From contig NC_083440.1 of the NCBI RefSeq assembly GCF_020745735.1, forward strand, positions 27,485,278 to 27,549,277: a stretch of DNA of 64,000 bases. The letters run 5' to 3'. The notes beneath the pieces are model-generated. The model was not told the DNA's origin and made no database searches. It worked only from the letters and a program-made list of their open reading frames with translations. Source of the DNA: Hemiscyllium ocellatum (lineage: Eukaryota). The position numbers and the translations under genes are program-made. The stretch's first letter is position 1; every line of letters begins with the position of its first letter. Positions 1 through 64,000 of the stretch are shown here, piece by piece.

Positions 1-269
1 AGGTAAGACAAATTTGTGTTTCAAAACCATGAAAATTATCAGAATTTCACAGCACAGAGAGAGCACATCTAATCCCGAACCACTGAGTAAACGCTCGGTA
101 TTAGTAAAACGTGGCCAAACTGACAGGCCCATCTCGTGTTTACTGCTTATCAATAACTCCCATGTCTTCATTATCATAACAAAGATGCAGGACAGGGTGA
201 TGCGTTGTGACTGAACGGTGTGGGAGGTCCTGGATGTTATCCTGAACCAAGGCTCCCTCTGGCTCTGTC

Positions 270-1740
270 CTAGCCCACCAATACTGGGATTTCCTGTGGC
301 CCACTTTATTACAATGAAAACACCAGGGCTTTTGATCTTCTCTGTCCCCCTCAAAGGTTTCTTTTTTACCCTGGGGTAAGGTCTCCCTGGGATCTACCCT
401 TCCCTTTCCACACCAGGATTTCTCTTTGTCCCAGTTTCTCTCCCTCCTGGACTGAAATCGATTCTGGAAGTCAATCCGTGTTTTATGGACCAGCCCATAC
501 CCATCAGCCCCTTCAGCTGCTAACCTGACTGTTTTAACCCTCTGTTCTGCCCCATGAGCTTACACGACATCCACACTGAGACTACCCTCAGCCTTTATCT
601 CCAGCCTTTTCAACTCACCTTCCTTTTTAAGTGTCAGGTTGTGAAGTTTAAGAGCTCTCTCTATTTCATTCTCTGCCCTCTCCCTTTTTCCCTTTCTTCT
701 GCTTTTAATTGTAAACCAAATCGTTTCATTTCTGCTGCCCTTTCCTGATCTCTCGCCTCTAACTGGAGCTGTTCCATTTGTAATTGAATCCTTGCCATCT
801 CTATAGATGCTGAGGGTTTCTCCAGCAATTGGAAATGCTGAGCTGCCGCTGGAATTCTCTCTCCTTTCCTCACAGAACCAGGCAATCCAAATTTCAGCTT
901 CTCCGCTCATTCCCGCAACTTTGTCTCACTCACCTTTTGCAAACCTTCTAACGTCACCGAATCCACATCCAGAAAACCTTTGGTGACTAAAAGAGCCATT
1001 ACTCTCCCAAGCTTAGTCCACCCAACCAAACCGACACCCGAAATATAGACACTAGCACCGACCACTCGCTGTTTAAAATCCAGGACGAGCCCCCACAATC
1101 TGTTATGGATGAGGCCAGACCACTCAAAACATTCTTAACCAGGAAGACCAGACCATAACTTTGCAATCTGTTTCAGTAAGTGTACAGTGAAAATTACCCG
1201 GAGGAAGTTAGTGAGGTTGACGACCAGGGTGTAGAACAGACAAAGATTTATTCACAAAATTACACATTGAAACACAAAATAAAGACCCCTGACAGAACTC
1301 AGTCGATCCAAACTAGACTTCATCATGTTGTTCCAAATACCCACAACCGTCCCAATAAGCAAAACTTTAAAACCCTTTAAAACCCAGTACAGAGGGAACA
1401 CATGTGGACAGGCTGAAGTTAGACAGAGAGGCAGAGTTTCCACACAGCTCCCTGTTGAATTCCCAACCAGTTCTCGACTGAACTGAACTGCTCAGCTAGA
1501 GAGCAGACCAATCCCCTTTCATTATACAGGTCACTCCTAGAACATGACCACTTGGCCTAAAGGCTCATCTGTTTCCATAGAAACAAAAGGCCTCTCCAAA
1601 CCCTTCCCATCTCTGTACCAAACCAGCCTGATCGGAGCCCGGCCTGGTATATTACCCCCTCTCCCTCTGAAATACATCCAGGGCAGAGTCTCCCTGAGCC
1701 AAGGGACAGCTTTGGATAAAGAGGGACTAGCTTTGTGCCA
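270..1740 (-). mobile_element. Truncated Gypsy-like LTR retrotransposon (5' LTR plus decayed gag), copy 1
   Basis: LTR-like block 1101-1740 (tgttatgg...tttgtgcca) with an adjacent tRNA-Pro-type PBS. Minus-strand gag-like peptides (MALLVTKGFLDVDSVTLEGLQKVS..., coiled-coil-like segment) and a decayed zinc knuckle (CFHCNKVGH). Confidence 0.75.
1079..1095 (-). promoter_or_regulatory. tRNA-Pro primer-binding site of the Gypsy-like element
   Basis: Minus strand reads TGGGGGCTCGTCCTGGA a few nt after the LTR end; the canonical PBS-Pro is TGGGGGCTCGTCCGGGAT. Confidence 0.75.
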
Positions 1741-1862
1741 CTAGCATGGACTTTGAGGGGCTGAGTGGCCTCCTTCTCTTGTCCCAGACTGTTCCAAATA
1801 GCTGTATCACCTCTGGAGGGTGTGGATTGGGAATTGATCCTGGCTGCTTTCCCCTGATACAG

Positions 1863-2192
1863 CTGCAATGGATAAAGTCGCTGACGTTGGAGGGACCGTG
1901 ACACTCCCGTGTCAGGTCGGGAATGTCACTATGTCCCAGGCCACTGTATACTGGCAAAAACGCCTGGAAAAGAAAGTCTTGTTCTATTGGAAGAATGGGA
2001 AAATGGATCCCAATTATCAGAATGAGAAATACCGGAACAGAAGTCGCATCTCCCACAGTGAATTCCAGAAGGGAATCCTGTCACTGATAATTTGGGATCT
2101 GCGTCTGAGTGATAGTGGAGTGTATGATTGTATCATCAAAACAGAACACCAAGGAACTCCTGAGCGATACACCATTACTCTGAAAGTTAACA
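1863..2192 (+). CDS. IgV-set exon of a B7-family (CD80/CD86-like) gene, copy 1
   Basis: 330-nt phase 1-1 exon bounded by gatacag| and |gtgagt. Ig hallmarks: LPC (B-strand Cys), VYWQK (Trp), YRNR, LSL.I.DLRLSDSGVYDC (F-strand Cys), ITLKV (G strand). The YWQK...KKVL segment resembles the CD80-type C strand. Positions 1-4 (ag|gt) are the donor of the preceding leader exon. Confidence 0.9.
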
Positions 2193-2244
2193 GTGAGTGC
2201 TGTCCTCATTCCTGTCCTTATACCCCAGCTCAGTTTGTGTCTGT

Positions 2245-3540
2245 CTACATCAGTTTGTCTGTGTGTACATCTGTGTGTGTACATCTGTGTGTGTGTACAT
2301 CTGTGTGTGTGCACATCTGTGTGTATGTATACATCTGTGTGTGTGTACATCTGTGTGTGTACATCTGTACGTGTACATCTGTGAGTGTGTGTATATATCT
2401 GCATGTGTGTCTGTGTGTGTACATCTGTGCGTGTACGTGTGTGTACATCTGTGTGTATGTTCATGGGTGTGTGTACATCTGTGTGTGTACATCTGTGTGT
2501 GTGTATGTACATCTGTATGTATGTACATCTGCATGTGTGTATATATCTGTGTGTCCATTTGTGTGTGAGTATGTGTGTTCATGTACATCTATGTGTGTAC
2601 ATCTGACTGTGTATGCACATCTGTATGAGTATACATCTGTGTGTGCATGTACATCTGTGTGAGCATACATCTGTGTGTGTACGTCTGTGTGTGTATGTAT
2701 ATCTGTGTGTATACATCTGTGTGTGTATACATCTGTGAGTGTGTGCACATCTGTGGGTGTCTGTGTACATCTTTGTGTGTGTACATCTGTGTGTGTGTAT
2801 ACATCTGTGTGTATACATCTGTGTATATACATCTGCATGTGTGTGTGTACATCTGTGCGTGTACTTATGTGTGTGTGTACATCTGTGTGTATGTACATGT
2901 CTGTGTGTATACATCTGTGTTTGCATATCTGTGTGTGTACATCAGTGTGTGAGTATGTGCGTGCATGTACATCTGTGTGTGTACATCTGTGTATGAGTGT
3001 GTGTATGTACATCTGTGTGCGTGCATGTATGTGGGCACATGTATGTACATCTGTGTCTGTGTACTTCTGTGTGTGCATACATCTGTGTGTGTACATCTGT
3101 GTGTATGCACATCTGTGTGTGTATACATTTGTGTGTGTATACATCTGTGTGTACTTCAGTGTGTGTGTATACATCTGTGTGTGTGTACATTTGTGTGTGA
3201 GTGTGTGTGTATGTACATCTGTGTGTGTACATCTGTGTGTGTATGTACATCTGTGTGCGTGCATATATGTGGGCACATGTTTGTGTGTGCATATATGTGT
3301 GTGTGCACATGTTTGTGTGAATGTGTGTGTGTGTGGTTTTGGACATCTGTGTTTGGACGTGTGTGTGCATAAATGCGTGTACATATGTGTGCATATGTGT
3401 ATGTGTGAGTACGTATCTGTGCATGTGTGCATACTTTCGTGTGTACTGTGTTAGTGAGCTCATGTCTGTGTGTGTGGTGTTGTGTGTGTGTGTATATCAG
3501 TTGTGTGTGTGCCACTGTGTGTGTACGTCTCTGTCTCAGT
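2245..3540. repeat. Compound (TG)n-TACATC microsatellite array
   Basis: Repeated tgtgtgtacatc-type units, intronic. Confidence 0.95.
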
Positions 3541-3696
3541 GTAAGAGAGAGAGTGTGTGTGTGTGTGTACGTCTCTGTCTCAGTGTAAGAGAGTGTGTGT
3601 GTGTGTCACTGTGTGTGTACATCTCTGTCTCAGTGTGAGAGTGTGTGTGTGTCACTATGTGTGTACGTCTCTGTCTCAATGTAAGAGAGTGTATGT

Positions 3697-4380
3697 GCGC
3701 CCACACCTCCACACTCACTTCCCTCCAAGGCCCCAAGGGATCCTTCCATATCCGCCACAAGTTCACCTGTACCTCCACACACATCATCTATTGCATCCGC
3801 TGCACCCGATGTGGCCTCCTCTATATTGGTGAGACAGGCCGCTTACTTGCGGAACGCTTCAGAGAACACCTCCGGGCCGCCCGAACCAACCAACCCAATC
3901 ACCCCGTGGCTCAACACTTTAACTCTCCCTCCCACTCCACCGAGGACATGCAGGTCCTTGGACTCCTCCACCGGCAGAACACAACTACACGACGGCTGGA
4001 GGAGGAGCGCCTCATCTTCCACCTGGGAACCCTCCAACCACAAGGTATGAATTCAGATTTCTCCAGTTTCCTCATTTCCCCTCCCCCCACCTTGTCTCAG
4101 TCGGTTCCCTCAACTCAGCACCGCCCTCCTAAACTGCAATCCTCTTCCTGACCTCTCCGCCCCCACCCCACTCCGGCCTATCACCCTCACCTTGACCTCC
4201 TTCCACCTATCCCACCTCCATCGCCCCTCCCCCTAGTCCCTCCTCCCTACCTTTTATCTTAGCCTGCTTGGCTCTCTCTCTCTCTTATTCCTGATGAAGG
4301 GCTTATGCTCGAAACGTCGAATTCTCTATTCCTGAGATGCTGCCTGGCCTGCTGTGCTTTGACCAGCAACACATTTGCAG
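3697..4380 (+). mobile_element. 5'-truncated Penelope-like retroelement (GIY-YIG endonuclease plus terminal repeat)
   Basis: Open frame to the stop at 4151 contains HIIYCIRCTRCGLLYIGETGRLLAERFREH (GIY-YIG with PLE-type Cys/His). The 3' region carries a hammerhead core. Confidence 0.9.
4287..4322 (+). ncRNA. Minimal type I hammerhead ribozyme motif in the PLE terminus
   Basis: ATTC-CTGATGA-A-GGGC-TTAT-GCTC-GAAA-C-GTC-GAAT. Stem I is ATTC/GAAT, stem II is GGGC/GCTC, stem III is loopless and palindromic (ACGT), and the cleavage triplet is GUC. Confidence 0.7.
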
Positions 4381-5179
4381 GTGTGTGTGTATGTCTCTGT
4401 CTCAGCGTAAGAGAGTGCGTGTGTGTGTCACTGTGTGTGTACATCTCTGTCTCAATGTAAGAGTGTGTGTGTGTGTGTCACTATGTGTGTACGTCTCTGT
4501 CTCAATGTAAGAGAGTGTGTGTGTGTATGTCTCTGTCTCAGTGTAAGAGAGTGTGTGTGTACGTCTGTCTCAGTGTAAGAGTGTGTGTGTGTGTACGTCT
4601 CTGTCTCAGTGTAAGAGTGTGTGTGTGTGTGTCACTGTGTGTGTCACTGTGTGTGTACGTCTCTGTTTCAGTGTAAGAGAGAGAGTGTGTGTGTGTGTGT
4701 GGGTGTGGCTCCCTTGTTATGTATCCTTGTCTCTTTATCCCCCTCACTCACGCTCACTACTCCTTCCCCTCTCTCTCTCTCTCTCTGCCTCGGACTCTCC
4801 CACTCTGTTAAAAGCTCTCTCTCTGACTCCCTCTTTCTGTATTTCTGCTGACTTATGTGTGACTCGATGTTTGTCTCTCCTCTTCTCTGTCTCTCTCTCC
4901 TTTCTCCCTTTCCATATCTGTATCCCTCTCTCGGCCTCTTGCTGTCTCTGTCTAACTGTCCCACCCTCTTTATTACACTCCATCTGGGTATTTATCTGTT
5001 CCTCTGAGTTACTCGCTCACTGGGTATTTCTCTCCCATTCTCTGCCACACTCCCTCTCTCTCTGATTCCATCTTTCAGCTTTGGCCATAACCTGCTTCTG
5101 TATCTCTCTCTCTCTCTCTCTGTCTCACACAAAGCCAGCCTCAAACTCTCTTGTCCTGCCTTTGATCTGTGTTTTCCAG

Positions 5180-5242
5180 ACCCTACAACTGTGGAACCAC
5201 GAACAGTGGAGACTAATGGGGCCACTCTGCAGAATCAAACAG
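5180..5242 (+). CDS. Putative Thr/Pro-rich stalk exon of the B7-like gene (copy 1 only)
   Basis: Acceptor gttttccag| and donor |gtaaga. 63 nt, phase 1-1, in frame with the IgV exon: NPTTVEPRTVETNGATLQNQT(G), with an N-Q-T sequon. Confidence 0.65.
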
Positions 5243-5424
5243 GTAAGATGTGGTGGAAATCTCACTCCAGGACCCAACAGTGACCCTGAAATGAAACCCA
5301 GTCCCCCACACAAACCCCCAGCACAACCACCAAGTGGCATAATGTAATCCCCCAAAATAAAGTGAACAACACCATTACCCCCGCACCCGAGTCTGAATGG
5401 AAAACTCAGGAACCACAACTGGGA

Positions 5425-6486
5425 GTCAGTACTGAGGGAGGGTCAGCACTGAGGGAGGGTCAGCACTGAGGGAGGGTCAGTGCTGAGGGAGGGTCAGTGC
5501 TGAGGAAGGGTCGGCACTGAGGGAGGGTCAGCGCTGAGGGAGGGTCAGTAGTAATGGAAGGTCAGCGCTGAGGGAGGGTCAGTACTAAGGGAGGGTCAGT
5601 ACTAAGGGAGGGTCAGCATTGAGGGAGGGTCAGCACTGAGGGAGGGTCAGTACTGAGGGAGGGTCAGTGCTGAGGGAGGGTCAGTGCCGAGGAAGGGTCA
5701 GTACTGAGGGAGTGTTAGTACTGAGGGAGGGTCAGTACTGTGGGAGGGTCAGCACTGAGGGAGTGCCGCACTGAGGGAGGGTCAGTACTGAGGGAGGGTC
5801 AGCACTGAGGGAGTGCCACACTGTGGGAGGGTCAGCGCTGAGGGAGGGTCAGTACTGAGGGAGTGTCAGTACTGAGGAAGGGTCAGTACTGAGGGAGTGT
5901 TAGTACTGAGGGAGGGTCAGTACTGTTGGAGGGTCAGCACTGAGGGAGTGCCGCACTGAGGGAGGGTCAGTACTGTGGGAGGGTCAGCACTGAGGGAGTG
6001 CCGCACTGTGGGAGGGTCAGCGCTGAGGGAGGGTCAGTACTGAGGGAGGGTCAGCACTGAGGGAGTGTTATTACTGAGGGAGGGTCAGTACTGTGTGGGG
6101 GTCAGCACTGAGGGAGGGTCAGCACTGAGGGAGTGACGCACTGCGGAAGGGTCAGTGCTGAGGGAGTGCCGCACTGAGGGAGGGTAAGTGCTGAGGGAGG
6201 GTCTGCATTGAGGGAGGGTCTGCACTGAGGATGGGTCAGTACTGAGGGAGGGTCAGCACTGAGGGAGGGTCAGTAATGAGGGAGGTTCAATGCTGTGGGA
6301 GGGTCGGTACTGAGGGAGGGTCAGTACTGTGGGGGTCAGCACTGAGTGAGTGCTGCACTGAGGGAGGGTCAGTACTGAGGGAGGGTCAGCACTGAGGGAG
6401 GGCCGCACTGAGGGAGGGTCAGTACTGAGGGAGGGTCTGCACTGAGGGAGGGTCAGTACTGAGGGTGTGTCAGTACTGAGGGATGG
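5425..6486. repeat. 17-bp minisatellite (cagtactgagggagggt), copy 1
   Basis: About 60 tandem units read directly. Confidence 0.95.
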
Positions 6487-7505
6487 GCTGGGATTTAAGA
6501 CCAGGACCTCCCCGGGGCAGTGTCCCACATTGGCAGGGGAGATGCCAGTGATGTCACCGTTTCTGGAACAGCTTGGCTAGGGCAGCAACACCTTCCGGGG
6601 CAGGAATCTCCAGGGCGGTTGACGGGATGTTGGCAGGGACCCGTAGCCTTCGCGGTATCCAGTGTCTCCCACCGTTCCCTGATATCACCTGGAGTGAGGC
6701 TGGAATCTGGGACCCATGATGCTCAGGACCACTGGAGCAGGCTGAGGTGGAACACCCACTCCCCCACCCCCACTCCCCACCCCAATAAAAAAATAAATAA
6801 ATAGATAAATAAATAAAAGACAGTGAGAGGGGATGGTGGGACCATTCAAGGGCTTTGCCAGAAGGTAAAGAACCATCCAGTAGAGAGTTCCAACCATCCA
6901 TCAGAGTGAGAGTATCGAGGGGGATGCTGGGTCAACAGTGAGGATTGATGTTAGGGAAGGAGGGAGGTTTGACCCGATCCCTCCAACTGTAAATGTTCTG
7001 AATCTCAATTATCTCTCAGAATATTAGAGATGGACATTGATAGATCTGTCTCTGCCACGGCCATTACGTATACATTTAGGGACACCACATTTTGCACAGA
7101 ACTGGATCACAATCGTTATGCGGTTAACGGCGAGGATGAGAAATACACAGTGAGACAACTGATGGGGATGATGGCAATATTATCAATTGTCCCAGCGATG
7201 TAGTGATATGGAGGCACCTGTGTGTGTTTCAGATTTCCAGCATCTCCACCACTTCTCTTTCAATGAAGAGGTTCACCAAACCTTTTCCCCTGCCATAGCC
7301 AGTGTGCTTGCAGCTTTGTTACAATAGGGACAGACACTGCTGCAGTCTGTCAGACACTGTCCTGCTGCTCCGTCTTGCCCTGCCGGAAGGTAATGTCCTC
7401 ACTCTGATCCAAGGGTGATTGCCCCCTCCAGTTGACAAACTCTGCCCTTGGATTGTTCCTGCTCCCACTTAGGGAAACGTTGGGAGTCTCTCCCTCCTTC
7501 TGTTC

Positions 7506-8407
7506 TCAGACATCCACAGTCTGACGAATTCGAGCAAAGGGATATTTCAGCACCTCCTTCAGCTGCTCTCTGAACTTAGTCTGGGTCACGGCGTAAATGA
7601 TGGTGTTTGTGCAGCAACTCAGGAGTTGCAACATGAAGCCCCACTCCAGCACAAAATCATCGAGATCCATGAATTCATATCCCAGATCGAACAAACGGGT
7701 CCATGTGGAATACAGCATCAGTACTGACCATAACAGAATAAAATTGGCTGAGATAACAAACAGCAAAACAATTGATTTCCTTCGACTCTCCATTTCGGAG
7801 TCTTTGGTGTTCTTGTCCCTATTACAAGCCCGGAGTCTCCTGCGGGCTCTGCTGGTCACTAAAATGTATCTGACTGTCAAAATATTGAGCAGCAGAACCA
7901 AGACAAATGGGAGACATGGGGTTATAATGTGATGGAGGAACTCGATTGTCACCCAGAATAGCGATTCTAGTATTGCCAGAGAATAGTCACAAAACCACGG
8001 GAGGTTCAACAATTTATAATTTTCCGTGAACATAAAATACCAGAAAAGGTTCTTTAAACAGCTCACCACAGTCACTGCTCCGAGAATGAGAGATGCTGTT
8101 CTTGGAGTGCAGTATCTGTTTTTCACTTTCTGCCAACAAATGGCCACAAACCGATCAAAGGTAAAAGTGACGGTGAACCAGACAGAACAGTCTGTAGCTG
8201 CATAAAGCAGGACGGCGTGGATGTTACACACGGGGGTGGACTTCAAGAAGATAAAATGTTCCTTAAAAACAATGGGGATGTGTCTCAGTATCAGGTCAAG
8301 GATAATAACAAGGAGATCTGCCACTGCCATGGCAACCAGGTAACGGGTGATACATTTCGAGAGACCACACTTTCCTTGGGCCAAGATTGCAATCGCCAAT
8401 ATGTTAA
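7506..8407 (-). CDS. GPR139/GPR142-like class A orphan GPCR, exon 2 (end of TM1 to C-terminus), copy 1
   Basis: Acceptor cctcacag|TT AAC ATA. Intact frame: (V)NILAIAIL...LVAMAVADLL (TM2), FTFDRFVAIC (DRF variant of DRY), ECL2 LPWFC, SCCTNTIIYAVT (NPxxY-like). Confidence 0.93.
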
Positions 8408-9222
8408 CTGTGAGGACCAGAAAATGGAGATTGACATTACACGTTGGGTATGGGGCACAGTTCTCACTTTTGCCTGAGATAGAGACTAGGATTAGAAGGG
8501 CACAAATCTATCAGACTGTTAGCAGGGCTGCAAGCGATGACAGAGGCCAGGGCTGGTCAGGTCTCAGGTGGAATTGAGAAACAAGAACCAGAATTTTGAA
8601 AACAAGGCAATGGTGGACAAGCGGTCAGTGCAGGTCAGAGAGCACACGGAGTGCAAGGGAGAGTGACACAGATCTTCAGCGAACAGACTCAGTGTACATT
8701 TCAAAAATGTGACTTGAATACCCTGTTCAACATTAAACCGGACGGGGGACACGAGAGAAGGGAATGAAAATGCAGCCTGCACCATTTTGTTGTCTTCAGG
8801 TGGTTCAGAGACCGCAGAGACTCTAAAGAGCCTCAAAATTACAGCCAGGCAGGGAATATGGAGGGAAATATATTCCCTTTCTTTTGGGTATAATTTGCAG
8901 GAACATAATAAATGATCATGGTACTGGGATGAAGTGGAAGGGGGTGGTCCATAAGGGATTCAATGATGAGGTGCTGACAGACAATGGAAGTGCAGAGGGA
9001 TATTGGGCAAAAAAAAATAACAAGAATTCCAAACTATCTCTGGGATCAGCCATGGAGGAGAGTGGAGATGATGGACAGGGGTCTGCAGTGCGATCGGTTG
9101 TAGTGCTGTGACTGACTGACCCTGGAAAGAGTGATATCATTCCCCCCAGACATGGAGTTGCTAACAGCAGAGAGGTGATTAGACATGGTTTGTGAAATTA
9201 ATAACAGGATATAGATACTTAC

Positions 9223-9631
9223 CGGGGACCCCAACAATAGCCAGGATGGGATAGTAACCGGCCTGAATAACAACAAGCACGAAGAGGATTCGAAATCTCA
9301 AGGAGATCCAATCCACTGAAAGCCAATCCAAACTCTCAGAGAAACCCCTGTCCATTGCTACAACCTTCTGATCTCCTCTGGTCAGATTCTCACACCCTGT
9401 GGTAAGAAGGTTCCAATCCACAGCTCCCTGGTTCTGACCCAGTGTTCTAAGGTTCCAATCCATTGTTCCCAGGTTCCGTTTGTCTGTTGTAAGGTTACAA
9501 TCCATTGCCCCCAGGTTCCGTTTGACTGTTGTATGGTTCCAATCCATTGTCCCCAGGTTCCGTTTGACTGTTGTAAGGTTCCAATTCATTGTCCCCAGGT
9601 TCCGTTCGACTGTTGTAAGGTTCCAATCCAT
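9223..9631 (-). CDS. GPR139/142-like GPCR, exon 1 (repeat-rich N-terminus plus start of TM1), copy 1
   Basis: First in-frame ATG is at 9631, with an upstream in-frame TGA. It ends YYPILAIVGVP G|gtaagt, a phase 1 donor matching exon 2. Predicted protein is about 436 aa. Confidence 0.85.
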
Positions 9632-9680
9632 TGTGCCAAGGTTCCGTTTGTCTGTTGTAAGAAGGTTCCAACCCACTGCT
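9420..9680 (-). repeat. 42-bp coding tandem repeat (MDWNLTTVKRNLGT) in the GPCR N-terminus
   Basis: Four complete units plus degenerate flanking units; each complete unit has an N-x-T sequon. Confidence 0.9.
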
Positions 9681-9959
9681 CCCTGGTTCTGACACAGTGT
9701 TGTAAGATTTCACAGATCGTATTCTCTACTCTCTGAAACCTCTGGAAACATTGCTACCTGCTTGTGCTGACAGGAATATTCCCTGCTAACATTATCTGAT
9801 GTTTCTTTTTAAAAAAGCTTCTTTTTAAATTTAGAACGTGGAAACCCTCCAGTGACACTCCACCAATGTCCAGGGAGACTGACATTAACTACGGTCACTG
9901 AACAAATAACTTCCCTTACCTCATATTGCTGGGGGCGTTGGGATCCAATTAAAAACAAA

Positions 9960-11105
9960 ACCTGGAATTCAGGAGCCCTTGCAAGACTGGAATCGATGGG
10001 AACCCGGGGTCAAAATCTCCACGGATGGGTGTCAGGCTTGGCACACAGGAAGATGGTTGTGGTTGTTGGAGGGTCAGTCATCTCAGCTCCAGGACATCTC
10101 TGCAGGAGGTCCTCAGGGTCATGTCCTCGGTCCCAAACATCTTCAACTGCTTCATCAATGACCTCCTCTCCTTCATGAGATCAGAAGGGAGGGATGGTCA
10201 CTGCTGACTACACAGTGTTCAGTCCCATTTGGGGCTCCTCAGATGCTGAAGTAGTCAATGTTTAATGTAACAAGATCTGGACAAGATCCAGGCTTGGGCT
10301 GACAAATGACAAGTAACATTCAAACCACACAAATGCCAGGCTATGGTCATCATCAATAAGAGACAATCTAACCACCGCCCCTCAACGTTCAATGGTGTTA
10401 CCATCACTGAACCCCCCCACGATCAACATCCTGGGGGTGCCCATTGACCATGAACTCAATTGGACCCACCACAGACACACTGGCTGTGGGGGGAGGTCAG
10501 AGGCTGGGAACCCTGCAGCGAGTAACTCCCCTCCTGACTCTCCCCACAAAGCCTGTCCCACCATCTACAATGACGAGGGCAGGAGTGTGTGAGAATACTC
10601 CTCACTTGCCCCTGGATGGGGGCAGCTCCGACAACACTCAAGAAGCTGCCCCCCGCTTGCTTGGCTCCCACCCACAAACACCCCCTCCCTCCCTCCATCC
10701 CCTCCCCCACACCCCCCCCCCCCACCAACACTCAGTAGCAGCGGTGTGGACCATATACAAGGTGCCCTGCAGAAATTCCCCAAAGACCCTCAGGCAGCAC
10801 CTTCCAAACCCCACAGCCACTTCCATCCAGAAGGACAAGGGGCAGCAGGTACATGGGAACACCAGCCCCCTGCAAGTTCCCCTCCGAGCCCCTCCCCATC
10901 CCGCCTCGGAAATATATCACCGTCCCTTCAGGGTGGCTGGGTCAGAATCCTGGAATCCCCTCCCACAGGGACATTGTGGGTCTACCCACAGTACACGGAC
11001 TGCAGCGGGTCAACAAGACAGCTCACCCCCAAATTTTCAATGGGAGGGGGGTGCGGCAACTAAGGACGGGTCTGTAAAGGCTAGTTTAGCCACATCCCGT
11101 GAATT
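9960..11105 (+). mobile_element. Decayed CR1/L2-class LINE, 3' half, copy 1
   Basis: Frameshifted RT motifs (QDISAGGPQGHVLGP, FNCFIND) followed by a LINE-type tail ending cacatcccgtgaa. Confidence 0.75.
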
Positions 11106-12261
11106 TATTTCCCCAAAATTAAAGCGAATAACTCCTTTGACAACTCTCTCTCCTGTCACAATCCCACAAGCAATTAATAATGACCGAAGAAGCACGACAG
11201 AGAGGATTTAACAGGACGTGAGAGAAATAGAGAAGGACACAGCTCCATCCCCACTTCACAAACCTCAGGAATGAGATGGGCTCTGATGGAGAATTGAATG
11301 AACTCAAACAGAAAACCTTTGACCGGTGGCCGCTAATCCAACCTGCTGGGGCAAGGGGACCTCCCTGTGTGATTCTGGAAGTGAAGGAGCCCTGCAGTTT
11401 GTAACGGGATTTATTGATGAGAGTGTACATGGTTGAACAAACTGTTGGGGATTCCTGCTCGGAGCCTGAAGACTGGATGTACAAACCAAGGGACACATTG
11501 GGAAGGACTTTGCAGGATTCCCCGCGTGCTGACTCTGTGGGAACAGCTTGGAATATCTGACCTTCTGATGGACAAGTTCCTGGCTCTCCAACCCGGAATC
11601 TAGGAGCGTCGGAGCTGGAGGCTTCAGAGAATCCGGATTCCTGGATTGGATTGTGACTGGGGAAAGGCTAGGGAGAAGGAAATCTGGATCATCCCTTGGG
11701 ATAATATACAGCCNNNNNNNNNNNNNNNNNNNNNNNNNNNNNNNNNNNNNNNNNNNNNNNNNNNNNNNNNNNNNNNNNNNNNNNNNNNNNNNNNNNNNNN
11801 NNNNNNNNNNNNNNNNNNNNNNNNNNNNNNNNNNNNNNNNNNNNNNNNNNNNNNNNNNNNNNNNNNNNNNNNNNNNNNNNNNNNNNNNNNNNNNTCTGAC
11901 AGTAAAAGGTGTTCGAGACCCATCCAGCTGCTCTCTCAGGACTGAGGCAACAACAGGTGGGGTTTCAGCTGAGGGTCACCAAGACCCAGGTGGGGACACA
12001 GGTTGGGAAGGAAGGACGTTCAGGTTAACTTCAATCGGTGCTAATGACTCTCTGCCTCACAAATCAGCTGTCCAGCCAACTGAGCCTCCCTGAGACTCCC
12101 CTACCCCTAGTCCATCACCCATGGTGACTAACCCATCCTATCTGAACCCCCTGGTATGTGTCCCCTGAACACTGTGTCGGTGAAGCTAATGTTTCAATGA
12201 CCAGCAACAATCTCTCTCTCAGGTTAAAACAAGGGCTTTATTCATGCATTCAGCAGGAAGG

Positions 12262-12960
12262 ATACTCACACACTCTCTCACACTCACACACACACACACA
12301 CACACACACATAAACACACACAGATATACACACACAGATATACACACTCACAAACGCACAGATAAACATACACTCACACACTCACAGACATACAGTCACA
12401 CACACACACACACACACACACGAATACATACTCTCTCTCACATTTGCACAGATTGAGATACATAAACACACACACACAAACAGACACGCAGATACACATT
12501 ATCACTCACTCAAACAGACACCCAAAGACACACACTCACACATACACACGTGTACACACACACACACACTCATACACACGAACGCGCACACGCTCACACA
12601 CAGATGCATAAACATATGCACACAGAAACAAACACAAACACACACACAGACATGCAGACTTACACACCAACACACACATTCAGAAACACAGTTTATGCAG
12701 ACACATTCTCTCACACACACAACACAAACACAGACAGAAAGATGCTTACACATACACACTCCTTCACACACAGAAACACAGAGACATGCAGACACATATA
12801 CGCACGAACACACTCTCTCACACATACACAGACATGCAGACACACACACAGACAGAAAGATGCATAAACACACATACCAACACACACAGACATGCAGTCA
12901 TACAGACACACGAACACGCTCCCCCTCACATACACACACAGACATAAATACACAGACTCA
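12262..12960. repeat. Degenerate (CA)n-rich array, copy 1
   Basis: Directly visible. Confidence 0.9.
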
Positions 12961-13029
12961 CAGGTGAGCTTTGTCACTATGGTAACACGATGCGGTTGGT
13001 TTCTGTCTCTATGTTCTGGACGACAGAGA

Positions 13030-13416
13030 TTAGTCTCAACTGCACCTTGTTACCATAGAGACAGAAACCAACCGCACCCTGTTACCATAGAGACAGAACC
13101 CAACCGCAACCTGTTACCATGGAGACAGAAACCAGACGCACCCTGTTACCACAGAGACAAAACCAATCTCCACCCTGTTACCATAGAGATAGAACCCAAC
13201 TGCACCTTGTTACCATAGAGACAGAAACCAACCGCAACCTGTTACCATAGAGACAGAACTCAACCGCACCCTGTTACTAGAGAGACAGAACCCGACTGCA
13301 CCCCGTTACCATAGAGACAGAACCCAACTGCGTCCTGTTACCATAGAGACAGAAGCCAACTGCACCCTGTTACCATAGAGACAGAACCTGACTACACCCA
13401 GTTACCATAGAGACCA
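13030..13416. repeat. 32-bp minisatellite (ctgttaccatagagacagaacccaactgcacc), copy 1
   Basis: gttacc recurs at 13081 and 13113; about 12 units. Confidence 0.92.
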
Positions 13417-13600
13417 CTTATCACCTTGTACCCCACCAGCCTTCAAATGCGAAGAATAATCCTCCGCCATTTTTGCCAACTCCAACACGACGCTATCCCT
13501 AAACACATCTTCCCTTCCCTCCCCCTGTCTGCATTCCGCAGAGATCGTTCCTTCTGGGTCAACCTAGTCCACTCCTCCATCACACCCAATACCTGTCCCA
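13416..13600 (+). mobile_element. Penelope-like ORF fragment (region between RT and GIY-YIG), copy 1
   Basis: YPTSLQMRRIILRHFCQLQHDAIPKHIFPSLPLSAFRRDRSFWVNLVHSS resembles the PLE linker sequence; recognised from memory, not by search. Confidence 0.7.
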
Positions 13601-13944
13601 TCACACACGCCACCTTTCCCATCACACCTAACACCTCTCCCATCACCCCTAACACCTCTTCCATCACACCTAACACCTCTCCCATCACACTAACACCTCT
13701 CCCATCACACCTAACACCTCTCCAATCACACCTAACACCTCTCCCATCACACCTAACACCTCTCCCATCACACCTAACACCTCTCCCATCACACACGGCA
13801 CCTCTCCCATCACACCTAACACCTCTCCCATCACCCCTAATACCTCTCCCATTACACCTAACACCTCTCCCATCACACCTAACACCTCTCCCATCACACA
13901 CGGCACCTCTCCCATCACACCTAACACCTCTCCCATCACACACG
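13600..13944. repeat. 21-bp minisatellite (cctaacacctctcccatcaca), copy 1
   Basis: Period 21 (ctcccatc at 13741 and 13762). It grows out of the PLE fragment and abuts the ERV LTR. Confidence 0.92.
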
Positions 13945-15029
13945 TGTTATAAGTGATTTCTGTCTAGGCTTTCTGAATCTCCGGAGAATAGTTCCTGACA
14001 CTTGGCTAACTATTCTAACTCTAGGGATCTGATTCAGAACAACCGGGTCCTGCCTCCGAACTCTGCCAACCGTGGACTGTCCTTTAACCCTTGTATCAAG
14101 GGAGACTGTCCGCAAGGTTAAGTTCAAAAAGGCGAACTCCAAGTTGACTGGTATCAGTCCTTATCCCCACCGGCTATCACTTCTCCCGTGGCAAATCGAA
14201 ATACTGCGAGACACACACAAACGGAGCAACAGATGTTTATTCAATCTTCGAAGATTGGGCGAGTTTCCAAAAAAAGACTTCGGAAATCGCAACAGAAGAT
14301 TTTACAGCACTAATACTTATACATTATTTTTCCATTCAAATACAATGGTGATAATTTCATTGCTTTAAACATCTCACGCTATGGATCTTCTTACATTAAA
14401 AATCATTAATGACAATTCCATTGTTTAAAGCATTTCACGCTTTTCTCTGCCAAGTTCTTTAATTAAAATGTTATATTATTTTACAATTTCTGCTTTTTGG
14501 TATCTTCATGTTCTACTAGTTATAACATTTATTGATTTTTGTGTATGTCATGAAAAGAGCTTTCATTGTATTTTGCCCTCTGTGTCTAACTGAAGCATTC
14601 CTTGGTTTCTTGCCCAAGGTTACCATGTTCCTATCTTTACAGAGGTGACTTACAATTCATGCTTCTTTATGGCCTTAGTAAATTATTAGTCTTACAATTT
14701 CAACTTTTATTCATTAAATTTCTGTTTTAGTATAGAAATTACCCCACTTATACCAAGAGAGTGTGTGTGTGTGTGTGTGTGTGAATTGGGTGTGTGTGTG
14801 TGTAATATGTGTGTGGTGTGTGAATGTATATGTGTGTGTGTGTGAAGGTAGTGTGGGTCTAGTGTGTATATGTGTGTGGGTCTTAGTGTTCCTTTGTATG
14901 TGTGTGTGGGTCTAGTGTGTATCTGTGTGTGTGTGTATGCGCGTGAATTGGGTGTGTGTGTGTGTATATGTGTGAATAAAGAAATATGTGTGTGTGTGTG
15001 AAACTGCAGAAATTACATTAACCATATCA
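13945..15029 (-). repeat. ERV 3' LTR
   Basis: Plus strand tgttataag...accatatca. Minus-strand AATAAA at 14236-14241. About 3% diverged from the 5' LTR by eye. Confidence 0.93.
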
Positions 15030-15030
15030 A

Positions 15031-15045
15031 TTGCCCCGTCTTTTT
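15031..15045 (-). promoter_or_regulatory. ERV polypurine tract
   Basis: Minus strand reads AAAAAGACGGGGCAA directly before the 3' LTR start TGATATGG. Confidence 0.75.
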
Positions 15046-16950
15046 ATTCAGTCTGTAATTTTTGCAACATGATAATAGCTTGTCTATTCCAATCAGCTTC
15101 AGTATCGTTTGCATCTGCTTGTAGGTGAATGCCCACAACTGTATGCGGGTCACTCTTAATCAAAGTAGTCTCAATTAGGCGTGTAATTAGACCACGCAGA
15201 CATGGAATTATACAACAGCCCAAAGCAACTAAAATCCCGATAACCAACAGAAGTGTAATCACCACTGAGACCATCACCCCCTTCCATTTATCGAACCACC
15301 ACTCTAGCCAGCCAGTCCAATTAGTATTTACACATGAATTCTCAGCTATCTCATCAGCCAGTGCGTGGAGACCTTCCAGGGCACGGGTCACCGAGCCATC
15401 AGGGGCCGTATTGTTGGGAATAAAAGTACAACATTGAGAGCCTATCATGACACAAACGCTCCCCTTTTCAGCTAAGAGCATGTCCAAGGCCAGTCTATTT
15501 TCCCAAGCCATACGACTGGTGGCATCCAGTTATTCGGCCAAACCCTTTACTGCATCTCTAGTATGGTTAATAAACCGTGCTTGGTGATAATAAATGTAGT
15601 TTATCCAATCCACATTCTTATTAATAGTAACCCACCAGAATAGGGATGATTCAAAGCCTGCTGAAGTCTGGTTACGAGCTTTAAACTCATCAGGCACTCC
15701 CCTAGGGACCCCTATTGAATCAAGATAAATCCCTTTATCAAAAGAAGTGGATAGCAGTGATCTCTTATCTCTTCCTTTTTTCCCAACTAAATGTTCTCTT
15801 TCAAATGCCAGGGTGAATGGTATTGCCAATTGTACAATTGCACATATCCCCTTCCAATCAGGGGGCAGGGTGGGTCTCAGTAGTTTTCCTCCACAATACC
15901 ACCACAGATCCGCTCGGGGAACGTTTAAAGATGAGTAATTTCTTCCTTCCACTGCTTCAGTAACATTTTTAATCACTGAACACAATCTCAGCTCCCCCAA
16001 ATCAATAGATCCACCCTGTCTATAAACACACGATGTGTGATTCCCAACAGCGGCAGAAAACACAGAGGGAGCTTGCCTCTTATGTCCTTTTAAGGAAGAG
16101 AACATCAAAGACAAAGAGGCACAATTCGGATTTTTCCATGCAGTCTCATCTTGATATAGGGCTATCATACATTCCATGCCCTGTTTGTTTCGCTCCCACC
16201 CGAGCGGAAAGGGAACTACCTGAGACACTGCCCTACCGGAGGCACATGCATAGCAATTGCTTTTGTTCAGGCTTTTTACAGTATACTTAACCCATTCAAT
16301 CCAGGCATTTGTTTATCCATATCCTGTTTCTATTTCAAGAGTCTGTCTCAGGTCTTTAACCTCTATAATCTGCAGTGACTTTGGATCAGTGTAAGGGGTT
16401 AAAGGTTGCAGTTTAGAATCAAGGAATCCCAAAGGCTGTCCCCGTCCGACGCCAATTCAAAAATAGCAGCCCACAAAACGCTTCCCATACACTGTCATCT
16501 CTATCTTTAAATTTTTACTAAGGAGTTGAGACCCATTTTTATGGGGAAATGAGTCTTCAGAGGAAGCATTTTTAATGGTGAGATATATATAGGATGACAC
16601 TTCCTGTCAAAACAGTTTAGGGCTGGGCTAAAGGAGGCTCTATGGATAGTGATGCTAGGCGGTGGCTTTTGCGGTTCGGTAGGGTGTGAAGAAATATCTT
16701 GGAGGAAAGATATTCCCTTTGAAACTCTACATCTGGGCATTCTACTTAGGCTGCAAGCATCAATTTTTATAACTTGTGGAAATTCCGAAACAGAAATCAT
16801 TAACACAACATCTGAAAAAGATATATGAGCAAAACTCAGAAGTAACAGGAATAGCAGCATAATTCTGACTAGTGCTAAGAACTTAAACAATATATCAAAG
16901 CACAAAACAAGATTAACATACAATTCTGAAGAAACAGTCCCCGCACGCAC
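15044..16950 (-). pseudogene. env: ERV env (gamma-type), disrupted
   Basis: SU has NCYAC (CxxC); furin site RDKR; ISD-like ENRLALDMLLAEKGSVC; CX6CC (CVMIGSQCC); a TM helix. In-frame TAA at 16313-16315 and 15530-15532. A signal-peptide-like N-terminus (IMLLFLLLLSFAHISFS) lies in 16507-16950 and probably joins by a frameshift. Confidence 0.88.
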
Positions 16951-16999
16951 GTCGCCATAGTATAGTCAGTTAATCAAAGTCTGTTCAGTCTGAATTATA

Positions 17000-17270
17000 G
17001 TGGGTCACGTGTTGATTCGGCTGTCCAGACTCCTTTCTTAACTGGAGAGGTGACTGGCCATTTGCCAGCTTTTCTCTGCCGTTCAATGGTGAGGTGTACT
17101 AGGAACGGGCCGTCCCACACAAGTTCGAGAGTTAACTGTTGTCAATGTTTGATCAAAACCCCTTCACCGGGTTCAATAGTGTGCACAGCGAAATCCAGAG
17201 GTGGTGTCTGAGTCAGGAATCCCTGGTGGAGTAAACGAGAAACAGCGAAGCCCAGAGTCTCAACATATTT
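17000..17270 (-). pseudogene. pol: ERV integrase C-terminal remnant
   Basis: HTIEPGEGVLIKH*QQLTLELVWDGPFLVHLT matches the PG-x-V-x-IK...W-x-GP-x-x-V motif. No integrase core or RNase H is recognisable. Confidence 0.65.
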
Positions 17271-17805
17271 ACAGATACACATATCTCATGACTCAAGCTC
17301 TAGGTGATAAACACTCAAACATTCATGCACTAACGAACAGATGACTTTCAGCCAGAAACTCAACAAAATGTAATAGCTTCCGTTCTCTCTCTCTCTCTCT
17401 CTCTCATACGGTGTTGGTCTCTCTGTCTATGTCTGCCTGTCACTGTATTCTGTGTCTGGGAACTGTTCAGCGTCGGTTGTCAGTAACATCAATGCAGCCC
17501 TACGCGCCGTATAGCCCCCACGAAGCGCAATACAGTCTACTTACTGTCTCAACGTCCTGAAACTCACTCTCAAGTTACCCATATTAATTCGCATCTACCC
17601 TCAGAGTTTCTGTTCCCCCCTGCCTTATCAGCAGCCTATTTCTTTGTACATCTGTTCCGGAGCCACTGCTCCCCTGCCTCACTGGCAGCCTATCTCTCTG
17701 TGTAACTGGGTACATTTGCCCCTGGAGGCCCTGCTCCCCTGCCTCATTTTCCTGAAGGTGGATACCACCCCTCATGTCGTGTGAGTTTGGAATTGTTCTA
17801 ACTTA

Positions 17806-18836
17806 TTACCACCTTGCACTCAATCTCATGAATGGTCCTCCTTTCCATAAGAAGTCAGCCGGATTTGAACATGCACCCACCACTATCTTAAGGTCCTCTC
17901 TATCTAAGAGCACTGCCTCATATTTCAGGATTCGGGAGTCTGTGAGCCATCGTCCCGCTTTTTGATTCAGAATAGTGCGGACTTGGTGAGGAGTAACCCC
18001 AGACAGTGGTGCTCCAAACGTCAGTTTCTGGCTTTCTTCCACTAGCTTAGCAGTGGCTGCTACTGCTTGTACACATTCGGGCCAACCCCGTGAAACGGGG
18101 TCTAGGATTCTGGAGAGGAAAGCTACAGGTTTTCTATGTCCACCCCATTCCTGAGTCAAGACCCCAAAAGCCGTCCCGTGCTTGGCGTTAACAAAGAGTC
18201 GAAAATCTTTATTAAAATCTGGCAAGCTCAAAACCGGTGCTGTAACTAATTTTTTTTTAAAGTTTCAATCAGCATCTTTCCTTCTGGGTTCCATTTAACC
18301 CTGTCCGGAGCCTCCTCTGTTAGCTGCAGGTATAGCCTTTTTGTAAGAGTAGCATAATTATATATCCAGAGTCTGCAATAACCTAGCAAACCCAGGAACT
18401 TTCGGAGTTCCCTCTTAATTCGGGGTAGTCCTAATTCTACAATTCCCTTTACTCTTTCAGGGCTTATTCTCTTCTGCCCTTGACTGATCAAATGCTCTAA
18501 ATATCTTACTTCCCGTTCCACATACTGTAGTTTGTTCTGACTAACTCGCAATCCCTTCACTGCAAGGTAGTTTAATAAATCATTGGTTCCCTGCTGTGTG
18601 TCAGTTTGGGTGGGACCGGACAACAGGAGGTCGTCCACATACTGAATTAACTTTAAAGTTGGTCTTAAAGTCAAGCCCTCAAGAACTTGTTCTAGGATCT
18701 GTCCAAACAAGTTTGGTGACTCGGTAAAACCTTCAGCTAAGACAGTCCACCTATACTGCTGTTTTCTCCCAGTGTCAGAGTCCTCCTTAAGTTCTAATAA
18801 AATCATATCATGAGAAAAAAAAATAACGTTGAGCAT
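17806..18836 (-). pseudogene. pol: ERV reverse transcriptase and connection domain, disrupted
   Basis: YRWTVLAEGFTESP, LIQYVDDLLL (YVDD), FLGLLGYCRLW, then AFGVLTQ...PVAFLSR after a break. Protease not recognisable. Confidence 0.92.
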
Positions 18837-19199
18837 TCATAAAATTACAATCAAAAATAGCACACTGAATCAAATGACAAACAACAAGTTTCACACATAA
18901 AACCATTAACAAACAGATGAATTCAAGCCAGAGCACAAAGTGTTAAACTGCTTGTTAGCTGAGAAGCCTTTTTTTAAAAAAATCCATACACAAACACAAA
19001 TTCTCACATCCACAGAGACCTTTTTTTACAATCAAATTTACACACACAAAGACACACATAAATCTTCACCAACACAAAATTCCTATCGGGGGCCGGCCCA
19101 CTAAGACATAAATATTTAGATTTAGATAACCACCCTATTTATCCGACTCCTTTTGTCTTTCATACAGTCCTCCCTTACTACTGCTACCATTATCTTAAC

Positions 19200-19930
19200 C
19201 TTCCGTTCCTCCGCCATTATGTCTCGCTATACAAATACTTTCTGAACCTCCTGTAACAACTCCGACTCATTTCTACTGTTCCCGTCCTCTATCTTCTGTA
19301 ACTTCTTCTGGATATCAGGCCATGCCTTTGTCACGAAGTGAACCTTTACCATCCGTCATCCTATTTCCCCATCTGGGTCTATACCCGAACATTTCCTAAC
19401 CGACTCCCTTAATCTGTGTAAGAATGCACAGGGAGACTCGTCCTTTCCCTGCCTCAGGTCGAAAACCTTGGCTAAATTTTGTTGTTTGGGGATGCAAGTT
19501 TGTATCCCTTGGATTATCAAATTTTGCATGTCTAACATATTATTCCACTCTTCTATATTGTGGTGGTCCCAGTTAGGGTTCTGAAGGGGATATTTGTCTT
19601 CACCCCTAACCATCCCCCTCTCATGCCAAATTGTCCGGCAAGCTTAATACCGGCACTGCTACTAGTTTTTTTTTAATCTCAATTTAACACTTTCCCTATC
19701 CAGTATCCTTTCTCCCCCAGTAAATAGCATGTTCAAAAATAGACATTAACTCAGCCCACATATACAGACTGGGCCGCAAAAATAAATTAATTTGTTCTGA
19801 CAATCCTATCGGATTCTCATCCAGGACCGTCATTTCCTTTTAAATATTCCGACCTCCCCACTGGTGAGGGGGTCACACACAAAACCAATCTCCTTGTCCC
19901 CTATTGGCACTTTAATCGATACGTTCTTCC
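19200..19930 (-). pseudogene. gag: ERV gag capsid segment (second gag copy)
   Basis: VPIGDKEIGFVCDPLTSGEV..FK(fs)EMTVLDENPIGLSEQINLFLRP, then the MHR RQGKDESPCAFLHRLRE. Confidence 0.85.
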
Positions 19931-20559
19931 TTTTTTTAAGAAATATTGCAATGTTCCTAGCTTCTCATATCCTCAAACACCAATTTATTAATTCATGCTT
20001 GACTAACTTTAAAGCCTGTTCCTAACTTGTAAACATATTTATATATTTACGTCCATTTATTTAATATTTAATATTTAAAATGTAAAATGCATACAGTTCC
20101 CAATTTTAAAATCCACTGTAATCACCCAGATTTAGTACCCTAATTTAGATCCAAAATTAGTTTTCTTATGTACTCCTGACCAATTATTTCTCAATTACAA
20201 TACTTTAGGTCGTAAAATAATCAGAGCTGTCTTACAATAATTTGTCAATTCAAGTTTAAAAAAAAATTCTCATGGCCGAATCCAAGGTCTCAGATAATAA
20301 CCATGGAAGTTATCTTCTTTTTTTTCCCGACAGTCTACTGTTGAACTGAAACTACAACTGTCCTTCACATATTGAAAATAAATCATGTTAAGTTTACATA
20401 AAGATCACATTTAAAACAATCCTGGAACTCAAGCTCCAGTGAATAAAACTTCCTCATTCAATCACCAACAAACCAATGTGCTATCAAACCGAATGTTTTG
20501 CGAGCAGTTCTTGCTCTCTCTCTCTCTCTCTCTGTCGGTCTTACTGCAAGCTGCTGGTA

Positions 20560-21248
20560 AAAAATAAACTTCAGTTGTCTTATATAATTTGAGTTTAATG
20601 GGGCTACAACAAATCCTGTGGTCCGTTCCCCAAACGGGACCTCCCGTAGGGGACACAGTCTCACTACTTCTTTATCACCTTTTCCCCTCATCTCTCTCTC
20701 CTTTAGTCGTGCAGATCTCCTTACCCCCTCAGCTCCTGCTGCTGTGGCTTCCACGTCCCCTTCGCCAGATCCCCTGGATCCCGCTCCCGATTCTCCAACG
20801 GCCGCTGCCGTTGTTCCTCCTGAAGAGCATATGGCGGGGGTGCCACAGGCGGGGGTAAGTTCTCTAACACTTCCCACTTACTCTCATTCAGTGGGGTTAA
20901 AGGATATAAGGGTACTGGGGTTGGAGCAGTTGCTGTCAGGTTCCCTACCCAACATGCAGCATACTCACTCTCCTTTAAACCTGGATACTGTTTATTCTTT
21001 ACATAATCATTTAAAATTTGACAAACCCAATCCTGGTCCGATCCAAATTTTGGCCAGATCACTGATGGCGGACGGATGGGTTCTTTTACTCAAACAAAAC
21101 AACAGTATTTTATCATTTCCTTTTTCTTTAAGCCCCGACTTTCGTAGGGACTCCAATTCCCCAATTTTCGTCCCAGCGGACTATCAAGGGGAATTTTTGG
21201 GGTTTCGTCTTCCCGTTCCTTTTTAGACCTGGAACCTCGGCCACCCAT
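20560..21248 (-). pseudogene. gag: ERV gag N-terminus (MA, Pro-rich region, start of CA; first gag copy)
   Basis: Starts MGGRGS at 21248. IPLDSPLG...KKKEMIKYCCFV* (probably W to stop), WPKFGS, PPPY late-domain-like motif (APPPYA). Ends after VPFGERTTGFVVAPLNS. Confidence 0.85.
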
Positions 21249-21567
21249 GGTTGGTCTTCAGGCTAACCTACACTCTGGTTACTCAATTAACCCTTGTATC
21301 CCGGTTACCTGTCACAACCACCGAGTCGACAAGGCAGTGTACCCTTCTCAATTCCGCGATAACCCCAAATACCAGAGAAGGTTCTTACCTTGATCCTGTG
21401 CACGGAGTTGTCCGACTCAAAGTAAAAAATCACCTTTTTACTTTTTCGAAGCTTCAACCTTTTTACTTTATTGCGAGCGCCACCTATTCACATCGTTTGC
21501 TCAAACATCTGTGTGTGTCACAGTGTCCCAGAATCATTCAGAGCCTCCCGTGGGAGTTCTGTTTAGG

Positions 21568-21587
21568 ATCACGGACACGAGCCCCCA
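21568..21587 (-). promoter_or_regulatory. ERV primer-binding site, tRNA-Pro type
   Basis: Minus strand reads TGGGGGCTCGTGTCCGTGAT, 4 nt after the 5' LTR end. Confidence 0.8.
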
Positions 21588-21591
21588 AATT

Positions 21592-22775
21592 TGTTATAAG
21601 TGATTTCTGTATAGCCTTTCTGAATCTCCGGAGAATAGTTCCTGACACTTGGTTAACTATTCTAACTCTAGGGATCTGATTCAGAACAACCGGGTCCTGC
21701 CTCCGAACTCTGCCAACCGCGGACTGTCCTTTAACCCTTGTATCAAGGGAGACTGTCCGCAAGGTTAAGTTCAAAAAGGCGAACTCCAAGTTGACTGGTA
21801 TCAGTCCTTATCCCCACCGGCTATCACTTCTCCCGTGGCAAATCGAAATACTGCGAGACACACACAAACGGAGCAACAGATGTTTATTCAATCTTTGAAG
21901 ATTGGGCGAGTTTCCAAAAAAGACTTCAGAAATTGCAACGGGAGATTTTACAGCACTAATACATATACATTATTTTTCCCTTCAAATACATTGGTGATAA
22001 TTTCATTGGTTTAAACATCTCACGCTATGGATTTTCTTACATTAAAAATCATTAATGACAATTCCATTGGTTAAAGCATTTCACGCTTTTCTCTGCCAAT
22101 TTCTTTAATTAAAATGTTATATTCTTTTACAATTTCTGCTATTTGGTACATTCCCTTATCTTCATGTTCTACTAGTTATAACATTTATTGATTTTTGTGT
22201 ATGTCATGAAAAGAGCTTTCATTGTATTTTGGCCTCTGTGTCTAACTGAAGCATTCCTTGGTTTCTTGCCCAAGGTTACCATGTTCCTGGCTTTACAGAG
22301 GTGACTTACAGTTCATGCTTCTTTATGGCCTTAGTAAATTATTAGTCTTACAATTTCAACGTTTATTCATTAAATTTCTGTTTTAGTATAGAAATTNNNN
22401 NNNNNNNNNNNNNNNNNNNNNNNNNNNNNNNNNNNNNNNNNNNNNNNNNNNNNNNNNNNNNNNNNNNNNNNNNNNNNNNNNNNNNNNNNNNNNNNNNNNN
22501 NNNNNNNNNNNNNNNNNNNNNNNNNNNNNNNNNNNNNNNNNNNNNNNNNNNNNNNNNNNNNNNNNNNNNNNNNNNNNNNNNNNNNNNNCTAGTGTGTATA
22601 TGTGTGTGGGTCTTAGTGTGTCTTTGTATGNNNNNNNNNNNNNNNNNNNNNNNNNNNNNNNNNNNNNNNNNNNNNNNNNNNNNNNNNNNNNNNNNNNNNN
22701 NNNNNNNNNNNNNNNNNNNNNNNNNNNNNNNNNNNNNNNNNNNNNNNNNNNNNNNNNNNNNNNNNNACCATATCA
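21592..22775 (-). repeat. ERV 5' LTR (partly N)
   Basis: Same termini as the 3' LTR. N runs cover its TG-rich part. Confidence 0.9.
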
Positions 22776-23039
22776 AGATCAGGGATGTTTATAAGATTTG
22801 CTTGTGGTTCATCTGTGTTCTGATAACAGTTGGTAATAAATTTTTAATTTGTGTTTAAGTTATAAACTTGGTGTCCATGATCTGTTTTTTTTTTGGAAAT
22901 TCCGGTGAGGAACAATTGAACGGCTGAATCCAGTGATGGGGAGGCTGATTGGGTTTGGCTTGTCTGCCCGGTGTCAGAAGTGGACTCTGTCGGGTAATGC
23001 CTGGATCTTCGGAGACTGGAACACAAGGCACTGTTGGAA

Positions 23040-23240
23040 GTCCAACGACACCAGGTTATAGTCCAACAGGTTCATTTGGAATCAGAAACTTTCTCAGCAA
23101 TCCTCCTTTGTCAGATGAAGTCAAGAAAGGGGGCAGTGCTCCAAAAGCTAGTGCTTCCGACTAAACCCATGTGACTATAACCTGGTGTCATGTGACTTCT
23201 GACCTTGTCCACCCCAGTCCAACTCTGGCACCTCCACATC
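23040..23240. mobile_element. Decayed PLE-type terminal palindrome, copy 1
   Basis: Perfect 17-bp inverted arms gacaccaggttatagtc (23047-23063) and gactataacctggtgtc (23173-23189) enclose degenerate hammerhead-like sequence. Confidence 0.6.
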
Positions 23241-26200
23241 ATGACAAACACTGTAATCATGGACGCAGAAACTATGGATACGGTAACTATCGACACGATA
23301 ATTACGGACACGGTAACTATGGACACAGTAACTATGGACATGGTAACAATGGGCACAGTAATTACGGACACGATAACTATGAACACGGTAACTATGGACA
23401 CGGTAACTATGGACATGATAACTATGGACACGATAACTATGGACACGGTAACTACGGACATGATAACTATGGACACGATAATTATGGACACAGCAACTAT
23501 GGACATGATAATTATGGACATGGTAACTATGATCATGGTAACTATGGACACGGTAATTATGGACACAGCAACTATGGACATGATAATTATGGACATGGTA
23601 ACTATGATCATGGTAACTATGGACACGGTAATTATGGATACGGTAACTATGGACATGGTAACTATGGACACGGTAACTAAGGACACAGAAACAATGGAGA
23701 GGGTAACTATGGACATGAAAGTTATGGACACAGTAGCTATGGACACGGTAACTATGGACACAACAATTCTGAACATGGTAACTATTGACACGGTAATTAT
23801 TGACACGCTAATTATGGAGACGGTAACTATCGACATGGTAACTATGGAGTAGGTAACTATGGAGATGATAATTATGGACACATCAACTGTAGACAGGATA
23901 ATTATGGACATGGTAACTATGGACACGGTAAATATGGAAATGGTAATTATGATCACGGTAACGATGGACATGGTAACTATGGACACGGTAACTAAGGACA
24001 CAGAAACAATGGACAGGGTAACTATGGACACGATAATTGTGGATGCGGTAACTATGGACACAGTAACTATGGGGCCGGTAGCTTATGGACATGGTAACTA
24101 TGGACATAACAATTCTGAACACAGTAACTATGGACACGGTAACTATACACATGGTAACTATAAACACGACAATTCTGAACACGGTAACTGTGGACATGAA
24201 AGTTATGGACACGGTAACTATGGACACAGTAACTATGGATACGGTAACTGTGGACATGATAATAATGGACACGGTAACTATGGACAGGGTAACTATGGAC
24301 ACAGTAACTATGGACATGATAACTATGGACACGGGAGCTTTTGACACAGTAACTATGGAGCCGGAAGTTATGGACACGGTAACTATGGACACGGTAATTA
24401 TGTACACGGACACTATTGACACAGTATCTATGGAGCCGGAAGCTATGGACACGGTAACTATGGACACGGTAACTAAGGACACAGTAATTATGCACATGGT
24501 AACTATGAACATGACAATTCTGAACACGGTAACTATGGACACGGTAACGATGGATACAGTACCTATAGACATGGTAACTATGGATATGGAAACTATCAAC
24601 AAGGTAACTATGGATACGGTAATTATGCTGATGGTAACTATGGACACAGTAACTATGGATACAGTAACTATGGACATGGCAACTATGGACAAAATAATGG
24701 ACATGGTAATTATGGATACGGTAAATATGAACACGGTAACTATGGATACGTTAATTATGGACAGGGTAACTATGGACATGATAATTATGGATACGGTAAG
24801 TATGGATACAATAATTAGGGACATGGCAATTATGGACATAGTAACTATGGATTCGGTAAATATGGACATGGTAACTAAGGACAAGGTAACTATGGACACG
24901 ATAACCATGGACACAGTAACTATTGACACGGTAAGTATGGACAGGGTAACTATGGACACAGTAACTATGGACATAGTAACTATGGACACGGTAACTATGG
25001 ACACGGTAACAATGGACATGATAACCATGCACACGATTACTATGGACACGGCAAATATGGACATGGCAAATATGGACACGGTAACTATGGACACGGTAAC
25101 TATGGAAACGGTAACTATGGACACTATGGACACAGTAACTATGGACATAGTAAGTATGGACACGGTAACTATGGACACGGTAACAATGGACATGATAACC
25201 ATGCACACGATTACTATGGACATGGCAAATATGGACACAGCAAATATGGACACGGTAACTATGGACACGGTAACTATGGAAACGGTAACTATGGACACGG
25301 TAACAATGGACATGATAACCATGCACACAATTACTATGGACACGGCTAATATGCACACGGCAAATATGGACATGGTAACTTGGTCACAGTAAATATGGAC
25401 ACGATAACCATGGACGCGGTAACTATTGACACAGTAACTATGGACACGATAACCATGCACACGGTAACCATGGACATGGTAACTATGGACACGGTAACTA
25501 TGGACTCAGTAAATATGGACACGGTAACTACGGTCACGATAATTACGGATGCGATAATTATGTCCACGGTAAATCTGGACATGGTAATCATGGACATGGT
25601 AACTATGGATGCGGTAACTATGGACACAATAACTATGGGCACGGTAAATATGGGTACGGTAACTATGGATACAATAATTATGGACACAGTAACTATGGAC
25701 ACAGTAACAATGGATTCAGTAACTATGGATATGGTAACTAAGGACAAGGTAACTATGGACACAATAACCATGGACACGGTAAGAATGGACACGATAATTA
25801 TGGACACGGTAACTATGGACACGGTAACTATGGACATGCTAACTATGGACACAGTAACTGTGGACATGATAAACATGCACACGATTACTATGGACACGGT
25901 AACTATGGTCACGATAATTACAGATGCGATAATTAAGTACACGGTAATTATGGACATGGTAATCATGGCCATGTTAACTATGGATGCGGTATCTATGGAC
26001 ACAGTAACTGTGGGCACGGTAACTATTGCTACGGTAACTATGGGCACAGTAACTATGACTACGGTAACTATGGATACAATAATTATGGACATGGTAACTA
26101 TGGACACAGTAACAATGGATTCAGTAACTACGGACATGGTAACTAAGGACAAGGTAACTATGGACACAATAACCATGGACACGGTAATTATGGACACGAT

Positions 26201-26681
26201 AATTATGGACACGGTAACTATGGACACGGTAACTATGGACATGATAAACATGCACACGATTACTATGGACACGGTAACTATGGTCACGATAATTACAGAT
26301 GCGATAATTAAGTACACGGTAATTATGGACATGGTAATCATGGCCATGTTAACTATGGATGCGGTATCTATTGACACAGTAACTGTGGGCACGGTAACTA
26401 TTGCTACGGTAACTATGGGCACAGTAACTATGACTACGGTAACTATGGATACAATAATTATGGACATGGTAACTATGGACACAGTAACAATGGATTCAGT
26501 AACTACGGACATGGTAACTAAGGACAAGGTAACTATGGACACAGTAACCATGGACACGGTAATTATGGACACGATAATTATGGAAACGGTAACTATGGAC
26601 ACGGTATTTATGGACATGCTAACTATGGACACAGTAACTATGGACACGGTAACTATGGACATGATAAACATGCACACGATT

Positions 26682-26770
26682 ATGAAGGGCTTATGCTCGA
26701 AACGTTGAATTCTCTATTCCTGAGATGCTGCCTAACCTGCTGTGCTTTGACCAGCAACACATTTGCAGCA
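26682..26770 (+). mobile_element. ~88-bp PLE terminal fragment inserted in the satellite
   Basis: Nearly identical to 4294-4380 (atgaagggcttatgctcgaaacg...acatttgcag). Confidence 0.9.
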
Positions 26771-29700
26771 AGATAACTATGGACACGGTAACTATGGACA
26801 TAGTAACTATGGACATGGTAACTGTGGACATGGTAACTATGGACACGGTAACTATGGACATGCTAACTATGGACATGGTAACTATGGACACTGTAACTAT
26901 GGACATGCTAACTATGGACATGATAAACATGCTCACGATAACCATGTACATGATAACTATGGAGATGGTAAATATTGAGCCGGTAGCTATGGACACAGTA
27001 ACTATGGACACGGTAACTATGGACATGCTAACTATGGACATGGTAACTATGGACACTGTAACTATGGACATGCTAACTATGGACATGATAATCATGCACA
27101 CGCTAACTATGGACATGCTAACTATGGACACCGTAACTATGGACATGCTAACTATAGACACAGTAACCAAGGACATGGTAACTATGGACATGGTAACTAT
27201 GGACACAGTAACTATGGACATGCTAACTATGGACACAATAATTATGGACACGGTAACTATGGATACAGTAAGTATGGATACAGTAAGAATGGGCAGGATA
27301 ACTATGGACATGGTAACTATGGACACGGTAACTATGGACATGATAAACATGCACACGATTACTATGGACACGGTAACTAAGGACATGCTAACTATGGACA
27401 TGATAAACATGCACACGATAACCATGTACATGATAACTATGGACATGGTAAATATGGAGCCGGTAGCTATGGACACAGCAACTATGGACATGCTAACTAT
27501 GGACACGGCTAATATGGACACGATAACTATGGACATGCTAACTATGGACACGGCTAATATGGACACGATAACCATGGACATGCTAACTATGGACACGATA
27601 AACATGCACACAATTACTATGGATACAGTAACTATGGACACGGTAACTATGGACATGGTAACTATGGACACAGTAACTATGGACACGATAACCATGCACA
27701 CGCTAACATTGGACATGCTAACTATGGACACAGTAACTATGGACACGATAACTATGGACATGATAAACATGCACACGATTACTATGGACACGGTAACTAT
27801 GGTCCCCATAATTACGTACATGGTAATTATGGACTTGGTAATCATGGACATGGTAACTATGGATGCGGTAACTATGGGTACAGTAACTATGGACATGGTA
27901 ACTGTGGCCACGGTAAATATGGACACGATAACCATGGACGCGGTAACTATTGACACGGTAATTATGGACAGGGTAACTATGGATGCGATAAGTATGGACA
28001 TGGTAACTATGGACACAGTAACTATGGACATGCTAACTATGGACATGATAAACATGCACACAATTACTATGGATACAGTAACTATGGACACGGTAACTAT
28101 GGACACAGTAACTATGGACATGATAACCATGCACACGCTAACTATGGACATGCTAACTATGGAGACAGTAACTATGGACACGGTAACTATGGACATGATA
28201 ACTATGGAGACAGTAACTATGGACATGGTAACTATGGACACAGTAACTATGGACATGCTAACTATGGACATGCTAACTATGGACATGATAAACATGCATA
28301 CAATTACTATGGATACACTAACTATGGACACGGTCACTATGGACATGATAAACATGCACACGATTACGATGGACACAGTAACTATGGACACGGTAACTAT
28401 GGACATGCTAACTATGGACGTGATAACCATGCACACACTAATTATGGACATGCTAACTATGGACACGGTAACTATGGACATGCTAACTATGGACACGGTA
28501 ACTATGGACATGCTAACTATGGACACAGTAACTATGGACACGGTAGCTATGGACATGATAAACATGCACACGATTACTATGGACACGGTAACGATGGACA
28601 CGGTAACTATGGATATGATGAACATGCACACGATTACTATGGACACGGTAACTATGGTCACGATAATTACAGACGCGATAATTATGTACACAGTAATTAT
28701 GGACTTGGTAATCATGGACATGGTAACTATGGACACAGTAACTATGGACATGCTAACTATGGACATACTAACTATGGACATGATAAACATGCACACAATT
28801 ACTATGGATACACTAACTATGGACACGGTCACTATGGACATGATAAACATGCACATGATTACGATGGACACAGTAACTATGGACACGGTAACTATGGACA
28901 TGGTAACTATGGACATGCTAACTATGGACGTGATAACCATGCACACGCTAACTATGGACATGCTAACTATGGACACGGTAACTATGGACATGCTAACTAT
29001 GGACACAGTAACTATGGACACGGTAGCTATGGACATGATAAACATGCACACGATTACTATGGACACGGTAACGATGGACACGGTAACTATGGATATGATG
29101 AACATGCACACGATTACTATGGACACGGTAACTATGGTCACGATAATTACAGACGCGATAATTATGTACACAGTAATTATGGACTTGGTAATCATGGACA
29201 TGGTAACTATGGACACAGTAACTATGGACATGATAAACATGCACACAATTACTATGGATACACTAACTATGGACACGGTCACTATGGACATGATAAACAT
29301 GCACATGATTACGATGGACACAGTAACTATGGACACGGTAACTATGGACATGGTAACTATGGACATGCTAACTATGGACGTGATAACCATGCACACGCTA
29401 ACTATGGACATGCTAACTATGGACACGGTAACTATGGACATGCTAACTATGGACACAGTAACTATGGACACGGTAGCTATGGACATGATAAACATGCACA
29501 CGATTACTATGGACACGGTAACGATGGACACGGTAACTATGGATATAATGAACATGCACACGATTACTATGGACACGGTAACTATGGACACGGTAACTAT
29601 GGTCACGATAATTACAGACGCGATAATTATGTACACAGTAATTATGGACTTGGTAATCATGGACATGGTAACTATGGATGCGGTAACTATGGACACGGTA

Positions 29701-32700
29701 ACTATGGACATGCTAACTATTGACATGGTAACTATGGACATGGTAACTATGGACACGGTAACTATGGACACGGTAACTATGGACATGATAAACACGCACA
29801 CGATTACTATGGACACGGTAACTAAGGACATGCTAACTATGGACATGATAAACATGCACACGATAACCATGTACATGATAACTATGGACATGGTAAATAT
29901 GGAGCCGGTAGCTATGGACACAGCAACTATGGACATGCTAACTATGGACACGGCTAATATGGACACGATAACTATGGACATGCTAACTATGGACACGGAT
30001 AATATGGACACGATAACCATGGACATGCTAACTATGGACACGATAAACATGCACACAATTACTATGGATACAGTAACTATGGACACGGTAACTATGGACA
30101 TGGTAACTATGGACACAGTAACTATGGACACGATAACCATGCACACGCTAACATTGGACATGCTAACTATGGACACAGTAACTATGGACACGATAACTAT
30201 GGACATGATAAACATGCACACGATTACTATGGACACGGTAACTATGGTCCCCATAATTACGTACATGGTAATTATGGACTTGGTAATCATGGACATGGTA
30301 ACTATGGATGCGGTAACTATGGGTACAGTAACTATGGACATGGTAACTGTGGCCACGGTAAATATGGACACGATAACCATGGACGCGGTAACTATTGACA
30401 CGGTAATTATGGACAGGGTAACTATGGATGCGATAAGTATGGACATGGTAACTATGGACACAGTAACTATGGACATGCTAACTATGGACATGATAAACAT
30501 GCACACAATTACTATGGATACAGTAACTATGGACACGGTAACTATGGACACAGTAACTATGGACATGATAACCATGCACACGCTAACTATGGACATGCTA
30601 ACTATGGAGACAGTAACTATGGACACGGTAATTATGGACATGATAACTATGGAGACAGTAACTATGGACATGGTAACTATGGACACAGTAACTATGGACA
30701 TGCTAACTATGGACATGCTAACTATGGACATGATAAACATGCATACAATTACTATGGATACACTAACTATGGACACGGTCACTATGGACATGATAAACAT
30801 GCACACGATTACGATGGACACAGTAACTATGGACACGGTAACTATGGACATGCTAACTATGGACGTGATAACCATGCACAGACTAATTATGGACATGCTA
30901 ACTATGGACACGGTAACTATGGACATGCTAACTATGGACACAGTAACTATGGACACGGTAGCTATGGACATGATAAACATGCACACGATTACTATGGACA
31001 CGGTAACGATGGACACGGTAACTATGGATATGATGAACATGCACACGATTACTATGGACACGGTAACTATGGTCACGATAATTACAGACGCGATAATTAT
31101 GTACACAGTAATTATGGACTTGGTAATCATGGACATGGTAACTATGGACACAGTAACTATGGACATGATAAACATGCACACAATTACTATGGATACACTA
31201 ACTATGGACACGGTCACTATGGACATGATAAACATGCACATGATTACGATGGACACAGTAACTATGGACACGGTAACTATGGACATGGTAACTATGGACA
31301 TGCTAACTATGGACGTGATAACCATGCACACGCTAACTATGGACATGCTAACTATGGACACGGTAACTATGGACATGCTAACTATGGACACAGTAACTAT
31401 GGACACGGTAGCTATGGACATGATAAACATGCACACGATTACTATGGACACGGTAACTATGGATATAATGAACATGCACACGATTACTATGGACACGGTA
31501 ACTATGGACACGGTAACTATGGTCACGATAATTACAGACGCGATAATTATGTACACAGTAATTATGGACTTGGTAATCATGGACATGGTAACTATGGATG
31601 CGGTAACTATGGACACGGTAACTATGGACATGCTAACTATTGACATGGTAACTATGGACATGGTAACTATGGACACGGTAACTATGGACACGGTAACTAT
31701 GGACATGATAAACACGCACACGATTACTATGGACACAGTAACTATGGACATGCTAACTATAGACATGCTAACTATGGACATGATAAACATGCACACGATA
31801 ACCATGTACATGATAACTATGGACATGGTAAATATGGAGCCGGTAGCTATGGACACAGTAACTATTTACACGGCAAATATGGACACGATAACTATGGACA
31901 TGCTAACTATGGACATGATAAACATGCACACAATTACTATGGATACAGTAACTATGGACACGGTAACTATGGACATGGTGACTATGGACACAGTAACTAT
32001 GGACACGATAACCATGCACACGCTAACATTGGACATGCTAACTTACGACACGGTAACTATGGACTTGGTAATCATGGAGATGGTAACTATGGATGCGGTA
32101 ACTATGGACACGGTAACTATGGACACGGTAACTATGGTCACGATAATTACAGATGCGATAATTATGTACAGGGTAATTATGGACTTGTTAATCATGGACC
32201 TGGTAACTATGGATGTGGTAACTATGGACACAGTAACTATGGGCACAGTAACTATGATTACGGTAACTAGGGATACAATAATTATGGACACAGTAACTAT
32301 GGACATAGTTACAATGGATTCAGTAACTACAGACACTGTAACTATGGATACAGTAACTATGGACATGCTAACTAAGGACAAGGTAACTATCGACATGGTA
32401 ACTACCGTCATGGTAACTATGGACACGGCTAATATGGACACGATAACCATGGACATGCTAACTATGGACACGATAAACATGCACACAATTACTATGGATA
32501 CAGTAACTATGGACACGGTAACTATGGACATGGTAACTATGGACACAGTAACTATGGACACGATAACCATGCACACGCTAACATTGGACATGCTAACTAT
32601 GGACACAGTAACTATGGACACGATAACTATGGACATGATAAACATGCACACGATTACTATGGACACGGTAACTATGGTCCCCATAATTACGTACATGGTA

Positions 32701-35700
32701 ATTATGGACTTGGTAATCATGGACATGGTAACTATGGATGCGGTAACTATGGGTACAGTAACTATGGACATGGTAACTGTGGCCACGGTAAATATGGACA
32801 CGATAACCATGGACGCGGTAACTATTGACACGGTAATTATGGACAGGGTAACTATGGATGCGATAAGTATGGACATGGTAACTATGGACACAGTAACTAT
32901 GGACATGCTAACTATGGACATGATAAACATGCACACAATTACTATGGATACAGTAACTATGGACACGGTAACTATGGACACAGTAACTATGGACATGATA
33001 ACCATGCACACGCTAACTATGGACATGCTAACTATGGAGACAGTAACTATGGACACGGTAACTATGGACATGATAACTATGGAGACAGTAACTATGGACA
33101 TGGTAACTATGGACACAGTAACTATGGACATGCTAACTATGGACATGCTAACTATGGACATGATAAACATGCATACAATTACTATGGATACACTAACTAT
33201 GGACACGGTCACTATGGACATGATAAACATGCACACGATTACGATGGACACAGTAACTATGGACACGGTAACTATGGACATGCTAACTATGGACGTGATA
33301 ACCATGCACACACTAATTATGGACATGCTAACTATGGACACGGTAACTATGGACATGCTAACTATGGACACAGTAACTATGGACACGGTAGCTATGGACA
33401 TGATAAACATGCACACGATTACTATGGACACGGTAACGATGGACACGGTAACTATGGATATGATGAACATGCACACGATTACTATGGACACGGTAACTAT
33501 GGTCACGATAATTACAGACGCGATAATTATGTACACAGTAATTATGGACTTGGTAATCATGGACATGGTAACTATGGACACAGTAACTATGGACATGATA
33601 AACATGCACACAATTACTATGGATACACTAACTATGGACACGGTCACTATGGACATGATAAACATGCACATGATTACGATGGACACAGTAACTATGGACA
33701 CGGTAACTATGGACATGGTAACTATGGACATGCTAACTATGGACGTGATAACCATGCACACGCTAACTATGGACATGCTAACTATGGACACGGTAACTAT
33801 GGACATGCTAACTATGGACACAGTAACTATGGACACGGTAGCTATGGACATGATAAACATGCACACGATTACTATGGACACGGTAACGATGGACACGGTA
33901 ACTATGGATATAATGAACATGCACACGATTACTATGGACACGGTAACTATGGACACGGTAACTATGGTCACGATAATTACAGACGCGATAATTATGTACA
34001 CAGTAATTATGGACTTGGTAATCATGGACATGGTAACTATGGATGCGGTAACTATGGACACGGTAACTATGGACATGCTAACTATTGACATGGTAACTAT
34101 GGACATGGTAACTATGGACACGGTAACTATGGACACGGTAACTATGGACATGATAAACACGCACACGATTACTATGGACACAGTAACTATGGACATGCTA
34201 ACTATAGACATGCTAACTATGGACATGATAAACATGCACACGATAACCATGTACATGATAACTATGGACATGGTAAATATGGAGCCGGTAGCTATGGACA
34301 CAGTAACTATTTACACGGCAAATATGGACACGATAACTATGGACATGCTAACTATGGACATGATAAACATGCACACAATTACTATGGATACAGTAACTAT
34401 GGACACGGTAACTATGGACATGGTGACTATGGACACAGTAACTATGGACACGATAACCATGCACACGCTAACATTGGACATGCTAACTATGGACACGGTA
34501 ACTATGGACTTGGTAATCATGGAGATGGTAACTATGGATGCGGTAACTATGGACACGGTAACTATGGACACGGTAACTATGGTCACGATAATTACAGATG
34601 CGATAATTATGTACAGGGTAATTATGGACTTGTTAATCATGGACCTGGTAACTATGGATGTGGTAACTATGGACACAGTAACTATGGGCACAGTAACTAT
34701 GATTACGGTAACTAGGGATACAATAATTATGGACACAGTAACTATGGACATAGTTACAATGGATTCAGTAACTACAGACACTGTAACTATGGATACAGTA
34801 ACTATGGACATGCTAACTATGGACATGCTAACTATGGACATGATAAACATGCATACAATTACTATGGATACACTAACTATGGACACGGTCACTATGGACA
34901 TGATAAACATGCACACGATTACGATGGACACAGTAACTATGGACACGGTAACTATGGACATGCTAACTATGGACGTGATAACCATGCACACACTAATTAT
35001 GGACATGCTAACTATGGACACGGTAACTATGGACATGCTAACTATGGACACAGTAACTATGGACACGGTAGCTATGGACATGATAAACATGCACACGATT
35101 ACTATGGACACGGTAACGATGGACACGGTAACTATGGATATGATGAACATGCACACGATTACTATGGACACGGTAACTATGGTCACGATAATTACAGACG
35201 CGATAATTATGTACACAGTAATTATGGACTTGGTAATCATGGACATGGTAACTATGGACACAGTAACTATGGACATGCTAACTATGGACATACTAACTAT
35301 GGACATGATAAACATGCACACAATTACTATGGATACACTAACTATGGACACGGTCACTATGGACATGATAAACATGCACATGATTACGATGGACACAGTA
35401 ACTATGGACACGGTAACTATGGACATGGTAACTATGGACATGCTAACTATGGACGTGATAACCATGCACACGCTAACTATGGACATGCTAACTATGGACA
35501 CGGTAACTATGGACATGCTAACTATGGACACAGTAACTATGGACACGGTAGCTATGGACATGATAAACATGCACACGATTACTATGGACACGGTAACGAT
35601 GGACACGGTAACTATGGATATGATGAACATGCACACGATTACTATGGACACGGTAACTATGGTCACGATAATTACAGACGCGATAATTATGTACACAGTA

Positions 35701-37092
35701 ATTATGGACTTGGTAATCATGGACATGGTAACTATGGACACAGTAACTATGGACATGATAAACATGCACACAATTACTATGGATACACTAACTATGGACA
35801 CGGTCACTATGGACATGATAAACATGCACATGATTACGATGGACACAGTAACTATGGACACGGTAACTATGGACATGGTAACTATGGACATGCTAACTAT
35901 GGACGTGATAACCATGCACACGCTAACTATGGACATGCTAACTATGGACACGGTAACTATGGACATGCTAACTATGGACACAGTAACTATGGACACGGTA
36001 GCTATGGACATGATAAACATGCACACGATTACTATGGACACGGTAACGATGGACACGGTAACTATGGATATAATGAACATGCACACGATTACTATGGACA
36101 CGGTAACTATGGACACGGTAACTATGGTCACGATAATTACAGACGCGATAATTATGTACACAGTAATTATGGACTTGGTAATCATGGACATGGTAACTAT
36201 GGATGCGGTAACTATGGACACGGTAACTATGGACATGCTAACTATTGACATGGTAACTATGGACATGGTAACTATGGACACGGTAACTATGGACACGGTA
36301 ACTATGGACATGATAAACACGCACACGATTACTATGGACACGGTAACTAAGGACATGCTAACTATGGACATGATAAACATGCACACGATAACCATGTACA
36401 TGATAACTATGGACATGGTAAATATGGAGCCGGTAGCTATGGACACAGCAACTATGGACATGCTAACTATGGACACGGCTAATATGGACACGATAACTAT
36501 GGACATGCTAACTATGGACACGGATAATATGGACACGATAACCATGGACATGCTAACTATGGACACGATAAACATGCACACAATTACTATGGATACAGTA
36601 ACTATGGACACGGTAACTATGGACATGGTAACTATGGACACAGTAACTATGGACACGATAACCATGCACACGCTAACATTGGACATGCTAACTATGGACA
36701 CAGTAACTATGGACACGATAACTATGGACATGATAAACATGCACACGATTACTATGGACACGGTAACTATGGTCCCCATAATTACGTACATGGTAATTAT
36801 GGACTTGGTAATCATGGACATGGTAACTATGGATGCGGTAACTATGGGTACAGTAACTATGGACATGGTAACTGTGGCCACGGTAAATATGGACACGATA
36901 ACCATGGACGCGGTAACTATTGACACGGTAATTATGGACAGGGTAACTATGGATGCGATAAGTATGGACATGGTAACTATGGACACAGTAACTATGGACA
37001 TGCTAACTATGGACATGATAAACATGCACACAATTACTATGGATACAGTAACTATGGACACGGTAACTATGGACACAGTAACTATGGACATG

Positions 37093-37362
37093 GAGTCAGG
37101 TGTTACTAGGGGACATAGCTTTAAATTAAGGGGTGGTAGGTATAGGACAGATGTTAGGGGTAGATTCTTCACACAGCGGGTTGTGAGTTCATGGAATGCC
37201 CTGCCCGTATCTGTGGTGAACTCTCCTTCTTTATGTTCATTTAAGCAGGCATTGGATAGGCATTTGGAAGTTATTGGGCTAGTATAGGTTAGGTAGGACT
37301 CGGTCGGCGCAACATCGAGGGCCGAAGGGCCTGTACTGCGCTGTATCCTTCTATGTTCTATG
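37093..37362 (+). mobile_element. 5'-truncated CR1 LINE 3' end inserted in the satellite
   Basis: TRGHSFKLRGGRYRTDVRGRFFTQRVV (CR1 ORF2 C-terminus), 3' UTR, and a (ttctatg) tail. Confidence 0.92.
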
Positions 37363-40300
37363 ATATCCATGCACACGCTAACTATGGACATGCTAACTAT
37401 GGAGACAGTAACTATGGACACGGTAACTATGGACATGATAACTATGGAGACAGTAACTATGGACATGGTAACTATGGACACAGTAACTATGGACATGCTA
37501 ACTATGGACATGCTAACTATGGACATGATAACATGCATACAATTACTATGGATACACTAACTATGGACACGGTCACTATGGACATGATAAACATGCACAC
37601 GATTACGATGGACACAGTAACTATGGACACGGTAACTATGGACATGCTAACTATGGACGTGATAACCATGCACACACTAATTATGGACATGCTAACTATG
37701 GACACGGTAACTATGGACATGCTAACTATGGACACAGTAACTATGGACACGGTAGCTATGGACATGATAAACATGCACACGATTACTATGGACACGGTAA
37801 CGATGGACACGGTAACTATGGATATGATGAACATGCACACGATTACTATGGACACGGTAACTATGGTCACGATAATTACAGACGCGATAATTATGTACAC
37901 AGTAATTATGGACTTGGTAATCATGGACATGGTAACTATGGACACAGTAACTATGGACATGATAAACATGCACACAATTACTATGGATACACTAACTATG
38001 GACACGGTCACTATGGACATGATAAACATGCACATGATTACGATGGACACAGTAACTATGGACACGGTAACTATGGACATGGTAACTATGGACATGCTAA
38101 CTATGGACGTGATAACCATGCACACGCTAACTATGGACATGCTAACTATGGACACGGTAACTATGGACATGCTAACTATGGACACAGTAACTATGGACAC
38201 GGTAGCTATGGACATGATAAACATGCACACGATTACTATGGACACGGTAACGATGGACACGGTAACTATGGATATAATGAACATGCACACGATTACTATG
38301 GACACGGTAACTATGGACACGGTAACTATGGTCACGATAATTACAGACGCGATAATTATGTACACAGTAATTATGGACTTGGTAATCATGGACATGGTAA
38401 CTATGGATGCGGTAACTATGGACACGGTAACTATGGACATGCTAACTATTGACATGGTAACTATGGACATGGTAACTATGGACACGGTAACTATGGACAC
38501 GGTAACTATGGACATGATAAACACGCACACGATTACTATGGACACAGTAACTATGGACATGCTAACTATAGACATGCTAACTATGGACATGATAAACATG
38601 CACACGATAACCATGTACATGATAACTATGGACATGGTAAATATGGAGCCGGTAGCTATGGACACAGTAACTATTTACACGGCAAATATGGACACGATAA
38701 CTATGGACATGCTAACTATGGACATGATAAACATGCACACAATTACTATGGATACAGTAACTATGGACACGGTAACTATGGACATGGTGACTATGGACAC
38801 AGTAACTATGGACACGATAACCATGCACACGCTAACATTGGACATGCTAACTATGGACACGGTAACTATGGACTTGGTAATCATGGAGATGGTAACTATG
38901 GATGCGGTAACTATGGACACGGTAACTATGGACACGGTAACTATGGTCACGATAATTACAGATGCGATAATTATGTACAGGGTAATTATGGACTTGTTAA
39001 TCATGGACCTGGTAACTATGGATGTGGTAACTATGGACACAGTAACTATGGGCACAGTAACTATGATTACGGTAACTAGGGATACAATAATTATGGACAC
39101 AGTAACTATGGACATAGTTACAATGGATTCAGTAACTACAGACACTGTAACTATGGATACAGTAACTATGGACATGGTAACTAAGGACAAGGTAACTATC
39201 GACATGGTAACTACCGTCATGGTAACTATGGACATGGTAATGATGGACATGATAATTGTGGACGCAGTAATTATGGACACGATTATTATGGACATGGTAA
39301 TTATGGATACGGGAATTATGAACATGGTAACTATGCACATGGTAACTATGGACACAATAATTATGGACACGGTAACTATGGATACAGTAAGTATGGATAC
39401 AGTAAGCATGGGCAGGATAACTATGGACATGGTAACTATGGACACGGTAACTATGGACATGATAAACATGCACACGATTACTATGGACACGGTAACTATG
39501 GACATGGTAAATATGGAGCCGGTAGCTATGGACACAGCAACTATGGACATGCTAACTATGGACACGGCTAATATGGACACGATAACTATGGACATGCTAA
39601 CTATGGACACGATAACCATGGACATGCTAACTATGGACACGATAAACATGCACACAATTACTATGGATACAGTAACTATGGACACGGTAACTATGGACAT
39701 GGTAACTATGGACACAGTAACTATGGACACGATAACCATGCACACGCTAACATTGGACATGCTAACTATGGACACAGTAACTATTGACACGATAACTATG
39801 GACATGATAAACATGCACACGATTACTATGGACACGGTAACTATGAACACGGTAACTATGGTCACCATAATTACGTGCATGGTAAATATGGACTTGGTAA
39901 TCATGGACATGGTAACTATGGATGCGGTAACTATGGGTACAGTAACTATGGACAGAGTAACTGTGGTCACGGTAAATATGGACACGATAACCATGGACGC
40001 GGTAACTATTGACACGGTAATTATGGACAGGGTAACTATGGATGCGGTAAGTATGGACATGGTAACTATGGACACGGTAACTATGGTCACGATAATTAGG
40101 GACGCAATAATTATGTACATGGTAATTATGGACATGGTAATCATGGACATGGTAACTATGGACACAGTAACTATGGACACAGTAAATATGGAAACGATAA
40201 CAATGGACACAGTAACTATGGTCACGATAATTACGGACGCAATAATTATGTACAAGGTAATTATGGACTTGGTAATCATGGACATGGTAAATATGGATGC

Positions 40301-42279
40301 GGTAACTATGGATGCGGTAACTATGGACACGGTAACTATGGGCACGGTAACTATGGTCACGATAATTACGGACGCGATAATTATGTACACGGTAATTATG
40401 GACTTGTTAATCAGGGACCTGGTAACTATGGATGTGGTAACTATGGACACAGTAACTATGGGCACGGTAACTATGACTACGGTAACTAGGGATACAATAA
40501 TTATGGTCGCAGTAACTATGGACATAGTAACAATGGATTCAGTAACTACAGACACGGTAACTATGGATACAGTAAATATGGACATGGTAACTAAGGACAA
40601 GGTAACTATGGACACGGTAACCACCGTCATGGTAACTATGGACATGGTAATGATGGACACGATAATTGTGGACGCAGTAATTATGGACATGATTATTATG
40701 GACATGGTAATTATGGATACGGGAACTATGGACATGGTAACTATGCACATGGTAACTATGGACATAATAATTATGGACACGGTAACTAGGACACGGTAAC
40801 TATGGATTCAGTAAGTATGGATACAGTAAGCATGGGCAGGATAACTATGGACATGATAACTATGAACACGATAATTATGGACACGGTAACTATGGACACA
40901 GTAACTATTGACATGATAACTGTGGACATGGTAACAATGGGCAAGATAACGATGGACACGATAATTATGGAAAGGGTAACTATGGACATGATAACTATGG
41001 ACACAGTAACTATGGATACGGTAACTATGGACATGATAACTGTGGACATGATAACTATGGACACGGTAACTATGGACATGATAACTATGGACATGGTAAC
41101 TATGGACACGGTAACTGGACACAGTAACTATGGAGACAGTAACTATGGACACGGCAACTATGGACACAGTAACTATGGACATAGTAACTATGAACGTGAT
41201 AACTATGGACACGGTAACTATGGACACAGTAACTATGAACATGATAACTGTGTACACAGTATCTATGGACACGATAATTATGGACACGATAACTATGGAC
41301 ACGGTAAGTATGGACACAACAACTATGAACATGATAACTGTGGACACAGTATCTATGGACACGGTAACTATGGACACGATAATTATGGACAGGGTAACTA
41401 TGGACATGATAACTGTGGACATGGTAACTATGGACATAGTAACTATGAACGTGATAACTATGGATACGGTAACTATGGACATGATAACTATGGACACGGT
41501 AACTATGGACACAGTAACTATGAACATGATAACTGTGGACACAGTATCTATGGGCATGATAACTATGGACACGATAACTATGGACACGGTAACTATGGAC
41601 ATGGTAACTATGGACATGGTAACTATGGATATGATAACTATGGACACGGTAACCATGGACACAGCAATTCTGGACATCATTTGGACACAGACAAAATTAA
41701 ACAAGTCAAAAAGGGAAAAAAAAGAATGAAATGGAACCTATTGTGAGGGAATGGGAACCAAAGAGAAACCGAATGAGAAATAGGTTTGGCTGTTTAATGA
41801 ACAGAAATCAGAACATCGCAAAGACCCACAATCTGAGGAGCACAAGGATGGAGATGATTCATTCTGGATTGGTTAGGTTGGAGTGGAATCCCTCCAGTGT
41901 GGAAACAGGCCTCTCGGCCCAACCAGTCCACTGACCAGCATCTCACCCAGACCCATCCTCTTCCCCTATCCCTGTAACCGCGCCTTTCCCATGGCTAACT
42001 CAACTCAACCCAGACATGCGTGATCCCTCAGGGCAATCCAGCGTGGCCAATCCACCCAGTCTGCACCTCTTCAGACTGCCGGCTGCTGTAGTTTGGGTGC
42101 TGAATGAGCTGTGGTACCAGGGGCCCTCCCACCTACACAAATTGTAAAGGTGACCGCACCTAGCACCAAGATAAGGTGTCCGAGGACTCACAGATGTAAG
42201 TGGGAAGGGTCTGGGCAAGGGGAGGAGACGTGAGCTCTGCTCCGGCCATGGACCGAAGGTGCACGTTGAATTCAATTTC

Positions 42280-42500
42280 GGGGGCAAGTCTTCCCCATTA
42301 AGACATTGTGGTGAAAACCTGTCTGATTCACTCGTGCGCTGTGGGTGAGGGAAGTTTGCCATCCTTCCCTGGTCTGGCCTACATGTGACTCCACACCCTC
42401 CCCAGCAGTGTGGTTGACGCAGAACTGCCCTCTGGGTAATTAGGGATGGGTAATAAATGGCAGCCCAGCTAGCGATGCCGCCAACCTGTGAACATATTCA
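42280..42500 (+). mobile_element. Decayed LINE/SINE 3' tail
   Basis: ctggtctggcctacatgtgactcc...aattagggatgggtaataaatg resembles the tail of the LINE ending near 11105. Confidence 0.55.
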
Positions 42501-43852
42501 AGTAAATTTCTCCAGGCTTGGTAAACATCCTTTGCCAACTCTACAAATTCAGTTCCCAGTTCAACAGCTCGGTCAGACGCAGCTCAGATTTGTTAGTTGC
42601 TTCTGATGAGTTGTATGAGGTGTTCACCTGAGATTGTCACTGTTTATTCACTTGTTACGGACTGGGGAAGGTATACAGTCAGAGAACCTTTTCAGAAACA
42701 GGCCATTCAGCTAACTGTGCCAAGCCAGCCCTCTGAAAGATGTCCCACACTGCCCAATCTTCAGGACCCCACCCTTACCATGGGCAATCCCACCTATTCC
42801 CCGTACACAACAGCAAATCCTACACAGCTGCAGATTTCTGGACTGCGGAAGGAAACTCAGAGAGGCAAACGAAGAGTGTGCTAACACCATACACCCTCTC
42901 ACACACATTCACGCTCTCTCTCACACTCACACATGCACACATACTCCCTCACAAAAACTCACGCACACATACACTCACACACACAGACATACTCTCTCTC
43001 ATACACACAGGCACAGACACACACACTTTCTCTCTTACACACACACACAGACACCCACACTTCTCTCACACCCACTCATGCACACACACACACTCACACA
43101 GACACACACACACTCTGANNNNNNNNNNNNNNNNNNNNNNNNNNNNNNNNNNNNNNNNNNNNNNNNNNNNNNNNNNNNNNNNNNNNNNNNNNNNNNNNNN
43201 NNNNNNNNNNNNNNNNNNNNNNNNNNNNNNNNNNNNNNNNNNNNNNNNNNNNNNNNNNNNNNNNNNNNNNNNNNNNNNNNNNNNNNNNNNNNNNNNNNNN
43301 NNNNNNNNNNNNNNNNNNNNNNNNNNNNNNNNNNNNNNNNNNNNNNNNNNNNNNNNNNNNNNNNNNNNNNNNNNNNNNNNNNNNNNNNNCACAATCCCAA
43401 CCTCTCCTCTGCGGTTAATTGAATGAAGCAGTAAGTGTAAACACAGCTCACACTGCCATCCAGTGCCTCATTCCTCAAAAGCTAGCAATACCCTCCTGGC
43501 CCAGAGACAGGACAGCGATTGGATGAGATGAGTTTTAATCAACACCTTCCATGACCATCGGCTCCTGAGGCAAGGCTTGAACCAGAAATGTCTGGCCCAG
43601 GCGTAGGGGCACCATGACTGGGACACGAGGATGGACCCTGTTTGTCAGCATTGAAAGGCTGCTCGGAGCTGAGACCAAAGACGGAAGAGCATTGGGAGAG
43701 GGTGCAGAAAAGTAACCGGTTCCTAACCCCTCAAGGAGTACATGAGTCAGCAAGGTGTTTCGACCAACCTGTGGTAGGCACGGGGCTATGAGCAAACATT
43801 GGAGAGAAAGAGGCGGGGAAATACACTCAGAAGGGGATGGCTCTGAAATGCT

Positions 43853-44335
43853 AAATTACCCGTAAGGCTAAGGGATGTGTAGGTTAGGGTGGGTTGGCCA
43901 TGCTAAATTACCCATAGTGTTCAGGGATGTATAGGTTAGGGTGGATTAGCCATGCTAAATTACCCCATAGTGTTCAGGGATGTGTAGGTTAGGGTGGATT
44001 GACCATGCTAAATTACCCATAGTGCTCAGGGATGTGCAGGTTAGGATGGATTGGCCATGCTAAATTACCCATAGTGTTCAGGGATGTGTACGTTAGGGCG
44101 GATTGGCCATGCTAAAATACCTCCATAGTGTTCAGGGATGTGCTGGTTAGGGTGGATTGGACATGCTAAATTACCCCATAGTGTTCAGGGATGTGCAGGT
44201 TAGGGTGGATTGGCCATGCTAAATTACCCATAGTGCTCAGGGATGTGCAGGTTAGGGTGGAATGGCCATGCTAAATTACCCATAGTGCTCAGGGATGTGT
44301 AGGTTAGGGTGGTTTGGCCATGCTAAATTACCCCT
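43853..44335. repeat. ~52-bp tandem repeat, probably derived from a shark SINE body
   Basis: About 9 units of cagggatgtgcaggttagggtggattggccatgctaaattacccatagtgtt. Confidence 0.85.
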
Positions 44336-44339
44336 CATG

Positions 44340-44950
44340 GATCAGAGAACTATACAGCGCAGAACAGGCCCTGCATCCCTCTACGTTGCACCGACCCACG
44401 AACTCGTCTAAGCCCATCCCCCTACACTACCCCATCATCATCCATGGGCTTATCTAAGGACTGTTTAACTCTCCCTAATGTGGCTGTGTTCACTACATTA
44501 GCAGGTAGGGCCCTCCTCACCCTTCCCACTCTCTGTGTAAAGAACCTGCCTCTGACATCTGTCTGAAATCTATCACCCCCCAATTTGTAGTTATGTCCCC
44601 CTCGTAACAGCAGACGTCATCATCCTCAGAAACACACTCTCACTGTCCACCCTATCTAATCCTCTGACCATCTTGTATGTCTCTATCAAATCCCCCCACT
44701 TAACCTTCTTCTCTCCAATGAGAATAGCCCCAAGTCTCTCAGTCTTTCCTCATAAGACATTCCCTCCAGACCAGGCAACATACTGGTAAATCTCTTCTGC
44801 ACCTTTTCCAATGTTTCCACGTCCTTCCTATAATGGGGCGACCAGAACTGTACACAATATTCTGAGTGCAGCCGCACCAGCGTTTTGTATAATTGCAGCA
44901 TGACATTGCAGCTCTGGAACTCAATCCCTCTACCAATAAAACCTAACAAA
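44340..44950 (-). mobile_element. CR1 LINE 3' fragment
   Basis: YKTLVRLHSEYCVQFWSPHYRKD...LGLFSLERRRL. Confidence 0.9.
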
Positions 44951-44954
44951 CCTA

Positions 44955-46850
44955 ACAATGGGAAGGCTACAAACACAAACAGAGGATAACAAGGAGAGAA
45001 ATAAGGAAGGAGAGGATCAACTATGAAGGTAGGCTAGCCAGTAATATTAGGAATGATAGTAAAAGTTTCTTTCTATATATAAGAAACAAACAACAGGCAA
45101 AAGTAGACATTTGGCCATTTCAAACTGATGCTGGAAGCCTAGTGATGGGAGATAAGGAAAGAGCTGGAGAATTTAATACGCACTTTGCGACTGTCTTCAC
45201 AGTGGAAGACATGAGTAATATCCCAACAATTAAAGGGATTCAGGGGGCCGAGTTGAGTATTGTTGCCATTATAAAAGAGAAAGTGCTAGAAAAGCTAAAA
45301 GGTCTTAAAATTGACAAATCTCCTGGCCCCGATGGGATACATCCTAGAGTTCTGAGGGAGGTGGCTGAGGAAATAGCAGTGGCATTGGTTGAGATCTTTC
45401 AAAAGTCACTGGAGTCAGGGAAACTCCTGGATGATTGGAGGATCGCTGTTGTAACCCTCTTGTTCAAGAAAGGATCAAGACAAAAGATGGAAAATTATAG
45501 GCCAATCTTGGTTGTTGGTAAAATTCTAGAATCCATCATTAAGGATGAGGTTTCTAAATTCTTGGAAGAACAAGTCAACATGGATTTAGTAAGGGGAGGT
45601 CATGCCTGACAAAACTGTTGGAATTCTTTGAAGAGGTGATAAATAGATTAGACTAGGGAAACCCAGTGGATGTGGTCCATTTAGACTTCCAAAAGGCCTT
45701 TGATAAGGTGCCACACGGGAGGCTGCTGAGCAAGGTGAGGGCCCATGGTGTTCCAGGTGAGCTACTGGGATGGACTGAGGATTGGCTGTCTGACAGAAGG
45801 CAGAGAGTTGGGATAAAAGGTTCTTTTTCAGAATGGCAGCCGGTGACAAGCGGTGTCCCGCAGGGTTCAGTGTTGGGGCCGCAGCTGTTCACATTATATA
45901 TTAATGATCTGGATGAAGGGACTGGGGGCATTCTAGCGAAGTTTGCCGATGATACGAAGTTAGGTGGACAGGCAGGTAGTACTGAGGAGGTGGGGAGGCT
46001 GCAGAAGGATCTAGTCAGTTTGGGAGAGTGGTCCAGGAAATGGCTGATGGAATTCAACGTGAGCAAATGCGAGGTCTTGCACTTTGGAAAAAAGAATAAA
46101 AGCATCGACTACTTTCTAAATGGTGAGAAAATTAGTAAAGCCAAAGTACCAAGGGATCTGGGAGTGCAAGTCGAGGATTCTCTAAAGGTAAACATGCAGG
46201 TTGAGTCTGTGATTAAGAAAGCGAATGCAATGTTGTCATTTATCTCAAGAGGGTTGGAATATAAAAGCACCGTTGTGCTACTGAGACTTTATCAAGCTCT
46301 AGTTAGGCCCCATTTGGAGTACTGTGTCCAGTTTTGGTCCCCACACCTCAGGAAGGACATACTGGCACTGGAGCGTGTCCAGCGGAGATTCACACGGATG
46401 ATCTCTGGAATGGTAGGTCTAACATACGGGGAACAGCTGAGGATCCTGGGATTGTATTCATTGGAGTTTAGAAGATTAAGGGGAGATCTAATAGAAACTT
46501 ACAAGATAATACATGGCTTGGAAAGGGTGGACACTAGGAAATAGTTTCCGTTCGGCGGGGAGACTAGGACCCGTGGACACAGCCTTAGAATTAGAGGGGG
46601 TCAATTCAGAACAGAAATGCGGAGACATTTCTTCAGCCAGAGAGTGGTGGGCCTGTGGAATTCATTGCCACAGAGTGCAGTGGAGGCCGGGACGCTAAAT
46701 GTCTTCAAGGCAGAGATTGATAAATTCTTGATGTCACAAGGAATTAACGGCTACGGGGAACATGCAGGTAAGTGGAGTTGAAAGGCCCATCAGCCATGAT
46801 TGAATGGCGAAGTGGACTCGTTGGGCTGAATGGCCTTACTTCCACTCTTA
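44955..46850 (+). mobile_element. 5'-truncated CR1 LINE, ORF2 RT with internal deletion
   Basis: KSPGPDGIHPR, DFQKAFDKVPH, PQGSVLGP, FADD and LEYCVQFWSP, plus a 3' UTR. Confidence 0.95.
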
Positions 46851-46859
46851 TAGTCTTAT

Positions 46860-47075
46860 CGTCTAACACACCGTATACCTTCTTAACAGCACTAACCACC
46901 TGGGTGGCAACGTTCAGGGATCTATGTCCATGGACTCCAAGATCTCTCTGCACATCCACACTCCCAAGAATCTTTCTATTGACCCAGTTTTCTGCCTTCC
47001 TGTTATTCTTCCCAAAGTGCATCACCTCACATTTAGCTGCATTGAACTCCATTTGCCACCTCTCAGCCCAATTCT
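46860..47075 (-). mobile_element. CR1 RT fragment
   Basis: MEFNAAKCEVMHFG...VDVQRDLGVH. Confidence 0.85.
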
Positions 47076-47164
47076 AATGCCGTGAATGTCCCCCAGGTGA
47101 GGACTGGCTCCCTTCTGTATGCACCCACCCTCCCTTGGTTAGTCACAACGAGGTTGATTTAAAG

Positions 47165-47815
47165 ACGGTCCCTTTCAGAGTCACGGGATCCTACGGCTCG
47201 GAAACAGACCCTTCAGCCCAACACGTCTGTGCTGACTGTAATCCCAAACCAAGCTATTCCCACCTGCCTGCTCCTGGCCCACGTCCCTCCAACCCTTTCC
47301 TATTCATGTCTCTGTCCTTATCCAAAAATGTCTTTTAAACGTTAGAATGGATCCACGGCCACCATTTCCTCAGGAAGGTCATTTCACACATGAACCACTC
47401 TCTGTGTAAAAATAAAATTGCCCTCATGACAGTTATCATTCACCCAATCTATCCCCCTTATTATTTTACAATCCTCTATAAGGTCACCCCTCATCCTCTG
47501 ACACTCCAGGGAAAACAGCCCCAGCCTATCCAGCCTCTCCCCAGCCTATCTAGCTCAAACCCTCCAACCCCGGCAACATCCCGGTAAATCCCTTCCGACC
47601 CCCTCTCCAGTTTAATAATCACCTTCCTGTAACAGGGCAACCGGAACTGGACACAGTGCTCCAGACGGGACCTCACCAATGTCCTGTACAACCCCACCAT
47701 AATGTCCCAAACTCCTACACTCAACGGGCTGAGCAATGAAGGCTAGTGTGCAAAACGCCTTCTTCACCCCCTGACTACATGACACAAACTTCAAAGACTG
47801 ATATACCTGACCCGC
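47165..47815 (-). mobile_element. Decayed CR1 3' fragment
   Basis: LYRTLVRSRLEHCVQF and a CR1-like 3' UTR. Confidence 0.75.
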
Positions 47816-47994
47816 GCCCCCTCTGTCTGTCTGCTCTCCAACACTACCCAGGGCCGTACCATTAACTGTAAAAGTCCTGCCCTTTATCTTTCACTCCCTT
47901 TCTCATGGTCTTTCCTTTAAAAGGAATTATTTCCCCAGGCTCTCCTCAATCAACAGCGTTACTGAACATGGGTCAAATATCTAACACCGGGCAC

Positions 47995-48590
47995 GAATAT
48001 ATACACACACACACACATACAAACACACACGTATATACACATGCACACAGACACGCACGTATATATATGCACACACAGACACACACACATATATACACAC
48101 ACACGCAGACTCAAACACATGAACGTATATATACACACACACACGTATATACACATGAACACAGATACACACATGCACATATATATACACACAGACACAT
48201 ACTCACACGCATGTACACACATGTATATACACACGCACACAGACACACATGCACATATATATACACACGCGCACATATATATGCACACACATGTATATAC
48301 ACACGCACACAGACACACGCCCACGTATATATACACACATGCATGCACGTATATACACACAANNNNNNNNNNNNNNNNNNNNNNNNNNNNNNNNNNNNNN
48401 NNNNNNNNNNNNNNNNNNNNNNNNNNNNNNNNNNNNNNNNNNNNNNNNNNNNNNNNNNNNNNNNNNNNNNNNNNNNNNNNNNNNNNNNNNNNNNNNNNNN
48501 NNNNNNNCGTATATACATACACATGTATACACACGGACAGACACAAACATACACGCATATACACACACACTCTCACACACGCACAGTCTC
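47995..48590. repeat. (CA/TA)-rich compound microsatellite
   Basis: Directly visible; partly N. Confidence 0.9.
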
Positions 48591-48614
48591 ACAAACAGAT
48601 GAGAAACAGGAGGT

Positions 48615-48624
48615 GGAAGTGAAA
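48615..48624 (+). promoter_or_regulatory. Candidate ETS-IRF composite element (EICE) upstream of the copy-2 B7-like gene
   Basis: Exact GGAAGTGAAA in non-repetitive sequence about 1 kb upstream of the leader exon. Confidence 0.4.
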
Positions 48625-48806
48625 AAGGTGACTGGCCGATCAGTCCCTGAATTGTTCACAAAGAGCAGACAGACTGAGTGTTGCTGCTGTTGTGAGGCAG
48701 GTACAGGTCAGCGTCGATGATGGAAATGGTCCAGTCACTTTCACAGTCCTTCAGTTCGCAGAGTGGTCCAGAGTCTGGGGCTCTGATACCTTCGGACCAG
48801 GATTGA

Positions 48807-48813
48807 ATGCAGA
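48807..48813 (+). CDS. Possible start-codon micro-exon end (ATG CAG A|gtgaga) of the B7-like gene
   Basis: Phase 1 donor that fits the leader exon, which has no suitable ATG of its own. Speculative. Confidence 0.25.
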
Positions 48814-49049
48814 GTGAGAGAGCATCCTTTCGGTTCCTTGCGGCACCCTGAGTGAGAGAGGCTCCTCCTTTACCTGCCTCACAGGGGTAGCGAGGGGATA
48901 ATTGTCTATCTGTGACCTTCACAGAGGGAGCTAACGCTCAGATCAAAGCTGGGGCGCACAAGTCCCACAAGCAAACTCCAGTACAGTTGAAACTGGCCTT
49001 GTATTCTGTTACGGGAAAACCATAAAATGTATTGATAACTCACAGAGAG

Positions 49050-49660
49050 GCTGTTGTGTCTTTCTGTCTGTCTCTCTCTCTTTTTCTCTGTTTCTCTCTG
49101 TTTTTCTCTCTCTCTCTGTTTCTCTCATTCTCTCTCCCTTTACCTCTCTCACTCTTGCCCCCCTCTCAGTGTCAGTCTCCTTCTCTTCCCCTCTCTCTGC
49201 CTCTTGCTGTCAATCTTGCTGGCTGTCTCCATATTTCTGTCTCTATCTCTCTCTCTCTCTACATCTCTCTCTTTCTCCCTCCCCCTCGCACTCTCTCTTT
49301 CGCCTTCTCTCTTTATCGCTGTCTCTCCCTCCACATCTCTCTCTCTCCCTGTATCTCTCTCTCTCTGTCTCTCTGTCTCCCCCTTTCTCTAATTCTCACA
49401 CTATCTCTGTCTCTCCCTCACTTTTCTGTCTCTCTTCCCCACTCTCTCTTTCTCTCTGTCTGCCTGTCTGTTTCCTTCTCTCTCTCTCTCTCTCTCTATC
49501 TGCCTGTTTGTCTCTCTCTCTCTCTCTCTCCCTCTCCCACATGCTGTCTCTCTCACTCTCCCATATCTCTTGTAATTTCTCGCTCCTTCCATTTCTCACC
49601 CACTCTCCCATTAATTATTGTTCCTGCTATGTTCTGATTTTTTTTCTCTCTCTCTCCTCT
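49050..49660. repeat. (CT)n-rich tract ending in the leader-exon polypyrimidine tract
   Basis: Directly visible. Confidence 0.9.
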
Positions 49661-49664
49661 TTAG

Positions 49665-49736
49665 GGATTAATTTAAATAGGACAAAAGAAAAGACATTCC
49701 TGATTATAATGCTACTAAGTTTTCCACCCATATCAG
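49665..49736 (+). CDS. Leader (signal peptide) exon of the B7-like gene, copy 2
   Basis: Strong acceptor (ctctcctctttag|) and donor (|gtaaga). 72 nt, phase 1-1: xINLNRTKEKTFLIIMLLSFPPIS(A), splicing in frame to the IgV exon (AMDKV...). Confidence 0.8.
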
Positions 49737-49999
49737 GTAAGACAAAATTGTGTTTCAAAACCATGAAAATTATCGGAAGTTTACAGCGCAGAGCGAGCAC
49801 ATCTAATCCCGAACCATTGAGTAAACGCTCGGTATTAGTAAAACGTGGCCAAACTGACAGGGCCATCTCGTGTTTACTGCTTATCAATAACTCCCATGTC
49901 TTCATTATTGTAACAAAGATGCAGGACAGGGTGATGCGTTGTGACTGAAGGGTGTGGGAGATCCTGGATGTTATCCTGAACCAAGGCTCCCTCTGGCTC

Positions 50000-51486
50000 T
50001 GTCCTAGCCCACCAAGACTGGGATTTCCTGTGGCCCACTTTATTACAATGAAAACACCAGGGCTTTTGACCTTCTCTGTCCCCCTCAAAGGGTTTTTTTT
50101 TACACTGGGGTAAGTTCTCCTTATGGACTTCCCTGGGATCTACCCTTCCCTTTCCACACCAGGATTTCCCTTTGTCCCAGTTTCTCTCCCTCCTGGACTG
50201 AAATCGATTCTGGAAGTCAATCCATGTTTTATGGACCAACCCATACCCATCAGCCCCTTCAGCTGCTAACCTGACTGTTTTAACCCTCTGCTCTGCCCCA
50301 TGGGCTTACACGACATCCACACTGAGACTACCCTCAGCCTTTATCTCCAGACTTTTCAACTCACCTTCCTTTTTAAGTGTCAGGTTGTGAAGTTTAAGAG
50401 CTCTCTCTATTTCTTTCTCTGCCCTCTCTCTTCTTCCCTTTCTTCTGCTTTTAATTGTAAACCAAACGGTTTCATTTCTGCTGCCCTTTCCTGATCTCTC
50501 GCCTCTAACTGGAGCTGTTTCATTTGTAATTGAATCCTTGCCATCTCTATAGATGCTGAGGGTTTCTCCAGCAAGTGGAAATGCTGAGCTACTGCTGGAA
50601 TTATCTCTCCTTTCCTCACAGAACCTGGCAATCCCAATTCCAGCTTCTCCGCTCATTCCCGCAACTTGGTCTCACTCACCTTTTGCAAACCTTCTAACGT
50701 CACCGAATCCACTTCCAGAAAACCTTTGGTGACTAAAAGAGCCATTACTCTCCCAAGCTTAGTCCACCCAACCAAACCGACACCCGAAACATAGACACTA
50801 GCACCGACCACTCGCTGTTTAAAATTCAGGACGAGCCCCCACAATCTGTTATGGATGAGTCCAGACCACTCAAAACATTCTTAACCAGGCAGACCAGGCC
50901 ATAACTTTGCAATCTGTTTCAGTAAGTGTACAGTGAAAATTACCCGGAGTAAGTTAGTGAGGTTGACGACCAGGGTGTAGAACAGACAAAGATTTATTCA
51001 CAAAATTACACATTGAAACACAAAATAAAGACCCCCGACAGAACTCAGTCGATCCAAACTAGACTTCATCATGTTGTTCCAAATACCCACAACCGTCCCA
51101 ATAAGCAAAACTTTAAAACCCTTTAAAACCCAGTACAGAGGGAACACATGTGGACAGGCTGAAGTTAGACAGAGAGGCAGAGTTTCCACACAGCTCCCTG
51201 TTGAATTCCCAACCAGTTCTCGACTGAACTGAACTGCTCAGCTAGAGAGCAGACCAATCCCCTTTCATTATACAGGTCACTTCTAGAACATGACCACTTG
51301 GCCTAAAGGCTCATCTGTTTCCATAGAAACAAAAGGCCTCTCCAAACCCTTCCCATCTCTGTACCAAACCAGCCTGATCGGAGCCCAGCCTGGTATATTA
51401 CCCCCTCTCCCTCTGAAATACATCCAGGGCAGAGTCTCCCTGAGCCAAGGGACAGCTTTGGATAAAGAGGGACTAGCTTTGTGCCA
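50000..51486 (-). mobile_element. Gypsy-like remnant, copy 2 (LTR 50847-51486, PBS-Pro 50825-50841)
   Basis: Paralogous to 270-1740; CFHCNKVGH knuckle remnant. Confidence 0.75.
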
Positions 51487-51608
51487 CTAGCATGGACTTT
51501 GAGGGGCTGAGTGGCCTCCTTCTCTTGTCCCAGACTGTTCCAAATAGCTGTATCACCTCTGGAGGGTGTGGATTGGGAATTGATCCTGGCTGCTTTCCCC
51601 TGATACAG

Positions 51609-51938
51609 CTGCAATGGATAAAGTCGCTGACGTTGGAGGGACCGTGACACTCCCGTGTCAGGTCGGGAATGTCACTATGTCCCAGGCCACTGTATACTGG
51701 CAAAAACGCCTGGAAAAGAAAGTCTTGTTCTATTGGAAGAATGGGAGAATGGATCCCAATTATCAGAACGAGGAATACCGGAACAGAAGTCGCATCTCCC
51801 ACAGTGAATTCCAGAAGGGAAACCTGTCACTGATAATTTGGGATCTGCGTCTGAGTGATAGTGGAGTGTATGACTGTATTATCAAAACAGAACACCAAGG
51901 AACTCCTGACCAATACAGCATTACTCTGAAAGTTAACA
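51609..51938 (+). CDS. IgV-set exon of the B7-family (CD80/CD86-like) gene, copy 2
   Basis: Same splice sites as copy 1, intact frame, 6 aa differences. Confidence 0.9.
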
Positions 51939-51989
51939 GTGAGTGCTGTCCTCATTCCTGTCCTTATACCCCAGCTCAGTTTGTGTCTG

Positions 51990-53331
51990 TCTACATCAGT
52001 TTGTCTGTGTGTACATCTGTGTGTGTACATCTGCGTGTGTGTACATCTGTGTGTGTGCACATCTGTGTGTATGTATACATCTGTGAGTGTGTACATCTGT
52101 GTGTACATCTGTGCGTGTACATCTGTGAGTGTGTGTATATATCTGCATGTGTGTCTGTGTGTACATCTGTGCGTGTACGTATGTGTGTGTACATCTGTGT
52201 GTGTACATCTGTGTGTATGTTCATGTGTGTGTGTACATCTGTGTGTGTACATCTGTGTGTGTACATCTGTGTGTGTGTATGTACATCTGCATGTATGTAC
52301 ATCTGCATGTGTGTATATATCTGTGTGTACATTTGTGTGTGAGTATGTGTGTTCATGTACATCTATGTGTGTACATCTGACTGTGTATGCACATCTGCAT
52401 GAGTATACATCTGTGTGTGTATGTACATCTGTGTGAGCATACATCTGTGTGTGTACATCTCTGTGTGTGTATGTATATCTGTGTGTATACATCTGTGGGT
52501 GTATACATCTGTGTGCGTATACATCTGTGAGTGTGTGCACATCTGTGGGTGTCTGTGTACATCTTTGTGTGTGTACATCTGTGTGTGTATACATCTGTGT
52601 GTGTACACCTGTGTGTGTATACATCTGTGTATATACATCTGCATGTGTGTGTGTGTGTACATCTGTGCGTGTACTTATGTGTGTGTGTACATCTGTGTGT
52701 ATGTACATGTCTGTGTGTATACATCTGTGTTTGCATATCTGTGTGTGTGTACATCAGTGTGTGAGTATGTGCGTGCATGTACATCTGTGTGTGTACATCT
52801 GTGTATGAGTGTGTGTATGTACATCTGTGTGCGTGCATGTATGTGGGCACATGTATGTACATCTGTGTCTGTGTACTTCTGTGTGTGCATACATCTGTGT
52901 GTGTACATCTGTGTGTATGCACATCTGTGTGTGTATACATTTGTGTGTGTATACATCTGTGTGTACTTCTGTGTGTGTGTATACTTCTGTGTGTGTGTAC
53001 ATTTGTGTGTGTGTGTGTATGTACATCTGTGTGTGTGTACATCTGTGTGCGTGCATATATGTGGGCACATGTTTGTGTGTGCATGTATGTGTGTGTGCAC
53101 ATGTTTGTGTGAATGTGTGTGTGTGTGGTTTTGGACATCTGTGTTTGGACGTGTGTGTGCATAAATGTGTGCACATATGTGTGCATATGTGTATGTGTGG
53201 GTACGTATCTGTGCATGTGTGCGTACTTTCGTGTGTACTGTGTTAGTGAGCTCATGTCTGTGTGTGTGGTGTTGTGTGTGTGTATATATCGGTTGTGTGT
53301 GTGCCACTGTGTGTGTACGTCTCTGTCTCAG
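51990..53331. repeat. (TG)n-TACATC array, copy 2
   Basis: Paralogous to 2245-3540. Confidence 0.95.
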
Positions 53332-53386
53332 CATGTGTACCCCCGCACCCGGGTCCGAATGGAAAACTCAGGAACCACAACTGGGA

Positions 53387-54744
53387 GTCAGCACTGAGGG
53401 AGGGTCAGCACTGAGGGAGGGTCAGCGCTGAGGGAGGGTCAGTACTGAGGGAGGGTCAGTACTGAGGGAGGGTCGGCACTGAGGGAGGGTCAGTACTGAG
53501 GGAGGGTCAGAAGTAACGGAAGGTCAGGGCTGAGGGAGGGTCAGTACTGAGGGATGGTCAGTGCTGAGGGAGGGTCAGTACTGAGGGATGGTCAGCGCTG
53601 AGGGAGGGTCAGCGCTGAGGGAGAGTCAGTAGAAACAGAGGTTCAGCACTGATGGACGGTCAGTACTGAGGGAGGGTCAGCGCTGAGGGAGGGTCAGAAG
53701 TAACGGAAGGTCAGCGCTGAGGGAGGGTCAGTACTGAGGGATGGTCAGTGCTGAGGGAGGGTCAGTACTGAGGGATGGTCAGCGCTGAGGGAGGGTCAGC
53801 GCTGAGGGAGAGTCAGTAGAAACAGAGGTTCAGCACTGATGGAGGGTCAGTACTGAGGGAGGGTCAGAGCTGTGGGAGGGTCAGTGCTGAGGGAGGGTCA
53901 GTGCTGAGGGAGGGTCAGTAGTAATGGAAGGTCAGCGCTGAGGGAGGGTCAGTACTAAGGGAGGGTCAGTACTAAGGGAGGGTCAGCATTGAGGGAGGGT
54001 CAGCACTGAGGGAGGGTCAGTACTGAGAGAGGGTCTGCACTGAGGGAGGGTCGGCACTGAGGGAGGGTCTGCACTGAGGGAGGGTCAGTACTGAGGGAGT
54101 GTCAGTACTGAGGGAGGGTCAGTACTGAGGGAGTGTTAGTACTGAGGGAGGGTCAGTACTGTGGGAGGGTCAGCACTGAGGGAGTGCCGCACTGAGGGAG
54201 GGTCAGTACTGAGGGAGGGTCAGTACTGTGGGAGGGTCAGCACTGAGGGAGTGCCGCACTGTGGGAGGGTCAGCGCTGAGGGAGGGTCAGTACTGAGGGA
54301 GGGTCAGCACTGAGGGAGTGTTATTACTGAGGGAGGGTCAGTACTGTGTGGGGGTCAGCACTGAGGGAGGGTCAGCACTGAGGGAGTGACGCACTGCGGA
54401 AGGGTCAGTGCTGAGGGAGTGCCGCACTGAGGGAGGGTAAGTGCTGAGGGAGGGTCTGCATTGAGGGAGGGTCTGCACTGAGGGTGGGTCAGTACTGAGG
54501 GAGGGTCAGTAATACTGAGGGAGGGTCAGTAATGAGGGAGGTTCAATGCTGTGGGAGGGTCGGTACTGAGGGAGGGTCAGTACTGTAGGGGGGTCAGCAC
54601 TGAGTGAGTGCTGCACTGAGGGAGGGTCAGTACTGAGGGAGGGTCAGCACTGAGGGAGTGCCGCACTGAGGGAGGGTCAGTACTGAGGGAGGGTCTGCAC
54701 TGAGGGAGGGTCAGTACTGAGGGCGGGTCAGTACTGAGGGATGG
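53387..54744. repeat. 17-bp minisatellite, copy 2 (longer)
   Basis: About 80 units. Confidence 0.95.
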
Positions 54745-55763
54745 GCTGGGATTTAAGACCAGGACCTCCCCGGGGCAGTGTCCCACATTGGCAGGGGAGA
54801 TGCCAGTGATGTCACCATTTCTGGAACAGCTTGGCTAGGGCAGCAACACCTTCCGGGGCAGGAATCTCCAGGGCGGGTGACGGGATGTTGGCAGGGACCC
54901 GTAGCCTTCGCGGTATCCAGTGTCTCCCACTGTTCCCTGATATCACCTGGAGTGAGGCTGGAATCTGGGACACATGATGTTCAGGACCACTGGAGCAGGC
55001 TGAGGTGGAACACCCACTCCCCCACCCACACTCCCCACCCCAATAAAAAGATAAATAAATAGATAAATAAATAAAAGACAGTGAGAGGGGATGGTGGGAC
55101 CATTCAAGGGCTTTGCCAGAAGGTAAAGAACCATTCAGTAGAGAGTTCCAACCATCCATCAGAGTGAGAGTATAGAGGGGGGTGCTGGGTCAACAGTGAG
55201 GATTGATGTTAGGGAAGGAGGGAGGTTTGACCCGATCCCTCCAACTGTAAATGTTCTGAATCTCAATTATCTCTCAGAATATTAGAGATGGACATTGAAA
55301 GATCTGTCTCTGCCATGGCCATTACGTATACATTTAGGGACACCACATTTTGCACAGAACTGGATCACAATCGTTATGCGGTTAACGGCGAGGATGAGAA
55401 ATACACAGTGAGACAACTGATGGGGATGATGGCAATATTATCAATTGTCCCAGCGATGTAGTGATATGGAGGCACCTGTGTGTGTTTCAGATTTCCAGCA
55501 TCTCCACCACTTCTCTTTCAATGAAGAGGTTCACCAAACCTTTTCCCCTGCCATAGCCAGTGTGCTTGCAGCTTTGTTACAATAGGGACAGACACTGCTG
55601 CAGTCTGTCAGACACTGTCCTGCTGCTCCGTCTTGCCCTGCCGACAGGTAATGTCCTCACTCTGATACAAGGGTGATCGCCCCCTCCAGTTGACAAACTC
55701 TGCCCTTGGATTGTTCCTGCTCCCACTTAGGGAAACGTTGGGAGTCTCTCCCTCCTTCTGTTC

Positions 55764-56665
55764 TCAGACATCCACAGTCTGACGAATTCGAGCAAAGGGA
55801 TATTTCAGCACCTCCTTCAGCTGCTCTCTGAACTTAGTCTGGGTCACGGCGTAAATGATGGTGTTTGTGCAGCAACTCAGGAGTTGCAACATGAAGCCCC
55901 ACTCCAGCACAAAATCATCGAGATCCATGAATTCATATCCCAGATCGGACAAACGGGTCCATATGGAATACAGCATCAGTACTGACCATAACAGAATAAA
56001 ATTGGCTGAGATAACAAACAGCAAAACAATTGATTTCCTTCGACTCTCCATTTCGGAGTCTTTGGTGTTCTTGTCCCTATTACAAGCCCGGAGTCTCCTG
56101 CGGGCTCTGCTGGTCACTAAAATGTATCTGACTGTCAAAATATTGAGCAGCAGAACTAAGACAAATGGGAGACATGGGGTTATAATGTGATGGAGGAACT
56201 CGATTGTCACCCAGAATAGCGATTCTAGTATTGCCAGAGAATAGTCACAAAACCACGGGAGGTTCCACAATATATAATTTTCCCAGAACATAAAATACCA
56301 GAAAAGGTTCTTTAAACAGCTCACCACAGTCACTGCTCCGAGAATGAGAGATGCTGTTCTTGGAGTGCAATATCTGTTTTTCACTTTCTGCCAACAAATG
56401 GCCACAAACCGATCAAAGGTTAAAGTGACGGTGAACCAGACAGAACAGTCTGTAGCTGCATAAAGCAGGACGGCGTGGATGTTACACAAGGGGGTGGACT
56501 TCAAGAAGATAAAATGTTCCTCAAAAACAATGGGGATGTGTCTCAGTATCAGGTCAAGGATAATAACAAGGAGATCTGCCACTGCCATGGCAACCAGGTA
56601 ACGGGTGATACATTTCGAGAGACCACACTTTCCTTGGGCCAAGATTGCAATCGCCAATATGTTAA
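55764..56665 (-). CDS. GPR139/142-like GPCR, exon 2, copy 2
   Basis: Intact 902-nt exon, same acceptor, 8 aa differences from copy 1. Confidence 0.93.
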
Positions 56666-57480
56666 CTGTGAGGACCAGAAAATGGAGATTGACATTACAC
56701 TTTGGGTATGGGGCACAGTTCTCACTTTTGCCTGAGATAGAGACTAGGATTAGAAGGGCACAAATCTATCAGACTGTTAGCAGGGCTGCAAGCGATGACC
56801 GAGGCCAGGGCTGGTCAGGTCTCAGGTGGAATTGAGAAACAAGAACCAGAATTTTGAAAACAAGGCAATGGTGGACAGGCGGTCAGTGCAGGTCAGAGAG
56901 CACACGGAGCGCAAGGAAGAGTGACACAGATCTTCAGCGAACAGACTCAGTGTACATTTCAAAAATGTGATTTGAATATCCTGTCGACATTAAACCTGAC
57001 GGGGGGACACGAGGGAAGGGAATGAAAATGCAGCCTGCACCATTTTATTGTCTTCAGGTGGTTCAGAGATCACAGAGACTCTAAAGAGCTTCAAAATTAC
57101 AGCCAGGCAGGGAATATGGAGGGAAATATATTCCCTTTCTTTTGGGTATAATTTGCAGGAACATAATAAATGATCATGGTACTGGGATGAAGTGGAAGGG
57201 GGTGGTCCATAAGGGATTCAATGATGAGGTGCTGACAGACAATGGAAGTGCAGAGGGATATTGGGCAAAAAAAGATAACAAGAATTCCAAACTGTCTGTG
57301 GGATCAGCCATGGGGGAGAGCGAAGATGATGGACAGGGGTCTGCAGTGCGATAGGTGGTAGTGTTGTTACTGATGGACCCTGGAAAGAGTGACATCATCC
57401 CCGCCGGACATGGAGTTGCTAACAGCAGAGAGGTGATTAGACATGGTTTGTGGAATTAATAACGGAATATAGATACCTAC

Positions 57481-57790
57481 CGGGGACCCCAACAATAGCC
57501 AGGATGGGATAGTAACCGGCCTGAATAACAACTAGCACATCCACGGTGCTCCAAGACCATGAAAGCCAATCCAGACTCTCAGAGAAACCCCTGTCCATTG
57601 CTCCAACCTTCTGATCACCTCTGGTCAGATTCTCACACCCTGTGGTAAGAAGGTTCCAATCCACTGCTCCCTGGTTCTGACCCAGTGTTCTAAGGTTCCA
57701 ATCCATTGTCCCCAGGTTCCGTTTGACTGTTGTAAGGTTCCAATCCATTGTCCCCAGGTTCCGTTTGACTGTTGTAAGGTTCCAATCCAT
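57481..57790 (-). CDS. GPR139/142-like GPCR, exon 1, copy 2
   Basis: ATG at 57790, fewer 42-bp repeats, donor G|gtaggt in phase 1. Confidence 0.85.
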
Positions 57791-58127
57791 TGTCCCCAGG
57801 TTCCGTTTATCTGTTGTAAGGTTCCAATCCACTGCTCCCTGGTTCTGACCCAGTGTTGTAAGATTTCACAGATCCTGCTCTCTCCTCTCTGAGTCCCTCT
57901 GGAAACATTGATACCTGCTTGTGCCGACAGGAATATTCCCTGCTAACATTATCTGATGTTTCTTTTAAAAAAAGCTTCTTTTTAAATTTAGAACGTGGAA
58001 ACCCTCCAGTGACACTCCACCAATATCCAGGGAGACTGACATTAACTACGGTCACTGAACAAATAACTTCCCTTACCTCATCTTGCTGGGGGAGTTGGGA
58101 TCCAATTAAAAATAAAACCTGGAATTC

Positions 58128-59270
58128 AGGAGCCCTTGCAAGACTGGAATCGATGGGTATCCGGGGGCAAAACCTCCACGGATGGGTGTCAGGCTTGGCA
58201 CATAGGAAGATGGTTGTGGTTGTTGGAGGGTCAGTCATCTCAGCTCCAGGACATCTCTGCAGGAGGTCCTTAGGGTCATGTCCTCGGTCCCAACCATCTT
58301 CAGCTGCTTCATCAATGACCTCCTCTCCTTCATGAGGTCAGAAGGGAGGGATGGTCACCGCTGACTACACAGTGTTCAGTCCCATTTGGGGCTCCTCAGA
58401 TGCTGAAGTAGTCAATGTTTAAATGTAACAAGATCTGGACAAGATCCAGGCTTGGGCTGACAAATGTCAAGTAACATTCAAACCACACAAATGTCAGGCT
58501 ATGGTCATCACCAATAAGAGACAACCTAACCACCGCCCCTCAACGTTCGGTGGTGTTACCATCACTGAATCCCCCCCACGATCAACATCCTGGGGGTGCC
58601 CATTGACCATGAACTCAATTGGACCCACCACAGACACACTGGTTGTGGGGGGAGGTCAGAGGCTGGGAACCCTGCAGCGAGTAACTCCCCTCCTGACTCT
58701 CCCCCCAAAGCCTGTCCCACCATCTACAATGCCGAGGGCAGGAGTGTGTGAGAATACTCCTCACTTGCCCCTGGATGGGGGCAGCTCTGACAACACTAAA
58801 GAAGCTTGACCCCATCCAGGGAGAAAGCAGCCCCCTGCTTGCTTGGACCGCATCCACAAACACCCCCTCCCTCCCTCCATCACCGCCCCCCACCGACGCT
58901 CAGTAGCAGTGGTGTGGACCATCTACAAGATGCCCTGCAGAAATTCCCCAAAGAAACTCAGGCAGCAACTTCCAAACCCCACAGCCACTTCCATCCAGAA
59001 GGACAAGGGGCAGCAGGTACATGGGAACACCAGCCCCCTGCAAGTTCCCCTCCGAGCCCCTCCCCATCCCGCCTCGGAAATATATCACCGTCCCTTCAGT
59101 GTGGCTGGGTCAGAATCCTGGAATCCCCTCCCTCAGGGACATTGTGGGTCTACCCACAGCACACGGACTGCAGCAGGGCAACAAGACAGCTCAGCCCCAC
59201 ATTTTCAAGGGGGGAGGGGCGGCAACTAAGGACGGGTCTGTAAAGGCTAGTTTAGACCACATCCCGTGAA
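58128..59270 (+). mobile_element. Decayed CR1/L2-class LINE, copy 2
   Basis: Paralogous to 9960-11105. Confidence 0.75.
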
Positions 59271-60493
59271 TTTATTTCCCCAAAATTAAAGGGAATAACT
59301 CCTTTAACAACTCTCTCTCCTGTCACAATCCCACAAGCAATTAATAATGACCGAAGAAGCACGACAGAGAGGATTTAACAGGACGTGAGAGAAATAGAGA
59401 AGGAGACAGCTCCATCCCCACTTCACAAACCTCAGGAATGAGATGGGCTCTGATGGAGAATTGAATGAACTCAAACAGAAAACCTTTGACCGGTGGCCGC
59501 TAATCCAACCTGCTGGGGCAAGGGGACCTCCCTGTGTGATTCTGGAAGTGAAGGAGCCCTGCAGTTTGTAACGGGATTTATTGATGAGAGTGTACATGGT
59601 TGAACAAACTGTTGGGGATTCCTGCACGGAGCCTGAAGACTGGATGTACAAACCAAGGGACACATTGGGAAGGACTTTGCAGGATTCCCCGCGTGCTGAC
59701 TCTGTGGGAACAGCTCGGAATATCCGACCTTCTGATGGACAAGTTCCTGGCTCTCCAACCCGGAATCTAGGAGCGTCGGAGCTGGAGGCTTCAGAGAATC
59801 CGGATTCCTGGATTGGATTGTGACTGGGGAAAGGCTAGGGAGAAGGAAATCTGGATCATCCCTTGGGATAATATACAGCTGACATCAATCACCCCCTGAA
59901 ATCTCATACACACACACACCACACACACACACCCCACACACACACACACACACACCACACACACAGTGACCTCCCAACTCACTGAGCGGACCCTCTCTGA
60001 CAGTAAAAGGTGTTCGAGGCCCATCCAGCTGCTCTCTCAGGACTGAGGCAACAACAGGTGGGGTTTCAGCTGAGGGTCACCAAGACTCAGGTGGGGACAC
60101 AGGTTGGGAAGGAAGGACGTTCAGGGTAACTTCAGTCGGAGTTAATGACTCTCTGCCTCACAAATCGGCTGTCCAGCCAACTGAGCCTCCCTGAGACTCC
60201 CCTACACCTAGTCCATCACCCATGGTGACTAACCCATCCTATCTGAACCCCCTGGTATGTGTCCCCTGAACACTGTGTCGGTGAAGCTAATGTTTCAATG
60301 ACCAGCAACAAACTCTCTCTCAGGTTAAAACAAGGGCTTTATTCATGCATTCAGCANNNNNNNNNNNNNNNNNNNNNNNNNNNNNNNNNNNNNNNNNNNN
60401 NNNNNNNNNNNNNNNNNNNNNNNNNNNNNNNNNNNNNNNNNNNNNNNNNNNNNNNNNNNNNNNNNNNNNNNNNNNNNNNNNNNNNNNNNNNNN

Positions 60494-61060
60494 CACACAC
60501 ACACACGAATACATACTCTCTCTCACATTTGCACAGATAGAGATACATAAACACACACACACAAACAGACACGCAGATACACATTATCACTCACTCAAAC
60601 AGACACCCAAAGACACACACTCACACATACACACGTGTGCACACACACACACACACACACTCATACACACACACAAACACACGAACGCACACACGCTCAC
60701 ACACACAGATGCATAAACATATGCACACAGAAACAAACACAAACACACACATGCAGACTTACACACCAACACACACATTCAGAAACACAGTTTATGCAGA
60801 CACATTCTCTCACACACACAACACAAACACAGACAGAAAGATGCTTAAACATACACACTCCTTCACACACAGAAACACAGAGACATGCAGACACATATAC
60901 GCACGAACACACTCTCTCACACATACACAGACATGCAGACACACACACAGACAGAAAGACGCATAAACACACATACCAACACACACAGACATGCAGTCAT
61001 ACAGACACACGAACACGCTCCCCCTCACATACACACACAGACAGAAACACACAGACTCAC
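60494..61060. repeat. (CA)n-rich array, copy 2
   Basis: Paralogous to 12262-12960. Confidence 0.9.
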
Positions 61061-61129
61061 AGGTGAGCTTTGTCACTATGGTAACACGATGCGGTTGGTT
61101 TCTGTCTCTATGTTCTGGATGACAGAGAT

Positions 61130-62013
61130 TAGTCTCAACTGCACCCTGTTACCATAGAGACAGAACCCAACTGCATCCCGTTACCATAGAGACAGAAACC
61201 AGCCGCACCCTGTTACCATAGAGACAGAAACCAGACGCACCCTGTTACCACAGAGACAAAACCAATCTCCACCCTGTTACCATAGAGATAGAACCCAATT
61301 GCACCTTGTTACCATAGAGACAGAAACCAATCTCCACCCTGTTACCATAGAGAGAGAACCCAACCGCACCCTGTTACCATAGAGACAGAACCCAACCGCA
61401 CCCTGTTACTAGAGAGACAGAACCCGACTACACCCCGTTACCATAGAGACAGAACCCAACTGCGTCCTGTTACCATAGAGACAGAAGCCAACAGCACCCT
61501 GTTACCATAGAGACAGAACCTGACTACACCCAGTTACCATAGAGACCACTTATCACCTTGTACCCCACCAGCCTTCAAATGCGAAGAATAATCCTCCGCC
61601 ATTTTCGCCAACTCCAACACGACGCTATCCCTAAACACATCTTCCCTTCCCTCCCCCTGTCTGCATTCCGCAGAGATCGTTCCTTCTGGGTCAACCTAGT
61701 CCACTCCTCCATCACACCCAATACCTGTCCCATCACACACGGCACCTTCCCATCACACCTAACACCTCTCCCATCACCCCTAACACCTCTTCCATCACAC
61801 CTAACACCTCTCCCATCACACCTAACACCTTTCCCATCAAACCTAACACCTCTCCCATCACACCTAACACCTCTCCCATCACACCTAACACCTCTCCCAT
61901 CACACACAGCACCTCTCCCATCACACCTAACACCTCTCCCATCACACCTAACACCTCTCCCATCACACACGGCACCTCTCCCATCACACCTAACACCTCT
62001 CCCATCACACACG
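61130..62013. repeat. 32-bp minisatellite, PLE fragment and 21-bp minisatellite, copy 2
   Basis: Paralogous to 13030-13944. Confidence 0.9.
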
Positions 62014-63125
62014 TGTTATAAGTGATTTCCGTCTAGGCTTTCTGAATCTCCGGAGAATAGTTCCTGACACTTGGCTAACTAATCTAACTCTAGGGATCTG
62101 ATTCAGAACAACCGGGTCCTGCCTCCGAACTCTGCCAACCGCGGACTGTCCTTTAACCCTTGTATCAAGGGAGACTGTCCGCAAGATTAAGTTCAAAAAG
62201 GCGAACTCCAAGTTGACTGGTATCAGTCCTTATCCCCACCGGCTATCACTTCTCCCGTGGCAAATCGAAATACTGCGAGACACACACAAACGGAGTAACA
62301 GATGTTTATTCAATCTTCGAAGATTGGGCGAGTTTCCAAAAAAAAGACTTCGGAAATCGCAACGGAAGATTTTACAGCACTAATACTTATACATTATTTT
62401 TCCATTCAAATACATTGGTGATAATTTCATTGGTTTAAACATCTCACGCTATGGATTTTCTTGCATTAAAAATCATTAATGACAATTCCATTGGTTAAAG
62501 CATTTCACGCTTTTCTCTGCCAATTTCTTTAATTAAAATGTTATATTATTTTACAATTTCTGCTATTTGGCACATTCCCTTATCTTCATGTTCTACTAGT
62601 TATAACATTTATTGATTTTTGTGTATGTCATGAAAAGAGCTTTCATTGCATTTTGCCCTCTGTGTCTAACTGAAGCATTCCTTGGTTTCTTGCCCAAGGT
62701 TACCATGTTCCTACCTTTACAGAGGTGACTTACAGTTCATGCTTCTTTATGGCCTTAGTAAATTATTAGTCTTACAATTTCAACTTTTATTCATTAAATT
62801 TCTGTTTTAGTATAGAAATTACCCCACTTATACCAAGAGTGTGTGTGTGTGTGTGTGTGTGTGAATTGGGTGTGTGTGTGTGTGTAATATGTGTGTGGTG
62901 TGTGAATGTATATGTGTGTGTGTATGAAGGTAGTGTGGGTCTAGTGTGTATATGTGTGTGGGTCTTAGTGTGTCTTTGTATGTGTGTGTGGGTCTAGTGT
63001 GTATCTGTGTGTGTGTGTGTGTGTGTGTGTATGCGCGTGAATTGGGTGTGTGTGTGTGTGTATATGTGTGAATAAAGAAATATGTGTGTGTGTGTGAAAC
63101 TGCAGAAATTACATTAACCATATCA
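62014..63125 (-). mobile_element. Solo ERV LTR at the site matching the copy-1 provirus
   Basis: Same termini and same flanks (cacacg| and |agatcaggg) as the provirus; no internal sequence. Confidence 0.95.
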
Positions 63126-63388
63126 AGATCAGGGATGTTTATAAGATTTCCTTGTGGTTCATCTGTGTTCTGATAACGGTTGGTAATAAATTGTTAATTT
63201 GTGTTTAAGTTATAAACTTGGTGTCCATGATCTGTTTTTTTTTGGAAATTCCGGTGAGGAACAATTGAACGGCTGAATCCAGTGATGCGGAGGCTGATTG
63301 GGTTTGGCTTGTCTGCCCGGTGTCAGAAGTGGACTCTGTCGGGTAATGCCTGGATCTTCGGAGACTGGAACACAAGGCACTGTTGGAA

Positions 63389-63589
63389 GTCCAACGACAC
63401 CAGGTTATAGTCCAACAGGTTCATTTGGAATCAGAAACTTTCTCAGCACTCCTCCTTTGTCAGATGAAGTCAAGAAAGGGGGCAGTGCTCCAAAAGCTAG
63501 TGCTTCCGACTAAACCCATGTGACTATAACCTGGTGTCATGTGACTTCTGACCTTGTCCACCCCAGTCCAACTCTGGCACCTCCACATC
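63389..63589. mobile_element. PLE-type terminal palindrome, copy 2
   Basis: Arms at 63396-63412 and 63522-63538. Confidence 0.6.
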
Positions 63590-64000
63590 ATGACAAACAC
63601 TGTAATCATGGTCGCAGAAACTATGGACACGGTAACTATCGACACGATAATTACGGACACGGTAACTATGGACACAGTAACTATGGACACAGTAACTATG
63701 GACACGGTAACAATGGGCACAGTAATTACGGACACGATAACTATGAACGCGATAACTATGGACATGGTAACTACGGACATGATAACTATGGACACGATAA
63801 CTATGGACACGGTAACTACGGACATGATAACTATGGACACGATAATTATGGACACAGCAACTATGGACATGATAATTCTGGACATGGTGACTATGATCAT
63901 GGTGACTATGGACACGGTAATTATGGATACGGTAACTATGGACATGGTAACTATGGACACGGTAATTAAGGACACAGAAACAATGGAGAGGGTAACTATG
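63590..64000. repeat. Start of the 15-bp satellite, copy 2
   Basis: Same monomer; runs off the window end. Confidence 0.95.

What the first reader, a model, noticed from the sequence alone, without database searches (positions are those of the whole stretch)
1..64000. Tandemly amplified two-gene cassette: CD80/86-like IgV gene facing an antisense GPR139-like receptor
Seen: each ~49.7-kb unit has an intact B7-type IgV exon on + and, 4-6 kb downstream, an intact two-exon GPCR on -, in convergent orientation. Both genes have kept their frames and splice sites in both copies despite heavy repeat turnover. Known: mammalian CD80/CD86 are single-copy costimulatory ligands of CD28/CTLA-4 and GPR139 is single copy, while sharks are reported to carry many GPR139-like paralogues. 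Inference: this may be a co-amplified immune ligand and receptor module that I do not recognise as described. Co-amplification alone does not show a functional link.
Basis: partly seen in the sequence, partly recalled or inferred. Interest (0 to 1): 0.7.

Follow-up and report, generated by a model that had tools for sequence, protein, structure and literature searches.

The report
Duplicated shark receptor gene with broken neighbour
A ~50-kb stretch of shark DNA has been copied in tandem, carrying an intact orphan receptor gene and a truncated B7-like immune gene that lies beside it; nothing links the two genes in function, so this is ordinary gene-family turnover.

Summary
The sequence observation holds. 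Window 1-15030 recurs at 49735-63126 with about 2.7% substitutions. Each copy has an intact V-set Ig exon on + and an intact two-exon GPR139-like receptor on -, in convergent orientation. No assembly gap touches an exon or intron of either gene.

The "immune ligand plus receptor module" reading is not supported.
- **The Ig gene is truncated.** Its full-length paralogue reads leader-V-stalk-TM-tail. Neither copy here has a TM exon, and copy 2 has also lost the stalk exon. There is no IgC, and the nearest solved relative is PD-L1, not CD80/86.
- **Intact frames prove little.** Exons diverge no less than nearby non-coding DNA, so these copies are simply young.
- **The adjacency is old but the genes decay separately.** The zebra shark locus is collinear, yet there the Ig gene is intact and the receptor is a pseudogene with stops and frameshifts.
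- **The closest receptor paralogues lack a V-set neighbour** in all three cases tested.

The unit also carries a defective ERV (solo LTR in copy 2) and an 18-kb 15-bp satellite. The scan has met this receptor family, and similar passenger cassettes, many times in this genome.

The parts
1..2 (+). Last two bases of the leader exon of Ig copy 1. The rest lies left of the window. The donor GTAAGA follows at 3-8.
   Evidence: The window start aligns to 49735 of copy 2, inside the leader exon and donor.
1863..2192 (+). V-set Ig exon, copy 1. Phase-1 acceptor (tacag|CT) and phase-1 donor (A|GTGAGT).
   Evidence: Pfam V-set E 1.6e-13. 89% identical to P0121. Sequence read.
2256..3334 (.). TG-rich 14-16-bp microsatellite in the Ig intron. 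Copy 2 has it at 52002-53126, and it sits at the same relative place in zebra shark.
   Evidence: TRF. L001 27410-33978.
3540..5375 (.). Segment present in copy 1 only. It contains the stalk exon, so its absence from copy 2 is a deletion.
   Evidence: Self-alignment breakpoints 3539/53331 and 5376/53338. The stalk exon is ancestral, being present in P0121 and in L001.
5180..5242 (+). Stalk exon of Ig copy 1 (21 aa, 90% identical to P0121 residues 120-140). Donor G|GTAAGA. An AATAAA lies 114 bp downstream, at 5356.
   Evidence: tblastn, sequence, polyA motif.
5425..6483 (.). 17-bp satellite GTCAGTACTGAGGGAGG. Copy 2 has it at 53387-54741. A related array occupies the same place in zebra shark.
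   Evidence: TRF. L001 34524-35545.
7506..8407 (-). GPCR copy 1, exon 2 (end of TM1 to C-terminus, with stop).
   Evidence: Pfam 7tm_1 E 4e-19. 2349 relatives, all named 'probable GPR139' in sharks. Acceptor read.
9223..9631 (-). GPCR copy 1, exon 1 (136 aa plus 1 nt). It encodes an N-terminus of 14-aa repeats carrying N-x-T sequons, then most of TM1.
9407..9661 (-). 42-bp minisatellite that encodes the 14-aa N-terminal repeats of the GPCR. Copy 2 has it at 57650-57862, with fewer units.
   Evidence: TRF. Translation.
13945..15030 (.). LTR of an endogenous retrovirus, copy 1.
   Evidence: 95.8% identical to 21592-22396.
15031..21591 (-). Internal part of a defective endogenous retrovirus, with ORFs in fragments. 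It is absent from copy 2.
   Evidence: Pfam TLV_coat env at 15047-15511, RNase H at 17809-18231, RT at 18249-18836. Self-alignment.
21592..22766 (.). Second LTR of the ERV, copy 1, interrupted by two N runs.
23248..41662 (.). 18.4-kb satellite with a 15-bp unit (about 1228 copies).
   Evidence: TRF.
45666..46541 (+). Reverse-transcriptase fragment of a non-LTR retroelement.
   Evidence: Pfam RVT_1 E 1.5e-21.
49709..49736 (+). Leader exon of Ig copy 2 (MLLSFPPIS plus 1 nt, donor GTAAGA).
51609..51938 (+). V-set Ig exon, copy 2.
   Evidence: Pfam V-set E 2.4e-14. Splice sites identical to copy 1.
55764..56665 (-). GPCR copy 2, exon 2.
57481..57790 (-). GPCR copy 2, exon 1 (103 aa plus 1 nt). It has fewer N-terminal repeats than copy 1 and an in-frame 15-nt indel.
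62014..63126 (.). Solo LTR in copy 2, at the site where copy 1 has the full ERV.
   Evidence: It aligns to both LTRs of copy 1, and the flanks on both sides are conserved.
63619..64000 (.). Start of the 15-bp satellite of copy 2.
   Evidence: TRF.

Best explanation
This is a young tandem segmental duplication of a unit of about 50 kb, probably in the epaulette shark. It most likely arose by unequal crossing-over in a repeat-rich region. Each unit holds an 18-kb satellite, several minisatellites and an ERV.

Each unit carries one intact member of the very large shark-specific 'GPR139-like' orphan receptor family. It also carries the 5' remnant of a small single-V B7-like membrane-protein gene: leader, V, and sometimes stalk, with the transmembrane and tail exons missing.

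The two genes were copied together only because they are neighbours. That neighbourhood predates the split between epaulette shark and zebra shark. They decay independently: the receptor is dead and the Ig gene intact in zebra shark, while here the receptor is intact and the Ig gene truncated.

Shown: the duplication, the gene models, the missing Ig exons, the collinearity with zebra shark, and the ERV and solo LTR.
Inferred: unequal crossing-over as the mechanism, the passenger status of the Ig remnant, and that the receptor rather than the Ig remnant is the working cargo.
For: - Collinear duplicate blocks with 2.7% mean and 0-8.7% mosaic divergence.
- GPCR intact in both copies with canonical splice sites. 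It belongs to a family with 2349 hits, all from sharks.
- Ig exons are limited to leader, V and stalk. No TM exon was found by tblastn with three full-length relatives, and no hydrophobic stretch is present.
- Copy 2 has further lost the stalk exon through a 1.8-kb deletion.
- Zebra shark locus L001 runs V exon, TG repeat, stalk, satellite, TM exon, then GPR139-like pseudogenes on the minus strand with stops and frameshifts. It is collinear with the window, including the GPCR 3' flank 6997-7508, which does not match the paralogue loci.
- Copy 1 has a full ERV and copy 2 a solo LTR at the same site, so the ERV predates the duplication.
- Three close GPCR paralogues have no V-set neighbour.
- Unchecked notes from this scan report similar cassettes in the same genome, where the same GPCR family was copied with dead MHC-I or TCR V pieces.
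Against: - The GPCR may therefore be an unexpressed young duplicate, and the copy number could be partly an assembly effect.
- The V exons keep open frames and splice sites. A read-through from the stalk exon would give a short secreted V-only protein with an AATAAA 114 bp downstream, so a working truncated form is not excluded.
- Between the copies, dN/dS has no power (11 and 9 differences).
- The conserved adjacency across two shark families could be read as weak evidence for linkage.
Confidence: 0.72

Rival explanations
1. A functional two-gene module. The B7-like V protein, perhaps secreted, and the GPR139-like receptor are co-regulated or interact, and they were amplified together under selection.
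For: - The same head-to-tail convergent arrangement is found at the zebra shark orthologous locus.
- Both V exon and GPCR are open in both copies.
Against: - Reciprocal decay: the GPCR is a pseudogene in zebra shark where the Ig gene is intact, and the Ig gene is truncated here.
- Copy 2 lost another Ig exon after the duplication.
- No GPCR is called next to the full-length paralogue P0121 or within the 91-kb bamboo shark locus.
- Close GPCR paralogues lack V-set neighbours.
- No known class A GPCR takes a B7-type Ig domain as ligand (my own knowledge).
Confidence: 0.04
2. An assembly artefact. The two 'copies' are alleles or mis-scaffolded haplotypes of a single locus placed in tandem.
For: - There are six N runs in 64 kb.
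- The region is dominated by satellites that are hard to assemble.
- Depth could not be checked.
Against: - The copies differ by an ERV versus a solo LTR, a 1.8-kb deletion, different minisatellite lengths, and 2.7% substitutions reaching 8.7% locally. This is far more than I expect for shark alleles (my own knowledge of low shark heterozygosity).
- Unchecked notes place further copies in the windows before and after this one.
Confidence: 0.1
3. Both genes in these units are non-functional relics. The GPCR frames are open only because the duplicates are too young to have been hit.
For: - GPCR exon 2 differs by only 11 nt, and dN/dS is about 1.3.
- Neither product is in the protein collection, so the public annotation does not appear to call them.
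- No canonical polyA signal lies within 1 kb downstream of the GPCR stop.
Against: - Both GPCR copies keep a start codon, donor, acceptor, all seven helices and the family motifs. Exon 1 changed by whole repeat units and an in-frame 15-nt indel only.
- Seven of eight replacements sit in outer loops or outer helix ends, which is not the pattern of random decay.
Confidence: 0.15

Closest known systems
Shark-expanded 'probable G-protein coupled receptor 139' genes (automatic RefSeq names; for example Stegostoma tigrinum P0007, Heterodontus francisci P0003)
   Same: - Two-exon structure with a phase-1 intron in TM1.
- 64-72% identity over exon 2.
- The same motifs.
- The same 14-aa N-terminal repeat module in part of the family.
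   Different: These two copies are not in the protein collection. They sit in a 50-kb tandem unit together with an Ig remnant.
Human GPR139 (PDB 7VUG)
   Same: Best solved-structure match. Class A rhodopsin fold.
   Different: Only E 7e-7 and 32 bits, so it is a distant relative and not an orthologue. GPR139 is single copy in mammals (my own knowledge).
Single-V B7-like genes of carpet sharks: P0121 'PD-L1-like' (Hemiscyllium ocellatum), XP_072420659 (Chiloscyllium punctatum), XP_059498855 'MOG-like' (Stegostoma tigrinum)
   Same: - V exon 89%, 75-79% and 52-55% identical respectively.
- The same leader and stalk exons and the same intron phases.
   Different: Those proteins have a transmembrane segment and a short tail. 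The window copies lack those exons, and copy 2 also lacks the stalk.
B7 family ligands (PD-L1, B7-H3/CD276, CD80, CD86) and MOG/butyrophilins
   Same: V-set domain with the canonical Cys-Trp-Cys core. Best PDB matches are PD-L1 (E 1e-9), MOG, CD276, BTN2A1 and CD80 (E 5e-6).
   Different: There is no IgC domain in the window or in the full-length relatives (184-268 aa). CD86 is not among the best 60 matches listed. True shark PD-L1 is described separately (PMC12151841; title and abstract seen, paper not read).
Birth-and-death tandem arrays of vertebrate chemoreceptor genes (OR, TAAR, V2R clusters)
   Same: Tandem duplication, mosaic divergence suggesting unequal crossing-over or gene conversion, and replacements concentrated on the outward-facing parts.
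   Different: The ligand and site of expression of this family are unknown. The unit is unusually large and mostly satellite.

Membership tests
B7 family costimulatory ligands (CD80/CD86 type) | N-terminal V-set Ig domain related to B7 V domains | tested here: met
   Pfam V-set E about 1e-13. PDB matches: PD-L1 1e-9, CD276 4e-7, CD80 5e-6. It is nearest to PD-L1, not to CD80/86.
B7 family costimulatory ligands (CD80/CD86 type) | Membrane-proximal IgC domain following the IgV | tested here: not met
   No second Ig exon in the window. Full-length relatives P0121 (184 aa), P0125 and P0129 have only one Ig domain.
B7 family costimulatory ligands (CD80/CD86 type) | Transmembrane anchor | tested here: not met
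   It is present in P0121, P0125 and P0129 but has no counterpart in either window copy.
B7 family costimulatory ligands (CD80/CD86 type) | Binding to CD28/CTLA-4 | not testable with these tools
   This needs a binding assay.
Shark single-V B7-like lineage (P0121 / XP_072420659 / XP_059498855) | Leader-V-stalk exon order with phase-1 introns, and high V identity | tested here: met
   Collinear with the zebra shark gene.
Shark single-V B7-like lineage (P0121 / XP_072420659 / XP_059498855) | Complete gene with TM and tail exons | tested here: not met
   The interval that holds these exons is 7.3 kb in zebra shark (L001 35545-42822) and only about 0.5 kb here (6484-6996).
Shark-expanded GPR139-like receptors | Class A 7TM domain with high identity to family members | tested here: met
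   7tm_1 E 1e-19. 64-72% identity to 120 listed members.
Shark-expanded GPR139-like receptors | Two coding exons split in TM1 (…GVP | VN…), intact frame | tested here: met
   The same split is seen in L002 and L003.
GPR139 proper (orthologue of human GPR139) | Close sequence relationship to GPR139 | tested here: not met
   GPR139 is the best PDB hit, but only at E 7e-7 and 32 bits, close to CCK receptors at 2e-6.
Tandem segmental duplication | Collinear direct repeat of the whole unit, including non-coding DNA and shared insertions | tested here: met
   The two copies share the ERV insertion site.
Tandem segmental duplication | Both copies present in the real genome at normal depth | not testable with these tools

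The most novel reading that the evidence does not exclude
The truncated V-only gene is not dead. It makes a secreted B7-like V domain (leader-V-stalk, ending at the polyA signal just after the stalk exon) that acts with, or on, the neighbouring receptor, whose N-terminus is a glycosylated repeat. On this reading the pair is amplified as a working ligand-receptor unit. It would be a link between an Ig-superfamily ligand and a class A GPCR that I know of no precedent for.
Probability: 0.03. Interest if true: 0.8.

Novelty: new member of a known kind. Interest (0 to 1): 0.25.

Why it matters
As proposed, an amplified immune ligand-receptor cassette would have been a new kind of immune module. The evidence instead shows routine tandem duplication in a receptor family that sharks have multiplied enormously, with a broken Ig gene carried along.

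Three useful points remain.
- It is another documented case of how this large receptor family, apparently undescribed in the papers searched, grows: in large satellite-rich tandem units that drag fragments of immune genes with them.
- The contrast with zebra shark shows the two neighbours are kept or lost independently. That warns against reading function into the recurring 'immune gene plus GPR139-like' cassettes in this genome.
- Part of the family carries a variable-number, glycosylation-rich N-terminal repeat, which may be relevant to what these receptors sense.

Tried and rejected
- **TM exon search.** Three searches found nothing: tblastn with P0121 and P0122 (word size 2), then PAM30 with their TM and tail parts alone, then P0125 and P0129. 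A hydropathy scan of all + frames between the Ig exons and the GPCR printed nothing.
- **dN/dS between copies.** Too few differences to be informative.
- **DNA of related loci.** DNA of the P0121 locus and the Chiloscyllium loci was not available because the files are too large; only gene lists were returned. P0122 and P0124 were not on record as gene products.
- **Other ORFs.** Pfam on 20 further ORFs of the unit found only ERV and retroelement domains and no zinc finger. The unit therefore differs from the surroundings of P0121.
- **RNA genes.** Rfam and tRNA scans found nothing.
- **Literature.** No paper links GPR139 with sharks or cartilaginous fishes.
- The large representative-protein search was not run, because no claim here rests on absence of relatives.


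Full report
**1. What is in the window**

A k-mer and BLAST self-comparison shows a direct duplication. Blocks 1-3539, 5425-9619, 9491-11712, 11895-12255, 12409-13414 and 13640-15030 align in the same order to 49735-63126. In addition, 21592-22396 and 22767-23636 align to 62014-62820 and 63117-64000.

Outside the satellites, substitution divergence is 245/9225 = 2.7%. It varies from 0 to 8.7% in 300-bp bins. That mosaic fits exchange among members of an array.

Relative to copy 2, copy 1 carries two extra segments, 3540-5375 and 15031-21591. Between the copies lie an 18.4-kb satellite with a 15-bp unit (23248-41662) and about 8 kb with a retroelement RT fragment. The leader-to-leader distance is 49,734 bp, which includes estimated gap lengths.

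None of the six N runs falls within or between exons of either gene. For four of them, sequence on both sides aligns in order to the other copy. I did not look up or fill any gap letters.

**2. The receptor gene**

The 297-aa ORFs at 7506-8399 and 55764-56657 (minus strand) are rhodopsin-type 7TM domains (Pfam 7tm_1, E about 1e-19). They are 97% identical.

The acceptor (cacag|TT) lies at 8407 and 56665. Homologues located exon 1 at 9631-9223 and 57790-57481, with donors G|GTAAGT and G|GTAGGT. The products are 436 and 403 aa.

The word-based protein search returned 2349 relatives. All 120 listed come from sharks, and nearly all are named 'probable GPR139', at 64-72% identity. Among solved structures human GPR139 is the top hit, but only at E 7e-7. 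This is therefore the shark-specific expansion and not GPR139 itself. The scan has already met this family many times in this genome (unchecked notes). I found no paper on it.

**3. The Ig gene**

The V exon (1863-2192 and 51609-51938) is a good V-set domain with conserved splice sites. Its best solved relatives are PD-L1 (E 1e-9), MOG, CD276, BTN2A1 and then CD80 (E 5e-6). 'B7/butyrophilin-like' is fair; 'CD80/86-like' is not the best label.

Only four database relatives were found:
- P0121, 'PD-L1-like' (Hemiscyllium ocellatum), 184 aa, 89% identical.
- Chiloscyllium punctatum XP_072420659.
- A C. plagiosum fragment.
- Stegostoma tigrinum XP_059498855, 'MOG-like'.

These proteins read leader-V-stalk-TM-short tail and have no IgC domain.

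In the window I find the following:
- Copy 2: leader at 49709-49736 and the V exon.
- Copy 1: the leader ends at base 2, then the V exon and a stalk exon at 5180-5242.

The stalk exon lies in the 1.8-kb segment that copy 2 has lost. No TM or tail exon exists anywhere in the 64 kb, and no hydrophobic stretch lies between the Ig exons and the receptor. Both Ig genes are therefore truncated, and copy 2 has decayed further since the duplication.

**4. Is intactness evidence of selection?**

No. GPCR exon 2 differs at 11 of 897 nt and the V exon at 9 of 327 nt. That is no less than the neighbouring non-coding bins. With so few changes, open frames are expected by chance.

One pattern is not random. 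In GPCR exon 2, 9 nucleotide changes are non-synonymous and 2 are synonymous. Seven of the 8 replacements fall in ECL1, ECL2, ECL3 or the outer helix ends, placed by class A landmark residues. Exon 1, the extracellular N-terminus, is the most divergent block at 8.7%, with an in-frame indel and a different repeat number. This hints at diversification of the outward-facing side, or at patchy gene conversion. It is post hoc and based on one pair.

**5. Is the pairing meaningful?**

The zebra shark gene for XP_059498855 came with DNA (L001). L001 is collinear with the window:

| Feature | L001 (zebra shark) | Window |
|---|---|---|
| V exon and TG repeat | 27118-28863 | 1938-3664 |
| Stalk exon and the GTCAGTGCTGAGGGAG-type satellite | 33971-35544 | 4868-6483 |
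| TM exon | 39305-39424 | none |
| GPR139-like sequence on the window's GPCR strand | 43325-44086 | 7130-7934 |
| GPR139-like sequence on the window's GPCR strand | 47926-48327 | 8040-8442 |

The GPCR 3' flank (6997-7508) matches only L001 and not the loci of closer intact paralogues. This marks a positional orthologue. In zebra shark, however, these receptor sequences are pseudogenes with stops and frameshifts, split by a satellite, and no gene is called there.

The adjacency therefore predates the split of the two shark families, but the fates are reciprocal: Ig intact and GPCR dead there, GPCR intact and Ig truncated here.

Other loci point the same way.
- The only annotated full-length Ig paralogue in the epaulette shark has a zinc-finger gene upstream and no receptor called within 10 kb.
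- The bamboo shark orthologue spans 71 kb with no other called gene in 91 kb.
- Three of three close receptor paralogues have no V-set neighbour, by annotation and, for two of them, by tblastn on the DNA.

Unchecked notes from this scan report the same receptor family co-duplicated with dead MHC-I fragments and with TCR V segments elsewhere in this genome. That fits a passenger model.

**6. Other cargo**

Region 15031-21591 (minus strand) is a defective endogenous retrovirus. It has env (TLV_coat), RNase H and RT domains in broken ORFs and LTRs at 13945-15030 and 21592 to about 22700. Copy 2 has a single LTR at the same site (62014-63126), with both flanks conserved. The virus therefore integrated before the duplication, and copy 2 later recombined to a solo LTR. 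LTR-LTR substitution divergence is about 2.9%, similar to the 2.7% between units. I only described this element.

**7. Limits**

An assembly effect cannot be excluded formally. The structural differences between the copies, and notes of further copies in the adjacent windows, argue against it.

The species assignment (epaulette shark) rests on the best hit and on earlier notes.

**8. Verdict**

This is a tandem segmental duplication that multiplies a member of the shark GPR139-like receptor family together with the truncated remnant of its long-standing neighbour, a single-V B7-like gene. Interest is low to moderate.

Noticed in passing
window 9407-9661 and 57650-57862 (minus strand); also P0077, P0081, P0073, P0101, P0076, P0007: The receptor's extracellular N-terminus is built from a 14-aa unit (about M-G/D-R-N-L-R/G-T-I/M-D-W-N-V/L-T-T), each with an N-x-T glycosylation sequon, encoded by a 42-bp coding minisatellite. 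Copy 1 carries more repeat units than copy 2 (136 versus 103 aa in exon 1; five versus three N-x-S/T sequons). Among the 120 listed homologues, from several shark orders, N-terminal lengths tend to step by 14 aa (21, 35, 49, 63, 85, 99). At least 15 of them carry two or more units. Earlier notes describe family members with almost no N-terminus.
   Followed up: partly
window 7509-8405 vs 55767-56663 (minus strand): Between the two young receptor copies there are 9 non-synonymous and 2 synonymous changes. Seven of the 8 replacements lie in ECL1, ECL2 (three within seven residues) and ECL3 or the outer helix ends. This may be diversifying selection or a micro-conversion tract.
   Followed up: partly
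window 13945-22766 and 62014-63126: Copy 1 holds a defective gamma-type ERV (env, RNase H and RT fragments) with two LTRs. Copy 2 holds a solo LTR at the same site. The integration therefore predates the duplication, and LTR-LTR recombination followed it.
   Followed up: yes
window 23248-41662 and 63619-64000: An 18.4-kb satellite with a 15-bp unit (ACACGGTAACTATGG, about 1228 copies) gives ORFs of thousands of codons on both strands. It makes up more than a third of each unit. Another note in this scan covers its (GHGNY)n reading frame.
   Followed up: no
L001 27410-33978, 34524-35545 vs window 2256-3334, 5425-6483: The intronic microsatellite and satellite arrays of the Ig gene occupy the same relative positions in zebra shark and in this window. 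The repeat arrays themselves are long-lived features of the locus.
   Followed up: partly
window 5243-5361: If the stalk-exon donor is not used, the frame runs 13 codons to a stop, and an AATAAA lies at 5356. A secreted leader-V-stalk product is therefore conceivable for copy 1. This is untested.
   Followed up: no
Chiloscyllium punctatum locus of P0125 (no DNA available): The bamboo shark orthologue of the Ig gene is annotated as a 71-kb gene for a 241-aa protein. This suggests huge satellite-filled introns, or a model that spans several tandem units.
   Followed up: no
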